64,000 nucleotides of DNA, taken from assembly GCA_018303185.1 (NCBI GenBank), contig JAGVYR010000066.1, positions 29,553-93,552 of the forward strand, read 5' to 3'. This document shows positions 1 to 64,000 of this stretch, piece by piece. Each line of letters starts with the position of its first letter. The stretch's first letter is position 1. The DNA is from Candidatus Woesearchaeota archaeon. GTDB lineage: Archaea; Nanobdellota; Nanobdellia; Woesearchaeales; GW2011-AR4. The notes under the pieces are model-generated. The model was given only the letters and a program-made list of their open reading frames with translations. It made no database searches and was not told the DNA's origin. The position numbers were made by a program, and so were the translations under genes.

Positions 1-967
1 CAGCGAAATGCTCAATCAAGTGCAGCGGCTTCGGATAATAGACGCCGGTGTTTATGCCCCTGCTGCCAAGTTTTTCAATGATATTTTCCCTGCCAATGCC
101 AAATTCATTATTTATCCTTATTGTATATTGGTGGAACACATGCTTTGCCCCATCGCCTGCTGACGGTGTTATTATTCCCTTTACGCCTTTCAGCCCCTTT
201 GTCAATTTTGCTGCAATCTCAATCCGTTTGCTTGTTATGAAGTCAGCCTTTTTCAGCTGCTCAAGCAGTATTGCTGCGGCAATATCCGTCATCCTGTAGT
301 TATATCCCAGCCCTGAATATTCATAATTTGTCATTTTAGAGCGGCCGTGCTGCCTCATAAGCCTTGCCTTTTCCGCAAATCCCTCATTGCTTGTGGTGAG
401 CATTCCTCCTTCTCCCGCGGTTATGTTCTTGGTCGCGTAAAATGAGAAAGAGGAGATATCCGCAAAATTGCCCGCTTTCTTTCCTTTGTATTCAGCATTC
501 ACGGACTGGGCAGCATCGTCAACCAGCACAAGATTATTTTCTTTTGCTATCTTATTTAATGAATCATAATCGCACGGGTTTCCGTACAGATCAACTGCAA
601 GTATCGCCTTTGTTTTCCTGGTTATTTTCTTTTTAACTTCTTCCGGATTGATGTTGAAAGACTCCTCCTTTATGTCGGCGAAAATGGGCTTTGCGCCCTG
701 CATAAGGATTGTATTTGCAGTGGCTATGAAAGTGAATGGCGTTGTTATAACCTCGTCTCCCGGCTTTATCCCTGCCGCAAAAATGGCAGAATGAAGGGCA
801 GAAGTGCCGCTGTTTGTTGCCACGGCAAATCTTGTGCCGCAGAGCCTTGCGAACTTTGCCTCTGCTTCCGCGACTTTCGGCCCTTGCGCTATTGTCCCTG
901 ACTTCAGGACTGAAACAACAGCATTTATCTCCTCTTCCCCTATGAAGGGCTTAGATATCGGTATCAT
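1..967 (-). CDS. DegT/DnrJ/EryC1/StrS-family sugar aminotransferase, 3'-partial (runs off the window start)
   Basis: Reverse-strand translation from the ATG at 967 gives MIPISKPFIGEEEINAVVSVLKSGTIAQGPKV...NSGTSALHSAIFAAGIKPGDEVITTPFTFIATAN...SFYATKNITAGEGGML...GYNYRMTDIAAAIL. These are classic DegT motifs. It is missing from the ORF track because its stop lies outside the window. Confidence 0.75.
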   Translation of the reverse strand, partial: MIPISKPFIGEEEINAVVSVLKSGTIAQGPKVAEAEAKFARLCGTRFAVATNSGTSALHSAIFAAGIKPGDEVITTPFTFIATANTILMQGAKPIFADIKEESFNINPEEVKKKITRKTKAILAVDLYGNPCDYDSLNKIAKENNLVLVDDAAQSVNAEYKGKKAGNFADISSFSFYATKNITAGEGGMLTTSNEGFAEKARLMRQHGRSKMTNYEYSGLGYNYRMTDIAAAILLEQLKKADFITSKRIEIAAKLTKGLKGVKGIITPSAGDGAKHVFHQYTIRINNEFGIGRENIIEKLGSRGINTGVYYPKPLHLIEHFA

Positions 968-1550
968 TTTTCCTTTTGGAAGTTATTTTTTCCCCGCACT
1001 TTCCGCAGTTGAGAATAAGAGCGCTGCCTTTTTCCTCAATGGAAATTATTTTTTCCCCGCATGTGCATACATAACCCTGGTGTCTTGCAGGATTTCCGTA
1101 AACAAGCTCATAGTCTGCAACATTTTTCGTGACAACAGAGCCTGCCCCTACCATTGCATTCTTTCCGATTGTGATGTCCGGCAATATGACTGAGCGGGCC
1201 CCTATTGAAGCGCCTTTTTTTACAAGAATTCGGCCGCATTTCCAGTCTCTTTCCCCTCTCAGCTTTCCTTCTTTGGTTGTCGCCCTTGGGTTTTTGTCAT
1301 TTGTCAAAACGACATGCGGGCCTATGAAAACTCCGTCCTCTATTGTAGTTCCATGATAGATTGAAGAATTGTTCTGTATCTTGCAGCTGCTGCCTATCTT
1401 TACACCAGTATCTATGTAGACGTTCTTTCCGAGAATGCAGTTGCTGCCTATGGAAGCGCCTTCCCTCACCTGCGAGAAATTCCACACCTTCGTGCCCTCC
1501 CCGATTCCCGCCTTTTCAGACACTTCCGCGGTCTCATGTACCTGTGCCAT
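951..1550 (-). CDS. Left-handed beta-helix (hexapeptide-repeat) sugar N-acetyltransferase (PglD/WbpD-like) with C-terminal zinc-ribbon
   Basis: Hexapeptide repeats (IGEGTKVWNFSQVREGASIGSNCILGKNVYIDTGVKIGSSCKI...). The C-terminal CTCGEKI...NCGKCGEKI is a duplicated CxxC pair. Confidence 0.7.
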   Translation of the reverse strand: MAQVHETAEVSEKAGIGEGTKVWNFSQVREGASIGSNCILGKNVYIDTGVKIGSSCKIQNNSSIYHGTTIEDGVFIGPHVVLTNDKNPRATTKEGKLRGERDWKCGRILVKKGASIGARSVILPDITIGKNAMVGAGSVVTKNVADYELVYGNPARHQGYVCTCGEKIISIEEKGSALILNCGKCGEKITSKRKNDTDI

Positions 1551-1601
1551 AGCAGTAGGGGATAGAAATAGGGCTTTTAAAAGGTTTGTTTTTTAGGGCA
1601 T

Positions 1602-2651
1602 CTACTTAATCTGCTCAGAAAACTTCCTGAGGTCGTAATTGACCATTATTTTTACCAGATCCTTGAACTTCGTCTTTGCTTCCCATCCCAGCTTTTTCTT
1701 TGCCTTGGACGCATCTCCCTGCAGGAAATCGACTTCAGCCGGCCTGAAATATCTCTGGTCAACTTCAATAATAACTTCGCCGGTCTTTTTGTTTATCCCC
1801 TTTTCATCTTTCCCTTTGCCTTTCCATTCAATATCTATGCCCACTTCCCTGAAAGACAACTCTGCAAATTCCCTTACTGAATGCGTCTCGCCTGTGGCTA
1901 TGACAAAATCTTCCGGAGACTTCTGCTGCAGCATAAGCCATATCGCCTCAACATATTCTTTTGCGTAGCCCCAGTCCCTTCTTGCATTGAGATTTCCAAG
2001 GAAAAGCTTCTTGTCCAGCCCCAGCTTTATTTTCGCCACCTGCTGGGTGATTTTCTTCGAGACGAAATTTTCGCCCCTTCTCTCAGACTCATGGTTGAAA
2101 AGGATCCCATTGCATGCAAACATGTTATATGCTTCACGGTAGTTGGTTGTTATCCAGTGCGCATACAGCTTTGCTATTCCGTAAGGGCTTCTTGGATGGA
2201 AAGGCGTCTTTTCCGTCTGTGGAGTTTCCTGCACAAGCCCGTAAAGCTCGCTTGTCGAGGCATTGTAGAATTTGGCCCTTCCTGTCATGTCCAGAACCTT
2301 TGTGGCCTCAAGAATCCTCAGTGTTCCAAGTGCATCCGCGTTTGCCGTGTATTCAGGAACCTCAAATGATACCTGAACATGGCTTTGGGCTGCAAGGTTG
2401 TATATCTCCTCGGGACTCGTCTGCTTTAATATCTTCAGTATCGAGCTTGAATCTGTCATGTCCCCGTAATGCAGCTTGAGGTTGCTTGACTTTTCATGGG
2501 CAAAGTCAAAAATGCTGCTGAGCCTTGCCCTGTTGAAAGAGCTTGACCTTCTTACAATTCCATGGACCATATAGCCCTTGTTGAGAAGGAGTTCTGCAAG
2601 GTATGAGCCGTCCTGCCCGGTAATTCCTGTTATCAGTGCTGTCTTGGTCAT
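1602..2651 (-). CDS. gmd: GDP-mannose 4,6-dehydratase
   Basis: [40 protein letters not shown]. The N-terminal Rossmann region and downstream SDR YxxxK region are typical of Gmd. Confidence 0.85.
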
Positions 2652-2652
2652 T

Positions 2653-3813
2653 TTATTTCGGCAAAACCTCCCTGAATGATTTTACCACATAATCCACGTC
2701 TTCGCCGCTTAGGAATTGGTGAACTCCTATATAAAACCCGTTGTCGCTGGCATATTCCGCATTTGGCAGCTTTCTTTCGTACTGCTTCTTCATGTGCATG
2801 TATGCCGGCTGCCTTGTGGGTATGCAGTGGAACAGCGGCCTTGTCTGGATGCCTCTTTTCTCCAGTTCCACTGTCAGCTTTTTCCTGCTTATTGCCTGCG
2901 GCTTCTTTATCAGGAGCGGGTAGGCAAGATAGCTGTAATTCCCGGAATGTTCCGGAAGCTGGAGGATATGGTCATATTTTCTCAGCCCGTCATTAAGCAC
3001 TCTGACATTTTCCTGGCGCTTCTTCAGTATCAGGCCTGCTTTCTTTATCTGGGCAAGCGCAAATGCCGCCTGGAATTCCATTGCCTTGAAATTGTACCCT
3101 ATAAGGTCGTGCTTAAACCTCAGTTCGCAGTTTCCCTCCGCCCTGCTTTCGTCGTCTATCATCTCGCCGTTGACTTTTATCCTTTTCACAAGCTCCATTA
3201 TCTCCCTGTCGCTCGTATTGATGGCTCCAAGCTCCCCAGCCTGTATGTTGTGCGAGACATAGAATGAGAATATCGAAGCGTCAGAAAGGCTCCCGGCCAT
3301 CTTTCCCTTGTAAACGCTGCCGTTTGATTCTGCAGCGTCTTCGATGACCCTGCAGCCGTATTTTTTTGCCATCGCGTTTATGCTGTCCATATCGGCAGTA
3401 AACCCCATAAGATGGACAGGCACTGTGAGTTTTGTATCGGGATTTTTTTCAAAAAACTCCGCCATTTTATCTGCGTCTATGCAGTAATTGTCCATCCTTA
3501 TGTCGGCAAATGCAGGCTCAAGCCTGTTGTGCACTATCGCATTTACAGTCGCATTATATGTCAGCGGCGTGGTAAGCACCTTGCTCCCGTCTTTGATGCC
3601 ATACTTGTGCTTTACAGCAAATATTGCTGCAATAAGCGCAGATGTGCCGGAGTTTGTGACGACGGAGAATTTGGTGCCTATGTACTTTGCCCATTCCTCC
3701 TCAAAGCGCCTGACAAACTTGCCCTCTGAAATCCAGTTCGAGTCCATAATTTCCTCTATGTAATCCCTTTCTGTTTTGTCAAGCCTGAAATTGCCGACTG
3801 TTATTTTGCGCAT
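2653..3813 (-). CDS. DegT-family aminotransferase, possibly GDP-perosamine synthase-like (adjacent to gmd)
   Basis: [15 protein letters not shown]..., [16 protein letters not shown].., PLP-enzyme fold. The gene pairing with gmd is the classic per arrangement. Confidence 0.6.
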
Positions 3814-3845
3814 TGTTTCCGGATATTTGCCTTGTTTTTTAAATG

Positions 3846-5378
3846 TTATTGGCTGGCTGGAATAAAATGGTAGATTTCTATATTTGTCGGCTCTGCCTTG
3901 CCATCAAGCCCGTATCCCTGACTGAAAAACCTGAGGAGGCTTCCGTCAGGGTCTGTATATTTTGAGTTGAAGAGTACAAGATAGGCGCTCTTGCCCCGAA
4001 TTTCGTCCCTGTCTATTTCGCCGGCATTGGCAACTCCCTTTATCCCTTTTGATTCCATGCATCCCAACAAATCCCTGCTGGCAAAGCATTCCTTGTCATG
4101 GTAATAGGCAAGAGAATATATTGAATAAGGCGTGTTTACATACACTAAGTCTTCTTCAGCCATGTTTTTGTCAAGGTATTCCGAAACAGATTTCCAGTCC
4201 TCTTTGTTCCTGAAGCTGAAATCTATGGAAAGAATGGCGACCGACAGGATTGTTATGGCAAGTATTGCTGCAGTTCCAAGAGGCTTTTTCATTGAAGAAA
4301 TTGAGCGGGCTGACAGCATTATGAATGGTGCAAGAGAGTATATGAAATACCTTATTACATAAGTCGGCTGCAATACCTGTGAAGCCGTGAAAAAAATCAG
4401 CATCGGCAAAATGAGCCACCCGAAAAGCACCGCTGTATTGATATCAATTTTTCCGGACTTTCTGTATTCACAGTATTCATTGTAAAGAAGCCTCAATAAA
4501 AGGAATGCAAAAATCGCGCAAAGAGCAATTCCGGCAGCAAGTGAAAGGGCGGTTTTTGTGGTGCCCGCTGAAAAGAAATAGAATGCCTTAACAAGGTCTT
4601 TTATCCCGGGAATGGGAATCCATGACGTTTTTGAGAAGCTGTTTAGGGAGGGCAGCAGAAAATAATAGAAAGGAAGGGCTGCAGCTCCCACCAATGACTG
4701 TGCAATTATCCATTGAACTGCTCTTTTGTAAGCCTTAAGCGCTGCAACATAGGAAAAAAATATCATGTTCTGCGCTATCAGCATCACAGGAGCCAAAGGA
4801 TGCGTTAAAAGAAACATAAGCGTGAATATGCCGTAAAGGGCGAGGTTTTTCTTCTCAGGCTCCTTTAAGTAGCTTATGAAAAAGTAGAATGACAAAGCAG
4901 AGAGAAGAAACAGCATTGCATAAGACCTTGCCTCCTGGGAGTAGGATACATGGAAAGGCGACACTAAAACAATGGCCGTTGATATTAACGCCGCCTTTCT
5001 TTCAAAAAGCCTGTCAGCCATGAAAAATAAGGCTGCTGCAGATAATGCGCCTATCAAAGCCGATAATGACCTCGCTGCAAATTCAGACATTCCGAAAGCA
5101 GCCATCCACTGATGCAGCATAATATGGTAAAAAGGGAGATAAGAGTTTGCCTGTGCATTCTTAAAAACCTCTAAAACGCTGCCTGCAGAGTCAGAATAAA
5201 CTGTAACTCCCTCATCAATCCAGAAATTCTCGTAAGAGATGTTAATGCTCCTTATTAGAAAAGCGGCAGTGAATATAACCAGCAATAGCAGGATTAGCTT
5301 TTTCCTTTTTTCCATCCCCTCACCTTCACCATTGATTTGCCTGTGTGGATATATAAACGTTTTCATGATGTTTCGCAT
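3846..5378 (-). CDS. GT-C fold membrane glycosyltransferase (ArnT/PMT_2, GT39/GT83-like)
   Basis: N-terminal TM helix plus IDEG acidic motif in the first loop, about 11 predicted TM helices, and a C-terminal soluble domain. Confidence 0.6.
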   Translation of the reverse strand: MRNIMKTFIYPHRQINGEGEGMEKRKKLILLLLVIFTAAFLIRSINISYENFWIDEGVTVYSDSAGSVLEVFKNAQANSYLPFYHIMLHQWMAAFGMSEFAARSLSALIGALSAAALFFMADRLFERKAALISTAIVLVSPFHVSYSQEARSYAMLFLLSALSFYFFISYLKEPEKKNLALYGIFTLMFLLTHPLAPVMLIAQNMIFFSYVAALKAYKRAVQWIIAQSLVGAAALPFYYFLLPSLNSFSKTSWIPIPGIKDLVKAFYFFSAGTTKTALSLAAGIALCAIFAFLLLRLLYNEYCEYRKSGKIDINTAVLFGWLILPMLIFFTASQVLQPTYVIRYFIYSLAPFIMLSARSISSMKKPLGTAAILAITILSVAILSIDFSFRNKEDWKSVSEYLDKNMAEEDLVYVNTPYSIYSLAYYHDKECFASRDLLGCMESKGIKGVANAGEIDRDEIRGKSAYLVLFNSKYTDPDGSLLRFFSQGYGLDGKAEPTNIEIYHFIPASQ

Positions 5379-5441
5379 TAATAACCCATAGAAAGATTAT
5401 TAAAGAAAGATAAGGAGCCTTAAACCGTTTTTGGGGCTAAA

Positions 5442-6221
5442 ATGGGGAATAAAGGCGATAAAACGGCATATGTCTGTGTTCACTCAAGGAAGGAAAATTT
5501 AAGTTTTCCAAAAAAGCTTCCCGGAAAGAAAAAATCGGTGTCGGTCATACTTGCCACGCTGAATGAGGAAGGCAACATAAGAAAGCTCGTTTCCGCAATC
5601 AGGAGCAGCCTGAAAGGCGTTAGCCATGAAATAATAATAGTGGATGACAACTCAGGAGATAAAACCCCGGAAATAATGGACAGGCTGGCATCTGAAAGCG
5701 TCATTGCCCTGCACAGGTACGGCAAAAAGGGCATCTTCTCTGCAATAACCGACGGGATTAAGCTCTCAAGGGGCGAGTTCATTGTCATAATGGATGCTGA
5801 CTTTTCACATTCGCCGGAATGCCTTAAGCAGTTCCTGAAGCATAAGAATGACTATGACATCATATCAGCTTCAAGGTTCGTCAAAGGCGGCGGGATAAAG
5901 GCTCCTTTAAGCCGCGTTCTCGCTCCCTATCTTTTCAGTATGGTCGCTAAAGTAATTATGGGAATAAAGGTAAAAGACCTCACCAACGGCTACCATATGA
6001 TAAGGAAGTCGTGCTTTGACCGCATTAAGTTCAGGCACAAAAGCGTGTGGGGCGAGTTTGACCTTGAAATCTTCTACAGGAGCGCTAAAATGGGCTTCCG
6101 CATACTTGAGATACCTTACACATACATATACAGGACACATGGCGCATCCAAATCGCAAAGCTTATTAAAATACGGCTTTATATATTTCAGGCGAGCTTTG
6201 CAGCTGAGGCTGGGACTATGA
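5442..6221 (+). CDS. Family 2 glycosyltransferase (dolichyl/polyprenyl-phosphate sugar synthase-like)
   Basis: SVILATLNEEGNI...IIIVDDNSGDKT...IMDADFSH (GT-A fold with DxD region). Confidence 0.75.
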   Translation: MGNKGDKTAYVCVHSRKENLSFPKKLPGKKKSVSVILATLNEEGNIRKLVSAIRSSLKGVSHEIIIVDDNSGDKTPEIMDRLASESVIALHRYGKKGIFSAITDGIKLSRGEFIVIMDADFSHSPECLKQFLKHKNDYDIISASRFVKGGGIKAPLSRVLAPYLFSMVAKVIMGIKVKDLTNGYHMIRKSCFDRIKFRHKSVWGEFDLEIFYRSAKMGFRILEIPYTYIYRTHGASKSQSLLKYGFIYFRRALQLRLGL

Positions 6222-7294
6222 AGATTCCGTTTGCTGATCCTCTTCTTGGTGATGAAGAGCTTAATAATGTGATTGACGCTGTCAAATCCACATGGATTGG
6301 CGCGCTTGGAAAGTATTTAGGCCAGTTTGAAAAGGACTTTTCCGGATATTTGGGCTCTAAGCATGCTTCCACAGTAACGAACGGCACGGTCGCAATCCAT
6401 GCGGCGCTTCTCGCGCTTGGAATAAAGCCCGGGGACGAAGTCATTGTGCCGGATATGACCTTTGTAGCCACTGCAAACGCAGCCGCTTTTATCGGCGCTA
6501 AAGTGGTGCTTGCAGATGTCGAAAAAGACACATGGAACATTGACCCAAAGGAAGTTGCCAAAAAGATAACAAAAAAGACAAAAGCCATAATCCCTGTCCA
6601 CCTTTACGGCCATCCTGCGGATATGGATCCCATAATGGAGCTTGCGCGCAAGAATGGCCTCTTCGTGGTTGAGGACTGTGCAGAGGCTGCAGGAGCAGAG
6701 TATAAAGGCAGGAAAGTTGGCACGATAGGAGACATAGGATGCTTCTCTTTCCATGCCAGCAAGCTAATCACAACAGGAGAGGGCGGCATGTGCGTTACTG
6801 GCAGGAAAGAGCTTTGGGAAAAGATAGAGCACCTCAAGAACCACGCGATGGATGAGAAAAGAAGGTACTGGCATGACATGATAGGCTATAATTACCGCAT
6901 GACGAACATACAGGCCGCGATAGGGGTTGCCCAGCTCAGGAAGCTTGACAGGATAATAGAGAAAAAAAGGCGGATTGCCGGAAAGTACATGGATTTTCTT
7001 GAAGGCGTGGGCGACATAAGGTTCCCTGCAGAGAAGGAATGGGCAAAGAATGTATTCTGGTTCTTCTCAATGCTGTCCTCAAAAAAAGATGCAATTGAAA
7101 TTGCACTGAAAAACAGAGGCATAGAGACAAGGCCTTTCTTCTGGCCAATGCATGAGCTGCCCATGTTTAGGAGTTCGGAGAAATTTCCCGTTTCCTCGAT
7201 GCTTCACCGCGAGGGAATAAGCCTTCCGTCCTCTGCTCTTCTGGAGGAAGGCCATATAAGGGAAGTATGCAGAGTTATAAAATCGGTTTTCTGA
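6218..7294 (+). CDS. DegT/DnrJ/EryC1/StrS-family sugar aminotransferase
   Basis: HASTVTNGTVAIHAALLALGIKPGDEVIVPDMTFVATANAA..., FSFHASKLITTGEGGM, GYNYRMTNIQAAIG. Confidence 0.85.
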   Translation: MKIPFADPLLGDEELNNVIDAVKSTWIGALGKYLGQFEKDFSGYLGSKHASTVTNGTVAIHAALLALGIKPGDEVIVPDMTFVATANAAAFIGAKVVLADVEKDTWNIDPKEVAKKITKKTKAIIPVHLYGHPADMDPIMELARKNGLFVVEDCAEAAGAEYKGRKVGTIGDIGCFSFHASKLITTGEGGMCVTGRKELWEKIEHLKNHAMDEKRRYWHDMIGYNYRMTNIQAAIGVAQLRKLDRIIEKKRRIAGKYMDFLEGVGDIRFPAEKEWAKNVFWFFSMLSSKKDAIEIALKNRGIETRPFFWPMHELPMFRSSEKFPVSSMLHREGISLPSSALLEEGHIREVCRVIKSVF

Positions 7295-8032
7295 TCAGAA
7301 CTTTATGGAATCTAGATTTTTATCTGGCGGAACCTTTATCTTGTAAGTTGCGGTTGTTTTCTCTGAAGAGTATTCTGTCTCAGCAGTCTTTATCCTGAAT
7401 TTCTCCTTGATATTGAACGGCTGGCCGTAGTGCAGTCCTTTGAGGCTGAGGAGGACGTCATTCCTTATGTAGGCCCTGCTGACTCTTCTGCCAAGCAGCA
7501 GTTTGGAAAACGGCATTATAAAAAAAGAAAGTAAGCCTATTATCGGTAGATATAGCCATATAGGCACGGCATTTGCAGCAAAAGTGAAGGCTCTTGTTAT
7601 CATGCCTTTATTCTTCTGGAAAGACACAAGCACAATGCCTTTTGGTTTTGTAACCCTGAGGAATTCAGATAGCGCCTTTGCCATACCTGCATTATCCAGA
7701 TAAAATATCGTTCCGATGCAGAAGGCAACATCAAACTCAGAATCTTTAAAATCTGACAAATCTGCAATATTACCTACAGCAAATTTGGTTTTTCCTTTAA
7801 TTGGATATTTCTTTTCAGCCTTCCGGATTCAGCTCCGGCTTATGTCAATCCCTGCAGCATATTTGGCTCCTTTCGCTAGGAAAACAGGAGCGTCGTATCC
7901 GGTTCTGCAGCCGGCAATGAGAACCTTTTTTCCTTTGATTTCAGAGTCATTGAAATAGCAGTCTATGAACCTTTTTGACTCATCATACCTGTGGTCGAAT
8001 TCCACCGAATAATCGAATGTTGCCTTACCCAT
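7295..8032 (-). pseudogene. Class I SAM-dependent methyltransferase split by a frameshift into ORFs 7829..8032 and 7295..7759
   Basis: The upstream ORF carries motif I (VLIAGCRTGYDAPVFLAKGAKYAAGIDIS). The downstream ORF carries the post-I/II region (FDVAFCIGTIFYLDN...LRVTKPKGIVLVSF). A second frame across the junction reads IRKAEKKYPIKGKTKFAVGNIADLSDFKDSEFDV, which joins the two ORFs. Confidence 0.6.
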
Positions 8033-9977
8033 GCCTAATCATCCCGTTATCAAGCAGTTTTACAAGCCTCTCCGTCGCCTTGCCGTCAACATCCATGTAA
8101 TAATGGGAAAAGCCTTTCCTGCCGGAAGGCATTTGCTGCTCTGGCCTCTTTCCTGACAGCATCTTCTTTATTTCATTGGATAGCTGCACTTTGCCGGTTA
8201 TCCTCGGAAGCATCTCTTTTCCTGCTCCCCCTATAAGTTCGTATCTTTCAAGCAGGTTAAGTTGCAATACTTTTTTCTTCATAAGAAGCGCGTCAAGCAG
8301 CACAGTGGAGTTTATCGCAATTACAATATCAGAAGCATAAAGTAGCTCGTAAAGGTCTATGTCCCTTATGATTGTGCAACTGAAATCAAGCTCTTTCATT
8401 ATGTCTCTATAATATTGCTCATCATCATTTGGATGCAGCTTTATGACAAGATGGGCGTTTCTCGCTTGCCGAAGTGATTCTGCAAGGGCAGAAAGCGCAG
8501 TTTTCATTTCCATGGAATCCTTGAGGGGCCCTGAGGCAAACATCACAATTTTCTTTTCCGGGCTTATTGCAAGCTTTCTGCATAAGCCCTCCTTGGAATA
8601 GTTTTTTTTCCGTTCGTATATTATGTCCGTCTTTGGCTGGCCGGTTACAAAGATCCCGTCCGCAGGATAGTTTCCGTACTTAAGCAGCAATTCCCTGAAA
8701 TAATCTCCGAAAACAGCAGTCTTGTCCGCCAAAATGCAGCCGAGCCCGTTTTCGTGCAGCCCGAAATCATCGGTGCCATAGTTGTAGGAAATATGATAGG
8801 GGTGGATTATCCCATGCTGTACGGCGACGGAATTGGCCCCTGCCTGCCTAGCCGCAAAAACAAGGAATCTTGAAGAGCCGTTTTCGTCAACACAGATTAC
8901 ATAGTCTATCTTCCTGCCCTTGATGAGTTTCATCCCTATTTCAATATTTCTTGCTGCCGAAGCGAATGAATCGAACCGGCCGTGGAAATAATGGCTTATG
9001 ACTGGCCTCAGGATTGAGTAAGCATCCACGCCCCCGCATTCCATGGCTCCCCTTACTTTCGGCTTTCCGTCTATTGAGGCAAACACAGCCTTCAGGCGTT
9101 TCTTCAGAGACAGCAGCCTTAAATTCATCCCGATATCAAAGAAGCTTTTGAAAGTGAAATATTCGTATGGGATGTATGGGCTTTTTTTCTTCTTAATCCC
9201 TTTTAATGCGGCCTGCCTGTTTACAGCCACGTCAAGCAGCGTAAGGCTGTATCTGCCGCTTTTTTTGAGCGCTTCTATTATTGTGTGGCAGTTTGCATCC
9301 CCTTCAATGCCTTGTGCAAGAGCGGTCCACATATGGGCCTGCGTGAATACGAGCACGTTTTTTTCCGCCTTCCCGGGTTTTGTGAAAGGCGCCCTGAGAA
9401 TCCCCTGAAGCGCCCTGAAGATCCTTACAGGAAACTCTGAAAATGCCGCTCTGGCTGTCAGGTCGTTGCCCGGCTTTGCGCAGGAATCATGAAATTTAAC
9501 TGCGACATTAAGCCTCTTCCCAATCTCTTCCATCATTGAATTGTATACTGCATCGCGGGATAACACCCCTATATTCTGCGCCTTAAGTCGCCTTATTGCC
9601 GTTTCAACAGAATACGACTCTTTCAGCACGACAGCGCAGTGTATGAAAAAGCCCTGCCTCACGAACCACCACAGAGACTGGCCGTTATACTCTAAAAGCT
9701 CCACAAGCGATTTTTTTCCGATAAGTTTCTTATGCGGGAATGTCTTGACAAGCTCAAGCGCCCTGCCCCTTATGTCATCGAATCCGATGTGCTTCGTAAA
9801 GTCCTCCAGAACCAGTGTCTTCATGCCGTGCTTCTCAAGAGTTTTTGCAAGAGGCCTGTCCCATGCTACAATTGCAGTATCTTTGGGGCTTATCCTGCCT
9901 TTCCGGAGCAATACATTGAGCGACTCAGCATCCCTTGCATCTTTGATGAAGATACATCCGACTTTTTCCATCAGCAC
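8025..9977 (-). CDS. Polysaccharide biosynthesis protein, TagF/TagB-like CDP-glycerol glycerophosphotransferase or capsule polymerase-like
   Basis: The C-terminal region (KKIVMFASGPL...HLVIKLHPND...IVIAINSTVLLDALLMKKKVLQLN) resembles the TagF-type HP-motif transferase domain. The N-terminal domain is unassigned. Confidence 0.4.
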   Translation of the reverse strand: MLMEKVGCIFIKDARDAESLNVLLRKGRISPKDTAIVAWDRPLAKTLEKHGMKTLVLEDFTKHIGFDDIRGRALELVKTFPHKKLIGKKSLVELLEYNGQSLWWFVRQGFFIHCAVVLKESYSVETAIRRLKAQNIGVLSRDAVYNSMMEEIGKRLNVAVKFHDSCAKPGNDLTARAAFSEFPVRIFRALQGILRAPFTKPGKAEKNVLVFTQAHMWTALAQGIEGDANCHTIIEALKKSGRYSLTLLDVAVNRQAALKGIKKKKSPYIPYEYFTFKSFFDIGMNLRLLSLKKRLKAVFASIDGKPKVRGAMECGGVDAYSILRPVISHYFHGRFDSFASAARNIEIGMKLIKGRKIDYVICVDENGSSRFLVFAARQAGANSVAVQHGIIHPYHISYNYGTDDFGLHENGLGCILADKTAVFGDYFRELLLKYGNYPADGIFVTGQPKTDIIYERKKNYSKEGLCRKLAISPEKKIVMFASGPLKDSMEMKTALSALAESLRQARNAHLVIKLHPNDDEQYYRDIMKELDFSCTIIRDIDLYELLYASDIVIAINSTVLLDALLMKKKVLQLNLLERYELIGGAGKEMLPRITGKVQLSNEIKKMLSGKRPEQQMPSGRKGFSHYYMDVDGKATERLVKLLDNGMIRHG

Positions 9978-10042
9978 AGCCTGATTTTAGGCTTATAAAA
10001 AGCTTTTTGTTGTGTTTGGGAGAATTGTGTTCATGCGGTGAG

Positions 10043-10678
10043 TCACTTCTTCCTCAGAAGGAACATCTCATCAACATTGTCGTCATAAAGGTACTTGAAT
10101 TTCTCTCTCTTCACCATTTCCAGTCCGGGAAAGATCTGGAGGTATTCTCCGGCAAAATCCGTCTTCCACAGGAGATTCTCGTGCCCGCGGTAATTTACCT
10201 CAGTACATTCCGGCGTGAAGTATTCAAAGCCCCAGATATATTCCTTTGCTACCCTGCATATCTCCTTCAGGGCTCTCTGTATGTCCTTCGGGCTTATGTG
10301 GATCAGCACCCTTGATGTGAACACCATATCAAAGCTTCTGTCAGGGAAAGGAATCTTGAATATATTGCCCTGCACGATGTTTGCAGAAGGAACGGCTTTC
10401 TTGGCGACTTCTATTGCGTGGGGATTAAGCTCGACAGCGCTCAGGTTCCTGAATCCCATTTTTGACAGCTCTATAAGCTGGTTTCCGGAATTCGGGCCTA
10501 TCTCAAGTATCTTCATTGACCTGTCAAGCTTTCCGAGAAAACGCCTGTTCATCTCAGTTCTTGTGATGCCGAAATCCTTCATGTACAGCTCATCCATGGA
10601 CTCATTCTGGTATTTGTTCCTGTCAGTGTAAATGGCTCCAAACTCACCTTTCCACACTTTCATCTGGTCTGTTTCCAT
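10043..10678 (-). CDS. Class I SAM-dependent methyltransferase
   Basis: ILEIGPNSGNQLIELSKMGFRNLSAVELNPHAIEVAKK (motif I), followed by downstream motif II/III. Confidence 0.7.
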   Translation of the reverse strand: METDQMKVWKGEFGAIYTDRNKYQNESMDELYMKDFGITRTEMNRRFLGKLDRSMKILEIGPNSGNQLIELSKMGFRNLSAVELNPHAIEVAKKAVPSANIVQGNIFKIPFPDRSFDMVFTSRVLIHISPKDIQRALKEICRVAKEYIWGFEYFTPECTEVNYRGHENLLWKTDFAGEYLQIFPGLEMVKREKFKYLYDDNVDEMFLLRKK

Positions 10679-10774
10679 GATGGCTTTTGCACTCTGATTT
10701 CGTTTATATATTTTTTGATGGTGTTATCCGGTTTTATTCCATAAAGCTTTTATATCCAGCGCGAGGACCATGCA

Positions 10775-11839
10775 GTGGTCGTTAAGCTTCGGCTTATGCT
10801 CATTGGGGAAACAAGAATGATTGACGAAAAAAAGCTCAAAAAGCTGTTCATGGCGAAAACTGTCCTTATAACAGGCGGGACAGGCTATCTCGGCAGGCAC
10901 ATCACTTCTGAAATACTTAAATATGAGCCCCACAGCATAAGGCTCCTGAGCAGGGATGAAGTGAAGCACCACAACATGCAGGAGCAGTTCGGCCACAATA
11001 TTAAGCTTAGGCATTTTGTCGGGGATGTCAGGGACTATGAAAGGATGGAAAAGGCGGCAAAGGGAGCCGATATTGTCATACATGCCGCCGCCCTCAAAAG
11101 GCTGGACATGATTGAGTACAATGTTGAAGAGTCTGTCAAGACAAATGTAATAGGCACATTGAATGTAGTGAGGGCATGCCTTGCAAACAATGTGGAGAAG
11201 GCAGTATTTATCTCGACTGACAAGGCCTGCTCGCCTGTAAATACATACGGCGCGTGCAAGTTCCTTGCCGAGCGCATCTTCTCTGAAAGCAACAGGAATA
11301 AAGGGGCGTGCAGGACAATATTCACAGTGGTAAGGTACGGCAACGTGCTTGAAAGTACCGGCTCTGTCATACCTTTCTTCGAATCGAGGATAAAGAAGGG
11401 AGAGCCGATAATGCTGACTGACAGGAGGATGACGCGCTTCATAATAACGCCGCAGCAGGCTGTGGAGCTTATATTCAAGAGCCTCATATACTGCAAGGGC
11501 GGCGAAGTCTTCGTGCCTAAGCTGGATTCGTTCAGGATTACAGACCTTATAACCATACTCAAAAGAAAGCACAATTCCGGCATGGAAGTGGTAATATGCG
11601 GCCTGAGGCCGGGAGAAAAGATAAATGAATGGATGCTGAACGACGCTGAAGTGAGGCGCACTTACAGTTTCCAGGACATGTTCGTGATAACATCCGAAAT
11701 AAACAGGGTAAAGGGCGCGGAATATGCTGTCCACGGAAAAAAATTGTCTGAAGATTCAATGGACCATTACAGCTCAGACCAGTGCCTGCTGAGCCTGGAT
11801 GAAGCCACTAAACTGTTCAAAAAACTCGGGCTCATATAA
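10775..11839 (+). CDS. CapD/PseB/PglF-like UDP-sugar 4,6-dehydratase (polysaccharide biosynthesis protein)
   Basis: KTVLITGGTGYLGRHI...VGDVRD...ADIVIHAAALK...ISTDKACSPVNTYGACK. The true start is probably an internal Met (MIDEKK or MAKTV). Confidence 0.8.
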   Translation: MVVKLRLMLIGETRMIDEKKLKKLFMAKTVLITGGTGYLGRHITSEILKYEPHSIRLLSRDEVKHHNMQEQFGHNIKLRHFVGDVRDYERMEKAAKGADIVIHAAALKRLDMIEYNVEESVKTNVIGTLNVVRACLANNVEKAVFISTDKACSPVNTYGACKFLAERIFSESNRNKGACRTIFTVVRYGNVLESTGSVIPFFESRIKKGEPIMLTDRRMTRFIITPQQAVELIFKSLIYCKGGEVFVPKLDSFRITDLITILKRKHNSGMEVVICGLRPGEKINEWMLNDAEVRRTYSFQDMFVITSEINRVKGAEYAVHGKKLSEDSMDHYSSDQCLLSLDEATKLFKKLGLI

Positions 11840-11862
11840 TCCTTGGGCGCGGAGAATCTAAA

Positions 11863-12768
11863 TTGGATATTCTTATAACCGGTGTAAGCGGGCTGGTCGG
11901 GGGAAATTTGGCTCACGAGTATCTTGGAAAATACAATATAGCTGGGACATACAGCCAGAATAAGGTCAATATAAAGCCATGCGACGTTTTTCGGCTTGAC
12001 CTTACAAAAAAAAGCGAAGTGGATTCGGTAAAAAAGCGGTTTGATGCGGTGATACACTGCGCAGGCCCCACAAATCTTGACTACTGCGAGCAGAACAGGA
12101 ATTATGCGTATGACAACATATTCAAGGCGACTGAAAACGCCCTCAGCCTGGCAAAAAGGCACGGTTCGTTCTTTATCTTCATGTCGACCAATGCAGTGTT
12201 TGACGGGAAAAATGGGCATTATTCCGAGAAAGACACTCCAAACCCAACAAATTACTATGGGGAACTCAAGCTGCAATGCGAGCGGATGGTAGGAGAATAT
12301 GAAAATCACTGCATCTTAAGGATAATCCCTTATGGGTGGAACATACTCAACAAGACAAGCATTGCTGAATGGGTGCTTTTAAGCCTTAGGGAAAGGAAAA
12401 ATATAAACGGCTTTACAGATGCCATATTTTCGCCCATACTTGTCAACAACATGGCGGAGGCCATTGAAGAGATTTTCACTAAAAGAGTAACCGGCACATT
12501 TCATCTTGGCGGCTCTGACTCGTGCTCGAAATATGATTTTGCTGTCATGATTGCTGAGCTGGCAGGACTGGATAAATCACTGATAAAGCCCGCAAGCGCA
12601 GAGGAATTTTTTAAGGCGAAAAGAGGCCACAAGCTCGATTTGAACATCAGCAGAATCTCCAAAGCAGTTGATACGCAAATCCTCGGGACAAAAGAAGGAT
12701 TAAAGAGGTTCCTCGAGCTTGAGAAGCGGGGATACGCCAAAAGGCTCAAGGCTGCATTGGATTCATAG
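11863..12768 (+). CDS. RmlD-like NAD(P)-dependent sugar-nucleotide reductase/epimerase
   Basis: MDILITGVSGLVGGNL...VIHCAGPTNLDYCEQN...STNAVFDGKNGHYSEKDTPNPTNYYGELK (RmlD substrate-binding family). Confidence 0.7.
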   Translation: MDILITGVSGLVGGNLAHEYLGKYNIAGTYSQNKVNIKPCDVFRLDLTKKSEVDSVKKRFDAVIHCAGPTNLDYCEQNRNYAYDNIFKATENALSLAKRHGSFFIFMSTNAVFDGKNGHYSEKDTPNPTNYYGELKLQCERMVGEYENHCILRIIPYGWNILNKTSIAEWVLLSLRERKNINGFTDAIFSPILVNNMAEAIEEIFTKRVTGTFHLGGSDSCSKYDFAVMIAELAGLDKSLIKPASAEEFFKAKRGHKLDLNISRISKAVDTQILGTKEGLKRFLELEKRGYAKRLKAALDS

Positions 12769-12776
12769 CATCAGCA

Positions 12777-13460
12777 TTGTTGAAGGGAACGATGAAACAA
12801 AAAAAATTGGCTGAAAGAAGCGCTTACTGCATCATACCTGCACTGAATGAGGAAGGCACAATAAAAAAAGTTATCTCCGGCGCAAAGAAGCACGTCAAAG
12901 GGGTTATTGTAGTGGATGACGGCTCATGCGACAGGACAGCGGCCATCTCAAAAAAAAGCGGTGCCATGGTAGTAAAGCACTCAAGAAGCATGGGTTATGC
13001 GAAGAGCATAGATGACGGCATAAAATTTGCATTGAAGCGTGGCATAAAGGTGGTTGTGACGCTTGATGCTGACGGGCAGCATGATTCCAGCGACATACCT
13101 AAAATGCTGGATCTTATAGCCAAGGGCGCAGATATAGCTACAGGCACCCGGCCCTACAGGGCAAGGCTGGCAGAATACGTGTTCTCCTGGTATTCCAAAA
13201 GGAAATTAGGAATTCCTGACCCTTTGTGCGGCCTCAGGGCTTACAGGGCAGATATCTTCAGGAAATGCCGCTCAATAGAAAGGAGGTATTCCGTTGGAAC
13301 CCAGATCTTGTTTGAGGCCAAAAGGCACGGGTTTTCCATAATGCACGGGAGTATATCTTTAAATACGAGAAAAGACAGCCCAAGGTTCGGGAACAGGGTT
13401 TTTGCAAACCTCAAGATATTTTTCGGTTTGCTTAATATGGCGCTCAGATACGGATTTTGA
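12777..13460 (+). CDS. Family 2 glycosyltransferase
   Basis: CIIPALNEEGTI...VIVVDDGSCDRT...VVTLDADGQHD. Confidence 0.75.
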   Translation: MLKGTMKQKKLAERSAYCIIPALNEEGTIKKVISGAKKHVKGVIVVDDGSCDRTAAISKKSGAMVVKHSRSMGYAKSIDDGIKFALKRGIKVVVTLDADGQHDSSDIPKMLDLIAKGADIATGTRPYRARLAEYVFSWYSKRKLGIPDPLCGLRAYRADIFRKCRSIERRYSVGTQILFEAKRHGFSIMHGSISLNTRKDSPRFGNRVFANLKIFFGLLNMALRYGF

Positions 13461-13469
13461 GGGGGGATA

Positions 13470-14519
13470 ATGGAGCCAATAACGATTGACGGCAGGAAAG
13501 TCGGGGGCAATAGCCCGTGCTATATAATTGCTGAGATAGGCTCCAATTTTGACGGAAGCCTTGAGAAAGCAAAATACATGATTGACCTTGCCAAGGAATG
13601 CGGGGCTGACGCTGTAAAGTTCCAGAGCTTCAGGGCAGAGGATATAGTCTCTGAGAAAGGATTCCGGTCATTGAAAGTGGCATTCCAGTCTGCATGGAAA
13701 AAGCCCGTGATTGAAGTCTACAGGGATGCTGAGCTTCCCACTCAATGGAACGAGGAGCTGATGGCACATGCAAAGAAGAAGGGCATAACATACTTCTCAA
13801 CCCCATACGACAAAAAGAATGCTGATTACCTTGATAAGATAGGGGTTCTCGCATTCAAGATAGGCTCGGGGGACATAACATGGCTCGAGATGATAAAGTA
13901 CATATCAGGGAAGAAAAAGCCAGTGATTATAGGCTGCGGAGCAAGCACAGTTGAGGAGATTGGCGAGGCGATAGAGGCGATAAGGTCAGAAGGCAATGAT
14001 GAGATTGTATTATTGCAATGCGTAACAAATTACCCGTCATCATTCAAAAATGCGAATATCAAAGCAATGAAAAGTCTCGGTGAAAGATATAAGGTATTAT
14101 ACGGGTATTCTGACCATTCTCCCGGGCACATAGTGCCTTTGGGCGCTGTTGCTCTTGGAGCCTGCGTGATTGAAAAGCATTTCACTTACGACAAGAAAGC
14201 TCTCGGCCCGGACCATCCTTTCGCGATGGACCCTTCTGACTTCAAAGAAATGGTAAAAGCCATCAGGCTGCTGGAATCGGGGCTGGGCGATAAAAAGGAG
14301 GTGTATGACGAGGAAAAGGAAACAGTGGTCATACAAAGAAGATGCCTGAGGGCGTCAAAGAGCCTTGATGCCGGCCATGTGGTAAAGGGAGAAGACATAG
14401 AAGTATTGAGGCCGGCTCCATTGAATTCCATCTATCCAAAGCACAAGGAATCCCTTATAGGCAAAAAACTGAAGCGCTCTCTTGAAAAAGGCGATTATTT
14501 CAAAAAGGCGGATTTCTGA
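13470..14519 (+). CDS. NeuB/PseI/LegI-family nonulosonic acid (sialic-acid-like) synthase
   Basis: NSPCYIIAEIGSNFDGSLEKAKYMIDLAKECGADAVKFQSF. The C-terminal SAF domain reads VVKGEDIEVLRP. Confidence 0.85.
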   Translation: MEPITIDGRKVGGNSPCYIIAEIGSNFDGSLEKAKYMIDLAKECGADAVKFQSFRAEDIVSEKGFRSLKVAFQSAWKKPVIEVYRDAELPTQWNEELMAHAKKKGITYFSTPYDKKNADYLDKIGVLAFKIGSGDITWLEMIKYISGKKKPVIIGCGASTVEEIGEAIEAIRSEGNDEIVLLQCVTNYPSSFKNANIKAMKSLGERYKVLYGYSDHSPGHIVPLGAVALGACVIEKHFTYDKKALGPDHPFAMDPSDFKEMVKAIRLLESGLGDKKEVYDEEKETVVIQRRCLRASKSLDAGHVVKGEDIEVLRPAPLNSIYPKHKESLIGKKLKRSLEKGDYFKKADF

Positions 14520-14663
14520 TGCCTTCAAAACAGGAAAAGCCTTAATAAATGCATTGTTTTCTCATCAGTCTATAGTTAAGCAGACATGCGGAATTTATAT
14601 ATACAGAATTAAAAGACAGGTGCTTGAAATGAACATTGTCGCGATAATCCAGGCGGAAAGACC

Positions 14664-15368
14664 ATGATGAAGATACTTGGAAAGCCTATGCTCTGGTACT
14701 CGGTTGCAAGGGCAAAGGCTGCAAAATCCATAAGCCGCGTCGTAGTTGCAACAACAACAGAAGAGAGGGACAGGCCGATATTCGATTACTGCACAAAGAA
14801 CGGCATTGACTGCTACAGGGGCAGCGAACAGGATGTTCTCGACCGGTATTATCAGGCAGCAAAAATATTCAAGGCAGATACAATTGTCAGGGTGACTTCA
14901 GACTGCCCGCTTGTCGATCCAAACGTGATTGATTTGGCCCTGAAAGGGCTTAATGGGGGAAAATATGACTACGTTAAGACAGGAAAATCATGGCCCAATG
15001 GGATAGGAACCGTGGAGATAGCCGGTTTCGGGGTGCTCGAAAGAGCTTGGCGCGATGCGAAGCTTCCCGGAGAAAGGGAGCATGTCATGCCGTACATATA
15101 CACCCATCCTGAACTTTTTAAAATAAAAACAATAGATTATAAAAAAGACTGCTCAGGCATAGTGCTGTCTGTTGATACAAAGCCGCAGCTTGAGGCTGTA
15201 GCAAAAATAATCGGGGCCCTCGGAAAGGGTGGGCTGTCTTTTACAACAGCCGACATACTCGCATACCTGAAGAAAAATCCTGCTGTTTTGAAATCGCTGG
15301 AAGGGATAGGCAGGAGGGGCCCTGAGCAGTATATAAGGGACATGAAGGGCAAAGGGAAGCTGAGGTAA
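14664..15368 (+). CDS. CMP-nonulosonic acid synthetase (acylneuraminate cytidylyltransferase family)
   Basis: MMKILGKPMLWYSVARAKAAKSISRVVVATTTEE...VRVTSDCPLVDP. Confidence 0.8.
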   Translation: MMKILGKPMLWYSVARAKAAKSISRVVVATTTEERDRPIFDYCTKNGIDCYRGSEQDVLDRYYQAAKIFKADTIVRVTSDCPLVDPNVIDLALKGLNGGKYDYVKTGKSWPNGIGTVEIAGFGVLERAWRDAKLPGEREHVMPYIYTHPELFKIKTIDYKKDCSGIVLSVDTKPQLEAVAKIIGALGKGGLSFTTADILAYLKKNPAVLKSLEGIGRRGPEQYIRDMKGKGKLR

Positions 15369-15400
15369 TATTTATTGCGCCCATAGGCGGATGGCAAATC

Positions 15401-16717
15401 ATGGAAAACGACAATCTCAAGGAAGAGGCTGAAAATCTTCTCAGGGAACTTTTTCCCATAAACAGGAGCATAACAGGGAGCGGCGTCAGAAAAAGCCTTA
15501 AGATTTTAAGCAAAGTTGCTGATTTTGAGATAAAGGGGGTTCCTTCCGGAACCAAGTGCTACGACTGGGAAATCCCTCCCGAATGGGAACTGAAGGATGC
15601 ATACGTCGAGGATTCAAAGGGTAAAAGGATAATAGACATAAAGGACAGCAACCTGCATGTTATGGGATACAGCACACCTGTTGACAGGAAGGTGCCGTAT
15701 TCCGAGCTTATAGCACATATCCATACAATGAGCGATATGCCGGACGCAATCCCATACAGAACTTCATATTACGACAGGAAATTCGGGTTCTGCATGAAGC
15801 ACAGGGATTTCATCGCTCTCGACAAGAAAGAAACATACCATATGTACATAGACTCAAGCCTCAAGGAAGGCTCTCTCACCTATGGTGAGCGCATTCTGAA
15901 AGGAACCTCGGGAAAGGAGTTCATCATATCGACATACTGCTGCCATCCTTCCCTTGCAAATGACAATTTGTCAGGAATGGTTCTTTGGGTGCTGCTTCTC
16001 AGGAATTTAAGCAAAAGAAAGCTGAGGCACACTTACCGCTTTGTCATTGCGCCTGAAACAATAGGCGCGATAGCATACTGCTCGCTTAATGAAGAAGCGA
16101 TGAAGAATATTGAGGCAGGGCTTGTGATAACCACTGTCGCCGGTCCGGGGAAGAGGGGCTACAAGCGCTCTTTCATGGGCAGCAGCATCATAGACATGGC
16201 AATTGAGCATGTATTCAGGCAGAGCGGCATTGATTTCATAAGATATCCTTTTGACATACAGGGCAGCGATGAGAGGCAATTTTCCTCTCTTCCTTTCAGG
16301 ATTCCGATATGCACGATAACAAAAGACAAGTATTATGAATATCCTTATTACCACACTTCCCTTGACAATCTTGATTTCATAAAAAGCGATTGGCTTATAG
16401 AAGCGCTCGGAATATACCTTAAAGTTATAGAAAGCCTTGAGAACAGCATCGTTTATGCCCCGTTGAATCATGCGTGCGAGCCCATGCTGGGGAAGAGGGG
16501 GGCTTATCCGAAAACGGGCGGCGCGATAAACCAGAACAGGAAAGACGCAGAAAAGGATAAAAAGAGCGACCTGGACGTCATAAAATGGATTCTGTTCCTG
16601 AGCGACGGAAAAAAGACCTTGCTGGAGATATCGGAAGAAACTGGCATTGATAGTTCAAGGCTTAATGAGGCCGCTATCAGGCTTTGCAAGCTGTCGCTGC
16701 TTAAGGAAGTGAAATAA
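15401..16717 (+). CDS. Aminopeptidase-like domain protein (COG4310/DUF4910 type) with C-terminal winged-helix, polysaccharide-cluster associated
   Basis: The N-terminal region (ELFPINRSITGSGVRKSLKILS...KCYDWEIPPEWEL) is typical of this family. The C-terminal LLEISEETGIDSSRLNEAAIRLCKLSLL looks like a winged helix. Confidence 0.4.
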   Translation: MENDNLKEEAENLLRELFPINRSITGSGVRKSLKILSKVADFEIKGVPSGTKCYDWEIPPEWELKDAYVEDSKGKRIIDIKDSNLHVMGYSTPVDRKVPYSELIAHIHTMSDMPDAIPYRTSYYDRKFGFCMKHRDFIALDKKETYHMYIDSSLKEGSLTYGERILKGTSGKEFIISTYCCHPSLANDNLSGMVLWVLLLRNLSKRKLRHTYRFVIAPETIGAIAYCSLNEEAMKNIEAGLVITTVAGPGKRGYKRSFMGSSIIDMAIEHVFRQSGIDFIRYPFDIQGSDERQFSSLPFRIPICTITKDKYYEYPYYHTSLDNLDFIKSDWLIEALGIYLKVIESLENSIVYAPLNHACEPMLGKRGAYPKTGGAINQNRKDAEKDKKSDLDVIKWILFLSDGKKTLLEISEETGIDSSRLNEAAIRLCKLSLLKEVK

Positions 16718-16734
16718 AATATGGAGGCGGACCA

Positions 16735-17526
16735 ATGAGGGTGCTCGTAATAGGAGGAAACCATAGGAGGCATCTTTATTTCATGGACCGGATAAGCCAG
16801 AGCCATGAACTATGCGGAGCTATAATTGAACAGAGGGAGAAGTTTATGCCACAGCCTCCCGAAGGGATAATGGAAGCTGACAGGCATAATTTCATCAGGC
16901 ATTTTACAAATAGGGAAGCGGCTGAAAAGAAATATTGCGGGGATAAGGGCGTTCCAAAATGTGAAATCCTTGAAGTAACCAAAGAAAGCCTGAACAGCGA
17001 TGCCGCCATTGGTTTCATAAAGCGCGCAAAGCCTGATGCCGCATTGGTTTTCGGAAGCGACCTTATTGCTCAATCGCTCATTGATGCCCTGCCTAAGGAT
17101 ACAATCAACATGCACCTTGGCCTTTCCCCCAGATACCGTGGTGCAGCAACTTTGTTCTGGCCCTTCTATTTCCTTGAGCCGAATTATGCGGGCAGCACTT
17201 TCCATTATCTTGTGTCGGAACCGGATGCCGGGAACGTTGTGCACCAAGTTGTTCCCCAGCTTAAGAAGGAAGACGGCATACATGATGTTGCCTGCAGGAC
17301 TTTGCTGGAGTCGGCAGAGCAGGCCATAAAGCTGCTCGACATCATAAAGAGCGGCAAAAGATGGAAAACATTCAGCCAGAAAGGCACGGGAAAAAATTTC
17401 CTGTTCAGGGACTTCAGGCCTGAGCACTTAAGGGTGATTTATAACCTGTTTGATGATGATATTGTAAAGCGATTTATGGAAGGCAGCTTAAAGCCGGGAG
17501 AGCCTAAGCTGTGCAGGCAGTTTTGA
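16735..17526 (+). CDS. Formyltransferase-domain protein (Fmt/PurN-like N-terminal domain)
   Basis: ALVFGSDLIAQSLIDALPKDTINMHLGLSPRYRGAATLFWPF matches the formyltransferase HxSLLPxxRG-type motif. Confidence 0.5.
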   Translation: MRVLVIGGNHRRHLYFMDRISQSHELCGAIIEQREKFMPQPPEGIMEADRHNFIRHFTNREAAEKKYCGDKGVPKCEILEVTKESLNSDAAIGFIKRAKPDAALVFGSDLIAQSLIDALPKDTINMHLGLSPRYRGAATLFWPFYFLEPNYAGSTFHYLVSEPDAGNVVHQVVPQLKKEDGIHDVACRTLLESAEQAIKLLDIIKSGKRWKTFSQKGTGKNFLFRDFRPEHLRVIYNLFDDDIVKRFMEGSLKPGEPKLCRQF

Positions 17527-17558
17527 TTTGTATTGGGTTTATCGAAACCGGGTTTAAA

Positions 17559-19055
17559 TTATTGCTTTGATTTCTTAAGCCTTTTCAAAATATCCATAAT
17601 CTCTTCCGTGGAAATTACCTTAAGCATAAAGAGGGCTGCAAGATAAACCACTCCGGATGATGCCAGTATTACCGCTATCTTCGGCACACTCTCCATGACA
17701 AGTACTTTATTGAGGTAAACCATCACTCCGAAAAACAAAGCGGCTGCAAACCCTGTTTTTGCCCAGTTCGCATAAGGCAGCTCAGCAATCTTTCCCCTGT
17801 AAAGGGCAATTGTCCCGACTAAGGACATCAGTATGTAAGTGGCTGCGGTAGTTATTGAGGCCCCGAGATAGCCGTACATAATAATGAAAGGGATGTTAAG
17901 CGCAACATTTGCAGCGGCTCCTATTGCCAGTATCCATGTGTTCACTTTCGGCTTCCCTATGCCTGCAAAAACCGTGCTGTTGACCATATGCAGTGAGTTG
18001 AACATGACGCCTATGACCAAAACCTTGAATGCGAGCGACCCAGCGGCAAATTCACTGCCATACAAAATACGAAGCACGAAGTCGGAATATATAAAGAGCG
18101 CAAGCGACAAAGGCAGCATGAGGGCTATGAGGAATTTGTAAAGGAGCCTCAGCCCTTCCTTCATGTGCTCGGTCATTCCTTTGCTCCAGAATTCCGAGAT
18201 GAGCGGCAGCTGGACGCTCGTCAGTGTCATGGGAATATACCACAGCAGCATTGCAGTCGGGAATACTGCGCTGTATATGCCGACTTCCGTAAGATTGCGC
18301 AGAAGAGTTAGCATAATCTTGTCTGAATAGCTCAGCACCAGGCCGCCGACATAGATGAGCATTATCTGCAGGCCGTAAAATCTCAGGTTTTTCGAGAGCT
18401 CCCTGTCCTTTTCAATGCTCCTGAGCCGCTCTTTTCCAAGCAGGATAAAAAAGTAAATCAAAAATGTTGCAAGCTGAGAGACAAGATATGCGGCTGCGGC
18501 CCCCTTCACTCCGTAGCCAAGATTAAAGGCAAAAACCGAAGAGGCTGCCGCGATTGACATCCTTGTGAAATCAACGCTGGAGAAGACTGCCATCCTCTGG
18601 CTGCCCTGCGCATAGAATTTCAGTATGTTTACAAAGCTGTCGAATACAGAATGGACTGCAAGTATTATGAGGACTGCAGATGCGCTTGGGTGCCTGAAAT
18701 AATGCGACTGCAGCAGCCCTGAAAAGAGCGCTATCAGCACCAAAAACGCAGCGTTTGTCGCAAGAAGCATTGAAAACACATGCCTCAATGCAGACTTGAT
18801 CTTTGATTCCTGCTTTGCGCTCCTAAGCTTGGGAATGTAGTATATCAGGGCCCTGTCCATTCCAAGGCTTTTGAAGATGCCGAACATGCCCACAAATGCC
18901 AATACAGAGTAAAAAAGGCCGAAGTCTTCCAGGGGAAGTTTCCTTGCAAAGATTGCCCTCACAATATAGCCCATTATGCCGGCAAGTATCGTGAATGCCG
19001 TTATTATGCCGACACTGAAAAGCGCTTTTCTTGTATAATTTGCCATTGTTTTCAA
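17559..19055 (-). CDS. Wzx-like polysaccharide flippase (MOP superfamily)
   Basis: About 12-14 TM helices with the typical Wzx/MATE-like organisation. Confidence 0.6.
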   Translation of the reverse strand: MKTMANYTRKALFSVGIITAFTILAGIMGYIVRAIFARKLPLEDFGLFYSVLAFVGMFGIFKSLGMDRALIYYIPKLRSAKQESKIKSALRHVFSMLLATNAAFLVLIALFSGLLQSHYFRHPSASAVLIILAVHSVFDSFVNILKFYAQGSQRMAVFSSVDFTRMSIAAASSVFAFNLGYGVKGAAAAYLVSQLATFLIYFFILLGKERLRSIEKDRELSKNLRFYGLQIMLIYVGGLVLSYSDKIMLTLLRNLTEVGIYSAVFPTAMLLWYIPMTLTSVQLPLISEFWSKGMTEHMKEGLRLLYKFLIALMLPLSLALFIYSDFVLRILYGSEFAAGSLAFKVLVIGVMFNSLHMVNSTVFAGIGKPKVNTWILAIGAAANVALNIPFIIMYGYLGASITTAATYILMSLVGTIALYRGKIAELPYANWAKTGFAAALFFGVMVYLNKVLVMESVPKIAVILASSGVVYLAALFMLKVISTEEIMDILKRLKKSKQ

Positions 19056-19072
19056 TTTAAAGGATAAATCTC

Positions 19073-20932
19073 CTAAACCTTTAATATTACTGCGCCATTG
19101 TTCTGCGTAACCGGGGAAAACAGCCCTGATTCCGCAATATCATTCAGCTTATTGTTTGTGTTTTCCGTCCCAAACTTCTTGGCAGTCTGCCCGTCAATGA
19201 TTAAGTACTGGAAGCCGTTTTCCTTCAGCCATGCGTGGTTCTCTTCGGCGCTCTGGTTAAAGCCGATAGCCCTGTACGAGCTTATTTCATCGCACCATGC
19301 ACAAGCCTCCATATCCATTCCAATCAGCGCCCCGAAATTGTCAAAAGTGAACACGTTGGACTGCTTTGGCAGGTTCTCACGCATCCACACATAGGCGCCT
19401 ACCTCCTCTCCAGATGTCCAGAATCCCCCCGGAGACCATTGGGCTGTGTTTACCTTGTACTTTGGGATGAAAGAGGTCTGGTATATTGCGAATGCGAGCA
19501 GTAAAATTATTCCGTATGAAAAAATTTTGGCAATATTTTCATTTTTAGTGAAGGCTTTAGCGGCGGATTTCACAAAGGCTCTTATGTAATCAAAAGCCTC
19601 TGCTGCGGCCAGCGCCGTCACAAAGGCAAGCAGCATCCATGCCCTGAATGGAGAGAGCTTTATCTTGAACCTGACAGCGTTGACTGCATAGAATGCAAAA
19701 AGAAACCATATTATCATGACTGCCTTGTTGTAATTTTCTTTGTTGAAAAACGACTTGTATCCCGATATCAAAAGAATAAGCCCGAATACTGCCAGAGGAA
19801 ACAAAAATATCCCGATGCCAACTGGATTGTTTATCATGTTGCTCCCGTTATAGCATCCGCTCTTGGGGGAGCAGAGAAAATCCTGCAGGGCATAAGGCCT
19901 ATCCCCTGTCCCTCCGAGGCTGAGGACATTCGCTCCACTCTGTATATGGACGCCGCGCATTGTCTCTGCAAGTCCATGTGTATATATCATGGGGGCCCAC
20001 CATAGCGCAAATGCCAAAAAGACAGCGAGAGCCCCCGCCATGAACTCATATTTCAAAAACCTGCGCTCTACAGCAGTCCTCGTGAAAAAATAAAGCAGGA
20101 AAAAAAGGCCAAAATAAGTGCTGTGCGTCGGAGAGGAAGTGATTGTAGTCAAAATCACAATAGCCGCAATGCTCCACCACTTATTGTCTTCCCTTATCCT
20201 TTCAGCAGCGTAGAAAGAGACAAAATACAGTGTCATTGTAAATCCAAGCGCCCATATGAAATGGCTCAGGTAGGCTGGCACTGCAAAAAGGGCGAATGCG
20301 GCGAAAGCTGCTTTTCTTGAGGACTTCATAAATTCTTTCGCGAAATAGAAAAAGAATATTATGCCAAGTGAGATTATCAGGGAATTAAAAAATTTGAGGT
20401 TCCAATAGACAGAATCATTTGTCTGGTGCAGGATGCCCATCGTCATCTCATAAGTCGGAGGATAAGGGTCGAGATAATGGAATTTTATCCCGCCTCCGGA
20501 AAACAGAGTTTTTTCCTGCGCAATAAAGCTTGTTCCGATGGAATGGCTCCACGGGTCGTCATCTTCAAGGTAAGGATAGGCAAAAGAGCCTGAAAGATAC
20601 ATGTAGAATGTGGCTGCAAGCAAAACTAAGGCAATTATTGTATAGAGATTCAGCCTTACCTGCAAGCCGCCCAAGACGGGCTTTTTATTTTTTAAATCAA
20701 TGTATATTGAAAATGCAATTAATGCTATGCTAAATAATAAAAAAATCCTCCAGTCTAAGGGGATATGCAGAAGGTTTAGGAGAAGGCCGAAAGCGGGCAT
20801 TGCCGCAAGCCCTATCCCAATCCTCATTATGTGCCTTTCAAGAAAATCCTCTGATTCCTTTGCAAGCCTTGCTATGCTTCCGAACCCATAGCAGTACACG
20901 AAAAACAATATTATGCTCAGCGCAGATGCCAC
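19073..20932 (-). CDS. Polytopic membrane protein with C-terminal soluble domain; possible GT-C glycosyltransferase or polymerase
   Basis: Many TM helices, an acidic loop (YLEDDDPW), and a C-terminal soluble domain of about 150 aa. No WWDYG motif was seen. Confidence 0.3.
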   Translation of the reverse strand: MASALSIILFFVYCYGFGSIARLAKESEDFLERHIMRIGIGLAAMPAFGLLLNLLHIPLDWRIFLLFSIALIAFSIYIDLKNKKPVLGGLQVRLNLYTIIALVLLAATFYMYLSGSFAYPYLEDDDPWSHSIGTSFIAQEKTLFSGGGIKFHYLDPYPPTYEMTMGILHQTNDSVYWNLKFFNSLIISLGIIFFFYFAKEFMKSSRKAAFAAFALFAVPAYLSHFIWALGFTMTLYFVSFYAAERIREDNKWWSIAAIVILTTITSSPTHSTYFGLFFLLYFFTRTAVERRFLKYEFMAGALAVFLAFALWWAPMIYTHGLAETMRGVHIQSGANVLSLGGTGDRPYALQDFLCSPKSGCYNGSNMINNPVGIGIFLFPLAVFGLILLISGYKSFFNKENYNKAVMIIWFLFAFYAVNAVRFKIKLSPFRAWMLLAFVTALAAAEAFDYIRAFVKSAAKAFTKNENIAKIFSYGIILLLAFAIYQTSFIPKYKVNTAQWSPGGFWTSGEEVGAYVWMRENLPKQSNVFTFDNFGALIGMDMEACAWCDEISSYRAIGFNQSAEENHAWLKENGFQYLIIDGQTAKKFGTENTNNKLNDIAESGLFSPVTQNNGAVILKV

Positions 20933-21208
20933 ATTTAACCCCTCAATCAGGCCCGGAACCGCACTTTAAAAAGTTTGTCTTTTAAATCAGGTTAAGGGCG
21001 TCATCTGCTTCGTCAGTTTTGTTGATTTTTATTGGGTTTTTTCGGTTAAGATGAGCCGCCTTGGGGTTCGGTGGTTTTTTGGATATTTTTTATTTTTTGA
21101 ACCATTGGATTTTATTATTGAGAAAAAACCATCTCTTTTGCCCCAGAACACATAACCTGCCTCACTCCAAAACAAATGGCGGGCATGCCTTAACATGATA
21201 CCAGCACT

Positions 21209-21925
21209 CTAAGGCTTCTCAAGAATAAACTCGGCATGCCACGTAAGGAATTCATTCAGAAGCGGAATCTTCGCAAAATTCACTGGAGACATCCTTGTAG
21301 ATATGCTTCTTATCCTGAGCCCGTTCCTTCTTATAATGCGCTTTACCTGCATTATTGTCCTCTTTTTCAGCTTGCCATACTCATCGTCATATTTCTGGCT
21401 TTTGGTTCCGTACAAAACCCGTGAAATCCTTACTGCAGCCCACTCACCGAGATAATGGAATGGCTTGAACTGGTGGCTCCCTACAGGGCTCCAGAATGGC
21501 GGAAAAGACAGATAGCATATGCCATGGGGCTTCATCACTCTCTTAATCTCATTTACGAGCTTATTTGGGTCTGCAACATGCTCAATCAGGCTTGAGCAGA
21601 ATACAAAGTCAAACCCGTTATCCTTAAAAGGCATGCTCAGCGCATCTCCACGGACGAATTTTATCCCCTTATGCGGCATAAAATAATCTTTGGTTATGTC
21701 AAGCGCAGTCACTTTTGCCCCTGCTTCCAGAAGCATCCTGGTATAGCCGCCGCGGCCGCAGCCTATGTCGAGCGCCTTTTTGCCTTTCAGCATTATTCTC
21801 TTTTTGTTCAAAAAATCTGAAACTATCTTTGCCTGAAATTTTTCAAACTCCACATAATCTTGGTTTGACCTTGCCCTCTTCCTTGCAGCCTTATAGAATG
21901 CCAGATAATCGGAGAAATTGACCAT
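21209..21925 (-). CDS. Class I SAM-dependent methyltransferase
   Basis: ALDIGCGRGGYTRMLLEAGAKVTALDI (motif I), then DFVFCSSLIEHV. Confidence 0.75.
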   Translation of the reverse strand: MVNFSDYLAFYKAARKRARSNQDYVEFEKFQAKIVSDFLNKKRIMLKGKKALDIGCGRGGYTRMLLEAGAKVTALDITKDYFMPHKGIKFVRGDALSMPFKDNGFDFVFCSSLIEHVADPNKLVNEIKRVMKPHGICYLSFPPFWSPVGSHQFKPFHYLGEWAAVRISRVLYGTKSQKYDDEYGKLKKRTIMQVKRIIRRNGLRIRSISTRMSPVNFAKIPLLNEFLTWHAEFILEKP

Positions 21926-21991
21926 TGTATGCCTTATTTCAATTCCGTCAGAACAGAAAGCTATTTAAATATTTTACCATTAGTGAGAAGC

Positions 21992-22876
21992 ATGAAGATA
22001 ATTGTTACTGTTCCTGCTTATAATGAGCAGGACACCATAGGCAAGGTTGTTGATGAAATAAAGGAGGTCATGGAGAGCAACAGCTACAGCTATGCTGTTT
22101 TGGTAGTGGACGATGGCAGCAAGGACGGCACTGCAGAAATTGCAAAGGAGCATGGAGCGGCTGTTTTCTCCCATCCGAAGAACTACGGCCTCGCAGAGAC
22201 TTTCAGGACAGAAGTCAAGAAATGCCTTGAGATGGGAGCTGACATCATAGTGCATATTGACGCCGACACCCAGTATAAAGCTGCCGAAATTCCAAAGCTG
22301 GTAAAGGAGATAGAAAACGGCTATGACCTTGTCCTTGGCAGCAGGTTCAGGGGCAGGATAGAGAGCATGCCTCTTGTAAAAAGAATCGGAAATATAGCAT
22401 TTTCAAGGGCGATATCAAGGATAACAGGCCTGAAAATCAGCGATGCCCAGACAGGCTTCAGGGCTTTCACAAGGGACATTGCAAAAAAGATACAGATCAG
22501 TTCCAATCACACTTACACGCAGGAACAGATAATAAGGGCCGTGCGCGAGAAATTCAGGATTAAGGAAGTCCCGATTTACTTCGCAAAGAGGCTCGACAAA
22601 AGCAGGCTCATAAGCAACCCTTTTGGGTATGCAGTAAGGGCATGGATTAATATAATAAGGATATACCGCGATTATGAGCCTCTAAAGTTCTTTGGCACCG
22701 TAGGATCAGCAATATTCGGCTTTGGCGTTGCGATAGGCCTTTTCCTTGTCTACAGGCACATCACTATCGGCCTTTCCGGCAGGCATTTCGGGCTTATGAT
22801 GCTTGATGTCATAATCCTGAGCCTGGGATTCCAGATACTTATCTTCGGATTCATAGCAGATATGATGAGGAAGTAA
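21992..22876 (+). CDS. Family 2 glycosyltransferase (Dpm1-like) with C-terminal TM helices
   Basis: MKIIVTVPAYNE...VLVVDDGSKDGT...HIDADTQY, with C-terminal hydrophobic segments. The ORF-track start at 21929 is probably too early. Confidence 0.75.
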   Translation: MKIIVTVPAYNEQDTIGKVVDEIKEVMESNSYSYAVLVVDDGSKDGTAEIAKEHGAAVFSHPKNYGLAETFRTEVKKCLEMGADIIVHIDADTQYKAAEIPKLVKEIENGYDLVLGSRFRGRIESMPLVKRIGNIAFSRAISRITGLKISDAQTGFRAFTRDIAKKIQISSNHTYTQEQIIRAVREKFRIKEVPIYFAKRLDKSRLISNPFGYAVRAWINIIRIYRDYEPLKFFGTVGSAIFGFGVAIGLFLVYRHITIGLSGRHFGLMMLDVIILSLGFQILIFGFIADMMRK

Positions 22877-22895
22877 GCCGGAGAAAATTTCAGGG

Positions 22896-24104
22896 CTATA
22901 TTTTATTTATTATTTTATCAAAATTATCTGCAACTTTATCCCATGAATAATTCTGAAGAACGTGCTTTCTTCCTGCATTGGCTGTTTTTTCCCTCAGTCT
23001 TCTGTCTGAAAGCATCCTTATAATTGCAGAAGCCAGCCCATTCGGGTCTTTTTCCCTAACCAGAAGCCCGGTCTTCTCATGCTTTATTATGTCAGGAATC
23101 CCACCCACATCGCTTCCTACAACGGCAGTCCCGGAAGCAAGAGCCTCAAGAAAAACCACTCCAAGGCCTTCTGTATCTCCGGTTGCAGTCACTATCGAAG
23201 GGCCGGCAAAAAGGTCTGCAGCTGCATAATATGAAGGCAGCTCCTCATTCCTTATTTTTCCAGGAAGCATTATATTTTTCCCGAGGCTTAAATCTGAAAC
23301 CATCCTTGATATCCTTTCCTTTTCAGGGCCATCGCCCACAATGACAAGCCGGGCATCCTGAAATCTTTCAAGCACTTTCGGCATTGCCATGACAAGGTAT
23401 TTTATCCCTTTTTTCTCGGCAAGCCTTCCGACAGAAAGTATAAGCTCTTTCTTTATTCCGAGTTTCTTCTTAATAGCTTCTTTTTTGTTTTTTGGATTGA
23501 ATTTTTGCAAATCTACGCCCATTGGAATGACGGAAATGTTTTTTGCTTTTTTTATTTTGTTTATCGCATCTTTCGTGTAACTGCTGTTCACTGTAACATA
23601 GTCAGAATTCCTTATTGTATATGCGGCAATCCTCCTGAAAAGCCTTTTCTTCAGTGGAAATACATCCCCTGCATGTGCCGTTGAAATGACTTTCACGCCG
23701 TATCTCCTTCTAAGGAGCGCCGCTATAAGCCCCTGAGGGATTATCCAGTGGGCATGGATTATGCCTATTTTCTCTTTTTTCAGTATCCTTCTTATAGAAA
23801 AAAGCTCTGAAACCAGCAAAAAAGGCGCCTGCATCCTGGCAAGAAAGCTCTTTTTCATGTTCTCAAGAATGCCGCCCTCATAGCAGAGCCTCTGCATCCC
23901 CTCAGGCAGGAAATACCTGAACCTGTGCACTTTGACGCCGTCCATAACTTCAAATCTCTTGGCTCCCTTAAAATGCGGCGCAAGAACAATGACATTATGC
24001 CCTTTCTTTGCAAGAAGCCTGCTTAGGTAGAATACAAAAGAAGGCTCTGTATCCCCTTTCCAGCGCGGGAAGGTTGTTGCAGTTACAAGTACGTTCTTTG
24101 CCAT
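22896..24104 (-). CDS. Family 4 (GT-B) glycosyltransferase
   Basis: EGLGVVFLEALASGTAVVGSDVGGIPDII (GT4 E-x7-E region). Confidence 0.8.
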   Translation of the reverse strand: MAKNVLVTATTFPRWKGDTEPSFVFYLSRLLAKKGHNVIVLAPHFKGAKRFEVMDGVKVHRFRYFLPEGMQRLCYEGGILENMKKSFLARMQAPFLLVSELFSIRRILKKEKIGIIHAHWIIPQGLIAALLRRRYGVKVISTAHAGDVFPLKKRLFRRIAAYTIRNSDYVTVNSSYTKDAINKIKKAKNISVIPMGVDLQKFNPKNKKEAIKKKLGIKKELILSVGRLAEKKGIKYLVMAMPKVLERFQDARLVIVGDGPEKERISRMVSDLSLGKNIMLPGKIRNEELPSYYAAADLFAGPSIVTATGDTEGLGVVFLEALASGTAVVGSDVGGIPDIIKHEKTGLLVREKDPNGLASAIIRMLSDRRLREKTANAGRKHVLQNYSWDKVADNFDKIINKI

Positions 24105-24367
24105 TTTATGGTTTTTTATCTTGTTGGTTTTATTGGATTTTTTGTTGTTGTTTTTTAATATTGTTGCCTATCTCTCCATTGAGTTGTTGTATTCGCTATT
24201 TTTTTGCTGATTTTTCTTATTGAATTATAGTATTTTGCTGATTTTTTGTTTTATTTATTGTTTGATTTTGTTGTGTTTTGCTGCTGATACAACTATTGCA
24301 TATTATATGCCTTGTTATATGTATAATGAAGCCTCTCTTTTAAAATTGTCTATATTCCGTAAGAGAA

Positions 24368-24570
24368 GGCTTTGCCTGAAATCTCATTGCATTCGGGTTA
24401 GCGGCTTTCGCCCAATTTACGTACTTCATGAAGTATCGTTAAAGCCCCGCAGGGGATAATCTCACTCCGTTCGTTAGTTCGAGCATGCTCAAACCGTCCC
24501 CTTTAACTCTTTTGCCGGAAATCTGGAATGGGCTCACCTTATGCCGCTAACCTCCATTTGAGGCAAAGCC
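24368..24570 (+). ncRNA. Candidate structured RNA or leader upstream of rfbF (identity unknown)
   Basis: Two perfect long-range 9-bp pairings enclose about 140 nt that contain several local palindromic hairpins. The pairings are ggctttgcc(24368-76)/ggcaaagcc(24562-70) and gttagcggc(24397-405)/gccgctaac(24543-51). The hairpins include tacttcatgaagta, ccccgcagggg and gagcatgctc. The region is GC-richer than its flanks. Confidence 0.3.
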
Positions 24571-24616
24571 GCTTGAAGTGCAAACCTTTTTAAATTCCCT
24601 TCGTTAACAGCAGGGC

Positions 24617-25315
24617 ATGCAGGTCGTGATATTGTGCGGGGGAAAAGGCACGAGGCTGAGCGAGTTTACTGACAGCTTACCGAAGCCTCTTGTTGAGATA
24701 GGGAATAAGCCGATACTCCGCCACCTCATGGAGCTTTATGCGGGCCATGGCCACCGCGATTTTATACTGTGCCTTGGCTATAAGGGCGACAGGATAAAGG
24801 AGCATTTCAAAGGCAGCACCCCAAAGGACTGGAGCATAATTTTTGCCGATACCGGAGAAGACTCAAACAAGGCAGAAAGGCTGATGAGAATAAAAAACAG
24901 GATAAAAGAGGATACTTTCCTTGTATCTTACGGCGATGACCTGAGCGATGTGGACATGGATAAGCTGGTTAAATTTCACAAAAAAAATGGAAAAGTAGTT
25001 ACCCTTACTGCTGTCCCTTTGATGTCCCCTTTTGGAATCATGGAACTGAATAAAGACAATGAAGTGACGCAGTTTAAAGAAAAGCCAAAGCTCAATCACT
25101 GGATGAACGGCGGATTTTACGTCTTCAGCAGGGACATATTCAATTACCTGAAAAGCGGGCATGACCTCGAGAAAGGGGCTTTTGAAGCGCTTGCAAAGGA
25201 AAAAAAGATTGCGGCTTTCAGGCACGAGGGCTTCTGGAAAAGCATGAACACATTAAAGGATGTAATTGAGCTGAATGAGATGTTTGAACGGGGAGAGATG
25301 CCATGGATAAGATGA
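24617..25315 (+). CDS. rfbF: Glucose-1-phosphate cytidylyltransferase
   Basis: MQVVILCGGKGTRLSEFTDSLPKPLVEIGNKPILRHLMELYAGHGHRDFILCLGYKGD. Confidence 0.85.
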   Translation: MQVVILCGGKGTRLSEFTDSLPKPLVEIGNKPILRHLMELYAGHGHRDFILCLGYKGDRIKEHFKGSTPKDWSIIFADTGEDSNKAERLMRIKNRIKEDTFLVSYGDDLSDVDMDKLVKFHKKNGKVVTLTAVPLMSPFGIMELNKDNEVTQFKEKPKLNHWMNGGFYVFSRDIFNYLKSGHDLEKGAFEALAKEKKIAAFRHEGFWKSMNTLKDVIELNEMFERGEMPWIR

Positions 25316-26274
25316 GCTGGAAAGGGCTCAATGTGCTTGTCACAGGGGCTGACGGATTCATAGGCAGCCACATTGCAAAAGCGCTCATAGAAAGAGGCTC
25401 CAATGTAGTGACAATAGTGAGGGACATAAAAAAGAAAAGCAATATTGACGTTCTTGGAATAAAGGATAAGATAACTATAATCCACGGCGACCTTGTCAAT
25501 TATGCCGACTGCGAGCGCGCAATAAACGAATACGACATTGAATTTGTCTTCCATATAGCGGCCCAGGCGATAGTCGGCCCTGCCAACCGCAGCCCTCTTT
25601 CAACGTTTGAATCCAACATAAAGGGAACGTGGAACATTCTTGAGGCATGCAGGCTTTGCAAGACAGTGAAGGGCATAATTGTTGCCTCTTCTGACAAGGC
25701 ATACGGCCAGCAGAAAAAGCTGCCTTACACAGAAGAATCCCCGCTGAACGGCTATTATCCTTATGACGCATCAAAGGCATGCGCAGAGCTTCTTGCAAGA
25801 AGCTATTTCATGACCTATGCACTTCCATTGGCGATAACGAGGAATGCCAACACATACGGCCCTGCCGACATGAACATGAGCCGCATCGTTCCTGATGTCA
25901 TAACCAGCCTTTTGAAGGGCGGGCAGCCCGTGATAAGAAGCGACGGCAGCCCTGAGAGGGATTATATGTATATCAAGGATGCTATCTCTGCATATTTGAC
26001 TCTTGCTGAAAATCTCCACAGGAAAGATGTGCTCGGGCAGGCTTTTAACTTCGGAACCGGAAAACCGGTTTCTGTCCTAAGCCTCTATAATGCGATAATA
26101 AAGGCAATGGGAAAGGATACCAAGCCTAAAATTCTCGGAGAGGCAAAGAACGAGATTGACAGGCAGTATCTTGATTCTTCAAAGGCAAAAAGAGTTCTGG
26201 GATGGGAATCCGCTTACAGCCTTGAGCAGGGCCTGAAAGAGACAATAGAGTGGTACAAAAATAATACTCAATAG
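25303..26274 (+). CDS. rfbG: CDP-glucose 4,6-dehydratase
   Basis: WKGLNVLVTGADGFIGSHIAKAL..., an SDR fold, and a 13-nt overlap with rfbF. Confidence 0.8.
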   Translation: MDKMSWKGLNVLVTGADGFIGSHIAKALIERGSNVVTIVRDIKKKSNIDVLGIKDKITIIHGDLVNYADCERAINEYDIEFVFHIAAQAIVGPANRSPLSTFESNIKGTWNILEACRLCKTVKGIIVASSDKAYGQQKKLPYTEESPLNGYYPYDASKACAELLARSYFMTYALPLAITRNANTYGPADMNMSRIVPDVITSLLKGGQPVIRSDGSPERDYMYIKDAISAYLTLAENLHRKDVLGQAFNFGTGKPVSVLSLYNAIIKAMGKDTKPKILGEAKNEIDRQYLDSSKAKRVLGWESAYSLEQGLKETIEWYKNNTQ

Positions 26275-26282
26275 AGCCTATC

Positions 26283-27371
26283 ATGAAAATTCTTGTCTTG
26301 ATGAAAAGGTTCGGGGCGAACAAGGACATGGCCCTCGGGAATTTCGGCAGGCAGGTAAGGCTCTTCGAGCCGCTCGCCAAAAGGCATAAGGTGGATTTTT
26401 TCTGCCCTGATTACACAAAGAGGGAGAAGAAAGTTTTTAAAAAAAATAGCATCACTTATTTCATCGAGCCCGTATCATTTTTTTTAATTCCAAAACTTTT
26501 GGCTTCGCTGGAAAAAATAATAAAAAATAAAAAATATGATGTGATTGTCGGCACCACCGATCCTTTATTGGGAATCCTTGCAAATAAGCTGTCTAAAAAA
26601 TACAAAACAAAGTTTGTCTACGACCTTCAGGACAACTTTGAGATATATTCATCCTGCAGGATTCCGTTTGTCCGCCATCTTGACCATAAGGCTGTAAGGG
26701 AAGCCGATCTTGTGATAACTGTAAGCGATACTTTAAGGGAGTGCCTGAGAAAATACAGGAAAAAACCCATGATAACAATTCAGAACGGCATTGAAAAAGG
26801 CATCTTCAGGCCAATGGACAGGAAGAAGTGCAGGGCAGCCCTGAAACTGCCGCAGCATGGAAAAATAATCGCATATATCGGGCACATATCCAATTACAAG
26901 GGATTTGATGTTTTGTTCAAGGCATTTCAGGAGGTAAGGAAAGAAATTCCTGATACGTTTCTTTTGCTGAGCGGAAAGGTCGATTACGGTCTTGATATAA
27001 AAAAAGAAAACGTAGTTTACAGCTCCCTTCCTGAAAGGAAACAGGTTGCAATGGCAATCAATGCCGCAGATGTATGCATAATCCCCAATACCGAGAATGA
27101 ATTTTCAAAATACTGCTTCCCTTACAAGCTGCTTGAGTACATGGCATGTGATGTTCCTATTGTAGCGAGCGATATAGGGGATGTCGGCATTGTCCTGAAA
27201 AAATACGGGAATTCCCTGTTCAGGGCAGGCGGCGCTTCCGATTTGGCGGAAAAGATAAAGCTCAGCATTTCAGCCGGCAGAAAAATAAGCTATAAGAGAG
27301 AAGTCGAAAAGTTCAGATGGAATGCCCTTTCATCAAAGATGGAAAAGGCGATGCTGGACAGGAAGCTATAG
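26283..27371 (+). CDS. Family 4 (GT-B) glycosyltransferase
   Basis: KYCFPYKLLEYMACDVPIVASDIGDVG. Confidence 0.75.
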   Translation: MKILVLMKRFGANKDMALGNFGRQVRLFEPLAKRHKVDFFCPDYTKREKKVFKKNSITYFIEPVSFFLIPKLLASLEKIIKNKKYDVIVGTTDPLLGILANKLSKKYKTKFVYDLQDNFEIYSSCRIPFVRHLDHKAVREADLVITVSDTLRECLRKYRKKPMITIQNGIEKGIFRPMDRKKCRAALKLPQHGKIIAYIGHISNYKGFDVLFKAFQEVRKEIPDTFLLLSGKVDYGLDIKKENVVYSSLPERKQVAMAINAADVCIIPNTENEFSKYCFPYKLLEYMACDVPIVASDIGDVGIVLKKYGNSLFRAGGASDLAEKIKLSISAGRKISYKREVEKFRWNALSSKMEKAMLDRKL

Positions 27372-28238
27372 TGCCTTCCTGCTCCTGATATTTTCAAGCA
27401 CGCTGTAAGGTATTTTTATTTTTCCGAGAGTGAACCTGAAATTGCCGTGATGGTCATTGCCGCCGCTTTCAAGGACGTGCTTTTTTGCCGCTATGCTTTT
27501 GTAGAACTTAATCATTTCCTCATTCCCTCTTTCATCAATCTTAAGCTCCGGGCAGATGATATGGTAGGGGTAATAAGTCTCTATGCCATCGCCCCCGTTA
27601 TCAAGGAAATAATCGATAAGCTTAAGCGATTCTTTTTGCGGATAAATCCCGGGATGGGCAAGTATTGCAACGCCCCCTGCGCCATGGATTGCCTTTATCC
27701 CATCTTCTATGGAAACCCTGTCATGAGTTTCCAGAAAAGCGGGCTTTCCCACGCCTATAAGCCTGTCAAAAACATCCGCTACTGAGCTGAATTTCTCAGG
27801 GTATTTTTTCAGCAGGTATTTTGCAATGTGCGGCCTTCCAAAAGTCCCTTTGACAGCCATTTTCACATCATTAAACTCTATCTTATAGCCCATGCCCTTG
27901 AGCTTTTCTATTATCTGCTTTTTATTCTCGTCCCTTTGCGAGTTGATATGCTTGATTAAATCAGCCAGTTTTTTATTGTTAATATCTGTCAAAAGCCCTA
28001 AAACATCAATCTTGTCAAAATCAAAAAGAGGGTCATCGCAGCTCAGCTCAACTCCCGGCACTATCTCAATGCCCCTATCCTTTGCATATTCAATAGCTTT
28101 CTGCACAGATCCTATGGAATCGTGGTCAGTAATGGCAATCGCCTTAAGGCCCTGCTTCAGGGCAAGGTCCACAAGCTCCTTTGCTTCCAGCTCGCCGTCA
28201 GAAGCTACAGTATGGCACTGGAGGTCTATATGCTCCAT
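27366..28238 (-). CDS. PHP-domain metal-dependent phosphoesterase (TrpH/YciV, COG0613-like)
   Basis: MEHIDLQCHTVASDGELEAKELVDLALKQGLKAIAITDHDS. Confidence 0.8.
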   Translation of the reverse strand: MEHIDLQCHTVASDGELEAKELVDLALKQGLKAIAITDHDSIGSVQKAIEYAKDRGIEIVPGVELSCDDPLFDFDKIDVLGLLTDINNKKLADLIKHINSQRDENKKQIIEKLKGMGYKIEFNDVKMAVKGTFGRPHIAKYLLKKYPEKFSSVADVFDRLIGVGKPAFLETHDRVSIEDGIKAIHGAGGVAILAHPGIYPQKESLKLIDYFLDNGGDGIETYYPYHIICPELKIDERGNEEMIKFYKSIAAKKHVLESGGNDHHGNFRFTLGKIKIPYSVLENIRSRKAL

Positions 28239-28239
28239 C

Positions 28240-28860
28240 TTAACCTTCCAAAATCCTTATGAGCTTATCCTTGAGCTCTTCAAACCTTTCCTCAGAAAGC
28301 ACAACTTTCCTCACAGGCTTCATCTTTACGAATTCTTCCCCTGAATCATCCCTAAAAGCCTGCTTCTTCCCGAATGAGCTGTCGACCGTGTAAGGCTGCC
28401 CTATGTTTCCCCTGAAAGGGAATATCTTGATGTGAAGATGCTCTTTCTTCTCCAGCCATGTGGTGCATTTTCCATAAATGGCAACTGAAGCGGCACCATC
28501 TTTTTTCTTTGAGGCTGCTTCAAGCTTTTTCTCAGACATCATTACCTCTGTAAGCGCCCTGCTGGCCTTTGAGAATATCCTGCCGTAATTCTCGGCAAGC
28601 TTGGGATATAAATCAATCTGCGAGAAATGAGTAAGGTGCGCGAAAGGCATTATCTGTATTGTGAAATCTTCCTCGGGATTGCTTCCTGTTTTCGGGGAAA
28701 GTGTTGCAAACCATCCGTCCTTTTTGCTTCCAACCCTGCATATTATGGCTGCGCCGTATTCGGTCTTGTCTCCGACTTTAAGGGCGATTTCCCTGCATAG
28801 GTTGCATTCTTTAGACATTTTTGCTGCCTCGCTGAACAGCTTTTCAGGTTCTTTTGCCAT
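28240..28860 (-). CDS. HIT-family (histidine triad) nucleotide hydrolase/transferase
   Basis: N-terminal CNLCREI (the HIT CxxC start) and histidine triad EHLHIKIFP. Confidence 0.65.
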   Translation of the reverse strand: MAKEPEKLFSEAAKMSKECNLCREIALKVGDKTEYGAAIICRVGSKKDGWFATLSPKTGSNPEEDFTIQIMPFAHLTHFSQIDLYPKLAENYGRIFSKASRALTEVMMSEKKLEAASKKKDGAASVAIYGKCTTWLEKKEHLHIKIFPFRGNIGQPYTVDSSFGKKQAFRDDSGEEFVKMKPVRKVVLSEERFEELKDKLIRILEG

Positions 28861-28861
28861 T

Positions 28862-29950
28862 TTAATTATCCAATACTCTTATGTATTCTCCGTCTCTCAT
28901 GCCCGATATGTAGCTGTCAAAATACCCAACGACTATCCTGTTGTGTTTCCTGCCTGACTTTTCAGACACTTCCTCAACTGTGCCGCTCACTTCAATATTC
29001 TCTCCGGGATATGCAAGCATGCAGTAATCCCTTGAATAAAAGGCTACTTTATCAATTTTAATATTTTCGCACGATTTGTCTCCGGAGACAAATTTTGAGC
29101 CTGAAACAGCATAGCAGCCCGGCCTTACAATGGAATCCGCATTCGCAGAAACTTTTGCCTTTACCTTGGCGTGCCCTATTTTTTTATAGTGCTCCTGCCC
29201 CCATTTGAACCATGTCTCGCCTTCATTTTCAACTGCAAATATGACGAATAAGGTATTTTTAAAAAATCCCTCTGACTTTTTCCTGTGCATGTTCTCAATG
29301 TAGGTTTCCTTTTTATGCACCATGTGCCTGTTCCTTTTGGTGTAGAAGTGCTCCCATTCTTCATAGGTTTTCCACCTTAAATCCTTGTCCTGCGCTTTCT
29401 CAAGATATTTCATAAGCTCCCAGAATTTTTTCTTTCCGTAGACGACAATGTTTATGTCTGATATGTTCTGGGAATAATGCCCCATTAAAGTTGAATAAGT
29501 TATGCCAAAATCCCCGAGCTTAAGCCCGCTTTTCATCAAAAGAGCGGCAAATTCTGATACTGTCTTAAGATGAAAGTCCATATCTTTGGGAGGAATGCTC
29601 ATCAGCTCCCTAAGCCCGTCTCTTGGCGAGTATTCTTTTTCTATATTTTCCTTGGGAATGGCGAAGAACAATGGGCTTATGTCGTGCATGTCGCTCTTGT
29701 AGATGTAGCCGGGATAAGCCCTGATAAATGCCTTGATATACTCGCTTAATTTCTCCCTGTTTATCCACAGGTCAAGCCGGTTCATCTTCTTTCCTGAAAG
29801 GAATCTTGAAGGCAGGGCATCGCTTGAAATCCTGTCCGTGGGAATGTATTTCGGCTTTACAAGAATCCTGCCCGGAGGATGCTCATTCCCGTAGACCTGG
29901 CAGTGCATGCCCTCTTTTGTTGTGATTATTGTAGATTCGTAGAAGTGCAT
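28862..29950 (-). CDS. Pol-beta-fold nucleotidyltransferase with N-terminal extension and C-terminal OB-like barrel (paralog 1)
   Basis: NTase motif TLMGHYSQNISDINIVVYG (G-x-SDhDh). The C-terminus reads NIEVSGTVEEVSEKSGRKHNRIVVGYFD. Confidence 0.45.
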   Translation of the reverse strand: MHFYESTIITTKEGMHCQVYGNEHPPGRILVKPKYIPTDRISSDALPSRFLSGKKMNRLDLWINREKLSEYIKAFIRAYPGYIYKSDMHDISPLFFAIPKENIEKEYSPRDGLRELMSIPPKDMDFHLKTVSEFAALLMKSGLKLGDFGITYSTLMGHYSQNISDINIVVYGKKKFWELMKYLEKAQDKDLRWKTYEEWEHFYTKRNRHMVHKKETYIENMHRKKSEGFFKNTLFVIFAVENEGETWFKWGQEHYKKIGHAKVKAKVSANADSIVRPGCYAVSGSKFVSGDKSCENIKIDKVAFYSRDYCMLAYPGENIEVSGTVEEVSEKSGRKHNRIVVGYFDSYISGMRDGEYIRVLDN

Positions 29951-29951
29951 T

Positions 29952-31022
29952 TTATATCAGAGCCTTCATGTACTCTTTTTTCCCCCTGTCTGAAGTGTAA
30001 GTGTCAAAATAGCCAAGGACAAGCTGATAGTATTCCTCTTTGCCTTTTACTTTCTCAAGAAGGCCGCACGCTTCAACTTTCTCCCCTTCTTTGGCCTGCA
30101 GCGCAAAAGGCCTTGCCCACGTAACAATTCTTTTTACCGGAACTTCCTTGTGCCCTTCCAGTATTTTTGTGTTTTCAAGCTCATAGAAGCCCGGCCTTAC
30201 TATAGAATAGCGTGCATCCTTTACAGTGCCACTTATTTTCACAGTGCCGAGCGGCTCATGCTCCTCTTCCCAATTGTACCATCCCTTGCCTTCTTCAATG
30301 CAGAAAAGCGAGAATACATTTCCGTCTATGAAGCCGTCATCCCTCTTTCTTGCCATGTTCTTTGCATATTCCTGCTCGCTGTAAACTTCTGACACTATCC
30401 TGTCCCTGAAGTACCTTGCCCAGTCCTGCTCTGATTTCCACTTCAGCGCGGGATGGGAGCGCGTTTCGAGGTGCTTCACTGCCTTCCAGCCGTTTTCTAT
30501 TCCGAAAATGAGTATGTCCATGTCCGATTTCCCCGGCGTGTAATTTCCAAGCAGCGTTGAGTGGCTTATTCCCAGATTTTCATTGCTTATGCCTGCATCA
30601 TTCAGTATGCCTGTCATTTCCCTTACAGCTTTAAGGTACGGGTCCAAATCTTCAACAGGGACTTTAAGCAGCTCCTGAAAGCCTTTTTTTGTATCATAGA
30701 ATTTCTCCACCTTGCCTTCAGGCACCCCTAAAAACCAGTTCCTGTGTTTTTTGCATTCGTATATGTAGTATGGGAATTTTTTCCTTATTGCTGCAAGATT
30801 TTTCTCGACAGATTCCTTTTTGTTGAAAAGATTAAAGCGGAACATGCACTTTCCGAAAAGAAACCTCTTTTTGAGGCCTACGAGGTCCAGAGTGCCGCAT
30901 GGTATGTACTTCGGCTTCGCTATAATGAACCCCTTAGGATGCGAAGAGCTGTACACCTTGAACTGTATGCCGTCAGCTGAGTCTATCAATGCCGCCTCAT
31001 AGTATTTTCCCACATCTTCCAC
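29952..31022 (-). CDS. Pol-beta-fold nucleotidyltransferase, paralog 2 of 28862..29950
   Basis: STLLGNYTPGKSDMDILIFG. It is colinear with paralog 1 throughout (VYSSSHPKGFIIAKPKYIP vs VYGNEHPPGRILVKPKYIP). Confidence 0.45.
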   Translation of the reverse strand: MEDVGKYYEAALIDSADGIQFKVYSSSHPKGFIIAKPKYIPCGTLDLVGLKKRFLFGKCMFRFNLFNKKESVEKNLAAIRKKFPYYIYECKKHRNWFLGVPEGKVEKFYDTKKGFQELLKVPVEDLDPYLKAVREMTGILNDAGISNENLGISHSTLLGNYTPGKSDMDILIFGIENGWKAVKHLETRSHPALKWKSEQDWARYFRDRIVSEVYSEQEYAKNMARKRDDGFIDGNVFSLFCIEEGKGWYNWEEEHEPLGTVKISGTVKDARYSIVRPGFYELENTKILEGHKEVPVKRIVTWARPFALQAKEGEKVEACGLLEKVKGKEEYYQLVLGYFDTYTSDRGKKEYMKALI

Positions 31023-31143
31023 CCAAAATGCCCTTATTAAGCAATAAAAAGGTTTTTAAAAACGTATAAAAACATTGTGTTTTATAGGGCTTAATCGAAG
31101 GAGAGTAACAACAGCCAGAAAGGGGGGGTTTTCACAATAAAAC

Positions 31144-31198
31144 CGCGAGGCGAGCGTTATGCATGAGAGCGAGCCTCGCGACAACCATTGCGGAGCGG
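31144..31198. repeat. GC-rich 55-nt hairpin repeat, copy A (copy B at 58476..58530)
   Basis: cgcgaggcgagcgttatgcatgagagcgagcctcgcgacaaccattgcggagcgg. About 90% identical to copy B, with an 8-bp stem cgcgaggc/gcctcgcg. Confidence 0.6.
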
Positions 31199-31296
31199 AT
31201 TGACAATAAAAATAACGAAAAACCAATAAGAAAAACAATAAAACAAATCAACACAAAAATATCCTAAAATAATAAATAAACAAAAGCAAAAATCTT

Positions 31297-31836
31297 ATGG
31301 AAAACAGACAAAGCTGGACTCTTTGGTTCATTGGGCTGCACGGCTCCGGAAAGACAACAATATCCTCAAGGATAGCTGATATCCTAAGGAAAAAAGGCAT
31401 GGAAATTGTGCTGCTTGACGGCGATGAAGTCAGGAAAAGCATATCCTCGGATTTGGGATACAGCTTAGAGGACAGGAATATCCACATGCAGCGTGTTGCT
31501 GACCTATGCAGCCGCCTCAATAATGAAGGAAAGATGGTGATTGCCGCAGTTGCCTCCCCAACAGAAAAGTCAAGGGACTATGCAAAAAAGGCGATAAAAA
31601 ACTTCTTCACAGTGTATGTAAAATGCCCGCTGGAAATCTGCGAGAAGAGGGATGTAAAGGGCCACTATAAGAAAGCCCGCCTTGGAGAGAAGGGATTCGA
31701 GCATTTTCTCGGCATAGGCATCAGGTTTGAGGAGCCGAAGAATCCTGACATAGTGCTTGAGACTTCAAAATATGCAGTGGAAGAATGCGTTGGTGTGCTT
31801 CTTGGGAAGATGAAGGAGAGAAATATTCTTCGGTAA
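31297..31836 (+). CDS. cysC: Adenylylsulfate (APS) kinase
   Basis: LWFIGLHGSGKTTISSRIADILRKKGMEIVLLDGDEVRKSISSDLGYSLEDRNIHMQRVADL...CEKRDVKGHYKKARLGE. Confidence 0.85.
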   Translation: MENRQSWTLWFIGLHGSGKTTISSRIADILRKKGMEIVLLDGDEVRKSISSDLGYSLEDRNIHMQRVADLCSRLNNEGKMVIAAVASPTEKSRDYAKKAIKNFFTVYVKCPLEICEKRDVKGHYKKARLGEKGFEHFLGIGIRFEEPKNPDIVLETSKYAVEECVGVLLGKMKERNILR

Positions 31837-32440
31837 ACCATTGGAAAACCAGTTGGCAATAAAATAACTATTCAGGGCATAGGGCTAAAGTTACATACCG
31901 TGGATAGTGAAGATTTCTTCCTGTTTACAGATGATGAGAGAGTTATGAAGAAGCCGCCTTATATGACGTATTACGGGGCTGAACACGATATAACAGTCTA
32001 CAATAATCCAAAAATATACGTTCAACAAAAAATAATAGAAATAAATGGGACCGTTATAAATTGTAAACGAGAAGATGATGGAAAATATTGCATAAATGCT
32101 GAATCAATTAAAATTTTAAACGAATTTGCAAATGCTTAGATACAATAGTTTTTTACAATTAATTGTCAAAAGCATTAATCACTATTTTTGGCTTAGATTT
32201 CCAGTATACAAACGCTTGATGGTGAGGTTTATTTTCAAAAGCTTTTGTTGTTTTATTTACATTAAAATAATCACATACGTGAATCGATAAACCAAGTCCT
32301 TTTGTAAATTGTCTCAAATCAATCAAAAATTTACATGATAAAGGAGTTTAATAAATTTAGGTCTTTAGCTTAAGAAACCACAATCTTTATATATAAGATA
32401 GTCTTACTAATAAGATATTCTTATCAAGGAGGCGAACAAA

Positions 32441-32698
32441 ATGGAAAAATTGGAAATAACAAGTATGAGTTCAAGAGGGCAGGTAGTTATTCCTTTAGAC
32501 ATTAGAGAACAGCTTGGATTAAAGGAAGGTGAGAAATTTGTTGTTGTTGGAGAAGATGATACAGTTATCTTGAAAAAAGTAACCATGCCTTCCTTCAAAA
32601 ACTTTGATAAATTAATTCAAAGAACACAGCAGTTTGCAAAAGAAAAAGGAATAACTCCAGTCGATGTTAAGAGTGCCATAAAGAGAGCTAGAAAATGA
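32441..32698 (+). CDS. AbrB/SpoVT-family antitoxin
   Basis: SSRGQVVIPLDIREQLGLKEGEKFVVV (swapped-hairpin barrel motif). Confidence 0.7.
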   Translation: MEKLEITSMSSRGQVVIPLDIREQLGLKEGEKFVVVGEDDTVILKKVTMPSFKNFDKLIQRTQQFAKEKGITPVDVKSAIKRARK

Positions 32699-33096
32699 AA
32701 GTAGTTCTTGACACAAATATATTTATTTCTGGAATCTTTTGGAAAGGTAGTTCCAACAAAGTTATAACTAATTGGAGAGAAGAAAAATTTACACTGGTTA
32801 CTTCTTTAGAAGCAATTTCAGAAATAATAAAAGTCCTCAAAGATTTTAAAATCAAGCTTTCAGATGAAATGATTAAAGAATGGGTTGATTTGATTGTAAG
32901 AAATTCTATGATTGTAGATCCAAAAGAAAAAATTGAGGCAGTTAAAGATGATCCAAAAGACAATATTTTCATTGAAACTGCTGTAGTTGGAAATGCGGAC
33001 TATATTATTTCGCAGGATAATCATTTGTTAAAATTAAAGGATTTCGGAGGAATTAAAATAATCACACCTGAAGAATTCGACAAAATATGTAACTGA
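32695..33096 (+). CDS. PIN-domain (VapC-like) toxin
   Basis: MKVVLDTNIFISGIF..., with a 4-nt ATGA overlap with the antitoxin gene. Confidence 0.7.
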   Translation: MKVVLDTNIFISGIFWKGSSNKVITNWREEKFTLVTSLEAISEIIKVLKDFKIKLSDEMIKEWVDLIVRNSMIVDPKEKIEAVKDDPKDNIFIETAVVGNADYIISQDNHLLKLKDFGGIKIITPEEFDKICN

Positions 33097-33369
33097 GTTT
33101 CCTCCACCCAACTACTACGACGAACCTTTTTCTCGCCTCTATACTGATTCTCGATGTACCGCTTTGCTCATTTGATAGAACGCCCTCCTTCTCAACTCCG
33201 CTGACGCGATTTTCGGAGCCTTGCAACAGAAAACAAAATTAACCGGAATTCCGTATGTTATTGGCTAAAAAAGTTAAGGCTTTGAATCTGCTGAACTGAG
33301 TGAAGCCCGTCTTGCGGCAAAGCCTAAAACCCATATAAATTTAAAAACCATGCTCTATTCTTAGGCAAA

Positions 33370-34209
33370 ATGGTGGAATCAGTAAAAGAATTGAGGAAAA
33401 TCTGCTATAAAGACTCCGGAAAGAAAAGGCCGCTCTACATGGAGCTGGTTACCATGAAATTCTCCATATACGTGACCAAGCTGTCCCTTTACACTCCTAT
33501 TGGCGCTGACCAGGTTTCCATGCTGATGATACTGCTTACGTTTATAGGGGCGGGCATGATTGCTTTCGGTAATCTCTGGTGGATGCTTGCCGGCATTTTA
33601 ATCGCGCATTTCACGATAGTGCTTGACAATGTAAACGGAGAGGTCGCAAGATACAGGAAGGAAGGCAGCCTCATAGGAACGTATCTTGAGGAAGTCTACC
33701 ACTCTGTCGCGGAGCCTCTTGTATTCTTCGCTTTCGGTTACGGAATATTCAGGAACACAGGATGGGAATCTGCAATACTGTTCGGATTCATCTGCTCCCT
33801 GTTCGTCCCGCCAATAATAATATCCTCAATAAAAAATGCTGTCGTAAAAAAGGGGATAGACCGATTAGAGAGCAGGGAAGGCATGCTGCCTAAAAAATAC
33901 ACTTTGCTCAATGAAAAGATAAACCTGAAGGGCGGAAGCACAAGAGCAGGATCAAAATTCTATGCCCTTTACGGCAAAATCAACGAGCTGTGGGGCTTTC
34001 CTTTCAATTTTGTGCACATAAACATAATCATAGCGCTGGAGATAATAAACCTCAGCTACAGCGTCATCCCTGAATTTTACCTTTCTTTTGGCTATATAGC
34101 AGCTTACGGAACTGCCAATTTCATCATACAAATCGCTTCCTTCATAGTGCATTACAAGGGAAGGACAATTTTCCACTACTACAACGCCCTGTTCGGCAAC
34201 AAGAAGTAA
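33370..34209 (+). CDS. Membrane protein with degenerate CDP-alcohol phosphatidyltransferase-like motif
   Basis: DNVNGEVARYRKEGSLIGTYLEE resembles D-x2-DG-x2-AR...G...D...D, but the last acidic residues are replaced. Confidence 0.35.
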   Translation: MVESVKELRKICYKDSGKKRPLYMELVTMKFSIYVTKLSLYTPIGADQVSMLMILLTFIGAGMIAFGNLWWMLAGILIAHFTIVLDNVNGEVARYRKEGSLIGTYLEEVYHSVAEPLVFFAFGYGIFRNTGWESAILFGFICSLFVPPIIISSIKNAVVKKGIDRLESREGMLPKKYTLLNEKINLKGGSTRAGSKFYALYGKINELWGFPFNFVHINIIIALEIINLSYSVIPEFYLSFGYIAAYGTANFIIQIASFIVHYKGRTIFHYYNALFGNKK

Positions 34210-34211
34210 AA

Positions 34212-35630
34212 ATGAAGACTGCCAGAAGGATAACAGCGAATTTTCTCAGCCTGCTTTCAGCGGAAATGCTCTCCAGAGTAGTGCAGCTTGCCATCTTCAT
34301 TTTTCTTGCCCGCTACCTTGGAAAGGAGGCTTTTGGCATTATAAACTTCTCAATGGCTTTTGCCATGATAATTCTTATAGTGGCCGATTTCGGCTTCAGC
34401 ACTTTCCTCATAAAGGAGATTGCCACAAAAAAGAACAAGGCTGCACAGATTGTCTCCAACTCGCTCATATTGAAATTCCTTCTGGGCGCGGCATCATTCC
34501 TGATTGCTTACATCTCTTTAGAGGTGCTTGGATACGGCAGCGACGTAAAAGTTATATCCTATGTGATGGTGCTCTTCGCGATAGTGCAGTCTTTCACATT
34601 CGTATATTACTCTGTTTTCAGGGCATTCGAAAAGATGTATTACGACGCTATCGTCAAGGTGATAAGGATATCATTGCTTGCCGCAATGGTATATGCGGGT
34701 TTTGCCATGAATTACGGGCTTCTCTGGATTGCGTCTTCATTCCTCATAACAGAAATTGCAGTGCTCTTTGTTTCTGCTGCTATAGCCTACTCAAAATTCA
34801 TCCCGCTTTCTTTCAGGGCCAGCCTGCCGTTCTCCATGAGGCTTCTTTCAGAATCCTCATTGTTCTGCTTCTCAATGGCGTTTGCCGGGATTTTCATGTA
34901 TATAGACATTGTAATCATTTCAAAGATAAGGGGAAATGCCGAAGTCGGCATCTACAGCGCGGCTTACAACATACTCCTTGCCCTCATATTTATCCCCATG
35001 ATGTATGCAAATGCCATATTTCCGGTAATATCGCGCCTGCACATTTCATCCAAAAACAGCCTTTCCTTTGCCTACCAGAAGTCATACAAGTACATGCTAA
35101 TTGCGGGGCTTCCTGTCTCTGCAGGAGTGTTTGTGCTTTCAAGGAACATCATAAATTTCCTTTACGGCCAGGAATACGGTGCTGCAGTGCTTGCATTAAA
35201 AATACTTTCCGGCTACATGTTCCTCAGGTTCATCAATATAATTTCAGGATTTACCCTCTCATCCATGGACAGGCAGAAATCCCGGGTCGTGAGCCAGGGC
35301 GCTACCGCAGTAATGAACATTGCCCTTGACCTTATCCTTGTGCCGATATTCGGATTCATAGGAGCTGCAATCGCAACTTTGATTACGGAAGTTTTTTTCT
35401 TCTTTCTTTACAGCTACTTCATAATAAAGTATGGCATAAAAAACAGGTTCTTCAGCGTGGCTGTAAAGCCGATAATTGCAGTGGCCGCCATGTCTGTCAT
35501 TGTAAGCTGGATAAGCGACCTGTTTTACGGCTTTATAGCGGGGGCGCTTGTCTACGGCTCCATGCTTCTAATCCTTGGGGCATTTGACAGGGAAGACATC
35601 ACTCTATTGAAGAGGGTGCTTAAGAATTAG
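34212..35630 (+). CDS. Wzx-like polysaccharide flippase (MOP superfamily)
   Basis: About 12-14 TM helices with a typical Wzx N-terminus. Confidence 0.6.
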   Translation: MKTARRITANFLSLLSAEMLSRVVQLAIFIFLARYLGKEAFGIINFSMAFAMIILIVADFGFSTFLIKEIATKKNKAAQIVSNSLILKFLLGAASFLIAYISLEVLGYGSDVKVISYVMVLFAIVQSFTFVYYSVFRAFEKMYYDAIVKVIRISLLAAMVYAGFAMNYGLLWIASSFLITEIAVLFVSAAIAYSKFIPLSFRASLPFSMRLLSESSLFCFSMAFAGIFMYIDIVIISKIRGNAEVGIYSAAYNILLALIFIPMMYANAIFPVISRLHISSKNSLSFAYQKSYKYMLIAGLPVSAGVFVLSRNIINFLYGQEYGAAVLALKILSGYMFLRFINIISGFTLSSMDRQKSRVVSQGATAVMNIALDLILVPIFGFIGAAIATLITEVFFFFLYSYFIIKYGIKNRFFSVAVKPIIAVAAMSVIVSWISDLFYGFIAGALVYGSMLLILGAFDREDITLLKRVLKN

Positions 35631-35767
35631 AGGTTATTTAATATTCCCAGCAAATGAGTTGAGGGGGACGCCCCCTGCGGGGCTTCAACGGTACTTTTAA
35701 GACAATGGCAATAGCCGAGCCTGATGCCAACCGAGCAAAGCGAGTCTTGTGGCAAAGCCTGAATTTT

Positions 35768-36715
35768 TCATTTATCCCCTTTAAAAAACTCAATCGTCTT
35801 CCTGAGCCCGTCTTCAAGGCTTACTTTCGGCTCCCATCCAAGCTCCTTCCTTGCTTTTGTTATGCCCGGCCTCCTTACATGGGGATCGTCTGTAGGAAGG
35901 GGCCTGAATGTGATTTTGCTTTTGCTTCCTGTAAGCTTTATTATAATGTCGGCAAACTGCAGCATATCATACTCATCGGGATTACCTAAATTAACTGGGT
36001 CGTTTATATCTGACATCATGAGCCTGTAAATGCCGTCTATTAAATCGGAAACGTAGCAGAAGCTTCTTGTTTGCTTCCCGTCTCCGAAAACAGTTATTGG
36101 CTTTCCCTCAAGAGCCTGCGAAATAAAGGCAGGCACAACGCGGCCGTCATTTTTCCTCATCCTTGGGCCGTAAGTGTTGAATATCCTGACAATCTTTGTA
36201 TCAAGCTTATGTATCCTGTGGTATGCCATCACAAGCGCTTCCGCAAACCTCTTTGCCTCGTCATAACAGCCCCTTGGGCCAACAGGATTTACATTGCCCC
36301 AGTAGCTCTCAGGCTGCGGGTTTACTTCAGGGTCGCCATAGACTTCGGAAGTTGATGCGAGAAAGTATTTCGCCTTTTTTGCCAGGGCAAGCCCGAGAGT
36401 GTTGTGCGTTCCCAAGCTGCCTGCCTTAAGCGTCTGTATAGGTATCTTCTGGTAGTCTATCGGGGATGCAGGCGAGGCAAAATGAAGCACGTAATCGATT
36501 TTTTCCTCGATTTTTATGAATTTTGAAATATCCTGATTGATGAATGAAAAATTTCCATTTTTATTGAGATGTTCAATGTTCTTTTTGCTGCCAGTTATAA
36601 GGTTGTCCATGCATATTACTCTGAAGCCCTTCCCAAGAAGGAATTCGCACAGGTGGCTTCCCAGAAATCCTGCCCCTCCAGTTACAAGCGCTGCCTTCAT
36701 TTTCTGCTGCTCCAT
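35768..36715 (-). CDS. UDP-glucuronate decarboxylase (UDP-xylose synthase)
   Basis: [42 protein letters not shown], strongly UXS-like. Confidence 0.8.
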
Positions 36716-37440
36716 ACTATATCGGCCTGCTTCAGCTGCTCCCTGCTTCCGATGTCAAACCATGTTTCCCTGAATACATGCCCAAATACTGTGCTGTTCT
36801 TTATCAGGTACTTTATGAAATCTCCAAGGTTGTCGGGCTTGCTGTTTTCCTTTATGCATTTCTCCATCAGGGCCATATCCTTCCTTGAGAAGATGTAGCA
36901 TGCAGTGCTCACCAGAGTCGTTTTAGGGCTTTCAGGCTTCTCTTCAAGCGCCTTTATGCTTCCATCTTTGCCTGTCTCCACAACTCCGTACTTTTTTGCG
37001 GCAAGGCTTCCGTCAAGAATGTCGTACAATGCTATTGAAGATGTTTTTTTCTCAAGGAAAAGCTGCTCAAGCGCCGCAAGGCTGAAATCAAAAAGATTGT
37101 CACCTGCAATGACCATTATGTCATCGCTGATTTTTTCGCTTTGCATCACAAAATGCATGTCTCCTATTGCGCCAAGCCTCTTCTCCTCTGTTTTTGTGCG
37201 GTCGTTCACTATCTTTATTGGCTTTTGCGATGAGAATGAAAGCTTCCATTTCCTGAAAGAATCGTAGAACTTGTCATTTGTGACCACAAATATTTCATCA
37301 ACACTGTCAACCTTCTCAACCTTTGCGATTATGTGCTCTATTATCGGCCTGCCGGCTATTGGAAGGAGGGGCTTTGGCTGGTCAAGAGTTATCGGATAGA
37401 GCCTTGTCGCATATCCTGCGCAGAGTATTATGCATTTCAT
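36697..37440 (-). CDS. Sugar-phosphate nucleotidyltransferase
   Basis: [38 protein letters not shown]. Confidence 0.75.
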
Positions 37441-37442
37441 CT

Positions 37443-38738
37443 TTATCTTCCCATGCTGATATATCTTATTCCTGATTTTTCCATTTCACTTGGGCCGTAT
37501 ATGTTCCTTCCGTCTATGACAAGCGGAGTTTTCATCAATTTTCCGATTTTCGCAAAGTCAATCTCCATGAATTCGCTCCATTCTGTAAGTATAAGGAGCG
37601 CTTCTGCATCATTTGCAGCTTCATAGGCATCTTTGCAGTATTCTATATTCCTGAACAAAGCTTTTGCCTTTTCCATGGCTTCGGGATCGTATGCTTTTAT
37701 CTTCGCCCCTTCCTTCTGCAGCTCCGATATTATGTAAATCGAAGGCGCTTCCCTCATGTCGTCGGTATTCGGCTTGAAGGCCAGCCCAAGGACGGCAATC
37801 TTTTTGTCCTTCAGGTTCCATACGGCATCCTTGACTTTCTTCACAAAAGCGGCTTTCTGCCGCTTATTGACTTCCTGCACTTCTCTTAGCAGCTTAAAAT
37901 CGTACCCGTTCTTCTCAGCTATCTTTACAAATGCATCCACATCCTTTGGAAAGCATGAGCCTCCGTAGCCTATGCCCGCATTCAGGAATGCCCTTCCTAT
38001 CCTTTTGTCAAAGCCCATCCCCTCTGCAACCTGCTCCACATTTCCACCGGTCTTCTCGCATATATTCGCAACGGCATTTATGAAAGATATCTTTGCCGCG
38101 AGGAATGAGTTGGAAGCGTGCTTTATTATCTCGGCGCTGTTTATGTCTGTAAAGAGTATGGGGGCCTTTAAGGGTGCGTAAAGCTTCCTGAATATCTCCC
38201 TTGCCCTTTCACTTTCAGCCCCGACAACTATCCTGTCGGGCTCCATGAAATCCTTTATCGCTGTCCCTTCCCTGAGGAATTCTGGATTTGAAGCAACATC
38301 AAACTCAATGCCTTTTCTGCAGAACCTCCTTATGGTTTCTTCGACTTTCCTGCCTGTCTGCACAGGAACAGTACTTTTCTCAACGACAAGCTTGTACCTG
38401 TCAATGTGCTCTGCAACCATCCTTGCCGTGTTCTCGACATAGGACAGCTCCGCATCCCCGTCAGCTTTTGGCGGAGTTCCGACACATACAAATATTACAT
38501 CTGCAAAGGTTATTGCTTTTTTTAAGTCGACAGTGAAAGAAAGCCTTCCGTCCTTTATGTTTCTCTGAACAAGCTCCTTAAGGCCCGGCTCGTAAATTGG
38601 CATCTCTCCCCTGTTGAGAGTCGCTATCTTGCTCTCGTCTATGTCAGCGCACACCACACTGTTGCCCAATTCCGAGAGGCATGTGCCGCTCGTAAGGCCG
38701 ACATATCCTGTCCCGATTATTGCTATCCTCATAGGCAT
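37443..38738 (-). CDS. UDP-glucose/GDP-mannose 6-dehydrogenase family
   Basis: IAIIGTGYVGLTSGTCLSELGNSVVCADIDESKI. Confidence 0.85.
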   Translation of the reverse strand: MPMRIAIIGTGYVGLTSGTCLSELGNSVVCADIDESKIATLNRGEMPIYEPGLKELVQRNIKDGRLSFTVDLKKAITFADVIFVCVGTPPKADGDAELSYVENTARMVAEHIDRYKLVVEKSTVPVQTGRKVEETIRRFCRKGIEFDVASNPEFLREGTAIKDFMEPDRIVVGAESERAREIFRKLYAPLKAPILFTDINSAEIIKHASNSFLAAKISFINAVANICEKTGGNVEQVAEGMGFDKRIGRAFLNAGIGYGGSCFPKDVDAFVKIAEKNGYDFKLLREVQEVNKRQKAAFVKKVKDAVWNLKDKKIAVLGLAFKPNTDDMREAPSIYIISELQKEGAKIKAYDPEAMEKAKALFRNIEYCKDAYEAANDAEALLILTEWSEFMEIDFAKIGKLMKTPLVIDGRNIYGPSEMEKSGIRYISMGR

Positions 38739-38790
38739 TGCTTATGGAAAGTTATTTAAATATCTTACCTTTATCCTACCTTATGCTACC

Positions 38791-39588
38791 ATGAAGAAGA
38801 AGATTTCCATAACCATAGATGAGAACACGCTGCACGACATAGACTCAATAGTTGACAACATCTACATAAGAAACAGGTCACAGGCGATAGAGCACCTAGT
38901 CAAAAGCAGCCTTGGGGAGAAAAAAAGCGCCGTGATACTTCTTGGCGGCCCTGAGGAGCATCTTCTCATTTCTCCGGATGAATTCAGGCCAACTGCAATG
39001 GTAAAGGGCAAAAGAGTCATTGAGCTCGCACTGAAGAAGCTCCGCGAAAACAATTTCAGGTCTGTTTACATCATAGCAAGAGGCGGTTTGCTCACAAGGC
39101 TCTTCGACATACTGAAGGACGGCTCCCAATACGGAGTTAAGATAATCTATACAGAGGAGAAAAGCTGCAGCGGCACTTTCGATTCGCTGAAGCTGCTTAA
39201 GGGAAAGATTGGCGGCAACTTCCTTGTTGTCTACGGGGATGTAATCTTCAATAAGATAAGCATAGAGGAGCTCTGGAACGACCACATAAGGCAGAATTCC
39301 GTTGCCACGATAATGCTGACGACTTCCTCAAAGCCTTCGGAAAAGGGCACTGTAAGGGTTGAGGGCAACCGCGTCCTAAGCTTCACCCAGAAGCCTAAGA
39401 AATCCGACATCTACCTTGTATTCTCTCCCATCTTCATTACAGAGCCCCAGATATTCGAATATTCCGGCAAAAGCCTTGAATCAGATGTTTTCCCTGAGCT
39501 TGCTGAAAAAGGGCTTCTTAACGGGCATTTGAGCTCTGAGAAAGAAGTGCATATTCACTCAAAAGCTGATATAACGGGGTTTAGATAG
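38791..39588 (+). CDS. Ribbon-helix-helix (CopG-like) domain fused to a degenerate sugar-nucleotidyltransferase domain
   Basis: N-terminal RHH (KISITIDENTLHDIDSIVD...RNRSQAIEHLVK). The NTP-transferase fold follows (ILKDGSQYGVKIIYTEE, LVVYGDVIF). The GGxGTRL loop is replaced by LLGGPEEHLLISPDEFRP. Confidence 0.55.
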   Translation: MKKKISITIDENTLHDIDSIVDNIYIRNRSQAIEHLVKSSLGEKKSAVILLGGPEEHLLISPDEFRPTAMVKGKRVIELALKKLRENNFRSVYIIARGGLLTRLFDILKDGSQYGVKIIYTEEKSCSGTFDSLKLLKGKIGGNFLVVYGDVIFNKISIEELWNDHIRQNSVATIMLTTSSKPSEKGTVRVEGNRVLSFTQKPKKSDIYLVFSPIFITEPQIFEYSGKSLESDVFPELAEKGLLNGHLSSEKEVHIHSKADITGFR

Positions 39589-39622
39589 GTTTAGAAAAGT
39601 TTTACATTCGCCAGGATTAGGG

Positions 39623-40153
39623 TCATTTCACAGCCTCGGCATAATAGGCAAACGGGTACTGCCTTATGCCTGAATGCCTTATTCTGACATTCCTGAACCT
39701 TTGGAACAGTTTCCTTATCGAATGCTCTGTAAAGCGCCAATAATCATAAGGCTCGTCATGCAGCGGATAGAAGCCCGGGACAAAGAAGACAAGCGTGCCA
39801 TTCTTTTTTAATGCGCGGTGCATGTTCTCCATGGCCTTTTCGAAGCCAAAAACATGCTCAAGCACATTAAGGCACAGTATCATGTCAAACTCGCCCTTGT
39901 TTTTCATTTTTGTTACGTCTATAATTTTGTGCCCGTACTCAGGATGGATGTCTGACTGTATGAAATCGTTGGAGCTACTGAAAAATTTCTTTACGGAATA
40001 CTCATGCCTTCCCTTCTCTATCTTGCCGCTCCCAAGCTCCAGGATTTTTTTGTTTTCAGTTTTTTTTGCGAGCTTCCTTATCATCGAGTTCCTGAAGCTG
40101 CCTGTCCTGAAAATCATGTGGGAGAAAGTCCTGAAAAGCTTTTTTAGGGACAT
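39623..40153 (-). CDS. Class I SAM-dependent methyltransferase
   Basis: ILELGSGKIEKG...FDMILCLNVLEHV. Confidence 0.6.
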   Translation of the reverse strand: MSLKKLFRTFSHMIFRTGSFRNSMIRKLAKKTENKKILELGSGKIEKGRHEYSVKKFFSSSNDFIQSDIHPEYGHKIIDVTKMKNKGEFDMILCLNVLEHVFGFEKAMENMHRALKKNGTLVFFVPGFYPLHDEPYDYWRFTEHSIRKLFQRFRNVRIRHSGIRQYPFAYYAEAVK

Positions 40154-40252
40154 ATACGGGCTTCTTTATGCGGTATTTTTATACTTATCTCTTTATTGCT
40201 TTTTATTGTTTTTAATGCCAAAGTTTATTGGAAATGCAACTTTATAAGAAAA

Positions 40253-40368
40253 GGCGGACAGCTTTCCTGGTTTCCCACATAGAAATGCAGTACACCCAAG
40301 AACGGAGGCTCGCTTGACTTCCGAGTTCGGAATGGGATCGGGTAGAACCAAGCCCCTATGGCCGTCCT
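40253..40368 (-). rRNA. 5S ribosomal RNA (unlinked)
   Basis: The reverse complement reads GGACGGCCAUAGGGGCUUGGUUCUACCCGAUCCCAUUCCGAACUCGGAAGUCAAGC...GGGAAACCAGGAAAGCUGUCCGCC. It has the conserved CCGAAC and GGAAGU.AAGC motifs, and helix I closes GGACGGC/GCUGUCC. Confidence 0.85.
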
Positions 40369-40463
40369 AGGGTTTGGGAATGAATTTCGATTTATAAAGC
40401 TTATGGTTTTCGCTCGCCCCATATTGACGCAAAAACAAAGCTTTTATAGTATTAAATTGTCCT

Positions 40464-40757
40464 GTGCTCATGGTATCCAAAGAAGACGTAATAAAAGTCC
40501 TTGAGCAGGTACAGGACCCTGAGCTTGGCATGGACATATATTCTTTAGAGCTGATTTACGAGATTAAGGTGGAAGATGGCAAAGTATATGTGAAGATGAC
40601 CTTCACAACGCCAATGTGCCCCTACGGCCCTATGCTTCTTGATGAAGTCAAATACAGGCTGTCTGAGATTAAGGGCGTGAAGGAAGTAGATGTTGAAGTT
40701 TCTTTTGACCCCCCGTGGGAGCCTTCGCCTGAATTAAGGGCTACGCTTGGGGTTTAG
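40464..40757 (+). CDS. DUF59/MIP18-family Fe-S cluster assembly protein
   Basis: VLEQVQDPELGMDIYSLELIYEIKVEDGKVYVKMTFTTPMCPYGPML. Confidence 0.7.
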   Translation: MLMVSKEDVIKVLEQVQDPELGMDIYSLELIYEIKVEDGKVYVKMTFTTPMCPYGPMLLDEVKYRLSEIKGVKEVDVEVSFDPPWEPSPELRATLGV

Positions 40758-41824
40758 AAATCCGTCAGCTTCTTCGCCTGCCCGTACTTGACTATTGTAG
40801 TTTTGCCGTCTTTGCCGCCTGAAACTTTTTCGGTGGAAATGAACTTGTTCTCGCTTAATTTCTCAATCTTCCTCTGGAATGATTTATACACTAAAGAGCC
40901 GCCCTTGCCATGGTAAATCTTGAATAATTCTCCTATCTTCGACTCCGAATTCGCCCGGCATATATCCAGTATCATCTTCTCATCCGAAGCCAGCTCATCG
41001 CTGCTCTTGACTGTGAGATGGTCAATCTTCTTTATCGCTTCTTCCACATCCCTTAATTCAATTTTCCTTGAGGACCTGTTTTCCGCAGCCAAAGCCGCTT
41101 CTCTCATAAGATGAAGCCCTGTTCTCATGTCTTCAAGCTCTGCTGTCTTTTTTGCAATCGTCTCAAGGGCATCTGCCTCAAGCACATTAGGCGGAAAGGC
41201 GTATTCTGACCTTTGCTTCAGTATGCCTCTTGTTTCATTCAAATTATAGGGCCTGAACTCTATCATTTCCGGCAGTAATCTTGACTTTACCCTTAAATCC
41301 AGCTTGTCAATGAAATCATGGAAATTTGTTATCATGATTATTGATTTCTTGAATATCTCCTCAAGCATCGAATAGACAAGGTCAAAATCCTCAAGCTTGT
41401 CCACTTCATCCAAAGCTATTACAGCAGCTTTCCTGTTCAGTATCCCCTTTACAATGTTGAAAAGCTCGTCAGTCCTTTTGTTGTGCGTAAACTTATATTT
41501 CAGGATCTCGCACATTTCCATCAGAAGCTTAAAGCTGGAGTTTTTCTGCCAGCAGTTTATGTATATGGGGATGACTTCATCAGTCTCGTCTTCCAGCTCA
41601 TTGAGAACGTGCCTTATCGCTGCTGTCTTCCCTACCCCAGGCGGCCCGTGGATGAAAACATTCCTGCCGTTCCTTCCTTCAAGCAAAGGCCTTATGCATC
41701 CCGCAACTTTCCGCTGCTCTGTCTCCCTGTAAAGTAAAGGCTTTGGTAAGTACTCGAAATCCAGCGGGTACTCGTCATTTATCAGTTCTTCATTGGATTT
41801 GAGCATATCCTTGAAAAGAGCCAT
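40754..41824 (-). CDS. Orc1/Cdc6 replication initiator
   Basis: AAA+ Walker A (VFIHGPPGVGKTAAIRHV), Walker B (IALDEVDKL), and a C-terminal winged helix. Confidence 0.85.
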   Translation of the reverse strand: MALFKDMLKSNEELINDEYPLDFEYLPKPLLYRETEQRKVAGCIRPLLEGRNGRNVFIHGPPGVGKTAAIRHVLNELEDETDEVIPIYINCWQKNSSFKLLMEMCEILKYKFTHNKRTDELFNIVKGILNRKAAVIALDEVDKLEDFDLVYSMLEEIFKKSIIMITNFHDFIDKLDLRVKSRLLPEMIEFRPYNLNETRGILKQRSEYAFPPNVLEADALETIAKKTAELEDMRTGLHLMREAALAAENRSSRKIELRDVEEAIKKIDHLTVKSSDELASDEKMILDICRANSESKIGELFKIYHGKGGSLVYKSFQRKIEKLSENKFISTEKVSGGKDGKTTIVKYGQAKKLTDF

Positions 41825-41976
41825 TTTTTTGGTGTTTTATTTTCAGTTATTTCATTTATTATCAAAGCAATGAAATAAAAAACTTTGGTTATATAGGCGG
41901 CCCCATTGTTGGGCCGCATTATGATGCGCCGCATCATTGGCGGCGCCTAACTGGCTAAGGTTTAAAGTTTTTTAGC

Positions 41977-43272
41977 CTAATGCATCCTCATTTTCTCTAA
42001 TCTCTTTAAACCATTCATGTAGGGCTGCAGCACCTTCGGAATGTCTACAGTGCCGTCCTTGTTCTGGTAATTTTCCAGTATTGCCCTCAAAGCCCTTGAA
42101 GTTGCTATTGCAGTGCTGTTCAGCGTATGCACCGGCATTTTTTCAGCGCCTTTCTGGTATCTTATGTTCAGCCTGTTTGCCTGATAGGCAGTGCAGTTTG
42201 AGCATGACACGACTTCCTTGTACTCTTCTTCGCGGGGCATAAAGGCTTCTATGTCGTATTTTTTAGCTGCAACAATCCCAATGTCACCAGTGCAGATATT
42301 CACAACCCTGTAAGGCAGCTCCAGTTTTTTGAAAATGCTTTCTGCAATGGAAAGAAGCTCCTCGTGCATCTTCCATGAGTCTTCCTGCCTGCAAAAAATG
42401 AACATCTCAACCTTGTTGAAATGATGGACGCGGAAGAAGCCCCTTTCATCCACGCCATGGCTTCCCAGCTCTTTCCTGAAGCACGGGCTTATTCCTGCGT
42501 ATTTCTTTGGCAGCTCTTTTTCATTCATGGTTTTATCCTTTAACATTGCCGCAATCGGGTGTTCAGATGTCGCTATAAGATACAAATCCTCATTCTCAAT
42601 CTTGTACATCATCGTCTCGAAATCTGCAAGGTCGGTAACGCCTTCATAAGGCTCCCTCCTCAGCATCAAAGGCGGCTCTACAAGAGTGAAGCCTTTTTCT
42701 ATCAGGATGTCAAGGGCAAGCCTCTGCAAAGCAAGTTCCGTCCTTGCCAAATCCCCTAAGAGGTAATAAAATCCGTGCCCTGAATTCTTCCCTGCGTCAT
42801 CAAAATTAGCCATTCCCAATGATTCTGCAATCTCGCCGTGCGGCTTTAATTTGAAGTCAAACTTCTTTTTCTTTCCTTCTTCCTTCATGACTTTGTTTTC
42901 ACTGCTGTCTTTTCCGTACGGCACTGATTCATGCAGCATGTTCGGGATGTGCATGAGGTACCTGTCAACCTCTTCCTTGATTTTTACGGTCTTTTCCTGC
43001 GCTTCCTTCACTTTCCCGGGAATGTCCTTTGCTTCCTGCATTGCCCTTGACGCATCCTTGCCTTCTTTCTTCAGCTGCCTGATTTCATCAGTGACTTCAT
43101 TCCTTCTTTTTCTCAGACTTTGCTCATCCTGAAGCAGCTTCCTGTATTCCTCATCCTTCTTAACAAGGTCGTCAAACCAATCCAGAATTTTAGCATTTCT
43201 TCTTTTCTCAAGGTTCTTCCTAACTTCCTGAGTGTGTTCCCGCACGTATTTTATATCGAGCATTTTGCTCAA
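41977..43272 (-). CDS. serS: Seryl-tRNA synthetase
   Basis: N-terminal coiled coil with class II aaRS motifs (FRKELGSHGVDERGFFRVHHFNKVEMF...). Confidence 0.85.
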   Translation of the reverse strand: MSKMLDIKYVREHTQEVRKNLEKRRNAKILDWFDDLVKKDEEYRKLLQDEQSLRKRRNEVTDEIRQLKKEGKDASRAMQEAKDIPGKVKEAQEKTVKIKEEVDRYLMHIPNMLHESVPYGKDSSENKVMKEEGKKKKFDFKLKPHGEIAESLGMANFDDAGKNSGHGFYYLLGDLARTELALQRLALDILIEKGFTLVEPPLMLRREPYEGVTDLADFETMMYKIENEDLYLIATSEHPIAAMLKDKTMNEKELPKKYAGISPCFRKELGSHGVDERGFFRVHHFNKVEMFIFCRQEDSWKMHEELLSIAESIFKKLELPYRVVNICTGDIGIVAAKKYDIEAFMPREEEYKEVVSCSNCTAYQANRLNIRYQKGAEKMPVHTLNSTAIATSRALRAILENYQNKDGTVDIPKVLQPYMNGLKRLEKMRMH

Positions 43273-43323
43273 GAAAGAAAAAGCGTATAAAAAGGTTTTG
43301 GAAAGGCGCCAGTTCAGCAGAAG

Positions 43324-43605
43324 CTAGCCGTGGTAATTATTGGATGGCTCCCATCCTTGAGATTTATAATACGTGCCTAGACGGTCTTCTCTTGGAACCT
43401 CTCCGGGCGCATAAAGGCCGCTTGGCGAATATGTCCAACATTTGGGAGCTTCAGGTTGAGGTGCTATGGCTTCAGCAACCCTAGCGTCTATATTAAACTC
43501 TCCGGAACGTACAACTCTAAGATGTCTTGGCTTTTTTTCCTGTGGAGATTGTATTCCATGTTGTATTCCGGGATCATATGGAAGTGGTCTCGCTGCTTCA
43601 TGCAT
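43324..43605 (-). CDS. Hypothetical protein
   Basis: ORF only, no recognisable motif. Confidence 0.2.
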   Translation of the reverse strand: MHEAARPLPYDPGIQHGIQSPQEKKPRHLRVVRSGEFNIDARVAEAIAPQPEAPKCWTYSPSGLYAPGEVPREDRLGTYYKSQGWEPSNNYHG

Positions 43606-43771
43606 TTAATTTCACCATAACATTCTTTTTAGAATAATAGTTATTACTGAGATGCTTTCTCCATGCAACTGGCGGTGGGGTCATCGTATTCTTATGCTGA
43701 CACTAAAACTTCTTTTTCCTCTCTATGTGCCCCCACTATTGCAATTATAAAAAAATCATAATCGTTAATTA

Positions 43772-44146
43772 TCATTTCTCACGTTCGGCCAATTTTGAAT
43801 ATATCAACAGCATTTCAACCGCTTCTCTGCCATTTCTTGCCATGAAGCCGTCTGATTCCACTTTTGCCATCATTGCTTGATAGCCAAGAGAATATCTCGG
43901 TAGTTCTGAGAGAAGACTTAACTCCAGAATCCTGTGCGTTTGTGAATCCATCGGCCTTCGCAGAATGCCGGCAGCCTGTATCAAAGCGTCAATCGTTCCG
44001 TCAGGGCCGTCAACCACACCCGTACTAAATTGCGCTCTTGCATGATTAACTCGACCATAGAATTCTATCTCTAATAGTTTGGGAGCCATGACTTTTGTCC
44101 CAACAGGGAGTTTATAATTCGCCTTCACTGTACTTATTGGAGCCAT
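43772..44146 (-). CDS. Hypothetical protein
   Basis: ORF with plausible composition, no recognisable motif. Confidence 0.3.
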   Translation of the reverse strand: MAPISTVKANYKLPVGTKVMAPKLLEIEFYGRVNHARAQFSTGVVDGPDGTIDALIQAAGILRRPMDSQTHRILELSLLSELPRYSLGYQAMMAKVESDGFMARNGREAVEMLLIYSKLAEREK

Positions 44147-44265
44147 TTCTTGCCTACTAGTATTCTCTTATCCACACTAGTCATACCTTTCTATATCTTT
44201 GAAACAATAAATATATAAAGCTTTGGGTGTTTTTATGGTATAAATGTAACATTTTAAAGGCAAAA

Positions 44266-44841
44266 ATGAGAAAATTGGATCCGCAGGAGACGAAGATTGT
44301 CCGCCAATTAATAAGAAATCCAAGGATTTCGGACAATCAGATCTCAAAAAACACACTAATCCCTGTCATGACAGTCAACAGGAAAAGGAAGCTGCTTGAG
44401 AAAGAAGGGATTATCGGCTATCACACTATAGTGTACCACGGCGATTCTTCAACCAAGGAGTACAGGGCAAAGCAGCTCTACACAATCCAATTCAGGACAG
44501 GCATTACAAAGGAAGACTACCTCAACGCAATAAAGAGCAGCAAGAAGTTCATGGAATTCAATGCCAAATACCATTCAGATTCTTTTCTTGGGGAAAAAGA
44601 CGGCCATCTTGCGGTTGTCATAATACTTGAGGCTGACAGCCATGCAGAGCTGATGGAGATTTTTAACGGCGAAGTGATACAAAACATAAAGAAGCGCCAT
44701 GGAGAAGACTGCATAGACAAGACATACACTGTGAAGCTCTACCAGCCGATAAGGCTCCACCACAATTACCTTCCTGCCTTCAACATGGAGAACGGCATAA
44801 TAAGGAAAGACTGGCCCGATGAGTGGGTTTATGTGCAGTGA
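44266..44841 (+). CDS. Lrp/AsnC-like HTH transcription regulator with extended C-terminal domain
   Basis: N-terminal KLDPQETKIVRQLIRNPRISDNQISKNTLIPVMTVNRKRKLLEKEGII (AsnC-type HTH). Confidence 0.45.
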   Translation: MRKLDPQETKIVRQLIRNPRISDNQISKNTLIPVMTVNRKRKLLEKEGIIGYHTIVYHGDSSTKEYRAKQLYTIQFRTGITKEDYLNAIKSSKKFMEFNAKYHSDSFLGEKDGHLAVVIILEADSHAELMEIFNGEVIQNIKKRHGEDCIDKTYTVKLYQPIRLHHNYLPAFNMENGIIRKDWPDEWVYVQ

Positions 44842-44922
44842 TTGGATTAAGGCTTATCTTGTTTTTCGAATGTTTTATTGTTGATTGAAGTTCAGAGATG
44901 CTCTTCGGCACGTCAAAAAGAA

Positions 44923-45252
44923 TCAGGCAGTAACTTTCTGTTTCTGGTCGGTAATCTCCTCATTCATAAGCTTTTTGGAAATATCAATATCCAGATCTAT
45001 CAATTTCTTCACAAGATGGTTGCTCAAGTTTAATTTGTACAGCTCCGCTCTCCCGATTTTCCTTGTCTTTGCCACTATCCCCAATTTTACTATGTTTCCC
45101 CAAAATCCGTGCAGGGTGCTCCAGCCGATATCAGCATTTTTTGCAATATCTGTCAGGCTATAGTCAAATTCCCTGTTGTCCAGAAAGAAGTCTATGACTT
45201 TGACTATAGGGGAATCTCCAAATACTACTCTAAAAGATGATTTTTCTTCCAT
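44923..45252 (-). CDS. Winged helix-turn-helix DNA-binding protein
   Basis: YSLTDIAKNADIGWSTLHGFWGNIVKLGIVAKTRKIGRAELYKL. Confidence 0.45.
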   Translation of the reverse strand: MEEKSSFRVVFGDSPIVKVIDFFLDNREFDYSLTDIAKNADIGWSTLHGFWGNIVKLGIVAKTRKIGRAELYKLNLSNHLVKKLIDLDIDISKKLMNEEITDQKQKVTA

Positions 45253-45343
45253 CGTATTGTATTATTAGGAGAACTTGTTTATATATTTTTCTATAGTTTA
45301 ATGTTCAGTATAGTGAACAAATCTATAAATATATGCTGCACTT

Positions 45344-45595
45344 TTGGAGTATTATATGGACTTCAAAAAGATTATTCTGAGGAAGATGTTCAGGCTAAGG
45401 ATTATTGGAGGAAAGCATACAGCTATAGAGCATTTGAACAAAGGGCTGCCAAAACATGCAGTTGGAGAAGCAAAAAATGCTGTTAAAGAGCTTATCAAAG
45501 AGGAATTTATTCTGCAGAAGCCCACTTCCTACGGCTTGCAGGTTAGCCTGAATCCGGAAAAAATTGAAGAGATAATCAAGATTATAGAAAACTGA
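45344..45595 (+). CDS. Hypothetical small protein
   Basis: ORF only, divergent from the wHTH gene. Confidence 0.3.
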   Translation: MEYYMDFKKIILRKMFRLRIIGGKHTAIEHLNKGLPKHAVGEAKNAVKELIKEEFILQKPTSYGLQVSLNPEKIEEIIKIIEN

Positions 45596-45630
45596 TAAAA
45601 AAGTTTGTATGCTTGTTGTGGTGCCTTAAT

Positions 45631-47556
45631 CTACTCCAGAATCCTTATCTCTTCCCCTGAATTCATCGCCTTCATGACAGCCTGCCCGATATTGTTCTTT
45701 TTCTTGATTTTAATCACGCCCGTCTTGCCTGCCTGCACTGTCAGAAGGTAATTTTCCCCTATGTAAACATCAAACTCCCTGTTCTGGTTTTCCATTCCCA
45801 AGTCGAAGTGCATCGCATTGCCCTTCATGTGCAGGCTGTATTTTATTTCGTTTCCAATGATTTCATTTCCATGCTCTTTTTCATTGAATGAGTTTTCTTT
45901 TCTATTCTCTGTTTTTTCATTGAATTTATTTTCCTTGTGCCCATGTTTCAATTCCCTGACATCAACGCCCATCCCCAATTCTTTCTCAATCCTTTCAATA
46001 TTTTTCCCTTGCTTCCCTATAATGCCTGCAATCTCATTCTCAGGAACATAGACAATGCATTTATTGTCATTCAAAACCTCGACTTCAATGCTATCCACAT
46101 ATTGCCTGAAAAAATCCTTTATCCCTTTCTCGGCGTGCTTCAAAGCCCCGGACTTCCTGCTGCTTTCCTGCACCGGCACTACAACAGTCTGCTCACCATA
46201 GCTGTAAATCTCATAAGCTGCCTTTCCCGTCTCGAAATCATCCACAACCACAACAGGCCTTGACAAATCAGCTTCTGTCATTCCTGCAGGCACTTTCACT
46301 GTCATTTTTACTGACAGTGTTTTTTCTATTTTTCCGTTTTTGATAAAAATGACCGTGTCTATGATTTGCGGGATAACGCCCATCTCAACCCTTCCTAAGA
46401 ATCTCTGTATTGCATCTATGGGGTTTGTGGCATGCACGACACCGACCATGCCGACTCCTGCCAGCCTCAAATCAGCAAAGAGCTGGAAGTCTTTTGTATT
46501 CCTCATCTCATCAAATATGGTATGGTCGGGCCTTGTCAATAAAAGAATATCGTGTATCTCCTGCGCATCCCCGTGGCTTATTGCATACTGCGTTATCGAT
46601 TCCGGCAGCACAAGATCCCTTGGAGCCTCGACTGTCTTTACAATCTTGTCCTGCTTTGCATAGTTTTCTGCCAGCGCCTGGGCAAAAGTCGATTTTCCCA
46701 TTCCCGGGCTTCCTGCAACTAAAATGCCTTCTGCCTGCTTTCCTATCCTTTCCTTCAGCTTTTCGCTCATCTCATAGTCTTCAAGGCTAAGCTTCTTTAC
46801 AGGCCTTACTGCGGTGATTTCATGCCCGTCAGAAAACGGCGGCCTTGTTATCACAATCCTGAAATTTCCAAGCTGTATTATAGTTGAGCCGAACCTTTCA
46901 ATCTCAATAAAGCCATCCCTTCTTATTTTCGCTTCCTCAATTATTTCCTTGCTTATTTCCTGGATTTCTTCCTGTGACAGTAATTTTTTCCTTAATTCCC
47001 TGAATTCCCATTCTCCCGGCTTTCCCCTTTTTGCATATGGCGGCACGTTTTCTCTCAAGTGAACTGACATGGTTGTTTCATCAAAGAACTTTTCTAGCTT
47101 CAGTTTTTTTATCTGGGTTTCCGGCACTTGAAAATATTGGCACTTTATGCCTTTTGCAAAAGCCACTTCGCTTTGAACCTTATCTGATGTGACTAAGGTA
47201 GCATCCTCATCATGCGCCAGCTGCCTGATTAAAGCGTCAATCTCCCCTAGGGAAGCGTGCCTTATTTCCGCAGCCCTTGGGCGATGCCCTTTGAAGCTTA
47301 AAGTGAAATTTTTCTCTTTTGAAAGCTCCCTCAGCTTCTTTATTTCATCCAATCCAAGGAAGCCTATTGCCTTGCCCTCATTTGCCTGATGCTCCAGTTC
47401 TGCCAGGGAAGCCTCATGTATGATAATCTCTTCAGGCTTTATCTCCTCTTTCGCTGTCATATGTGAAAGCAAAGCCGGCTTTATCTCCTCTTTCGCTGTC
47501 ATATGTGAAAGCAAAGCCCGTATTATTACAGAAGTATCCGGCACAATCCTTTCCAT
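45631..47556 (-). CDS. PIN-domain / PilT-like ATPase / KH-domain protein (archaeal COG1855 family)
   Basis: N-terminal PIN (MERIVPDTSVIIRA), Walker A (GSPGMGKSTFAQALAENY), and a C-terminal KH (NEIAGIIGKQGKNIERIEKELGMGVDV). Contains an in-frame 42-nt tandem duplication. Confidence 0.75.
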   Translation of the reverse strand: MERIVPDTSVIIRALLSHMTAKEEIKPALLSHMTAKEEIKPEEIIIHEASLAELEHQANEGKAIGFLGLDEIKKLRELSKEKNFTLSFKGHRPRAAEIRHASLGEIDALIRQLAHDEDATLVTSDKVQSEVAFAKGIKCQYFQVPETQIKKLKLEKFFDETTMSVHLRENVPPYAKRGKPGEWEFRELRKKLLSQEEIQEISKEIIEEAKIRRDGFIEIERFGSTIIQLGNFRIVITRPPFSDGHEITAVRPVKKLSLEDYEMSEKLKERIGKQAEGILVAGSPGMGKSTFAQALAENYAKQDKIVKTVEAPRDLVLPESITQYAISHGDAQEIHDILLLTRPDHTIFDEMRNTKDFQLFADLRLAGVGMVGVVHATNPIDAIQRFLGRVEMGVIPQIIDTVIFIKNGKIEKTLSVKMTVKVPAGMTEADLSRPVVVVDDFETGKAAYEIYSYGEQTVVVPVQESSRKSGALKHAEKGIKDFFRQYVDSIEVEVLNDNKCIVYVPENEIAGIIGKQGKNIERIEKELGMGVDVRELKHGHKENKFNEKTENRKENSFNEKEHGNEIIGNEIKYSLHMKGNAMHFDLGMENQNREFDVYIGENYLLTVQAGKTGVIKIKKKNNIGQAVMKAMNSGEEIRILE

Positions 47557-47759
47557 GCTGCTTTGGAAGCCAGATTAGTATAAATAATTATGTATTTTAA
47601 TTATTTTCAGTATGGAAGTAAATTAATATTTTTATTGTTTTAATTATTTTCAATAAGGAAAAAATTTAATTTTTCAATAGAACTTATGTGAAACGGATAC
47701 CTACTAAAGAATAGTTATCAAGCGAATGATATAAATACAGATAACGGTTTCCTTGGATT

Positions 47760-47993
47760 ATGCCAAATCCATTACCCGAAGACCTTGAAAGAAGATTGGA
47801 ACAGATTTTCGAAACCTTTGGAAAAGAAGCTGACGGGGGCTATGCTGCCTTAATGAATAAAGTGATTGATTCTCTTTTGAAGTTGACTGTGTGGTCTGCA
47901 GGATATGCTGACCATGAGACAGCAAGAGATAAAACGGCCTTCATTTTAGCAGCAAAAAGAGAAGTTGCGAATATGCAGGGGTACGCTATTTGA
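47760..47993 (+). CDS. Hypothetical protein (first gene of a two-gene operon)
   Basis: ORF, with a 4-nt ATGA overlap with the next ORF. Confidence 0.35.
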   Translation: MPNPLPEDLERRLEQIFETFGKEADGGYAALMNKVIDSLLKLTVWSAGYADHETARDKTAFILAAKREVANMQGYAI

Positions 47994-48292
47994 GTAATGA
48001 CACCAAATATTATGAACCTGGTCTGATGGGAGTTGGCCAGGCGCTGCTGTATCTTGACCAGGCTTTTTCCGGTGACCCTGTTGTTTCTGGCGCATTCCGC
48101 CTCAGGCTGGATAAGATGGGGATGGCGATGCTCGAGTCATCCAAAGCTGCAATCATAAGAACTGTCGATGGGCAGAAATCGAAGGTTGATATGGAAAAGC
48201 TGAAATTAGTGGATAAAGGCATAGTAGACATAATGGCAGGCCATAAGGACGCATTTTATCATGAACATAAATCGTATCTTCAACAGGCTTGA
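47990..48292 (+). CDS. Hypothetical protein (second gene of a two-gene operon)
   Basis: ORF, translationally coupled to 47760..47993. Confidence 0.35.
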   Translation: MSNDTKYYEPGLMGVGQALLYLDQAFSGDPVVSGAFRLRLDKMGMAMLESSKAAIIRTVDGQKSKVDMEKLKLVDKGIVDIMAGHKDAFYHEHKSYLQQA

Positions 48293-48296
48293 TTTT

Positions 48297-48638
48297 CTAT
48301 ATCTTCATTCTCAGATAAAGCGCTATCAGCACCGCTATGAGCAGCCCAAGAATCAATGAAATTATTCCGAACTTCCTCATCCTTAGGTTTTTCCAGCACT
48401 CCGCATTTTGCTTCCATTTTTCCTTATGCAGAAGCCCTAAAACCATGAAGGCAAATCCCATCAACGTGAAGAAATGATTTCCGGAGAAAATGCCTATCGG
48501 AACCCAGAAGAGCCCTATTATGAAGAAAGTGAGGTAGTCTGTCTCGCGCTTCTTTCTGTTTCTCAGCTTGTATGCTGCCAATGCCGCTATGGCCAGGACA
48601 GCAATCAGCCCTAATATTATCCATGGGGCGGGAGACAT
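48297..48638 (-). CDS. Small membrane protein (3 predicted TM helices)
   Basis: Hydrophobic segments. Confidence 0.4.
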   Translation of the reverse strand: MSPAPWIILGLIAVLAIAALAAYKLRNRKKRETDYLTFFIIGLFWVPIGIFSGNHFFTLMGFAFMVLGLLHKEKWKQNAECWKNLRMRKFGIISLILGLLIAVLIALYLRMKI

Positions 48639-48714
48639 ATTGGGTTAATTGGATTAGGGAGTATTTAGGGGTTTCTGGGGGAAGGTGAGTATAACGGGTG
48701 TTATACTCTCCTTC

Positions 48715-48948
48715 TCACACCCCCAAAAACACCATCAGCTTGTAGACTAAAAACGCAGGCCACACGATGGCTTTCAGGACTACCAAGGCTCCGTTCCAGA
48801 ATCCTGTAGCATTGGAGATGTAATAGACTAAAGCTCCTATGAATCCCAGGCCGTATACAGCACCGCCGCCTCCGCAGCTCATGCTATGCTTCCCGCAGCA
48901 TATGCTCTGCTTGGCTGTTTTTTCCTCAGAAACTTTCTTTTTTGGCAT
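48715..48948 (-). CDS. Small membrane protein with Cys-rich N-terminus
   Basis: SICCGKHSMSCGGGG followed by two TM helices. Confidence 0.4.
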   Translation of the reverse strand: MPKKKVSEEKTAKQSICCGKHSMSCGGGGAVYGLGFIGALVYYISNATGFWNGALVVLKAIVWPAFLVYKLMVFLGV

Positions 48949-49654
48949 TTAATCTCACCTCATTTGATGCCTGACTTTGCAGTTTTAAGGGCTTAATTTA
49001 AGCAGGCACTACCTTAAATCCATTGCCTTCAACTTCAATCAAAACATTTTCCCCCTTCTCTAAGCTGAAAGCATGCTCCAGATCTTTTGGCAATCTCAAA
49101 ATTAAGTTGCTTCTGATTTTGCCAAGTTTTGCCTTTAGCACTTCTTTTTTAGTTTGTTCAACAGCAGCACTTTTTGTGCCTGCTCAGGGTCGTAATAAAT
49201 TTCACCGCAAGAGCATTTCCACCCGTCTATTGAATACTCATTAAATTTTATTCCCTTGATAAATTTCATTGTTTTGCCGTCTTTATTGCATTTCATTTTT
49301 TACCTATCCTAAAACCTTTGTATCTCTCATTGAACATACCTACCTAACATACGTTAGATGTGTATGCCTATAAAGCTTTTCGTCTTTTTAGTTGCTGACA
49401 AAAGTAATTGCTTAAAGAAATCAGCTACTGTTTGAAAGACAAAACAAGTTAAGTTAAAATTTTTGTCTTTCATTATTTAACGGAAAAACGCCCTTTGATT
49501 ATACAACCTTTCCATCCACCACCGCAAACAATTTAAAACCATGCAGGTGTTCCCGCTCCTGTGGCAGACAGCCCCTACAAAACCGGAGTAAAGCAGGGAA
49601 TAATCTCAATAGTAATAAACACAGCCCTCTTCATATTCAAGTTCTGGGCAGGAA

Positions 49655-50386
49655 TTGTTTCAGGCTCATTGGTCATTAAGCTCTGTAGTTATGCTCTACG
49701 GACTGAAAGTCTCAAATAAGCCTGCAGACGAGAAGCACCAGTTCGGGCATGGAAGGGCGGAATTGATAGCAGCCATGGTAATAGGCATAATGCTCGCCAC
49801 CATAGGCGTTGAAATCCTGGCAGAATCCTCCTCAAACATATGGGACAAAAAGCTGGCAAATTACAATGCAATAGCAATAACAGCAGTCATAACATCAATA
49901 ATAGTAAAAGAGCTGATGGCCCAGTACACCTTCGCAGCGGCAAGAAAGACAAAGCTCCAATCATTAAACGCAGACGCATGGCACCACAGGACTGATTCCA
50001 TTTCATCAGTGATTGTTTTAGTGGGAATCTTCATAGGCTCAAAATTATGGTTCATGGACAGCATCCTTGCGATAATAATAGCCGCTTTCATCTTCTACGC
50101 TGCCTACAAAATTGTGAGGAAGAGCGCAAGCGACCTTCTTGGAGAATCGCCAAGCAGGGAACTTATTAAGGACGTAGAGAGGATTTCCAAGAAGATATTT
50201 GACAAGGAGACAAATCCGCACCATTTCCACATACATAATTACATTAACCAGAAGGAGCTTACCTTCCATATAAGGGTCCCGGCCAGAATGACTGCAAAAC
50301 GCTCACATGCAATAGCAAAAGCCATAGAGAATAGAATCAGGAAAAAGCACAATATTGAAGCTACGATACATGTGGATCCGAGATGA
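49655..50386 (+). CDS. Cation diffusion facilitator (CDF) family metal transporter, apparently N-terminally disrupted
   Basis: GLKVSNKPADEKHQFGHGRAE plus TM3-6 and a C-terminal cytoplasmic domain. TM1 (ISIVINTALFIFKFWAGIVSGSLVI) lies in another frame upstream. Confidence 0.6.
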   Translation: MFQAHWSLSSVVMLYGLKVSNKPADEKHQFGHGRAELIAAMVIGIMLATIGVEILAESSSNIWDKKLANYNAIAITAVITSIIVKELMAQYTFAAARKTKLQSLNADAWHHRTDSISSVIVLVGIFIGSKLWFMDSILAIIIAAFIFYAAYKIVRKSASDLLGESPSRELIKDVERISKKIFDKETNPHHFHIHNYINQKELTFHIRVPARMTAKRSHAIAKAIENRIRKKHNIEATIHVDPR

Positions 50387-50445
50387 TTCTAAAACAAAAG
50401 ATATTTATATAAGTTTATATATATCACTATATAAATTCATATAGG

Positions 50446-50712
50446 GTGATTAAAATGCCGGAAGTAATACATTATCCAAACTTAAAGACGGTATTAATGG
50501 TAGAGGATGCCCTGAAAAAGGCCAATAGCCCGATGACGAGAGAAGGCCTGAAGAGAAAGCTTTCAGCAAAAATAATGCACCAGACATTAAATGTCATTCT
50601 CAAATATCTTGAGGACAGCGGGAAAATACTGGATGGAAGAAAAGGCATTTTGTGGATATACAACCCGAGCCCAAAACTGGATAAAGCGATACGGGAAGGT
50701 GTTGAATTATAA
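50446..50712 (+). CDS. Putative antitoxin (winged-helix-like) paired with a RelE-like toxin
   Basis: 88-aa ORF; its stop overlaps the start of the next gene (TAATG). Confidence 0.4.
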   Translation: MIKMPEVIHYPNLKTVLMVEDALKKANSPMTREGLKRKLSAKIMHQTLNVILKYLEDSGKILDGRKGILWIYNPSPKLDKAIREGVEL

Positions 50713-51089
50713 TGTTTAAGGGAAAGCCTACAAGAGTGATAATAACTGGGGAAGCTAAAGAAGAGTTCCATGAACTGAATAGGATTGTCGGGCAGGAAAT
50801 TGCCGGAGGAATCACGAGAAGCGATCATCAGACCCTGCTGAATTCAATAAAGCAGAAAATTGAGCTGCTGAAAGCAAATCCTGAATACGGCATACATATT
50901 CCCAGGGACAGGATTCCAAAAGAATACATCATCGAGTATGGCGTGAATAATCTATGGAAAGCAGACCTTTCCGGCGCCTGGAGAATGATATATACAATAA
51001 GAGGAAGTAAAGTTGAGATTATTTCTCTGATACTGGACATCCTGAGCCACAGGGATTATGAGAAGAAATTCAGGTATAGGAATAGTTAA
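50712..51089 (+). CDS. RelE/ParE-superfamily toxin-like protein
   Basis: The C-terminal WRMIYTIRGSKVEIISLILDILSHRDY resembles the RelE/YoeB core (R..Y.I......I.I...GHR). Confidence 0.45.
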   Translation: MFKGKPTRVIITGEAKEEFHELNRIVGQEIAGGITRSDHQTLLNSIKQKIELLKANPEYGIHIPRDRIPKEYIIEYGVNNLWKADLSGAWRMIYTIRGSKVEIISLILDILSHRDYEKKFRYRNS

Positions 51090-51094
51090 ACCCC

Positions 51095-51769
51095 ATGAAA
51101 ACCGCCCTGATAACCGGAGCAAACAAAGGCATCGGCTTTGCCGTAGCCAAAGGCCTTTCGGATAAAGGAATCAAGGTCATAATGGCTGCAAGGGACGAAA
51201 GCAAAGGAAAAGAAGCTGCAAAGAAAGTGAAAAACGCTGCTTTCATAAGGATTGATGTTACCGATGAAAAAACAATAAAGGAAGCTGCAAAACAGATTGA
51301 AAAAGAATTCAGGAAACTTGATATTCTAATCAACAATGCGGGAATTTTGTTAGACAGGGAAAAAAATATTGAAGATGTTGGCATTGAAACAATCAAAAAA
51401 ACTTTGGAAACGAACTTCTACGGCCCTTTAAGAGTCTCCCAAGCTTTCCTTCCATTATTGAAAAAATCAGAAGGCCCAAGAATCATAAACATGTCCAGCA
51501 TGATGGGCTCATTAAGCGCAGGAGCAGGCGGTTATCCTGCATACCGCATCTCAAAGACAGCGTTGAATGCCCTTACTGTAAACTTGGCAGCCGACTTTCC
51601 GAATATCAAGGTAAACAGCACGCATCCGGGCTGGGTTCGCACAGACATGGGCGGAAAAAATGCATCAATATCAGCTGAAGAAGGAGCAGACACTGCGGTA
51701 TGGCTTGCAACAGAAAAAAACACGCCAACTGGAAAATTCTTCTACAATAGAAAAGAGATTGATTGGTAG
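51095..51769 (+). CDS. Short-chain dehydrogenase/reductase (SDR)
   Basis: MKTALITGANKGIGFAVAKGL... with a downstream YxxxK region. Confidence 0.8.
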   Translation: MKTALITGANKGIGFAVAKGLSDKGIKVIMAARDESKGKEAAKKVKNAAFIRIDVTDEKTIKEAAKQIEKEFRKLDILINNAGILLDREKNIEDVGIETIKKTLETNFYGPLRVSQAFLPLLKKSEGPRIINMSSMMGSLSAGAGGYPAYRISKTALNALTVNLAADFPNIKVNSTHPGWVRTDMGGKNASISAEEGADTAVWLATEKNTPTGKFFYNRKEIDW

Positions 51770-52399
51770 TCAGTCCATCGGGAATAGATTTCCTGAGTAA
51801 GGCGCCCTTGGCGATTTTAAAGATAAATCCCCGTTGGAAATGCCTGGGTGATTGAAAATAAGAATGCCCTGAAGGTGGTCAAACTCATGCTGCATAATCG
51901 CAACAGGATGCACCTTATCCGGAGATTGCCTCTGCTTCTCTGTAAGCCTGTAAGAATACTGAACCTTTTTTGGCGGCTCTCCTCTGATGAGCTCAAATGC
52001 ATCCACTTTAAAGAAAGTATGTCTCATCACCTGCACACTTTCATCATTTTTCGCGCCGCATGTCTCGAAAGACGGGTAAGTGCGCCAAGGCCACGACCTT
52101 TTGACGATTTGCGGATTCAATAAGGTCGTATGCCCTTCCCTGTCAGGATACGGAACCCTTACAACTGATATGGGAGCTTCAGTAGCAGTCCAGTATATGT
52201 TGTTTGAGCTTACACCAATCCAGTGGAATTCTCCCATATAGTGCTTCATCATCAGGTCAAGCTCGTGCACCGACTGCATGTCGGCTTCATTTGCAATATC
52301 AATCTCCCTTGCTTTCGCATAAAGCCAAGAATCGTGCCTGCCTACAAGCGCCCTTTCTGCCCCAAGCCTCCTTTCAAGCTCTCCAATGTCCATAGCCAT
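51770..52399 (-). CDS. Peptide deformylase-like metallohydrolase
   Basis: IMQHEFDHLQG matches PDF motif 3 (QHExDHLxG). ETCGA loosely matches the EGCLS motif. Confidence 0.4.
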   Translation of the reverse strand: MAMDIGELERRLGAERALVGRHDSWLYAKAREIDIANEADMQSVHELDLMMKHYMGEFHWIGVSSNNIYWTATEAPISVVRVPYPDREGHTTLLNPQIVKRSWPWRTYPSFETCGAKNDESVQVMRHTFFKVDAFELIRGEPPKKVQYSYRLTEKQRQSPDKVHPVAIMQHEFDHLQGILIFNHPGISNGDLSLKSPRAPYSGNLFPMD

Positions 52400-52640
52400 C
52401 AGTTTAAGATGCTCCCATTTATATTTTTATGTCATAAAATTTATATACAAGTCTCGCTTTCTAAATTAACATGGATTCAGAGAGTGGTTGTCTTTGGGGT
52501 TTGTAGGCGCATTTTCTTAGACTTAAATATTTTCAGGAATTCAAAGGGAATCTGGTTCCGGTTATTTCTATAAAAAATCTGCATTTGAGCTTAGCATAGC
52601 TGAAGCTCCATTCTAAAAAACAAAACGGAGGGAAAATAAG

Positions 52641-53417
52641 ATGAAACTAGATACACTTGTAGATATTTTGGACAAGGAAATACCGAGCTTTGAAGGCCTT
52701 CAATTCGAGGAGAGGGGCGTTATAAACCCGGCTTCAAAGGAAATAAGGAGGATTGGAGTCTGCCTTAACCTTACAGAGAATGTAATTAGGGAATCCAGAA
52801 AAAGGGAGATAGACTTCTTGGTGATGCATCATGGGTTCGGAGATGAAGTGAAGGCTGCCCTAAAAAGGATTGGCATTGGAGCATATCAGGCGCACCTGCC
52901 CCTTGACATAATGGAAGGCGGCCTGATTGACTCGTTTGCCGAAATTCTGGGGCTTTCCAGTGCCTCGCCGGTCGACATAGAATACAAAAATATCATTGTG
53001 CCGAAGGGTGCCCTGATAGCGGATGCTCCTGAGGGCAGCCTGAAATATTTTGCAGCAGCGCTGAAATCATATTTCGGCTGCCTGTTGCCGGGCTACATCC
53101 CTCACTTTAACGGTGGCAGCCAGGGGAATATATCCAAAGTGGCTATCTCTACAGGAAAGTTCCTGCGTCCTGAATTTGTCGAGCAGGTCGCTCCATTAGG
53201 GGCAGGGCTGATAGTAGCGGGTGAAGCAAGCACGAATGGCGAGAAATATGCGAGAGAACGCGGCATATCTACAATCTGTGTGGGTGATTTTGCATCGCAT
53301 CTGCCGGGGCTGAAAAATCTTGTTTCGGGCCTTAACCTGAGGATTACAGTATCCAAGGGCTTGGCCTATGACGGCTGCTGCAGGCTCTTGCCGGACAGGA
53401 TGCTGTACTCTGGATAA
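52641..53417 (+). CDS. Nif3-family (YqfO/GTP cyclohydrolase 1 type 2-like) dinuclear metal protein
   Basis: MKLDTLVDILDKEIPSFEGLQFEERGV...IGVCLNLTENVIRESRKREIDFLVMHHG. Confidence 0.6.
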   Translation: MKLDTLVDILDKEIPSFEGLQFEERGVINPASKEIRRIGVCLNLTENVIRESRKREIDFLVMHHGFGDEVKAALKRIGIGAYQAHLPLDIMEGGLIDSFAEILGLSSASPVDIEYKNIIVPKGALIADAPEGSLKYFAAALKSYFGCLLPGYIPHFNGGSQGNISKVAISTGKFLRPEFVEQVAPLGAGLIVAGEASTNGEKYARERGISTICVGDFASHLPGLKNLVSGLNLRITVSKGLAYDGCCRLLPDRMLYSG

Positions 53418-53502
53418 AACATGCTTTCATTTATTTTTTATTTTATTATTTAACCGCAACTTTTATATACAACTATCGTATATCCGATATTTAGGTGATA
53501 AA

Positions 53503-54105
53503 ATGGAATTTAAGGTTTCTGATGAGGTAAAAAAGGCGAGAAAGCCGGAATACAATATCCATCCGTTGATCCTGAGCAGGTGGAGCCCAAGGGCATTTTC
53601 AGGAGAGGAAATAACAGACAGCCAGCTAATGCAGTTATTTGAAGCTGCAAAATGGGCGCCTTCCTCATACAATGCGCAGCCGTGGCGCTTCATCTATGCA
53701 AAAAGAAATACAGAGCACTGGAACACTTTATTCAGCCTGATGGGCGAATTCAATCAGTCATGGACTAAAAACGCTGCAGTACTGGCAGTAATAGTCTCAA
53801 GAAAAAACTTTGAGCATAATGAAAAGCCGAACGGCACAGCAAACTTCGATTCCGGAGCTGCCTGGGAGAACCTTGCGCTGCAGGCAGAGTATATGGGTCT
53901 TGCAGCCCACGGCATGGCAGGATTTGACTATGAAAAGGCAAGAACTGCATTAAGCATACCGGACACATTCAAAGTTGAGGCTATGGCGGCAATAGGAAAA
54001 AAAGGAAAGAAAGAATCCCTGCCGAAGGAGATGCAGGAGAGGGAAGCCCCCAGCCAAAGAAAATCTGTGAAGGAAATTGCCATGGAGGGGAAATTCGGAG
54101 GGTAA
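53503..54105 (+). CDS. Nitroreductase-family protein
   Basis: HPLILSRWSPRAFSGEEITDSQLMQLFEAAKWAPSSYNAQPWRFIY. Confidence 0.8.
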   Translation: MEFKVSDEVKKARKPEYNIHPLILSRWSPRAFSGEEITDSQLMQLFEAAKWAPSSYNAQPWRFIYAKRNTEHWNTLFSLMGEFNQSWTKNAAVLAVIVSRKNFEHNEKPNGTANFDSGAAWENLALQAEYMGLAAHGMAGFDYEKARTALSIPDTFKVEAMAAIGKKGKKESLPKEMQEREAPSQRKSVKEIAMEGKFGG

Positions 54106-54108
54106 TTT

Positions 54109-56169
54109 TTAATTCCTCTTCCTGAAAACAAAAACAACAATAAGGATAAAGACAGCAGAGCCCATTACGGCAATTATGGCTGCAGTCTCCGGAGTTATAT
54201 TAGCTAAAGATTCGTTCAGCTGGAAGAACACTACTGCAATCTTCTGAAGCGCATTCAGGTTTACCAATGAAACTGAGAAAGCGCCGCTGCTTGTATATTT
54301 CCTGCCATTCTCGTCCTCATACTCCAGCAAAATCTCAAAATCATTCCTACCCTCCTTAAGCCTCCTGCCCTCAAGATTAACTGCAAATGCCTTGTCTTCA
54401 GGAAGCTCATTTATCGCCCATCCCTTTTCATGCCCGTTCCGGAGCAGCTTGACCTTCACATTCATCGGATTTGAAAAAGATGCCTTGTCCATGATAAACT
54501 CTGCATCAAACTTATCGCCATACTCGACAGATGAAGGAACTTTCACATCTTTTACATTTATTACGGGCACATCAAAAACAGTAAATTCGACATTCTCGGT
54601 CTTGGAGACATAATCATTCCTTGCCCGTATCAAAACATCCTGCTGCCCAGCCTTTTCATCAGCATCAAACACTACCTCTTTCTCCTGTGATATCCCCAAA
54701 TCAATCCTACTGCATTTCTTGTAGCATACATCCAGATTTTCAAGGAAAACATTTCCATTGTTTTTCACATTGCATTTGATTTTTGCGCTGTCGTATTGGT
54801 AGAATTCCTTCTTGTCTATGCTGCATTGTATCTCGACATTCCTTGAATAAATCATTTCTTCCTCTTCAGCCCTCTGCCCAACTATCTCCTCTATCTCGCT
54901 TAATGAATAGTAAGGGGAATTCTCAGAGCTTTTGAAGCTGCTCTCAGCACTGGTATTAAGCTCGTCTCTTGCAATGACGGGAAAAGTGTAGATGAAATTC
55001 TTCCTTAGGCTGTCAGAAACCTTTACAATGAAGAAAACGCTCTTTTCCTGGTAAGGCCTGAGCATCACGCTCTTTGTGTGCCCTTCCAGGGACTCAAGCT
55101 CGTCTGTCTTTGAAATTTGCGCTTCCGTGGAAACATAGAAATCGCCCGGATTCTTTACCTTAACTTCAATCGCATTATAGGAATCGAAAGAAACTTCCTG
55201 CTTGAGCGGCTTCACTTCAATTGAAACCCTGCCATCGGATTTCTTCCCCGAGCGGATTATATCTGCGCCCATTTCAAGGCTCTTCGTCTCAAGATTCGCA
55301 TTCCTTCCTGTCCACTTGAACTGCGTCCCGATCTTATTGCTGTCCGGGCTTTCTCCAAGAGTTATATGGGTAGGATCAATATATCCAAATTCGCCGTATG
55401 TGACATCAAAAGGCACCCACCCGACATCAGGAAAATACACTTCCGCCCAGCCGTGGGCGCCCCATCTTTCGGCAAAAAGCGGGCTTTCTGTATATGACAC
55501 TCCCGAAACGAACCTTGCCGGAATGCCCAGGGAACGAAGCATCGCAATAAACAATGAAGTTATCTCATCGCACACTCCCTGCCTGTTCTCAAGCACCCAT
55601 GACGCTTTCTGGGATGCTTCTGCAGTTAGAGTTGAAAGGTTATATTCGACATTGCTCTTTGTCCATGCAGCCACTTTATGCACGATAGAGTAAAGGTCGT
55701 CATCGCCCTCAGCCACCTTGGAGGCTGCTTCAATTATTGCCGGATCATTGGAATCTATTATCTCTGCAGGCTCAATATAGCTTTCAAGGCCTTCCGGCAG
55801 GCCCTCCAGCGGAAATTTTATCTTATTCCTCACTCCCAGGACTCGGTTAAAAGTCCTTATGTCTGCAGTATATGCATATTCTAAAACATCCGAGGAAGGA
55901 TTGTCAAATGTAAAAACTACCGAATCGCTCTCCAATTTGCCAAAGTTTCCCGCATCAAAGGAAAGCACTTTCTGGTTTATCGTGTCAGAGGGCGCAAAAG
56001 TGACATTGACAAGAACCTGCTGCACGTTGTAATTTGATGATTGCGGCTTTATCACAGCCTCAGAGCCCACTTTCAGCTTCAAATCAAGGGTTTCTGCAGT
56101 ATAATAGCTTGAGGCAAAGGCTATTGGCAGGAGCATAATCATCAAAAGAAAAGGCAGCATTTTTTTCAT
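54109..56169 (-). CDS. Secreted/surface protein with transglutaminase-like cysteine-protease core and C-terminal TM anchor
   Basis: Signal peptide, Cys...His...Asp core (GVCDEITSLFIAMLRSLGIPARFV...HGWAEVYFPDVGWVPFDVT), and a C-terminal hydrophobic anchor. Confidence 0.65.
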   Translation of the reverse strand: MKKMLPFLLMIMLLPIAFASSYYTAETLDLKLKVGSEAVIKPQSSNYNVQQVLVNVTFAPSDTINQKVLSFDAGNFGKLESDSVVFTFDNPSSDVLEYAYTADIRTFNRVLGVRNKIKFPLEGLPEGLESYIEPAEIIDSNDPAIIEAASKVAEGDDDLYSIVHKVAAWTKSNVEYNLSTLTAEASQKASWVLENRQGVCDEITSLFIAMLRSLGIPARFVSGVSYTESPLFAERWGAHGWAEVYFPDVGWVPFDVTYGEFGYIDPTHITLGESPDSNKIGTQFKWTGRNANLETKSLEMGADIIRSGKKSDGRVSIEVKPLKQEVSFDSYNAIEVKVKNPGDFYVSTEAQISKTDELESLEGHTKSVMLRPYQEKSVFFIVKVSDSLRKNFIYTFPVIARDELNTSAESSFKSSENSPYYSLSEIEEIVGQRAEEEEMIYSRNVEIQCSIDKKEFYQYDSAKIKCNVKNNGNVFLENLDVCYKKCSRIDLGISQEKEVVFDADEKAGQQDVLIRARNDYVSKTENVEFTVFDVPVINVKDVKVPSSVEYGDKFDAEFIMDKASFSNPMNVKVKLLRNGHEKGWAINELPEDKAFAVNLEGRRLKEGRNDFEILLEYEDENGRKYTSSGAFSVSLVNLNALQKIAVVFFQLNESLANITPETAAIIAVMGSAVFILIVVFVFRKRN

Positions 56170-56249
56170 ATTACTGGCTGTTTTGTTTTTGGTTTATATA
56201 TATTTTCAATGATAATCTTTATAAAACAGGTTAAATAACTCAGTGCTGT

Positions 56250-56372
56250 GCCGCGGTCGCATAGCCCGGCCATTGCGGAGGATTGCTAAGGGCCAGGGTC
56301 CTTATGATACCTTGCCATGGTTGGATATTCTCTGTCCGCAAGGACACGTGAGTTCAAATCTCACCCGCGGCG
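56250..56372 (+). tRNA. tRNA-Ser (GCU), class II, with a 38-nt intron at the canonical 37/38 position
   Basis: Acceptor stem GCCGCGG/CCGCGGC. Anticodon stem GAGGA/UUCUC with loop UUGCUA|intron|A. Variable arm UGUCCGCAAGGACA. T-arm GUGAG-UUCAAAU-CUCAC. Confidence 0.7.
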
Positions 56373-56395
56373 TCTTTTCATTTAAGGTAACAAAA

Positions 56396-57106
56396 ATGGC
56401 ACGGATAAAATATATCATCCCCAGCCTCATAACAGCCGCAAGCCTTGCTTTCGGGCTGCTGTCAATAAGGTCTTCAGTGCAGGGCAATTACATTGATGCG
56501 TCCTGGCTCATTGTCTGGACTGTCCTGCTGGACAAGCTGGATGGAAGCATAGCATCATACCTTGATGCAAAAACAAGATTCGGGAATTATTTTGATTCTA
56601 TCTCTGACTTCGTGTCATTCGGTGCTGCCCCTTCATTCCTGGCGTACAGGATTGCCATGCCGATGGCTCCTGGCTATAAGGCTGCCCTGATGGCAGCTTC
56701 AGTAATTTTCATGCTTTCATCCGGATTAAGGCTCCTGAATTTCTCGGCAAAGATGTATAAATTCGAAGATTTCTGGGGCATACCAACTACCCTGTCAGCG
56801 TCATTATTGGCGCCTTACATGATACTTATCCTGAAATATGGCCTTGGCAGCGCCTTTATCCGGGCATTGCCGTTTATCCTTGTTGCTCTAGGCATATTGA
56901 TGAACTCAAAGTTTGTGTTTGCAAGGCTGAAGAAAAAGAAGAGCAGGGGCATGGCGATTTTCCAGTTTGTCTTGATTGTCCTTGTCTATTCTTTCGGAAT
57001 CCTGCGCATCTTCCCAGAATTCCTGATGGGCTGCGCCGTCTTCTACCTTTTTTACGGAATCGTTATTTTCAGGCTGCCAAAGAGGCTGCATGACGCTCTT
57101 TCTTAA
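56396..57106 (+). CDS. CDP-alcohol phosphatidyltransferase family membrane protein
   Basis: DKLDGSIASYLDAKTRFGNYFDSISD matches D-G-x2-A-R-x8-G-x3-D-x3-D. The true start is the ATG at 56396, because the 5' part of the ORF-track call overlaps the tRNA. Confidence 0.75.
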   Translation: MARIKYIIPSLITAASLAFGLLSIRSSVQGNYIDASWLIVWTVLLDKLDGSIASYLDAKTRFGNYFDSISDFVSFGAAPSFLAYRIAMPMAPGYKAALMAASVIFMLSSGLRLLNFSAKMYKFEDFWGIPTTLSASLLAPYMILILKYGLGSAFIRALPFILVALGILMNSKFVFARLKKKKSRGMAIFQFVLIVLVYSFGILRIFPEFLMGCAVFYLFYGIVIFRLPKRLHDALS

Positions 57107-57155
57107 GCAGGCATTCGTAGCAACCTTTTTAAAGTAACTTCCATTCGCATAACTT

Positions 57156-57261
57156 AGCGGGGTAGGGCTTTTGCAGCCTTAGCTGACTGCAGACCTAAGA
57201 GTCAGGAGTGCCCGGGGGGCTCATAACCCCCAGGTCGGAAGTTCAAATCTTCTCCCCGCTA
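57156..57261 (+). tRNA. Initiator-type tRNA-Met (CAU) with an intron of about 33 nt at a non-canonical position in the D-arm region
   Basis: A1:U72 acceptor stem AGCGGGG/CCCCGCU. Anticodon stem-loop GGGGG-CUCAUAA-CCCCC, with three or more G-C pairs as in the initiator. T-arm GGAAG-UUCAAAU-CUUCU. About 41 nt lie between D-stem GGGC and its partner GCCC. Confidence 0.65.
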
Positions 57262-57558
57262 TTAAAGCTTAAGGGGCTCACTCCCCCCTTTAGCTATTAT
57301 TATATCTACTGCACGCCCTCTTGCCGCTATCGCTTTGATGTTTTTAGGGACTGCTGCGACTTTAGGGATTGCTGATAAAACGCCTAAAGCTGCTCCGGTT
57401 TCCAATGCAGTTATTACTTTTGTTCCGGGAGGGGCCGTGTAGGCAGCCTGTCCTTTCCTTTGAAAAAGTATAATCCGGCTCTCCTGTTTTTTTGGGGCTT
57501 AGCCTGTTCTCAAAACCCGTATTTTTCAAAAATAATATTAACCAGTTCTCTGAATGTA

Positions 57559-58434
57559 ATGAAAATGAAGATTTGCGGCATTGACGAGGCCGGCCGCGGC
57601 CCATTGATTGGCCCTCTTGTAATGTGCGGCGTGCTGATAGGGGAGAAAGACGAAGCTAAACTGAAGGCTATCGGCGTTAAAGATTCTAAGCTTCTTCTCC
57701 CGGAAAAAAGGGAAGAGCTGTTTGAAAAGATAAAGGATATTGTGAAAGGCTTTGAGCTCATAGAGATACAGCCTGAGGAGATTGACAATGCCGTGAACGG
57801 GAAAGGCGGGCTGAACCTGAACAGGCTTGAGGCAAGAAAAAGCGCCGAAATTATAAACGCCCTCAATCCTGAAAAGGCGATAATTGACGCACCGAGCAAC
57901 AACATAGAAGTCTACAAAGGCTATTTCTCAAAATTTGTAAAGAACAAAAAAATAAAACTGGTCTTTGAGCACAAGGCCGATTTCAATTATCCTGTCGTGG
58001 CCGCTGCCTCAGTACTTGCAAAAGTCACAAGGGACAGGGCAATTGAAAGCATAAAGAAAAAGATAAGGAAGGATTTCGGCTCAGGCTACATGTCCGACCC
58101 GAAGACGGTGAAATTTTTGGAGGAAAACATTGGCAGGTATCCTGAGCTGTTCAGGAAAAGCTGGATGCCTTACATGGAGATGAAGGGGAAAAAGCTGCAG
58201 AGCAAACTTGATGATTTCTCAAAATTTATAGAAACTGCAGAAGAAGGCAACAAAAGCCTCAAGGAAAAGCTGAAAAAGCTGGAAGAATTCGGATACAGGT
58301 TCATTGAAGCAAAGACAGAGCATGAGGAGCTCAGGATGAAAGGCGCATGCACAATAACATTATACAAGACAGGAAAATTGCTGATTCAGGGTCCTGAGGA
58401 AAATAGGAAAGTGCTTGAAAGGATGCTGAAATGA
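57559..58434 (+). CDS. rnhB: Ribonuclease HII
   Basis: MKICGIDEAGRGPLIGPLVMCGV... Confidence 0.85.
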   Translation: MKMKICGIDEAGRGPLIGPLVMCGVLIGEKDEAKLKAIGVKDSKLLLPEKREELFEKIKDIVKGFELIEIQPEEIDNAVNGKGGLNLNRLEARKSAEIINALNPEKAIIDAPSNNIEVYKGYFSKFVKNKKIKLVFEHKADFNYPVVAAASVLAKVTRDRAIESIKKKIRKDFGSGYMSDPKTVKFLEENIGRYPELFRKSWMPYMEMKGKKLQSKLDDFSKFIETAEEGNKSLKEKLKKLEEFGYRFIEAKTEHEELRMKGACTITLYKTGKLLIQGPEENRKVLERMLK

Positions 58435-58475
58435 GCAGAAGCCCTAAAGGCTAATGCTTCTGCGGGTCATGGATG

Positions 58476-58530
58476 CGCAAGGCGAGCGTTATGCATAGAG
58501 AGCGAGCCTCGCGGCTAACATTGCGGAGCA
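58476..58530. repeat. GC-rich 55-nt hairpin repeat, copy B
   Basis: cgcaaggcgagcgttatgcatagagagcgagcctcgcggctaacattgcggagca. Confidence 0.6.
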
Positions 58531-58640
58531 TATTTTTCCAGTTGAAAAACAGTTTTTGAAAATATACCAAATCCTCCACTACTATATGAATCCCTACATA
58601 ACAAAAACCTTTAAATACCTATATCTCATGTTCTAATCCA

Positions 58641-61600
58641 ATGAAAGAGGAAATGCAAGCGCAATCGGTAGATAATGGAGTGAGCAAGCCTACCAGGATA
58701 AACAGGATGGTAATGCACGGTTTCAAGAGCTTTGCAAAGCTCACAGAGCTTCCTTTGTCTGACGGCTTCAATGTTGTTCTCGGTCCGAACGGCTCCGGAA
58801 AGAGCAATGTAATGGATGCTTTATGCTTCGTTCTCGGAAAAAGTTCGTCAAAATCTTTAAGGGCTGAAAAATCCTCAAACCTGATCTACAATGGCGGCAA
58901 GAGCAAAAAGCCCGCAAAGCAGGGCGAAGTCTCGATTTTCTTTGACAACTCCAAAAGCACTTTCCCTGTTGATGAAAAAGAAGTCAAGATCAGCAGGATA
59001 GTCAGGCAGAACGGCCAGTCCATTTACAAGATAAACGACAGGCCCATGACAAGGCAGCAGGTCCTTGACCTTCTCTCGCACGGCCGCATCAATCCGGACG
59101 GATTCAACATAATCCTGCAGGGCGACATTGTAAGGTTTGTCGAGATGCCGCCAATCGAAAGAAGGGAGCTTATTGAGGAAGTTTCCGGCATATCAGTCTA
59201 CGAGGAAAAGAAAAGAAAGGCCATCAGCGAGCTTGAAAAAGTCGAAGAGCGCCTTAAAGAGACGGAAATAGTCCTGACAGAAAGGAATACCTACCTTAAA
59301 GAGCTGAAAAAAGACCGCGACCAGGCTCTGAAGTACAAGGACATGAATGACCGCATCCGTGAAAGCAAAGCTTCCTATCTCAGGATACAGATTGATGCAA
59401 AGGAAAAAGAAAACAGGGAAATGCAGGAAAAGCTCGACAAGACTTCTGAAGAATTGAAAAAAATCAATGAAAAAATTTCAAAGCTGAAGGAAGACAGCAG
59501 CAGGAAAAGGGATGAAATAAAAAAAATAACGCAGGATATAGAGGAGAAAGGCGAGGTTGAGCAGGTAAGGCTCAACAAGGAAATTGAGTCGCTGAAGATA
59601 GACCTTACGAGAAGCACTTCCAGGATAGATGCTCTGAAGGGCGAGCTGTCCAAGCTTGAGCAGAGGAAAAAAGACCTTAAGGATTCCATTTCTGAAGTTG
59701 ATTCAAAGATGAAGGAGCTTGCGAAAGAAAAGGAAAGCATCCAGAAAAAAATCAATGACCGCATTAAGGAAAGGAAGCTGATGGCGGACAGGATTGCCGG
59801 CTTCAGGCAGAAGCATAACCTTGAAGGCGCAAATGACATAGACAAAAAGGTTGAGGAGATAGACAAAAAAAGCGAAGAGCTCCAGAAAGAGATACAGTCA
59901 TTAAGGGAGAGGCGGCACGAATTCATAAGGAGGAAAGACGCGATAAGGCATGAGCTCAATGCGATAGAGTCCCAAATGAGCAAGGTCGCGGAAGTGGAAA
60001 AGGAGCACAAAAGCCAGATTGACGCGCTGAAGAAAAAAAGGGAGGATTTCAAAAAGCATACACTTGAGCTGAACAAAAAGCTGGATGAGGACTCCAGCCT
60101 TTCATCCCAGCTGGGGAATGCGAGGCAGAAGCTCCATGTGGCAGGCGAGGAGATTGCAAAGCTCAATGCAAGGCAGATGAGCATAAGGGAAGTGATGCAC
60201 ACAGACACTGCAATAAAGAAGATACTTGAGGAAAGGAAAAAAAACAGGAAAATCTACGGCACTGTCGCAGAGCTGGGAAATGTGGCATCAAAATATTCCC
60301 TCGCTCTGGAAATCGCAGCGGGCCCGAGGATAAAGAACATTGTTGTTGAGGATGACAAGACAGCTTCAGATCTCATAAAATACCTCAAGCAGAACAGATT
60401 GGGTACGGCAACCTTCCTCCCATTGAACAAGATAAAGGGCCGTGATTCTAAGATCCAGGAGGATTTCAGTAAGGCGAACGGCTGCCACGGCCTGGCAATA
60501 GACCTTATTTCGTATGACAGTAAGTTCAAGAATGTTTTCTCGTATGTCTTCGGGGACGCTTTTGTTGTCGACAATATAGACGTGGCCAGGCGCCTCGGCA
60601 TCGGCAAGGCAAAATTCGTCACTCTCGACGGCGACCTGGCAGAGTTCAGCGGCGCGATGCATGGAGGATTCAGGGACAAAAAAAGGCAGGGCATGGGATT
60701 CAAGGAATCGGACTTAAACAAGGATATTGAGAAATACGATGGCATGGCTGCAGAGCTTCAGGGCACAATTGACATTCTCGAAAAAAGAAGAAAAGAAAAC
60801 GAAGCCGCTATCCAGGAGCTGAGACAGCTGAAAGCGGGCCTTGAGGGCGAGATAATAAAAACTGAAAAATCCCTTCATCTTGAGGACAGCGACCTTGGAG
60901 CCTCAAAAGACAAAAAGGCGGAGCTTGGGAAGCAGGACAAAAAGCTTGATGAAGGGGCCATGGAGCTCAACGGCGCCCTTTCAAAGAAAAACGCAGAGCT
61001 GATGCAGCTTAAAGTGGAAAAGCAGAAGCTCCGCAGCCAGATTTCGCAGCTGAGAAACCCCACCCTTATAGCGGAACTGAACACTTTCGAGCAGAAGATG
61101 CAGGAATTCAGCGAGGAGATAATAACCCTAAACTCTGAGATGAAAAGCATGGACACGCAGATGACGGAGATATACAGCAGCGAGATAGAAAAAACGCAGA
61201 AGATACTGAAGCAGCACGAAAAGGATGCGGAATTATTCCAGAAAGAGCTCAGGGAGCTGAATCTGAAAGTGAAGGAGAAGGAAAAAATCCTGAATGAAAG
61301 GGAAAAGGCGGCCCAGGAATTCTATGCAAAATTCAAGAGCCTCTTCGCCGAAAGGGGCAAAATTGAGTCTGATATCCAGAAAAATGAAGTGGACATGGGA
61401 AAGCACATAGACAGCAGCAGGCAGGTCGAGATAAGAAACAATACCCTTTCCCTCAAGATAGCGGAGATAAAGGCTATTTTGTCCGGGCTGCAGCAGGAAT
61501 TTTCCCAATATGAGGGTGTGAAGCTTGACCTCGAGAAGAGCGAGGAGCAGCTTAAGAATGAAATAAGGAAATTTGAAAAGATGAAAGAGGAGATAGGCTC

Positions 61601-62183
61601 TGTCAATATGCGCGCCCTGGAAATTTACGAGGAGGTTGAGAAGCAGTATAATATCCTTATGGAGAAGAAAGACAAGCTAGTGAAGGAGAAGGAGGATGTC
61701 GTCCAGATGATGGAAGAGATAGAGGCAAAGAAAAAGGACCTTTTCTTGAAAAACTTCGACATTGTCAACACAAAGTTCAAGCACAACTTTTCGCAGCTTT
61801 CAACAAAAGGAGATGCGTATCTTGTGCTTGAGGACCCGGAAAACATTTTTGAGGCTGGTGTAAGAATCAATGTCAAGATAACAGGAAGCAAGTTCATGGA
61901 CATACGCTCCTTGTCTGGAGGGGAGAAGACAATGACTGCGCTTGCATTCATATTCGCGATACAGGAATACCAGCCGGCATCTTTCTATGTGCTTGACGAA
62001 GTGGACGCAGCCTTGGACAAGCACAACAGCGAGAAGCTGGCAAAGCTCGTAAGAAGCTACTGCACCACAGCGCAATACCTTGTCATAAGCCACAACGATT
62101 CTTTGATATCAGAAGCTGACACCCTCTACGGGACTTCAATGAACGAGCACGGGATAACGCAGATTCTCAGCCTGAAGGTTTGA
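58641..62183 (+). CDS. smc: SMC (structural maintenance of chromosomes) protein
   Basis: N-terminal Walker A (VLGPNGSGKSNVMDAL), long coiled coils, a hinge, and a C-terminal signature LSGGEKTMTALAFIFAI plus Walker B (FYVLDEVDAALD). The true start is possibly at MVMHGFKSF. Confidence 0.85.
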   Translation: MKEEMQAQSVDNGVSKPTRINRMVMHGFKSFAKLTELPLSDGFNVVLGPNGSGKSNVMDALCFVLGKSSSKSLRAEKSSNLIYNGGKSKKPAKQGEVSIFFDNSKSTFPVDEKEVKISRIVRQNGQSIYKINDRPMTRQQVLDLLSHGRINPDGFNIILQGDIVRFVEMPPIERRELIEEVSGISVYEEKKRKAISELEKVEERLKETEIVLTERNTYLKELKKDRDQALKYKDMNDRIRESKASYLRIQIDAKEKENREMQEKLDKTSEELKKINEKISKLKEDSSRKRDEIKKITQDIEEKGEVEQVRLNKEIESLKIDLTRSTSRIDALKGELSKLEQRKKDLKDSISEVDSKMKELAKEKESIQKKINDRIKERKLMADRIAGFRQKHNLEGANDIDKKVEEIDKKSEELQKEIQSLRERRHEFIRRKDAIRHELNAIESQMSKVAEVEKEHKSQIDALKKKREDFKKHTLELNKKLDEDSSLSSQLGNARQKLHVAGEEIAKLNARQMSIREVMHTDTAIKKILEERKKNRKIYGTVAELGNVASKYSLALEIAAGPRIKNIVVEDDKTASDLIKYLKQNRLGTATFLPLNKIKGRDSKIQEDFSKANGCHGLAIDLISYDSKFKNVFSYVFGDAFVVDNIDVARRLGIGKAKFVTLDGDLAEFSGAMHGGFRDKKRQGMGFKESDLNKDIEKYDGMAAELQGTIDILEKRRKENEAAIQELRQLKAGLEGEIIKTEKSLHLEDSDLGASKDKKAELGKQDKKLDEGAMELNGALSKKNAELMQLKVEKQKLRSQISQLRNPTLIAELNTFEQKMQEFSEEIITLNSEMKSMDTQMTEIYSSEIEKTQKILKQHEKDAELFQKELRELNLKVKEKEKILNEREKAAQEFYAKFKSLFAERGKIESDIQKNEVDMGKHIDSSRQVEIRNNTLSLKIAEIKAILSGLQQEFSQYEGVKLDLEKSEEQLKNEIRKFEKMKEEIGSVNMRALEIYEEVEKQYNILMEKKDKLVKEKEDVVQMMEEIEAKKKDLFLKNFDIVNTKFKHNFSQLSTKGDAYLVLEDPENIFEAGVRINVKITGSKFMDIRSLSGGEKTMTALAFIFAIQEYQPASFYVLDEVDAALDKHNSEKLAKLVRSYCTTAQYLVISHNDSLISEADTLYGTSMNEHGITQILSLKV

Positions 62184-62229
62184 AATATTGCAGAGCGTAG
62201 TTTCTACTTATAAGTGATGTAAATAATAA

Positions 62230-63345
62230 GGCTTAAATGAGGCAATTGACAAATTCAATTTTTATATAGCAACAACGATTTTTGAACTTGAATTCTCTTC
62301 ATTTTTGATAACAATTTGAATTGTTCTAAAACAAATGAAAACGCAATTATATTCTCAACAGTTGTCTTTTTTATCGTATGACTTTTCTTTACTTTATTTT
62401 GTATTAAACAAATCTGCGTATAAATTTTTGAGTAACTGTTGACTCTTTCTATGCTTGTTCTTTTCTTAAATTCTTCCATTACAAATTCATTATTTTTATA
62501 GACGGGATTGATTTTAAAATGCCAATCTGTCATCGGTAAATCAATTCGTTCTGTAATTCCTGAAGCCCTTTGATTGTATCCAACCAAAGGAATTTTGTGC
62601 TGGACTAAAATTATTATTTCGTGCATTTCACGAAAATCGAAAATACCATCCATAGTTATAAAAATATTATTTTTGCTATCATCAACTTGTTTTTCTTTTA
62701 GCAACTCTTTCGCCAAATTTATCTGTCCTTCTCTTGCATAGCCAACTAAAAATCTTCTTGCTATTTGATGTTTTGTAGACGCTAAAATCATTAGCCAAAA
62801 TCCATGAAATTTCTTTTTGTCGCTTTTTGCTCCAAAGTGGTATCTGTCAAAACTCATGTCATCGTTTTCAAAAGCTCTGCTTTTTTCCAAAATTCCATCG
62901 AGAAAATTAAAAATTTCTACAAATTTATAGGAAAATTTCTTTTCGAATTTGCTTAAAGTATCATGACTCGGGATTTTTTGAAAGCCGCAAAATTCCAGAT
63001 AAGACTTATTTTCTTGCAATCTGTTCACCAAAATTGTGTTATCATCTATCAGAAGATACGATTTCAAAATAAATGACTTAAACAAATTTACATACCCAAA
63101 CTCTCTTTTCCTGCCACGACGAGAAAACCTTGATTTGCCTAATATTTGCTTGATGGGAAGCCAGTCAAACTCTTGGATTAGGCTTTTTAAATGTAGAAAT
63201 TCTCGGTAATTTTGCATAAAAAGTGCACCTCTTTTATCATATTACCGACTAGAAATTTGGTGCTTTAAATGCTTTGCGTGTATTCTGTCGTCTAGAAAGT
63301 TATTTTTTGTCATCTAAAAAAATTAAGCGATTGCCTCTTAAATAA
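62230..63345. mobile_element. IS4/IS5-superfamily insertion sequence (single transposase ORF, imperfect terminal inverted repeats)
   Basis: The IR core is GAGGCAATTG (62239-48) versus the reverse complement of 63328-37 (GAGGCAATCG). The element is AT-rich and encodes the 62255..63217 transposase. Confidence 0.5.
62255..63217 (-). CDS. IS5/IS4-like DDE transposase
   Basis: The N-terminal SRRGRKREFGYVNLFKSFILKSYLLIDDNTILVNRLQENKSYLEFCGF is an InsH-type N-domain. It is followed by a DDE region. Confidence 0.55.
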   Translation of the reverse strand: MQNYREFLHLKSLIQEFDWLPIKQILGKSRFSRRGRKREFGYVNLFKSFILKSYLLIDDNTILVNRLQENKSYLEFCGFQKIPSHDTLSKFEKKFSYKFVEIFNFLDGILEKSRAFENDDMSFDRYHFGAKSDKKKFHGFWLMILASTKHQIARRFLVGYAREGQINLAKELLKEKQVDDSKNNIFITMDGIFDFREMHEIIILVQHKIPLVGYNQRASGITERIDLPMTDWHFKINPVYKNNEFVMEEFKKRTSIERVNSYSKIYTQICLIQNKVKKSHTIKKTTVENIIAFSFVLEQFKLLSKMKRIQVQKSLLLYKN

Positions 63346-63704
63346 CATGCGATATTATTCAGCCTATGGGCGATTCAAACGCAGGGAAGGCAACCCCGGA
63401 TTACTCAAGATTGGAAGTCTATGCTCTTGTCTTTGGTTTTGACACAAGAGCGGGCCTGCCAAATATGGTTGTGCAGGTTTGCCAACCAAGATTCTGGGCT
63501 GCTAAATTTTATCATTCAGATAAAGGGCAGCAAATACACAGGAGCGATTCGCTCAAATTTAGCCCTAATATGCTGAGAGGCGGATTGGGATAAAAAAGAA
63601 GAATTTGAAAAAATAAATGGTTCCTATAAAGTTATATCCGATGAGTGGTGGGGGTTTGTGCACAAAAACAGATAAGGGCAAGAGCGGATAAAAAAATCAA
63701 GAAT

Positions 63705-63909
63705 GCGTCGGCCGGGACTTTCAAAGCTGCGCTCGCTTTAAGGGCAAGCATCAGTTGTTCGAACCCGGATAGGCGGCTGTCTTCGCTAGAAGACCCGGCG
63801 GATTCCGCAGGAATTCTAGCGCATGGAAGGCCGCAGTCATTTACAGCGCGCTAGCGCTGTAAGCCAGCGAATCTTTGATTCTAGCGCGTAGCCGTTAGAC
63901 CACCGACGC
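63705..63909 (+). ncRNA. Candidate GC-rich structured RNA of unknown identity at the right end of the window
   Basis: A 7-bp terminal helix gcgtcgg(63705-11)/ccgacgc(63903-09) encloses about 190 nt. That segment has strong local hairpins (ttacagcg-cgctag-cgctgtaa, gcgga-ttc-cgc) and three copies of TCTAGCGC-like units. Local GC is much higher than the flanks. The ORF 63645..63854 has a non-protein-like composition. Confidence 0.3.
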
Positions 63910-64000
63910 ACTTTCTCAAGGGTAAGTATTTTCTTTATAAATTTAATTGATTTGCCTGCAGGAATTGGGGGTGAGTTTGATTAAATTTATATAAGGGCAT

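Follow-up and report, generated by a model that had tools for sequence, protein, structure and literature searches.

A groundwater woesearchaeon carries a nonulosonic acid gene cassette that pairs an RmlD-like protein with NeuB

Organisation of the locus

A gene set for a sialic-acid-like nine-carbon sugar, or nonulosonic acid (NulO), is genuinely present in a groundwater DPANN archaeon (Woesearchaeota). At its core lies a cassette with the order PseB-like, RmlD-like, (GT2), NeuB, which recurs widely in public sequence and is so far undescribed. The favoured reading, to which we assign a probability of about 0.5, is a route of the pseudaminic acid (Pse) lineage in which a 4-reductase takes the place of the aminotransferase and acetyltransferase. 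The product is probably a rare NulO short of one amino group, 5-acylamido-3,5,9-trideoxy (7-OH). The analysis itself shows what the genes are, which catalytic motifs they carry, that their synteny is conserved and that NeuB falls in a clade of its own.

The window, the whole stretch of 64,000 nucleotides that was analysed, is of archaeal source, its exact proteins being named Candidatus Woesearchaeota archaeon at NCBI (MBS3132153-MBS3132217). It includes a Cdc6/Orc1 gene at 40754-41824. Positions 1-17526 are probably the left-hand end of a super-locus of ~40 kb for surface glycans, with two sugar modules inside it. All gene types named in a first-pass annotation of this region are present, with strong profile scores; absent from it were the true Gmd (1602-2651), the PMT_2 GT-C, two GT2s and the 650-aa GT-B. 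The single, complete-looking NulO module that it described holds only for the NulO synthesis, activation and tailoring genes at ~7.3-17.5 kb. There are two modules, not one: window 1-7294, the left third, is a separate GDP-mannose-derived sugar and lipid-carrier/GT-C module, and window 7295-17526 is the NulO module. Because of the Gmd operon, a deletion in the CMP synthetase gene and a TGA in a methyltransferase gene, the region is neither one module nor complete as assembled; nor is any UDP-sugar hydrolase assigned.

The GDP-mannose-derived module

The left module contains the following genes:

1..957, minus strand: DegT-fold aminotransferase, 3' part; last gene of the Gmd operon, running off the window start
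951..1550, minus strand: hexapeptide-repeat (LbH) acetyltransferase of the Gmd operon (PF00132, 96.6 bits)
1602..2651, minus strand: GDP-mannose 4,6-dehydratase, Gmd (TIGR01472 equivalog, 585.7 bits, above the cutoff of 415)
2653..3813, minus strand: DegT-fold protein, ColD-like, with His188 for the PLP lysine (PF01041, 293 bits)
3846..5378, minus strand: PMT_2 membrane glycosyltransferase (GT-C, ArnT/PMT-like; PF13231, 40 bits)
5442..6221, plus strand: GT2, polyprenyl/dolichyl-phosphate sugar synthase-like (PF00535, 89 bits)
6218..7294, plus strand: DegT aminotransferase, DegT2 (PF01041, 411 bits)

The dehydratase carries the same name at NCBI (MBS3132153.1). Alignment shows that the PLP lysine is kept in the DegT-fold protein at 1..957 (SFYATK) and in DegT2 (SFHASK), and that His188 of the third DegT-fold protein falls at the same position. 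Replacement of this lysine by histidine is a signature of ColD/E1 (RfbH)-type 3-dehydratases. The His188 protein scores 225 bits on RfbH and 227 bits on PseC, each under cutoff, and the acetyltransferase scores 100 bits on the NeuD/PglB/VioB family, under the cutoff of 160.8. By family chemistry, Gmd would convert GDP-mannose to GDP-4-keto-6-deoxymannose, the ColD-like DegT (His188) would remove the 3-OH, the lysine-bearing DegT would aminate C4, and the hexapeptide transferase would N-acetylate the product. Delivery via a dolichyl-phosphate carrier is suggested by the adjoining PMT_2 GT-C and GT2, the latter weakly matching Dol-P-hexose transferase, AglJ and ArnC.

The acetyltransferase and two of the DegTs sit in the Gmd operon of this separate module; the acetyltransferase and at least two DegTs, previously taken for NulO enzymes, are therefore not such enzymes. 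DegT2, which overlaps the GT2 gene by 4 nt, reaches 358 bits on the LegC family (cutoff 420) and 290 bits on PseC (cutoff 423.5). It is the sole PseC/LegC-like candidate, and could serve either module.

The NulO module and its conserved cassette

The second module comprises:

7295..8032, minus strand: SAM-dependent methyltransferase, with an in-frame TGA at 7831-7829
8025..9977, minus strand: 650-aa protein whose C-terminal domain is a TagF/BFO_1060-like GT-B (Glyphos_transf, 41.7 bits)
10043..10678, minus strand: pseudaminic-acid-biosynthesis-associated SAM methylase (TIGR03587, 187.1 bits, above the cutoff of 112)
10817..11839, plus strand: PseB-type UDP-GlcNAc 4,6-dehydratase (inverting); ORF opens at 10775 (PF02719, 302 bits)
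11863..12768, plus strand: RmlD-like SDR of a NeuB-associated subfamily, with a YGELK motif (PF04321, 152 bits)
12792..13460, plus strand: small GT2 of 222 aa; catalytic domain ArnC/DPMS-like, TM pair lacking (PF00535, 72 bits)
13470..14519, plus strand: NeuB-family nonulosonic acid synthase with SAF domain (PF03102, 283 bits)
14629..15368, plus strand: CMP-NulO synthetase gene (CTP_transf_3), broken (PF02348, 74 bits, matching from profile position 19)
15401..16717, plus strand: DUF4910/DUF2172/HTH_47 aminopeptidase-like protein of the Cj1295/CA_C2195 family (PF16254, 280 bits)
16735..17526, plus strand: formyltransferase (Formyl_trans_N; PF00551, 40 bits)

The dehydratase scores 336 bits on the PseB profile TIGR03589 (cutoff 408). 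Among solved relatives its best match is FlaA1 (2gn4; 246 bits), followed by Pen (230), FnlA (214) and PglF (127). It shares the motifs STDKA and YGACK with FlaA1, whereas Pen carries SSNAA and FnlA/CapE carry MGISK. Because of these motifs and the order of the bit scores, the enzyme is placed in the PseB type, and not with Pen, FnlA or PglF.

NeuB scores 318 bits on TIGR03569 (NeuB; cutoff 400) and 300 bits on TIGR03586 (PseI; cutoff 340); among its solved relatives C. jejuni PseI (PDB 8h2c; 218 bits) comes first. Together with PF03102 and the SAF domain, these matches bear out the earlier assignment as a bona fide NulO synthase and not a KDO-8-P synthase. NeuBs linked to RmlD-like genes form one distinct clade in a neighbour-joining (NJ) tree (bootstrap 100/100). 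The tree does not place this clade firmly relative to PseI (29/100).

The RmlD-like protein, at 142 bits on rmlD (cutoff 224), belongs to a NeuB-dedicated subfamily and is a proposed C4 ketoreductase. The relatives nearest to it, at 62-41% identity, are all found in the order RmlD-like, small GT2, NeuB. Of 80 relatives from metagenomes, 46 lie on loci that extend far enough downstream, and 39 of these have NeuB within 2.6 kb; on the upstream side, 32 of 48 have a PseB-like gene no more than 2.6 kb away. RmlD-like and NeuB are the tightest conserved pair of the cassette, their ORFs often overlapping. A CMP synthetase is found in 23 of the 31 loci of at least 9 kb, and DegT in just 11. Self-contained five-gene sets (PseB-like, RmlD-like, GT2, NeuB and CMP synthetase) occur at L084, L170, L171 and L173, no DegT being called on the parts of these loci that were read. 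Among DUF4910-anchored genome loci, DegT accompanies 2/11 RmlD-linked NeuBs versus 21/36 others (Fisher p = 0.036). About a third of related cassettes have a DegT, which sometimes adjoins the RmlD-like gene (L101, L111, L115).

Proposed route and its alternatives

All substrates and products named for the two modules are predictions. In the favoured route, the PseB-type dehydratase would convert UDP-GlcNAc to UDP-2-acetamido-2,6-dideoxy-beta-L-arabino-hexos-4-ulose. Reduction at C4 by the RmlD-like SDR would give an altro-type UDP-6-deoxy-L-HexNAc, standing in for amination and acetylation by PseC and PseH. After removal of UDP, the weakest step of the route, most plausibly by the small GT2 without TM helices, NeuB would join the free sugar to PEP, yielding a 5-acetamido-3,5,9-trideoxy (7-hydroxy) nonulosonic acid of the Pse/fusaminic lineage. 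The cytidylyltransferase would activate this NulO, DUF4910 would remove the N5-acetyl group, the partner formyltransferase would put on N-formyl, SAM methylases would O-methylate, and the TagF/BFO_1060-like GT-B would transfer the sugar to a glycan.

A known sugar offers a precedent for this product. According to the passages on Vinogradov 2017 in PMC7371886 and PMC12940168, the only known 3,5,9-trideoxy NulO is that of F. nucleatum 25586, which bears a 5-acetimidoyl group and co-occurs with 6-deoxy-L-AltNAc. The latter is the exact product expected of PseB plus a 4-reductase. As for the acetimidoyl group, HisH/HisF-like amidotransferase pairs are present in the related cassettes L170 and L171.

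A canonical 5,7-diamino Pse derivative, 7-N-formyl Pse, is a rather unlikely alternative. Here DegT2 would follow the PseB-like enzyme as PseC, the formyltransferase would act in PseJ-like fashion on the UDP-4-amino sugar, a GT-fold protein would remove UDP, and NeuB and the CMP synthetase would complete the route; the RmlD-like protein would do no more than turn part of the 4-keto intermediate into UDP-6-deoxy-L-AltNAc, from which glycans would draw a second building block. DegT2, at a distance of 3.5 kb from the cassette, may be able to serve as PseC, which counts against the 4-reductase route, as do the DegTs of some related cassettes noted above. Its PseC and LegC scores agree with the canonical pathway, as do its homologues (40-47% identity) inside the related cassettes L034, L092 and L145, the DegTs of the 11 long loci, the Pse-associated methylase, PseI as the nearest solved synthase, and a weak match (21.8 bits) between the formyltransferase and PseJ, the Pse formyltransferase in the PDB. 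However, DegT2 is translationally coupled to the Dol-P-sugar-type GT2 in a divergent unit by PMT_2, outside the NulO operon, and DegT is missing from most cassettes, including the closest (L084). The tight pairing of RmlD-like with NeuB also argues against this pathway, as does conservation of the formyltransferase beside DUF4910 and not beside DegT. Neither PseH nor PseG is present for the canonical route.

None of the main ORFs of the 64-kb window encodes a recognisable PseG-like or full-length Epimerase_2 (NeuC/LegG) protein. The first-pass annotation had correctly reported NeuC/LegG as missing, but this is expected and no gap, since a PseB-type (L-altro) route has no need of NeuC; the step left unassigned is that of a PseG-type UDP-sugar hydrolase. 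The AF2 model of the small GT2 (pLDDT 92.9) has ArnC as its best fold match (TMq 0.77), and the gene lies between or beside RmlD-like and NeuB in L084-L087, L090-L097, L170, L171 and L173. It is the candidate for UDP-sugar hydrolysis, but may instead be a polyprenyl-P sugar transferase. The hydrolase assignment is weak because the protein most resembles the polyprenyl-phosphate glycosyltransferases ArnC, DPMS and GtrB, and because most of the distant cassettes lack it, a GT4 coming after NeuB there.

This resemblance to ArnC, DPMS and GtrB also points to an Arn-like lipid-carrier scheme, which we regard as improbable. The RmlD-like protein and small GT2 would make a dolichyl-phosphate-linked 6-deoxy-L-HexNAc, for transfer by the PMT_2 GT-C outside the cell. 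The formyltransferase would formylate, and DUF4910 deformylate, a 4-amino sugar linked to NDP or to lipid (compare ArnA/ArnD), possibly the GDP-sugar of the left module, and NeuB and the CMP synthetase would form an independent minimal NulO branch with its hydrolase encoded elsewhere. PMT_2 genes do stand next to cassettes with a GT2 in the window, L087 and L173, and in the PDB the formyltransferase matches the ArnA formyltransferase domain best (33 bits), followed by the GDP-perosamine formyltransferase WbkC. Yet all members of the small GT2 family are 205-227 aa long and have none of the TM helices of ArnC, GtrB and DPMS, and the family keeps its place between RmlD-like and NeuB where PMT_2 is lacking (L084, L085, L086, L170, L171). 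The scheme also leaves NeuB without precursor supply, although NeuB so regularly follows RmlD-like.

Tailoring and transfer

N-formylation and methylation, suggested previously, are reasonable predictions. DUF4910 and the formyltransferase had been called unusual extras, but the former (further matches PF09940, 113 bits; PF16221, 48 bits; PDB 3k9t, 376 bits) was tied to NulO loci already in 2010 and 2014 (PMC3068675, PMC4000134), and the latter is its conserved partner, a 50-60% identical homologue lying just downstream of DUF4910 in 23/80 loci. The formyltransferase retains the N-x-H...SPRYRG motif, as NMH..SPRYRG, in alignment with ArnA. An N5-acyl variant of Pse depends on Cj1295, for which cleavage of the C5 acetamido group has been proposed (PMC3068675); the protein here is likewise a proposed sugar N-deacylase. 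In Anaerolineales (L088, L089) DUF4910 and the formyltransferase are paired with no NeuB nearby, which fits the Arn-like scheme; the substrate of the pair could therefore be a different amino sugar, the left module's product among them.

The 650-aa GT-B protein is a candidate CMP-NulO transferase. It conserves QHGxxHP and KxHP motifs and scores 32.5 bits on Epimerase_2, 61 bits on NF046086 (BFO_1060 family; cutoff 200) and 50.5 bits on TIGR04396 (cutoff 125); a profile built on it finds relatives in many NulO loci. BFO_1060 is an orthologue of the T. forsythia Pse/Leg transferase (PMC5420450).

Integrity of the NulO module

Alignment with the near-identical contig L001 places a 25-bp deletion between 14654 and 14655 of the CMP synthetase gene, which takes out part of the nucleotide-binding motif ARMGSTRLPGK and shifts the frame, leaving an ORF of 234 aa (14664-15368). 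This truncation in the present assembly also runs against the 4-reductase route. Decay or silencing of the module in this genome, such that no activated NulO would be made, is very unlikely. Such decay would account for the lost nucleotide-binding N-terminus and the methyltransferase cut by TGA, and no second CTP_transf_3 gene with a full-length match occurs in the 64-kb window. Against it, the synthetase is unbroken (254 aa) on 8 independent contigs and short on the MAG contig only, which may just as well reflect a rare variant or an error of assembly or consensus. The remaining module genes are unbroken, and identical or near-identical across contigs where compared. The methyltransferase itself is found in an unbroken 245-aa form on 9 contigs, and alignment with L001/L002 shows TGC (Cys) at the position of the TGA.

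Just beyond this region, yet part of the same glycan locus, lies one further gene:

17559..19055, minus strand: Wzx/MATE-like polysaccharide flippase (PF01943, 90.5 bits; PF13440, 75.6 bits)

Gene content of the locus

Open reading frames (ORFs) of the window were listed and scanned against Pfam and NCBIfam. The genes of the flagged region (1-17526) are as follows.

Genes of the flagged region (coordinates in the window, strand, description)
1-957, minus: third DegT gene, extending past the window start
951-1550, minus: hexapeptide acetyltransferase
1602-2651, minus: GDP-mannose 4,6-dehydratase (Gmd); TIGR01472 585.7 bits, cutoff 415
2653-3813, minus: DegT-fold gene with His188; RfbH model 225 bits
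3846-5378, minus: PMT_2 membrane glycosyltransferase
5442-6221, plus (divergent from the minus-strand Gmd genes): GT2, Dol-P-sugar-like
6218-7294, plus: DegT2; 4-nt overlap with the GT2 at 5442-6221
7295-8032, minus: methyltransferase with an in-frame TGA
8025-9977, minus: GT-B protein, 650 aa
10043-10678, minus: methylase, pseudaminic acid biosynthesis-associated; TIGR03587 187.1 bits over its full length, cutoff 112.05
10817-11839, plus: PseB-like dehydratase
11863-12768, plus: RmlD-like reductase with SDR YxxxK motif
12792-13460, plus: small GT2, 222 aa
13470-14519, plus: NeuB; PF03102 and SAF
14629-15368, plus: cytidylyltransferase
15401-16717, plus: DUF4910/DUF2172/HTH_47 protein
16735-17526, plus: formyltransferase

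Every gene type named in the first-pass annotation is present in this inventory, along with further genes that it had not listed. That annotation had read the region as one complete-looking nonulosonic acid (NulO) biosynthesis module, however, and neither the completeness nor the single module was borne out; its interpretation is likewise supported in part.

The plus-strand NulO genes are spaced by 9-32 nt, with 110 nt ahead of the cytidylyltransferase start. A promoter and terminator scan of this operon gave counts at or below shuffle expectation, using bacterial models that are ill-suited to archaea. The window proteins correspond by exact sequence match to MBS3132153-MBS3132217 of Candidatus Woesearchaeota archaeon, and contigs nearly identical to this one derive from aquifer metagenomes of the Rifle type. 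The wider glycan locus reaches about 40 kb and includes GT4s, nucleotidyltransferases, SDRs, two Wzx-type flippases, UDP-glucose dehydrogenase and APS kinase; Cdc6/Orc1 and SerRS genes come after it.

A separate, predicted GDP-sugar pathway

Gmd scores above its equivalog cutoff, and in the DegT-fold protein encoded at 2653-3813, His188 aligns with the PLP lysine of both other DegTs, a substitution that we take to be the mark of the ColD/E1 PLP-dependent 3-dehydratases of the Holden/Liu literature. Given Gmd upstream and, downstream, an acetyltransferase plus an aminotransferase that keeps its lysine, these genes are most simply read as specifying a GDP-4-acetamido-3,4,6-trideoxyhexose-type pathway. 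The adjoining PMT_2 GT-C and Dol-P-sugar-like GT2 suggest delivery of this sugar via a lipid carrier. There are thus two modules rather than one, and the hexapeptide acetyltransferase and two DegTs, being explained by the Gmd module, are not to be counted as NulO enzymes. This is a trap for annotation more generally, as Gmd, DegT and acetyltransferase genes beside NeuB are not necessarily part of a NulO route.

The synthase and its relation to known pathways

Nonulosonic acids are capping sugars of cell surfaces, where they govern how a cell is recognised by hosts, phages and partner cells. DPANN archaea live attached to other cells, and no paper addressing NulOs in DPANN archaea was found in the literature searched. 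Among archaea there are few examples of NulOs, namely Leg in Halorubrum and Pse in M. smithii.

The family call made for NeuB in the first-pass annotation holds: the protein combines a PF03102 TIM barrel (282.9 bits, profile positions 1-240 of 241) with a PF08666 (SAF) domain (31.7 bits), and is a NulO synthase, not a KDO-8-P synthase. Its scores miss the equivalog cutoffs of NeuB and PseI alike (PseI TIGR03586, 299.9 bits, cutoff 340.25), and among solved structures C. jejuni PseI is the closest at 218 bits, followed by SpsE at 180 and N. meningitidis NeuB at 161. In the NeuB phylogeny, which is a neighbour-joining tree only, the RmlD-linked NeuBs form one clade at 100/100 bootstrap, including three DegT-linked sequences. 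The clade stands apart from other DUF4910-associated NeuBs, and its position beside PseI has a low bootstrap value, 29/100.

The module resembles the Pse pathway of Helicobacter and Campylobacter (PseB, PseC, PseH, PseG, PseI, PseF) in a first enzyme with PseB-type motifs, a synthase nearest to PseI, a CMP synthetase and the TIGR03587 methylase. It differs in several respects. An RmlD-like reductase and a small GT2 are encoded between the dehydratase and synthase genes; PseB, PseC and PseI matches all lie below the NCBIfam equivalog cutoffs, with NeuB in a separate clade; and for the cytidylyltransferase the only matches are to generic CTP_transf_3/KdsB-like models rather than PseF. PseH (GNAT) and PseG are missing: no GNAT, PseH or PseG match came from Pfam on the main ORFs of the window, nor from NCBIfam on ORFs 951-22876. 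Likewise, the absence of NeuC/LegG remarked in the first-pass annotation was upheld, since no main ORF of the 64-kb window encodes a full-length one.

A second comparison is with Halorubrum sp. PV6, whose surface glycoproteins carry 5-N-formyl-legionaminic acid, so that N-formyl NulOs are known in archaea (Zaretsky et al. 2018, PMC6137143). Here too the setting is archaeal, a formyltransferase gene lies within the cluster and an N-formyl group is predicted. Unlike the PV6 route (LegB/C/H/G/I/F, in which LegG is of NeuC type), the window has a probable PseB-type dehydratase and an RmlD-like reductase, and no LegG.

The dehydratase and the RmlD-like reductase

The best solved relative of the dehydratase is H. 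pylori FlaA1 (246 bits), with PglF (5bju) at 123-129 bits. Its STDKA and YGxxK motifs are of the same type as those of FlaA1, and TIGR03589 matches at 336 bits (cutoff 407.75); by comparison, LegB TIGR04180 gives 63.7 bits (cutoff 475), which does not indicate a retaining LegB/PglF-type enzyme. Pen (6bwc) has SSNAA at the STDKA site, and FnlA/CapE have Met in place of the catalytic Tyr. By these sequence features, the dehydratase is probably PseB-type.

The RmlD family reduces 4-keto groups of the UDP-4-keto-6-deoxy-L-HexNAc kind. WbvB/WbvR of Vibrio cholerae O37, attributed to Kneidinger et al. 2003, reportedly take UDP-GlcNAc to UDP-L-RhaNAc, and the window similarly pairs a PseB-family dehydratase with an RmlD-family protein, a putative C4 reductase of UDP-4-keto-6-deoxy-L-HexNAc. 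It departs from L-FucNAc-type routes in that its dehydratase has the PseB Tyr where solved FnlA/CapE have Met (a comparison made via FnlA/CapE, not WbvB), and from the WbvB/WbvR route in having no WbvD-type 2-epimerase and a predicted product that feeds NeuB. The RmlD-like protein was also considered as a counterpart of Pal in the Pen/Pal two-SDR variant of the Pse pathway (B. thuringiensis), and this was rejected: at E <= 1e-5 its PDB matches are only RmlD/MAT2B-type chains, with no Pal-like chain among them, and the first enzyme has STDKA, not SSNAA.

A conserved cassette in public sequence

The closest relatives of the RmlD-like protein, from 62% down to about 41% identity, are all encoded in the order RmlD-like, small GT2, NeuB (public loci L084-L087). 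These cassettes usually include a PseB-like gene, CMP synthetase, DUF4910, a 580-660-aa GT-B and methyltransferases, with no DegT among the cassette genes. Scanning metagenomes with an RmlD-like subfamily alignment returned more than 511 relatives, of which 80 were kept for counts; in all related loci, genes were taken as stop-to-stop ORFs and labelled by BLAST or Pfam. Among the 80, NeuB lies within 2.6 kb downstream of the RmlD-like gene in 39 of the 46 loci with enough sequence, and a PseB-like gene within 2.6 kb upstream in 32/48. The cluster is best read as a NulO cassette of the Pse lineage that includes an RmlD-like reductase. Such cassettes are widespread, and they are apparently undescribed: the literature searched yielded no paper on an RmlD-NeuB cassette or on trideoxy NulO biosynthesis.

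Where at least 9 kb of sequence surrounds the kept relatives, CMP synthetase is present in 23/31 loci and DegT in 11/31, such that a strict mutual exclusion between RmlD-like and DegT genes is only partly true. In DUF4910-anchored genome loci, DegT accompanies RmlD-linked NeuB in 2/11 cases versus 21/36 for other NeuBs (p = 0.036). These counts bear on a serious rival, in which the product is a diamino, Pse-type sugar. It is serious because DegT2 could act as PseC and about a third of related cassettes carry DegT. DegT2 itself lies outside the NulO operon, and matches the PseC model TIGR03588 at 289.9 bits (cutoff 423.5) and the LegC family at 358 bits (cutoff 420).

Several variants of the cassette were also seen. 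In distant examples (L104:11006-12127, L106:10961-12127, L154:11208-12290, L165:10994-12178 and L111:11000-12130) a GT4 (Glycos_transf_1, 360-395 aa) comes right after NeuB and the small GT2 is absent. A GFO/IDH/MocA oxidoreductase is frequent in distant RmlD-like/NeuB cassettes, with or without DegT. A B12-binding radical SAM gene recurs beside the small GT2 or NeuB (L170:7680-9176, L085:11612-13090, L172:5423-6970), and is a candidate for a role in NulO modification, for example C-methylation.

The small GT2

Modelled with AF2 (pLDDT 92.9), the small GT2 looks like the catalytic domains of ArnC, GpgS, DPMS and GtrB, ArnC giving a TMq of 0.77. Its C-terminus forms one helix (202-220) and lacks a TM pair, which sets it apart from the polyprenyl-phosphate enzymes ArnC, GtrB and DPMS. 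Its relatives number 1621 at E <= 1e-10, all of 205-227 aa; when sampled at 42-45% identity they lie beside RmlD-like and NeuB genes in 3/4 loci, including a Betaproteobacteria MAG. The modelled fold is compatible with a soluble UDP-sugar hydrolase, for which the protein is a candidate, and equally compatible with a peripheral polyprenyl-phosphate transferase.

A candidate route to trideoxy nonulosonic acids

PseB chemistry would yield UDP-4-keto-6-deoxy-L-HexNAc. A C4 reductase, acting in place of the aminotransferase and acetyltransferase, would then give UDP-6-deoxy-L-AltNAc or its C4 epimer, and loss of UDP followed by condensation with PEP would produce a 5-acetamido-3,5,9-trideoxy NulO.

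There is a precedent for such a sugar. According to the passages of PMC7371886 and PMC12940168 that cite Vinogradov 2017, F. nucleatum 25586 has 5-acetimidoylamino-3,5,9-trideoxy-gluco-nonulosonic acid alongside 6-deoxy-L-AltNAc. The class predicted here is the same, mono-amino, 7-hydroxy and 9-deoxy, from 6-deoxy-L-AltNAc; the predicted N-acyl group is formyl rather than acetimidoyl, and the C4 configuration may differ. HisH/HisF-like amidotransferase/cyclase pairs were observed inside two related cassettes (L170:2597-4120 and L171:11595-13089), and formation of an N-acetimidoyl group like that on the F. nucleatum NulO would fit them.

In its fullest form, the proposal is that the PseB-type dehydratase, RmlD-like reductase, TM-less GT2, NeuB and CMP synthetase may constitute a complete, undescribed five-enzyme route to mono-amino 3,5,9-trideoxy NulOs, in which a GT-A-fold enzyme would replace PseG; that the route may occur widely among DPANN archaea, CPR bacteria, Omnitrophota and others, and may also be the missing pathway to the F. 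nucleatum trideoxy NulO; and that DUF4910 and the formyltransferase may form a portable unit for exchange of N-acetyl for N-formyl. As a joint claim this is tentative, with a probability of roughly 0.3. The tie between the RmlD-like reductase and a NeuB clade of its own, seen across hundreds of contigs in public data, makes it a testable candidate pathway for 7-hydroxy (trideoxy) NulOs.

The DUF4910 protein and the formyltransferase

To our knowledge, no member of the DUF4910 family has a shown biochemical activity. The window protein belongs to the family, with DUF2172 at 113, DUF4910 at 280 and HTH_47 at 48 bits, all above cutoffs, and aligns over residues 9-436 with CA_C2195 of C. acetobutylicum (PDB 3k9t, 376 bits). 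A 2014 structure paper linked the family to NeuB/SpsF-type neighbourhoods (PMC4000134), and in C. jejuni the N5-(di-O-methylglyceroyl) form of Pse depends on Cj1295, a protein proposed to cleave the C5 acetamido group (PMC3068675). The window protein shares with Cj1295 and CA_C2195 the three-domain architecture, the NulO locus setting and the proposed N5-acetamido cleavage for re-acylation; unlike Cj1295, it is paired with a formyltransferase, not with glyceroyl or other acyl-modifying genes. The formyltransferase is distant from ArnA, WbkC and PseJ, and keeps the N-x-H...SPRYRG motif when aligned with ArnA. We infer that the pair would swap N-acetyl for N-formyl.

A formyltransferase 50-60% identical to that of the window lies directly downstream of DUF4910 in 23 of 80 DUF4910-anchored genome loci, and NeuB is found within 10 kb in 39 of the 80. 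DUF4910/Cj1295 and a formyltransferase thereby make up a defined unit of two genes. Anaerolineales hold the nearest relatives of the archaeal pair, at about 54-60% identity, which suggests lateral transfer. In two Anaerolineales loci (L088:9001-11153 and L089:5183-7377), the DUF4910 gene and that for a 263-aa formyltransferase overlap as a two-gene unit. The pair stands alone in L089, with no sugar-biosynthesis genes near, and lies within a NeuB-less polysaccharide locus in L088; it is therefore portable rather than exclusive to NulO loci. WbkB of Brucella (284 aa, no reported domain) was considered as a possible homologue of DUF4910, a kinship that would tie the pair to the formylation of GDP-perosamine.

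The 650-aa GT-B protein

The only PF02350 match in the 64 kb (32.5 bits, profile positions 134-346) lies inside the 650-aa GT-B, raising the possibility of a hidden NeuC. This was rejected: the C-terminal Rossmann half matches Epimerase_2 weakly and TagF/BFO_1060 better, HP motifs are conserved, and the GT-B family also occurs in NulO loci that carry DegT. A NulO transferase is the likely identity. Tanf_01245/TFUB4_00887 of T. forsythia, of the BFO_1060 family, are genetically proven Pse/Leg transferases (PMC5420450), and have in common with the window protein a C-terminal GT-B/TagB-like domain, HP motifs and a NulO locus setting; a profile search with the GT-B found relatives in many NulO loci. 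The C-terminal domain matches the T. forsythia family with E = 1e-16 and NF046086 at 61.1 bits, far below the cutoff of 200. The alignment covers only 150 residues at the C-terminus, the N-terminal 430 are without a match, and the D/E-D/E-G motif was not found in the protein. It may work like the BFO_1060 family without being a member.

Sequence defects in the assembled module

As assembled, the NulO module is incomplete in three respects: a 25-bp loss in the CMP synthetase, a TGA in a methyltransferase, and no UDP-sugar hydrolase assignable by homology. Compared with the near-identical contig L001, the cytidylyltransferase gene is missing 25 bp between 14654 and 14655, which takes away part of the N-terminus (MNIVAIIQARMGSTRLPGK) and causes a frameshift. 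An intact 254-aa form is found on 8 contigs and the 234-aa remnant on the MAG contig only; the deletion reflects a rare variant or else an error of assembly.

The TGA of the methyltransferase at 7295-8032 lies at 7831-7829 (minus strand). Nine other contigs have TGC (Cys), and one Logan contig (SRR2090155) shares the TGA variant, which is probably a nonsense polymorphism. Selenocysteine was set aside as unlikely, this being a lone TGC/TGA change at a non-catalytic site with Cys in most contigs.

Other features of the window

The APS kinase gene within the glycan locus (31297-31836, plus) suggests sulfated glycans. Five sizeable ORFs of the glycan locus (619, 206, 362, 356 and 279 aa), at 19073-20932 (minus), 28240-31022 (minus) and 33370-34209 (plus), have no Pfam match, and the 619-aa ORF has no NCBIfam match either. 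A polypeptide-deformylase-like ORF at 51770-52399 (minus; PF01327, 39.6 bits) is unexpected in an archaeal genome; archaea do not normally formylate initiator Met. Two patches of low GC (0.36-0.37 versus about 0.44) lie at 32001-34000 and 62001-64000, the first holding a PIN-domain gene and the second a DUF772 transposase-like gene at 62255-63217.

What the first reader, a model, noticed from the sequence alone, without database searches (positions are those of the whole stretch)
27366..31022. Tight four-gene operon: two paralogous Pol-beta-fold nucleotidyltransferases, a HIT protein and a PHP phosphoesterase
Four minus-strand genes are packed with gaps of 1-2 nt, which suggests a single transcription unit. 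Each component acts on nucleotide or nucleic-acid ends: two nucleotidyltransferases, a histidine-triad hydrolase/transferase, and a TrpH-like phosphoesterase. Comparable sets occur in RNA-end repair, in nucleotide second-messenger systems such as CBASS, and in sulfonucleotide turnover. I do not recognise this particular combination as a described system, and it is embedded in an accessory island.
Basis: partly seen in the sequence, partly recalled or inferred. Interest (0 to 1): 0.75.

Follow-up and report, generated by a model that had tools for sequence, protein, structure and literature searches.

The report
Candidate replacement for ATP sulfurylase
A tightly packed operon in a tiny groundwater archaeon sits exactly where close relatives carry ATP sulfurylase, so its three uncharacterised proteins probably form a new, unrelated way of activating sulfate to decorate cell-surface sugars.

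Summary
Four minus-strand genes, each separated by 1 nt, encode two paralogous Pol-beta nucleotidyltransferases (NT-A, NT-B), a HIT-fold protein and a TrpH/Cv1693-type PHP phosphoesterase.

The set is not a chance neighbourhood. In 49 species-level DPANN loci, 47 have the NT pair, 48 have HIT or a ProRS-like substitute, and 48 have a phosphatase.

Context links it to sulfonucleotides:
- A bona fide APS kinase lies divergently upstream here and is translationally coupled downstream in other species.
- APS kinase is fused to PHP or to a CysQ-like IMPase.
- The PHP slot is alternatively filled by HD, CysQ-like or HAD phosphatases.
- Sulfotransferase, sulfatase and glycan genes flank the set.

The key result comes from orthologous glycan clusters of related DPANN archaea with the frame NTP-transferase, SDR, GT4, X, APS kinase, membrane protein, flippase. 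X is either canonical ATP sulfurylase or NT-A, NT-B and HIT, never both. No Sat homolog and no Sat/CysD/CysN motif of consequence occurs in 1.2 Mb of NT-containing loci.

Best reading: a PAPS synthesis and recycling module for glycan sulfation. The trio acts as a non-homologous analogue of ATP sulfurylase and PHP as the pAp 3'-phosphatase. The internal mechanism is inferred, not shown. I found no description of this system.

The parts
29952..31022 (-). NT-A: Pol-beta-type nucleotidyltransferase with an N-terminal beta domain and a C-terminal OB fold. It is the catalytically intact paralog (G151-I-S-H-S...S166-D167-M-D169, E243).
   Evidence: The DxD motif is present in every A-position ortholog in which the motif could be read.
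28862..29950 (-). NT-B: paralog of NT-A (33% identity) with the second metal-binding Asp replaced by Asn (S-D-I-N). It is probably a non-catalytic or scaffold subunit. In several species it is fused to the HIT protein.
   Evidence: NT~HIT fusions occur in L013, L014, L023, L027, L030, L033 and L065.
28240..28860 (-). HIT-fold adenylyl-transfer protein. The motif is H141-L-H143-I-K145 (HxHxK), preceded by C19-x-x-C22 and H75, which resembles the GalT-type Zn site.
27366..28238 (-). PHP phosphoesterase of the TrpH/YciV/Cv1693 family, predicted pAp (3'-phosphoadenosine 5'-phosphate) 3'-phosphatase.
   Evidence: Pfam PF02811. Best NCBIfam match is 3',5'-nucleoside bisphosphate phosphatase at 145 bits, below the equivalog cutoff. 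PDB relatives are 7UG9, 2YB1 and 3E0F. PHP~APSK fusions occur in L040 and L058.
31023..31296 (.). Divergent intergenic region between NT-A and the APS kinase gene. It has AT-rich TATA-like boxes (TTTTTAAAAA / TTTATTGC) about 30 nt upstream of the NT-A start.
   Evidence: Sequence read. The promoter assignment is inferred. The sigma-70 scan is not informative for archaea.
31297..31836 (+). Adenylyl-sulfate (APS) kinase.
   Evidence: Pfam PF01583, 158.7 bits. TIGR00455, 175.7 bits against a cutoff of 138.7. It is adjacent to or inside the operon in 20 of 49 loci.
33370..34209 (+). Conserved 279-aa membrane protein ('Memb278'), a degenerate CDP-alcohol phosphatidyltransferase-like protein. It follows APS kinase in both Sat-type and trio-type clusters and may use the activated sulfate.
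   Evidence: Its function is inferred only.
24617..27371 (+). Left syntenic frame of the glycan cluster: NTP-transferase (24617-25315), SDR/4,6-dehydratase-like (25303-26274) and GT4 glycosyltransferase (26283-27371).
   Evidence: Orthologs are 51-79% identical and in the same order in L160 and L162 (Sat type); L164 (trio type) shows the same gene order by Pfam content and gene size, without a blastp check.

Best explanation
The operon is the sulfate-activation and recycling core of a glycan-sulfation cluster in a DPANN (Woesearchaeota/Nanoarchaeota-type) archaeon.

Proposed roles:
- NT-A, NT-B and the HIT-fold protein together do the job that ATP sulfurylase (Sat) does in sister genomes. They make adenylyl-sulfate (APS) from an adenine nucleotide and sulfate.
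- The divergently transcribed APS kinase converts APS to PAPS.
- A still unidentified sulfotransferase uses PAPS on a glycan or lipid acceptor. Candidates are the conserved membrane protein, or in other species a PF03567 sulfotransferase or a PF01663 alkaline-phosphatase-superfamily enzyme.
- The PHP enzyme removes the 3'-phosphate from the inhibitory by-product pAp, giving AMP.

Inferred mechanism of the trio:
1. NT-A, which has an intact DxD metal site, takes AMP from ATP.
2. NT-B, which has a universally degenerate DxN site, is a structural partner that docks the HIT protein.
3. His143 of the HxHxK motif carries AMP covalently and passes it to sulfate. This is the half-reaction known for HIT-family Ap4A phosphorylase/ADP-sulfurylase (EC 2.7.7.5). 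It is also formally like the two-NTase-domain adenylylation and phosphorolysis cycle of GlnE.

What is shown: gene order, folds, motifs, fusions and the Sat/trio alternation. What is inferred: the reaction, the donor nucleotide and the division of labour within the trio.
For: 1. In-situ non-orthologous displacement. Five DPANN-type APS kinase loci were sampled from the kinase side.
- L160 and L162 read NTP-transferase, SDR, GT4, PK, Sat(PUA_2+ATP-sulfurylase), APSK, (PHP), Memb278, flippase, SDR, NTP-transferase, UDPG-dehydrogenase.
- L161 and L164/L165 have the same frame with NT-A, NT-B, HIT, (HAD), PHP in place of Sat.
- L163 has the trio plus PHP divergent from APSK.
- Window genes on both flanks are 46-80% identical to those of L160 and L162. 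The trio has no hit there, and Sat has no hit in the window or in L161.

2. No Sat homolog (phmmer E<=1e-3) in the 76 sources that carry the trio (75 loci plus the window, 1.2 Mb). The motif scan found no Sat or CysN motif and only two hits to the short CysD motif S[GF]GKDS, in about 370-aa ORFs of L028 and L031 that were not examined further. By contrast, 27 of 39 generic APS kinase loci of at least 6 kb carry Sat or CysN nearby, and none carries NT or HIT.

3. Partner genes of the cassette occur with Sat in other lineages: PDE-APSK-Sat; RHH-Sat-PDE-APSK-PDE; Sat-APSK-PHP.

4. APS kinase is inside the operon with 4-nt overlaps in many species (NT-NT-HIT-PHP-APSK).

5. Fusions tie the parts together: PHP~APSK, IMPase(CysQ-like)~APSK, NT-B~HIT, PDE~HD~NT-A and NT-B~HIT~HAD.

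6. Four unrelated phosphatase superfamilies fill one slot. Two of them (PHP Cv1693-type and CysQ) are known pAp phosphatases (PMC9410882, PMC8268124).

7. The HIT model is closest to Ap4A phosphorylase. C19, C22, H75, H141, H143 and K145 are invariant or nearly so in 52 domains. HIT-family Apa1/Apa2 having sulfate adenylyltransferase (ADP) activity is established knowledge, recalled by me rather than taken from a tool.

8. Conservation across 49 loci: at least two NT genes in 47, HIT or ProRS-like in 48, a phosphatase in 48, glycan genes in 45.
Against: - There is no biochemical evidence.
- Pol-beta NTases are not known to use an inorganic oxyanion as acceptor.
- Three proteins replacing one enzyme is unparsimonious, and the need for NT-A/B in addition to a HIT enzyme is not explained.
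- APS kinase lies within 10 kb in only 20 of 49 loci, and the PDE-type loci often lack it nearby.
- In L043, L062, L066 and L072 a ProRS paralog sits in the HIT slot. This fits an 'adenylate-forming enzyme' slot but was not predicted.
- The OB fold and the distant homologs next to CitG and ATP-grasp genes in cofactor islands point to other acceptor types in the wider family.
- Whole-genome absence of Sat/CysDN in trio-bearing genomes could not be checked. One paper reports sulfate adenylyltransferase annotations in all hydrothermal DPANN MAGs (PMC8091004).
- Two short CysD-motif hits in trio loci L028 and L031 were not followed up.
- The displacement sample from the kinase side is small (5 loci).
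Confidence: 0.6

Rival explanations
1. The module supplies APS, but the HIT-fold protein alone is the sulfate adenylyltransferase. It would be ADP-sulfurylase-like or ATP-dependent and work through a His143-AMP intermediate. NT-A/NT-B would then have an accessory role, for example regulatory AMPylation, making a better AMP donor such as Ap4A, or channelling. They would not take part in catalysis of APS formation.
For: The HIT fold is closest to Ap4A phosphorylase. HIT enzymes are the only fold in the trio with known sulfate adenylyl-transfer chemistry (established knowledge). A class II aaRS paralog, which can also form adenylates or Ap4A, replaces HIT in 4 loci while NT-A stays.
Against: NT-A is the most constant component and is highly conserved (mean column identity 61%, invariant DxD). 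NT-B~HIT and PDE~HD~NT-A fusions argue for one catalytic complex. L066 and L072 keep a single NT with no HIT.
Confidence: 0.15
2. The trio makes or edits a different nucleotide-activated precursor for the same surface glycan, for example an NDP-sugar or phospho-alcohol donor, or O-adenylylation and its removal. It would be co-located with PAPS genes only because both feed glycan decoration. APS would come from a Sat or CysDN encoded elsewhere.
For: GalT-type HIT enzymes and IMPase or HAD phosphatases also occur in sugar-nucleotide pathways (established knowledge). A CDP-alcohol-transferase-like membrane protein and many sugar genes are adjacent. APS kinase is absent from the 10-kb flanks in more than half of the loci. 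DPANN genomes can encode Sat (PMC8091004).
Against: It does not explain why Sat and the trio alternate at the same position, directly upstream of APS kinase, in otherwise orthologous clusters and are never found together. It does not explain the PHP~APSK and CysQ~APSK fusions in the phosphatase slot of the operon. Sugar nucleotidyltransferases of known pathways use a different fold.
Confidence: 0.17
3. The set is an RNA-end repair/processing system or a nucleotide second-messenger defence system (CBASS-like). NTases would act on RNA 3' ends or make signalling nucleotides, and HIT and PHP would act as processing or degrading enzymes.
For: The OB fold in the NTases resembles nucleic-acid-binding OB domains. 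PHP relatives include the 5'-3' exoribonuclease RNase AM. HIT enzymes such as aprataxin repair adenylylated nucleic-acid ends.
Against: No relevant PADLOC match (only weak, partial PDC-M49A and ZorE2 matches on the PHP protein). No ligase, kinase, effector or sensor partners. 45 of 49 loci are inside glycan clusters. The set is linked with APS kinase, CysQ, sulfotransferase and sulfatase genes and alternates with Sat. The phosphatase slot is filled by CysQ-like IMPase, which is not an RNA enzyme.
Confidence: 0.03

Closest known systems
Homo-oligomeric ATP sulfurylase Sat (PF14306 PUA_2 + PF01747) together with APS kinase CysC and a pAp phosphatase, i.e. the PAPS pathway
   Same: It occupies the same genomic slot, directly next to APS kinase in orthologous glycan clusters. 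It has the same partners: wHTH-pyruvate kinase upstream, and PHP, Memb278 and flippase downstream. The predicted net reaction is the same.
   Different: There is no sequence or fold relationship. Sat is replaced by three proteins: two Pol-beta NTases with OB folds and one HIT-fold protein. The donor nucleotide and intermediates are unknown.
HIT-superfamily Ap4A phosphorylases / ADP-sulfurylases (yeast Apa1/Apa2, EC 2.7.7.53 and 2.7.7.5; M. tuberculosis Rv2613c, PDB 3ANO) and GalT
   Different: No sequence-level match to any HIT or GalT model. The third motif position is an invariant Lys (HxHxK) rather than His or Gln. It is a single 206-aa domain with N- and C-terminal helices. It is always paired with, and sometimes fused to, a Pol-beta NTase.
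CysDN heterodimeric ATP sulfurylase
   Same: It is a multi-subunit sulfate-activating enzyme in which a second subunit assists an otherwise unfavourable adenylyl transfer.
   Different: The folds are unrelated (PAPS-reductase-like ATP pyrophosphatase plus GTPase). No GTPase is present in the trio.
GlnE (glutamine synthetase adenylyltransferase), which has two paralogous Pol-beta NTase domains
   Same: It has two paralogous NTase modules. One adds AMP from ATP and the other removes it by transfer to an inorganic oxyanion (phosphate, giving ADP). This is a formal precedent for 'AMP on, AMP off to an anion'.
   Different: GlnE acts on a protein tyrosine and both of its domains keep catalytic carboxylates. 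Here NT-B has DxN, and the anion-transfer step is more plausibly done by the HIT protein. No homology beyond the superfamily core was shown.
PHP-family 3',5'-nucleotide bisphosphate phosphatase Cv1693 (PDB 2YB1) / RNase AM (YciV/TrpH, 7UG9)
   Same: The PHP protein matches these at E 1e-22 to 1e-24. Its best NCBIfam model is the nucleoside bisphosphate phosphatase.
   Different: Scores are below the equivalog cutoffs (145 against 400). Its substrate is untested, and an RNase AM-like activity is not excluded.

Membership tests
Pol-beta nucleotidyltransferase superfamily (NT-A, NT-B) | hG[GS]...[DE]h[DE]h motif with two metal-binding carboxylates, plus a third carboxylate | tested here: met
   NT-A has G151-I-S-H-S...S166-D167-M-D169, with E243 invariant. 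NT-B has D-x-N in all orthologs in which the motif could be read, so it meets the motif only partly.
Pol-beta nucleotidyltransferase superfamily (NT-A, NT-B) | Minimal NTase alpha-beta-alpha-beta-alpha-beta core fold | tested here: met
Pol-beta nucleotidyltransferase superfamily (NT-A, NT-B) | Match to a curated family model (Pfam NTP_transf_2, Polbeta and similar) | tested here: not met
   NTP_transf_2 E 0.16, 12.8 bits against a cutoff of 21. No NCBIfam hit. No PDB sequence relative even with a profile.
HIT (histidine triad) superfamily (206-aa protein) | HIT alpha+beta fold | tested here: met
HIT (histidine triad) superfamily (206-aa protein) | H-phi-H-phi-H-phi-phi motif (third position Q in the GalT branch) | tested here: not met
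   The motif is H141-L-H143-I-K145-I-F. Lys is invariant in 52 of 52 domains. The first two His residues are present.
HIT (histidine triad) superfamily (206-aa protein) | Match to Pfam HIT/DcpS/GalT models | tested here: not met
   No HIT-family hit in Pfam, NCBIfam or PDB sequence searches. One UniRef entry calls a homolog 'HIT domain-containing'.
ATP sulfurylase, Sat type (PF01747) | Homology to the Sat catalytic domain (QxRNPxHxxH and GRDHAG motifs) and the PUA_2 domain | tested here: not met
   No Pfam hit for the trio. No Sat motif or phmmer hit in any trio locus. This makes the trio an analogue, not a member.
ATP sulfurylase (function: sulfate adenylyltransferase) | Catalyses ATP (or ADP) + sulfate -> APS | not testable with these tools
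   Only genomic evidence is available: position-specific alternation with Sat next to APS kinase.
PHP domain / TrpH-YciV-Cv1693 phosphoesterases (290-aa protein) | PHP domain with N-terminal H-x-H and conserved metal ligands | tested here: met
   PF02811, 52.9 bits against a cutoff of 26.4. The N-terminus reads D-L-Q-C-H-T, so the usual first His of H-x-H is Cys here (read directly from the sequence). PDB relatives 7UG9, 2YB1 and 3E0F at E 1e-22 to 1e-24.
3',5'-nucleoside bisphosphate (pAp) phosphatase NF041577 | Score above the equivalog cutoff; pAp hydrolysis | tested here: inconclusive
   It is the best model but scores 145 bits against a cutoff of 400; RNase RNM scores 138. Context supports a pAp role: PHP~APSK fusion, and CysQ-like IMPase in the same slot.
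CBASS / CD-NTase defence systems | CD-NTase plus effector, recognised by defence-system HMMs | tested here: not met
   No PADLOC hit for NT-A, NT-B or HIT. PHP gave only weak, partial matches: PDC-M49A, E 6e-4 over 85 residues of a 681-position model, and ZorE2, E 0.013. No effector gene is present. The set lies in a glycan context.
APS kinase (neighbouring gene 31297-31836) | TIGR00455 equivalog-domain score; P-loop, DGD and lid motifs | tested here: met
   175.7 bits against a cutoff of 138.7. Pfam PF01583, 158.7 bits.

The most novel reading that the evidence does not exclude
NT-A/NT-B/HIT is a third, evolutionarily unrelated class of sulfate-activating enzyme, after Sat and CysDN. It would be built from a Pol-beta nucleotidyltransferase heterodimer and an HxHxK HIT adenylyl carrier, and would be used by many DPANN archaea to make PAPS for sulfated surface glycans. 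It would also be the first Pol-beta NTase system with an inorganic anion as final acceptor.
Probability: 0.5. Interest if true: 0.88.

Novelty: new variant of a known kind. Interest (0 to 1): 0.78.

Why it matters
Sulfate activation is the entry point to all biological sulfation and assimilatory sulfate reduction, and only two enzyme types (Sat and CysDN) are known for it. A non-homologous replacement would matter in several ways:
- It would add a new enzyme class and a new chemistry for the Pol-beta and HIT superfamilies.
- It would correct metabolic reconstructions that score these DPANN genomes as lacking sulfate activation.
- It would give function to three families currently annotated as hypothetical. 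About 900 50%-identity clusters are related to the NTase alone.
- It would point to widespread sulfated glycans on DPANN cell surfaces, which is relevant to how these ultra-small symbionts attach to hosts.
- The same comparison flags further unassigned partners of PAPS synthesis: a PF01663 enzyme, a CDP-alcohol-transferase-like membrane protein and a small RHH regulator.

Tried and rejected
- **Family searches.** Pfam, NCBIfam, PADLOC and PDB sequence or profile searches of the NTases and the HIT protein gave nothing usable.
- **Promoter and terminator scan.** The sigma-70 and terminator scan was at background level and is not relevant to archaea.
- **Metagenome scan.** I used these as a control set and they unexpectedly yielded PDE-APSK-Sat loci.
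- **Literature.** Searches for an alternative ATP sulfurylase, for HIT/NTase/archaea combinations and for DPANN sulfation found no description of this system. The library is open-access only.
- **CBASS and RNA-repair readings.** Rejected on context.

Full report
**1. Observation**

The ORF listing reproduces the finding exactly. There are four minus-strand ORFs:
- 29952-31022 (356 aa)
- 28862-29950 (362 aa)
- 28240-28860 (206 aa)
- 27366-28238 (290 aa)

Single-nucleotide gaps separate them. The last ORF overlaps a convergent glycosyltransferase gene by 6 nt. The first two proteins are 33% identical over their whole length (E 6e-78).

Identical proteins occur on groundwater metagenome contigs. 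Named homologs come from Woesearchaeota, Nanoarchaeota, Pacearchaeota and Diapherotrites, so the window is from a DPANN archaeon.

**2. What the four proteins are**

Only the PHP protein passes a curated model: PF02811, 52.9 bits. Its best NCBIfam matches are 3',5'-nucleoside bisphosphate phosphatase (145 bits) and RNase RNM (138 bits), both below the equivalog cutoffs. Its PDB relatives are RNase AM 7UG9, Cv1693 2YB1 and 3E0F. Cv1693 was crystallised with AMP and Pi as products and shares its mechanism with RNase AM (PMC9410882).

The NTases and the 206-aa protein match nothing by sequence in Pfam, NCBIfam, PADLOC or the PDB.

AlphaFold models built on family alignments are confident: NT-A pLDDT 92.5 and the 206-aa protein 85.5.
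- Its motif is H141-L-H143-I-K145, with Lys where HIT proteins have His or Gln. It is preceded by C19-x-x-C22 and H75. These six residues are invariant or nearly so in 52 domains from about 50 species.

In every species where the motif could be read, the first paralog keeps D-x-D and the second has D-x-N. NT-B is therefore a conserved degenerate partner.

**3. Conservation and extended anatomy**

A scan of one genome per species returned 65 loci. Among the 49 with at least 3 kb downstream:
- 47 have two or more NT genes.
- 45 have HIT, and 3 more have a ProRS paralog in the HIT slot.
- 48 have a phosphatase: PHP 36, HD 9, IMPase 4, HAD 2.
- 45 have glycan-synthesis genes.
- 20 have APS kinase, 26 a PF01663 'Phosphodiest' protein and 17 a conserved membrane protein (Memb278).
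- 4 have a PF03567 sulfotransferase and 8 a sulfatase.

Fusions tie the parts together:
- NT-B~HIT in seven loci (five of them among the 49 counted)
- NT-B~HIT~HAD
- PDE~NT-A and PDE~HD~NT-A
- PHP~APS kinase
- CysQ-like IMPase~APS kinase, in both orders

The window's neighbour at 31297-31836 passes the APS kinase equivalog-domain model, 175.7 bits against 138.7. In many species APS kinase is inside the operon with 4-nt overlaps, as NT-NT-HIT-PHP-APSK.

**4. The decisive comparison**

I looked for canonical sulfate adenylyltransferases.
- Motif scans found no Sat or CysN motif in the 1.2 Mb of trio-bearing sequence. They found two hits to the short CysD motif S[GF]GKDS, in about 370-aa ORFs of L028 and L031, which I did not examine further.
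- A phmmer search with a DPANN Sat found no Sat homolog there.
- In a control set of generic APS kinase loci of at least 6 kb, 27 of 39 have Sat or CysN nearby and none has NT or HIT.
- Some control loci carry the other cassette partners together with Sat: PDE-APSK-Sat; RHH-Sat-PDE-APSK-PDE; Sat-APSK-PHP. Sat was confirmed by Pfam.

I then sampled close DPANN homologs of the window's APS kinase and read their neighbourhoods.
- L160 (a Woesearchaeote) and L162 read NTP-transferase, SDR, GT4, PK, Sat, APSK, (PHP), Memb278, flippase, SDR, NTP-transferase, UDPG-dehydrogenase.
- L161 and L164/L165 have the same frame, with NT-A, NT-B, HIT, (HAD), PHP where Sat stands.
- L163 has the trio plus PHP divergent from APSK, as in the window.

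The window's flanking genes on both sides are orthologous to those of the Sat-type loci, at 46-80% identity. The trio has no counterpart there, and Sat has none in the window or in L161.

A wHTH-pyruvate kinase precedes either Sat or NT-A. L162 (Sat type) and L165 (trio type) come from the same marine sample.

This is the classical signature of in-situ non-orthologous gene displacement.

**5. Most likely function and mechanism**

The cluster encodes a PAPS cycle for glycan or lipid sulfation.
- The trio supplies APS.
- APS kinase makes PAPS.
- A sulfotransferase consumes it. None is recognisable in this window. Memb278 is the only conserved candidate here, and PF03567 or PF01663 proteins are candidates elsewhere.
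- PHP, or its HD, CysQ or HAD substitutes, hydrolyses pAp to AMP.

pAp is a known inhibitor of sulfotransferases and XRN-type nucleases (PMC8268124 abstract).

Within the trio I infer a relay:
1. NT-A, with an intact metal site, mobilises AMP from ATP.
2. NT-B scaffolds and docks HIT, as the fusions suggest.
3. HIT His143 carries AMP and transfers it to sulfate.

The last half-reaction is known for HIT-family Ap4A phosphorylase/ADP-sulfurylase (my own knowledge). GlnE offers a formal precedent: two paralogous NTase domains that add AMP and then remove it to an inorganic anion.

My confidence that the module supplies APS is about 0.6. The specific relay is much less certain. A variant in which HIT alone is catalytic is listed as a rival.

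**6. What does not fit**

- APS kinase is not within 10 kb in more than half of the loci, especially the PF01663-type ones.
- A ProRS paralog, scoring 293-426 bits against a cutoff of 437, replaces HIT in four diverse loci.
- The wider NTase family has 901 clusters at 50% identity. It includes single-copy members in Thermoproteota, Korarchaeota and Methanococcus.
- One of these sits between an ATP-grasp and a CitG gene in an H4MPT/methanofuran island. Another sits beside CODH/ACS genes. The ancestral acceptor is therefore probably not sulfate.
- DPANN genomes can carry Sat (PMC8091004). Mutual exclusivity at the genome level remains to be shown.
- The two CysD-motif hits in L028 and L031 remain unexamined.

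**7. Comparison with known systems and novelty**

The pathway (Sat, CysC, pAp phosphatase) is known. The trio is not a member of the Sat or CysDN families, since the defining homology was tested and not met.

It belongs to the Pol-beta and HIT superfamilies by fold and partial motifs only, and to no curated family.

I found no paper describing it. One review notes that archaeal PF03567 sulfotransferases, including those of Woesearchaeota and Pacearchaeota, are uncharacterised (PMC11625862).

I rate it a new variant of a known kind of system, with a real chance (about 0.5) of being a new enzyme class for sulfate activation.

Noticed in passing
window 32441-33096: A MazE/AbrB-type antitoxin gene (32441-32698) and a PIN toxin gene (32695-33096) sit between APS kinase and the conserved membrane protein, in the lowest-GC stretch of the window (0.359). 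In related loci APS kinase or PHP is followed directly by the membrane protein, so the toxin-antitoxin pair looks like an insertion.
   Followed up: partly
window 33370-34209; also L015, L016, L018, L160-L164: A 279-aa multi-pass membrane protein with a degenerate CDP-alcohol phosphatidyltransferase motif (D-N-V-N-G-E-V-A-R). It has no Pfam hit and a weak NCBIfam hit to archaetidylinositol phosphate synthase. It follows APS kinase in both Sat-type and trio-type clusters and is a candidate membrane-bound user of PAPS.
   Followed up: partly
L083, L089, L148, L103, L084, L123 (50-69% GC contigs); L007, L020-L041 and others: A cytoplasmic PF01663 'Phosphodiest' (alkaline-phosphatase superfamily) protein forms PDE-APSK-Sat operons outside DPANN. 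In about half of the DPANN loci it flanks or is fused to the NT genes, often with a small RHH protein upstream. It is an uncharacterised enzyme tightly linked to PAPS synthesis and might be a new sulfotransferase type.
   Followed up: partly
L043 12174-13484, L062 6222-7721, L066 11061-12308, L072 6823-8202: A prolyl-tRNA-synthetase paralog occupies the HIT slot in four diverse lineages. It scores below the TIGR00408 cutoff, and in three of the four mostly the catalytic domain matches. L066 and L072 also lack NT-B.
   Followed up: partly
L076 8001-9089 (Vulcanisaeta); L078; L079: Distant single-copy homologs of the NTase occur in Thermoproteota, Korarchaeota and Methanococcus. In Vulcanisaeta the gene overlaps a CitG-like gene and lies between ATP-grasp genes, MfnB, Fae, Ftr, Mch and Fwd genes, which suggests a role in methanopterin or methanofuran cofactor synthesis. 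L079 has three NTase paralogs beside an ATP-grasp_3 gene.
   Followed up: partly
L160 5179-6858, L162 5145-6863, L161 2037-3464, L011 1445-2839, L015-L017: A pyruvate kinase, carrying an N-terminal winged-helix domain in at least L161 and L011, is encoded directly upstream of either Sat or NT-A in these clusters. It may regenerate ATP for sulfate activation.
   Followed up: no
L007 12147-12803(-), L028, L029, L023: A second, divergent HIT paralog is encoded next to the first, on the opposite strand in three of the four loci. It has the same CxxC...H...HxHxK residues.
   Followed up: no
window 1-41000: The operon lies inside a glycan-biosynthesis island of about 40 kb. The island has several DegT aminotransferases, NeuB, GT2 and GT4 transferases, two flippases, UDP-glucose dehydrogenase and a 619-aa protein with no Pfam hit (19073-20932). 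No recognisable cytosolic sulfotransferase, sulfatase or PF01663 gene is present in the window.
   Followed up: partly
window 31900-32139: A 79-aa ORF just downstream of APS kinase is also called as a gene on the near-identical contigs L002 and L004-L006. It has no family assignment.
   Followed up: no

Follow-up and report, generated by a model that had tools for sequence, protein, structure and literature searches.

A tandem pair of nucleotidyltransferase-OB paralogs in DPANN sulfation gene modules and its possible role in sulfate activation

To our knowledge, sulfate-activating enzymes are of two types only, Sat (PF01747 + PUA_2) and CysDN. Sulfate adenylyl transfer is chemically a nucleotidyltransferase (NTase)-type reaction. 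Here we describe two archaeal proteins, ORF-A and ORF-B, whose closest known systems include the Pol-beta RNA 3'-end NTases and CD-NTases (GLD-2, TUT4, Cid1, the archaeal class I CCA-adding enzyme and DncV/CdnE). TiaS, the archaeal tRNA-Ile2 agmatidine synthetase, is a multi-domain enzyme with an ATP-using N-terminal half and a C-terminal OB barrel; like it, the proteins described here are archaeal and join an OB fold to a domain predicted to act on nucleotides. Literature searches found no published work on the ORF-A/ORF-B family. A HIT-fold protein is encoded alongside the pair; HIT proteins acting on APS comprise hydrolases and phosphorylases that proceed via a His-AMP intermediate (PMC4613722; reference 11 therein).

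The pair is homologous to an archaea-wide NTase-OB family (~340 aa) found in Methanobacteriales, Methanococcales, Thermoprotei, Korarchaeota, Bathyarchaeia and Asgard archaea, and annotated as 'predicted nucleotidyltransferase', 'DNA polymerase subunit beta' or 'nucleotidyltransferase domain-containing protein'. This distant family shares the full-length three-part architecture of ORF-A and ORF-B (hhalign probability 100%, E 2e-58, 343 columns), together with the HP...KY.P motif, G-x-[TS]-x-S...SD-I-D, the conserved Glu and the G..E...G OB motifs. Its identity to the two proteins is ~25–29%, below the 33% between them. Unlike the pair, its members are single-copy with canonical GxTGS and D-I-D. 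The Methanothermobacter, Methanothermococcus and Nezhaarchaeales contexts showed no HIT, PHP or sulfation genes as conserved neighbours, and no neighbours common to the three. Its single-copy occurrence outside any sulfation context, in Thermoprotei, Korarchaeota and class I methanogens, points to an ancestral function other than sulfate activation and weighs against the sulfurylase reading discussed below. Because the parent family is uncharacterised, membership yields no functional answer for ORF-A and ORF-B.

The paralog pair and its fold

The window analysed is a 64,000-nucleotide stretch from a Candidatus Woesearchaeota archaeon; an Rfam scan of it returned 5S rRNA only. Its relevant features are:

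27366..28238, minus strand: PHP-domain phosphoesterase (290 aa), probable pAp (3',5'-bisphosphate nucleotide) 3'-phosphatase; fourth operon gene
28240..28860, minus strand: HIT-fold protein (206 aa); third constant module member
28862..29950, minus strand: ORF-B (362 aa), ORF-A paralog; proposed partner subunit tethering the HIT protein
29952..31022, minus strand: ORF-A (356 aa, GTG start); proposed catalytic subunit
31023..31296, no strand: intergenic region (274 bp, AT-rich) from which ORF-A and the APS kinase gene diverge; presumed promoter region for both
31297..31836, plus strand: adenylylsulfate (APS) kinase (179 aa), divergent from ORF-A
33370..34209, plus strand: membrane protein (279 aa) with a degenerate CDP-alcohol phosphotransferase motif; loosely linked, recurrent APS-kinase neighbour

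A sequence-only reading had proposed tandem paralogs, and this was borne out. ORF-A and ORF-B lie back-to-back on the minus strand at exactly these coordinates, with 1 nt between the TAA stop of ORF-A and the ATG of ORF-B; the database twin of ORF-A, P0001, begins 3 codons downstream of the GTG. BLASTP alignment gave 33% identity over 358 columns (E 6e-78), indicating full-length paralogy far above chance. The conserved N-terminal motif described in that reading (VY..HP.G.I..KPKYIP) likewise occurs in both proteins, as KVYSSSHPKGFIIAKPKYIP in ORF-A and QVYGNEHPPGRILVKPKYIP in ORF-B, and its H, P, K, K, Y and P residues are invariant across orthologs. Our best reading is that ORF-A and ORF-B are an anciently duplicated Pol-beta-fold nucleotidyltransferase pair derived from the archaea-wide NTase-OB family.

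The AlphaFold model of ORF-A (pLDDT 92.9) comprises an N-terminal beta-rich module (~residues 1–110), a Pol-beta NTase core and a C-terminal OB barrel (~residues 254–336). The minimal alpha-beta-alpha-beta-alpha-beta NTase core and a five-stranded closed beta-barrel are both present. The model thus agrees with the OB-type C-terminus anticipated from sequence, the string cited for it (NIEVSGTVEEV...RIVVGYFD) being located in ORF-B, which has the same three-part architecture as ORF-A. No counterpart of the whole ORF-A architecture was found among solved structures, and searches of both proteins against Pfam, NCBIfam and PDB sequences gave nothing significant, with no threshold reached. On PF01909 (NTP_transf_2), ORF-A scored 12.8 bits against a gathering threshold of 21 (E 0.16) and ORF-B gave no match, whereas homologous members of the distant family passed with 39.2, 31.8, 30.1 and 29.8 bits. 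Together with the hhalign result, this places ORF-A and ORF-B in the Pol-beta superfamily by transitive homology only.

Structural neighbours nearest to the NTase core were the RNA 3'-end transferases GLD-2, TUT4 and Cid1 and the archaeal CCA-adding enzyme, and those nearest to the OB domain were nucleic-acid binders (SSB, RPA and the anticodon-binding OB of aminoacyl-tRNA synthetases). Both resemblances favour a reading in which the pair keeps a presumed ancestral role in template-independent nucleotide addition at tRNA or RNA 3' ends, the PHP protein being an RNase AM-like exonuclease, the HIT protein a de-adenylase and the sulfation genes incidental. The PHP protein (Pfam PHP 7e-14) also suits this reading through its near-equal score on the RNase RNM model (138 bits), second to 3',5'-nucleoside bisphosphate phosphatase (145 bits) among its best NCBIfam matches, both sub-cutoff. 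OB folds bind sugars and proteins too. The earlier suggestion of nucleic-acid or tRNA binding, made from the generic OB fold alone, found no support in the genomic context, which is a PAPS/sulfation module in glycan islands rather than one of RNA metabolism. We consider retention of an RNA-tailing role quite improbable.

Predicted active-site residues of the pair and of the HIT protein

The NTase motif of ORF-A consists of G151...S155, S166-D167-M-D169 and E243, with D167 invariant and D169 present in at least 90% of orthologs. In ORF-B the motif reads S164-D165-I-N167, and S164, D165, N167 and E241 are invariant in 41 ORF-B orthologs. The SD-h-D-h signature previously assigned to both paralogs therefore holds for ORF-A but not for ORF-B, in which an invariant Asn replaces the second metal-binding carboxylate. 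Residues conserved in both proteins include K36 and R276, candidates for a basic pocket beside the ATP alpha-phosphate in ORF-A. The position given for it, about residue 150, proved approximate only, the motif lying at 164–169 and the upstream Gly at 149/151. For the third carboxylate of the triad, alignment offers two candidate Glu residues, 3 residues apart. The first (E243 in ORF-A, E241 in ORF-B) is invariant; the second is found in at least 90% of ORF-A orthologs, and the distant family and all ORF-B orthologs have it too. In the window's ORF-A, a 1-residue deletion has removed it and leaves Lys instead.

The 206-aa protein has the HIT alpha+beta fold, an invariant H141-x-H143-x-K145 motif (H141-L-H143-I-K145) and an N-terminal C19-x-x-C22. 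Compared with the HIT triad His-x-His-x-His-x-x, both leading His are kept without exception, but an invariant Lys takes the third place, a difference from the HIT enzymes Rv2613c Ap4A phosphorylase, Fhit, Hint4/DcpS APS phosphorylase and the GalT branch. The GalT branch itself has a non-His third residue (HxHxQ). Further differences from known HIT enzymes acting on APS/Ap4A are a ~60-residue C-terminal extension and fusion to an NTase-OB protein in 8 loci. Pfam reported no HIT match in the protein at E<=1, and profile searches of the PDB, run with the alignments of the HIT protein and of the distant family, returned nothing.

A conserved gene module in glycan islands

Gene neighbourhoods were surveyed over +/-10 kb around each A-B pair. 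Across 58 DPANN-archaeal loci the order ORF-A, ORF-B, HIT-fold protein, nucleotide 3'-phosphatase was nearly invariant, with median gaps of 1, 1 and -4 nt along the operon. ORF-B directly followed ORF-A in 54/54 loci, and the HIT gene was fused to or directly after ORF-B in 49/50. Every locus with a HIT gene had its phosphatase slot filled by a PHP, SpoT-like HD domain or CysQ-like protein, three unrelated folds. Natural fusions joined ORF-B to the HIT protein (8 loci), the APS kinase to PHP (2) or CysQ (2) and, onto ORF-A, a PF01663 domain (4), PF01663-HD (3) or HD (1). The window's APS kinase scored 175.7 bits on TIGR00455 (cutoff 138.7; Pfam APS_kinase 1.4e-46), and the intergenic region separating it from ORF-A contains small inverted repeats. 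The 279-aa membrane protein recurred in 14/58 loci; Pfam gave no match for the window's copy and 21.7 bits on PF01066 (GA 22) for its L007 ortholog.

Glycan genes lay on all sides of the module, and its neighbours included Sulfotransfer_1 and Sulfotransfer_2 genes (PF00685, PF03567) above the Pfam threshold. These varied by locus (ST1, ST2 or none recognisable), with A-B-HIT constant. The operon is best read as belonging to a PAPS-dependent sulfation module within surface-glycan biosynthesis islands. Among archaea, Haloferax Agl7 is required for sulfation of dolichol-linked hexose. The setting, a stable glycan island that includes APS kinase and sulfotransferases and has no effector gene, speaks against ORF-A and ORF-B being cGAS/DncV-like signalling-nucleotide synthases in defence or signalling, although the HIT, PHP, HD and PF01663 proteins could then serve as degraders; we regard this as highly improbable. 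PADLOC models matched ORF-A, ORF-B, the HIT protein and the PF01663 protein to no family at E<=0.01, and a defence-system reading was rejected on this result and on genomic context.

The module could also supply a donor other than PAPS. ORF-A and ORF-B would make NMP-X, where X is not sulfate, and the APS-kinase homolog would 3'-phosphorylate it for glycan decoration. Campylobacter offers a parallel: in its O-methyl-phosphoramidate pathway, phosphorylation of CDP-amidate falls to a CysC homolog. The module in the glycan islands does bring together transferases, an NTase, a 3'-phosphatase and a 3'-kinase homolog, phospho-group transfer would be in keeping with the PF01663 and CDP-alcohol-phosphotransferase-like neighbours, and homologs of this kind may not be told apart by APS-kinase family models. 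Two observations weigh on the other side: the kinase exceeds an APS-kinase equivalog-domain cutoff, and the sulfotransferases within the module are of PAPS type. The PF01663 protein also points to sulfate and against another donor, since a protein 32–37% identical adjoins Sat and APS kinase in the bacterial loci L071 and L072; in DPANN it sits beside ORF-A or is fused to it. A non-sulfate donor therefore seems distinctly unlikely.

Sulfate activation as a candidate function

The location of ORF-A and ORF-B with PAPS synthesis and recycling genes suggests that they may be a non-standard sulfate-activating enzyme. We tentatively propose, with somewhat less than even confidence, that A-B with the HIT protein makes APS, replacing Sat/CysDN, ORF-A being catalytic and ORF-B its altered partner. 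We infer from synteny only that the two would form a hetero-oligomer. ORF-A, through G...S, D-x-D and Glu, would bind ATP-Mg and move AMP onto sulfate to yield APS and PPi. ORF-B, with its conserved but altered D-x-N site, would be the partner, non-catalytic or with a single metal, and would hold substrate or product and provide the docking point for the HIT protein. The HIT protein would handle the AMP-sulfate anhydride via His143, by transfer, phosphorolysis or proofreading. APS kinase would then convert APS to PAPS, the variable sulfotransferases would spend PAPS on glycans, and the PHP, HD or CysQ enzyme would clear the toxic by-product pAp. The predicted A-B reaction, ATP + sulfate giving APS + PPi, is identical to that of Sat and CysDN, and the genomic seat is alike, near APS kinase, the PF01663 protein, pAp phosphatase and glycan genes. 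In contrast, A-B has no sequence or fold relationship to either: two paralogous NTase-OB subunits and a HIT protein stand where a Rossmann-like or PAPS-reductase-like enzyme would be expected.

Canonical enzymes were sought directly. Sat motifs (HxxH/RNPxHxxH, GRDHAG) and CysD/N motifs (CysD PP-loop, CysN GTPase) were absent from ORF-A, ORF-B, the window and 60 related loci, and tblastn with 21 Sat ORFs over 987 kb (window plus loci) gave no match. CysNC queries matched the same 987 kb through their APS-kinase domain only. Pfam found no Sat (PF01747) or CysDN match in ORF-A or ORF-B, which are not members of those families. As a positive control, rather than as extra DPANN loci, we counted unrelated loci anchored on APS kinase and obtained by a metagenome scan from the kinase side (kinases 37–45% identical); at least some are bacterial, and L071 encodes a sigma-70 factor. 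Sat or CysD/N lay within 8 kb in 22/37 of these control loci, compared with none of the 21 DPANN loci in which APS kinase is present (Fisher p = 2e-6). The constancy of A-B-HIT beside variable sulfotransferases fits donor synthesis over acceptor-specific transfer.

Several observations count against the sulfurylase reading. Only 21/58 loci have APS kinase at 10 kb or less from the pair, against a 3'-phosphatase in every HIT-gene locus; pure donor synthesis should link the kinase equally tightly. Sulfate adenylyltransferase genes have been reported in hydrothermal-vent DPANN MAGs (PMC8091004). As the view spans +/-10 kb per pair, canonical Sat/CysDN could lie elsewhere in these genomes, which argues against replacement. 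The NTase core is nearest to RNA 3'-end transferases and the OB domain to nucleic-acid binders, and the window's ORF-A is without the second conserved Glu; both weigh against a sulfurylase. It could also be that APS is formed by the HIT protein on its own. The pair might belong to the sulfation pathway in another capacity, either as a transferase that holds PAPS or APS in its NTase pocket and hands the sulfuryl group on to an acceptor, glycan or lipid-linked, or as a nucleotide-recycling or regulatory part of the PAPS cycle, with APS coming from the HIT protein or from an enzyme encoded elsewhere. The NTase-fold proteins LicD and FKRP, which transfer phospho-alcohols from CDP donors, provide a model for the former. 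We judge such a non-sulfurylase role unlikely.

The sulfurylase proposal extends to a fuller scheme, which we hold as possible but doubtful. Here A-B with its fused or adjacent HIT protein would be a third, structurally unrelated ATP sulfurylase class, built of a heteromeric pair of OB-bearing, Pol-beta-fold NTases. A housekeeping archaeal NTase, duplicated and neofunctionalised within DPANN, would have been its source, and its role would be to provide PAPS for the sulfation of surface glycans where Sat/CysDN are absent. Even if the sulfurylase reading is wrong, the fold assignment, the four-gene module with its fusions, the ORF-B Asn and the flagging of the parent family stand. A family of ~900 members, without a Pfam model or solved structure, now has a confident fold assignment, and NTase catalysis gains a natural probe in the invariant Asp-to-Asn change of ORF-B. 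Attention is also drawn to the parent family as an uncharacterised NTase that is common across methanogens and Thermoproteota. If the proposal is true, a third, NTase-based route of sulfate activation would represent non-orthologous displacement at a central step of sulfur metabolism. Some DPANN archaea, usually deemed metabolically minimal, would then invest in sulfated surface glycans, which may mediate host attachment.

Paired nucleotidyltransferase genes in a glycan island

ORF-A and ORF-B, whose boundaries match exactly those of the sequence-only reading, lie next to two further genes on the same strand and a divergent APS kinase gene:

29952..31022, minus strand: ORF-A, 356 aa
28862..29950, minus strand: ORF-B, 362 aa
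28240..28860, minus strand: third gene (gap 1 nt), HIT-fold protein, 206 aa
27366..28238, minus strand: fourth gene (gap 1 nt), PHP-domain protein, 290 aa
31297..31836, divergent from ORF-A: APS kinase gene

The TAA stop of A and the ATG of B are 1 nt apart. The two proteins are collinear paralogs, with 33% identity across 358 columns (E 6e-78). A 100% identical database entry for the 206-aa protein is a hypothetical protein of Candidatus Woesearchaeota archaeon. A surface-glycan biosynthesis island (NeuB, DegT aminotransferases, GT1/GT2/GT4 glycosyltransferases, epimerases, sugar nucleotidyltransferases and two flippases) takes up the window's first 40 kb, and the remainder is archaeal housekeeping (Orc1/Cdc6, SerRS, SMC, RNase HII and 5S rRNA). 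The 5S rRNA gene (40253-40369, minus strand; 74 bits) marks the border, and a DUF772 transposase (62255-63217, minus strand) lies close to the low-GC window end. A 619-aa ORF (19073-20932, minus strand) without a Pfam match has homologs of 616-680 aa in nine related glycan-island loci. The otherwise AT-rich intergenic stretch from which ORF-A and the APS kinase gene diverge holds a perfect 8-bp GC-rich inverted repeat (31144-31180; CGCGAGGC and GCCTCGCG, 21-nt spacer).

Both A and B fell below every Pfam and NCBIfam threshold and had no PDB sequence match; Foldseek returned nothing at E≤1e-3, in agreement with the sequence searches. An exhaustive profile search recovered 899 relatives at E≤1e-3, including an ~340-aa family of Methanobacteriales, Methanococcales, Thermoprotei, Korarchaeota, Bathyarchaeia and Asgard archaea. 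With hhalign, the alignment between this distant family and A/B spans 343 columns (probability 100%, E 2e-58), and some of the family score above the Pfam NTP_transf_2 threshold of 21 bits, the highest at 39.2. The earlier assignment of a Pol-beta nucleotidyltransferase (NTase) domain and a C-terminal OB barrel was thus right. The A-B similarity of 231 bits, against 117 and 127 bits at best to the distant family, suggests that the duplication arose inside the DPANN branch. Members of the parent family are single-copy and, in the three contexts examined, have no conserved neighbours, which leaves no functional lead. In one of these contexts (Methanothermobacter, L061:3823-7017) PTPS/QueD-like, radical-SAM QueE-like and DUF366 genes diverge from the homolog, a possible sign that the parent family is connected with 7-deazaguanine or tRNA modification; this arrangement is absent from the other two.

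The N-terminal motif, mid-protein NTase signature and C-terminal strings described from sequence were all found. The full S-D-x-D attributed to both paralogs is present in A only (S166-D167-M-D169), B having S164-D165-I-N167. S164, D165 and N167 are invariant in 41 B orthologs; all A orthologs have D167, and at least 90% of them D169. The search for a third acidic residue identified a Glu that closes a later strand and never varies in either family (A, E243; B, E241). Three positions further on, a second Glu is kept throughout the B orthologs, in the distant family and in most A orthologs. In the window's ORF-A a one-residue deletion has removed it, leaving Lys: residues 243-248 (window 30275-30295) read IE-EGKGW, where the distant family, every B ortholog and at least 90% of those of A have IExxxExW. 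The site lies near the putative third catalytic carboxylate, for which E243 and the second Glu are both candidates. This variant is not a local sequencing error, because a database twin (P0001; 100% identical across 99% of ORF-A, start three codons later) was reported from 11 contigs.

Conserved operon and its phosphatase slot

Scanning one genome per species gave 58 loci, with record titles naming Woese-, Nano-, Iain- and Aenigmatarchaeota plus MAGs titled 'uncultured Methanosarcinales'. B directly followed A in 54/54 loci, and the HIT gene was fused to B or lay at most two genes downstream in 49/50. Median gaps along the module were 1, 1 and -4 nt. Fusions joined B to HIT (8 loci), PF01663 to A (4), PF01663 and HD to A (3) and HD to A (1). 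An APS kinase gene occurred within 10 kb in 21 of the 58 loci, and Sulfotransfer_1 or Sulfotransfer_2 genes above the Pfam threshold adjoined the module in 8.

Immediately upstream of A, the window's closest relatives encode a protein of 463 aa that the window lacks; it joins a winged-helix N-terminus to a truncated pyruvate kinase (C-terminal barrel part plus PK_C; L003:1400-2800, L007:8599-9990, L008, L009). After the APS kinase gene, 14/58 loci encode a membrane protein (279 aa in the window; 33370-34209, plus strand) whose CDP-alcohol phosphotransferase motif is degenerate (LDNVNGEVAR); it may be the module's lipid-linked acceptor transferase. The window copy has no Pfam match, and the ortholog in L007 reaches 21.7 bits vs a GA of 22. 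Between the two genes, normally consecutive, the window has an inserted MazE-type antitoxin and PIN-domain toxin pair (32441-33096, plus strand) in a low-GC patch (0.36 vs about 0.44).

Every locus with the HIT gene encodes a candidate nucleotide 3'-phosphatase: PHP (39 loci), a SpoT-like HD domain (8) or a CysQ/IMPase-like protein (3), mutually exclusive with one exception. Loci listed for the slot equivalent to window 27366-28238, which is occupied by PHP, a SpoT/MESH1-like HD domain or a CysQ/IMPase-like protein, are L005, L006, L011, L020-L024, L029, L034 and L036. The fourth gene is a case of non-orthologous displacement. PHP is fused to APS kinase in L032 and L048, and CysQ in L006 and L034. 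Three unrelated 3'-phosphatase folds in one slot, two of them fused to APS kinase, argue that the slot removes pAp, the by-product of PAPS-dependent sulfation, rather than processing RNA. RNA-acting proteins are the nearest structural neighbours of A and B, which counts against a sulfurylase; that the pair retains RNA or tRNA 3'-end activity seems improbable.

The missing APS-forming step

Genes for APS kinase, pAp phosphatases and sulfotransferases are present in the neighbourhoods of the window and loci, but no APS-making gene was recognised there. Motifs of the canonical sulfate adenylyltransferases Sat or CysD/N were absent from 987 kb of neighbourhoods (window plus loci). Searching the neighbourhoods by tblastn with 21 Sat ORFs found nothing, and CysNC queries matched via their APS-kinase domain only. 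As a control, 80 metagenome loci were anchored on APS kinase, 37 of them at least 6 kb long. Sat or CysD/N motifs occurred in 22/37 of these vs 0/21 DPANN loci with APS kinase (Fisher p = 2e-6); the control loci held no A, B or HIT homologs. Against a sulfurylase role for the module, sulfate adenylyltransferase genes are reported in vent DPANN MAGs (PMC8091004), and the search here covered neighbourhoods.

PF01663 genes (alkaline-phosphatase superfamily) stand beside the module in 31 loci. The protein is ~460 aa, cytoplasmic-looking (NPP/alkaline-phosphatase superfamily) and often present as 2-3 paralogs; in DPANN it adjoins or is fused with ORF-A (L012:8606-9994, L016:8609-11071). Full-length homologs, 32-37% identical, lie directly beside APS kinase in 13/80 control loci (for example L071:2802-6220 and L072:5200-12159). 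Eight of these 13 carry Sat motifs, and the two checked, L071 and L072, have Pfam PF01747 and PUA_2. The protein is a recurrent partner of sulfate-activation genes well beyond DPANN, accompanying Sat elsewhere and ORF-A in DPANN, the pattern expected of non-orthologous displacement. No description of its sulfation role was found in the searchable literature.

Proposed activity of the module

We tentatively propose that A and B form a hetero-oligomer which, with the HIT protein, makes an adenylylated sulfate donor. We infer a division of labour in which A, with its complete NTase signature, would bind ATP-Mg and catalyse sulfate attack on the alpha-phosphate. B, with a conserved but altered site (D-x-N), would bind substrate or product without a second metal and anchor the HIT protein. 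APS kinase, variable sulfotransferases and the pAp phosphatase would close the cycle.

HIT relatives hydrolyse or phosphorolyse APS via a His-AMP intermediate (PMC4613722 and its reference 11). A/B might instead serve the sulfation cycle otherwise, for example as a LicD-like group transferase using PAPS while the HIT protein makes APS, which we consider unlikely. Synthesis of a different NMP-X donor, then 3'-phosphorylated by the kinase, appears rather less probable still. Two points speak against a sulfurylase: APS kinase is less tightly linked than the phosphatase, and the parent family occurs in organisms without a sulfation context. Signalling-nucleotide synthesis or defence, for which there was no PADLOC match, is very improbable.

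A and B belong to a known superfamily; their own family lacks a Pfam model and a solved structure, and no account of it was found in the literature that could be searched. Both the A-B-HIT-phosphatase module and its placement in a sulfation pathway are new, and A-B-HIT may represent a third class of ATP sulfurylase, although this is less likely than not.
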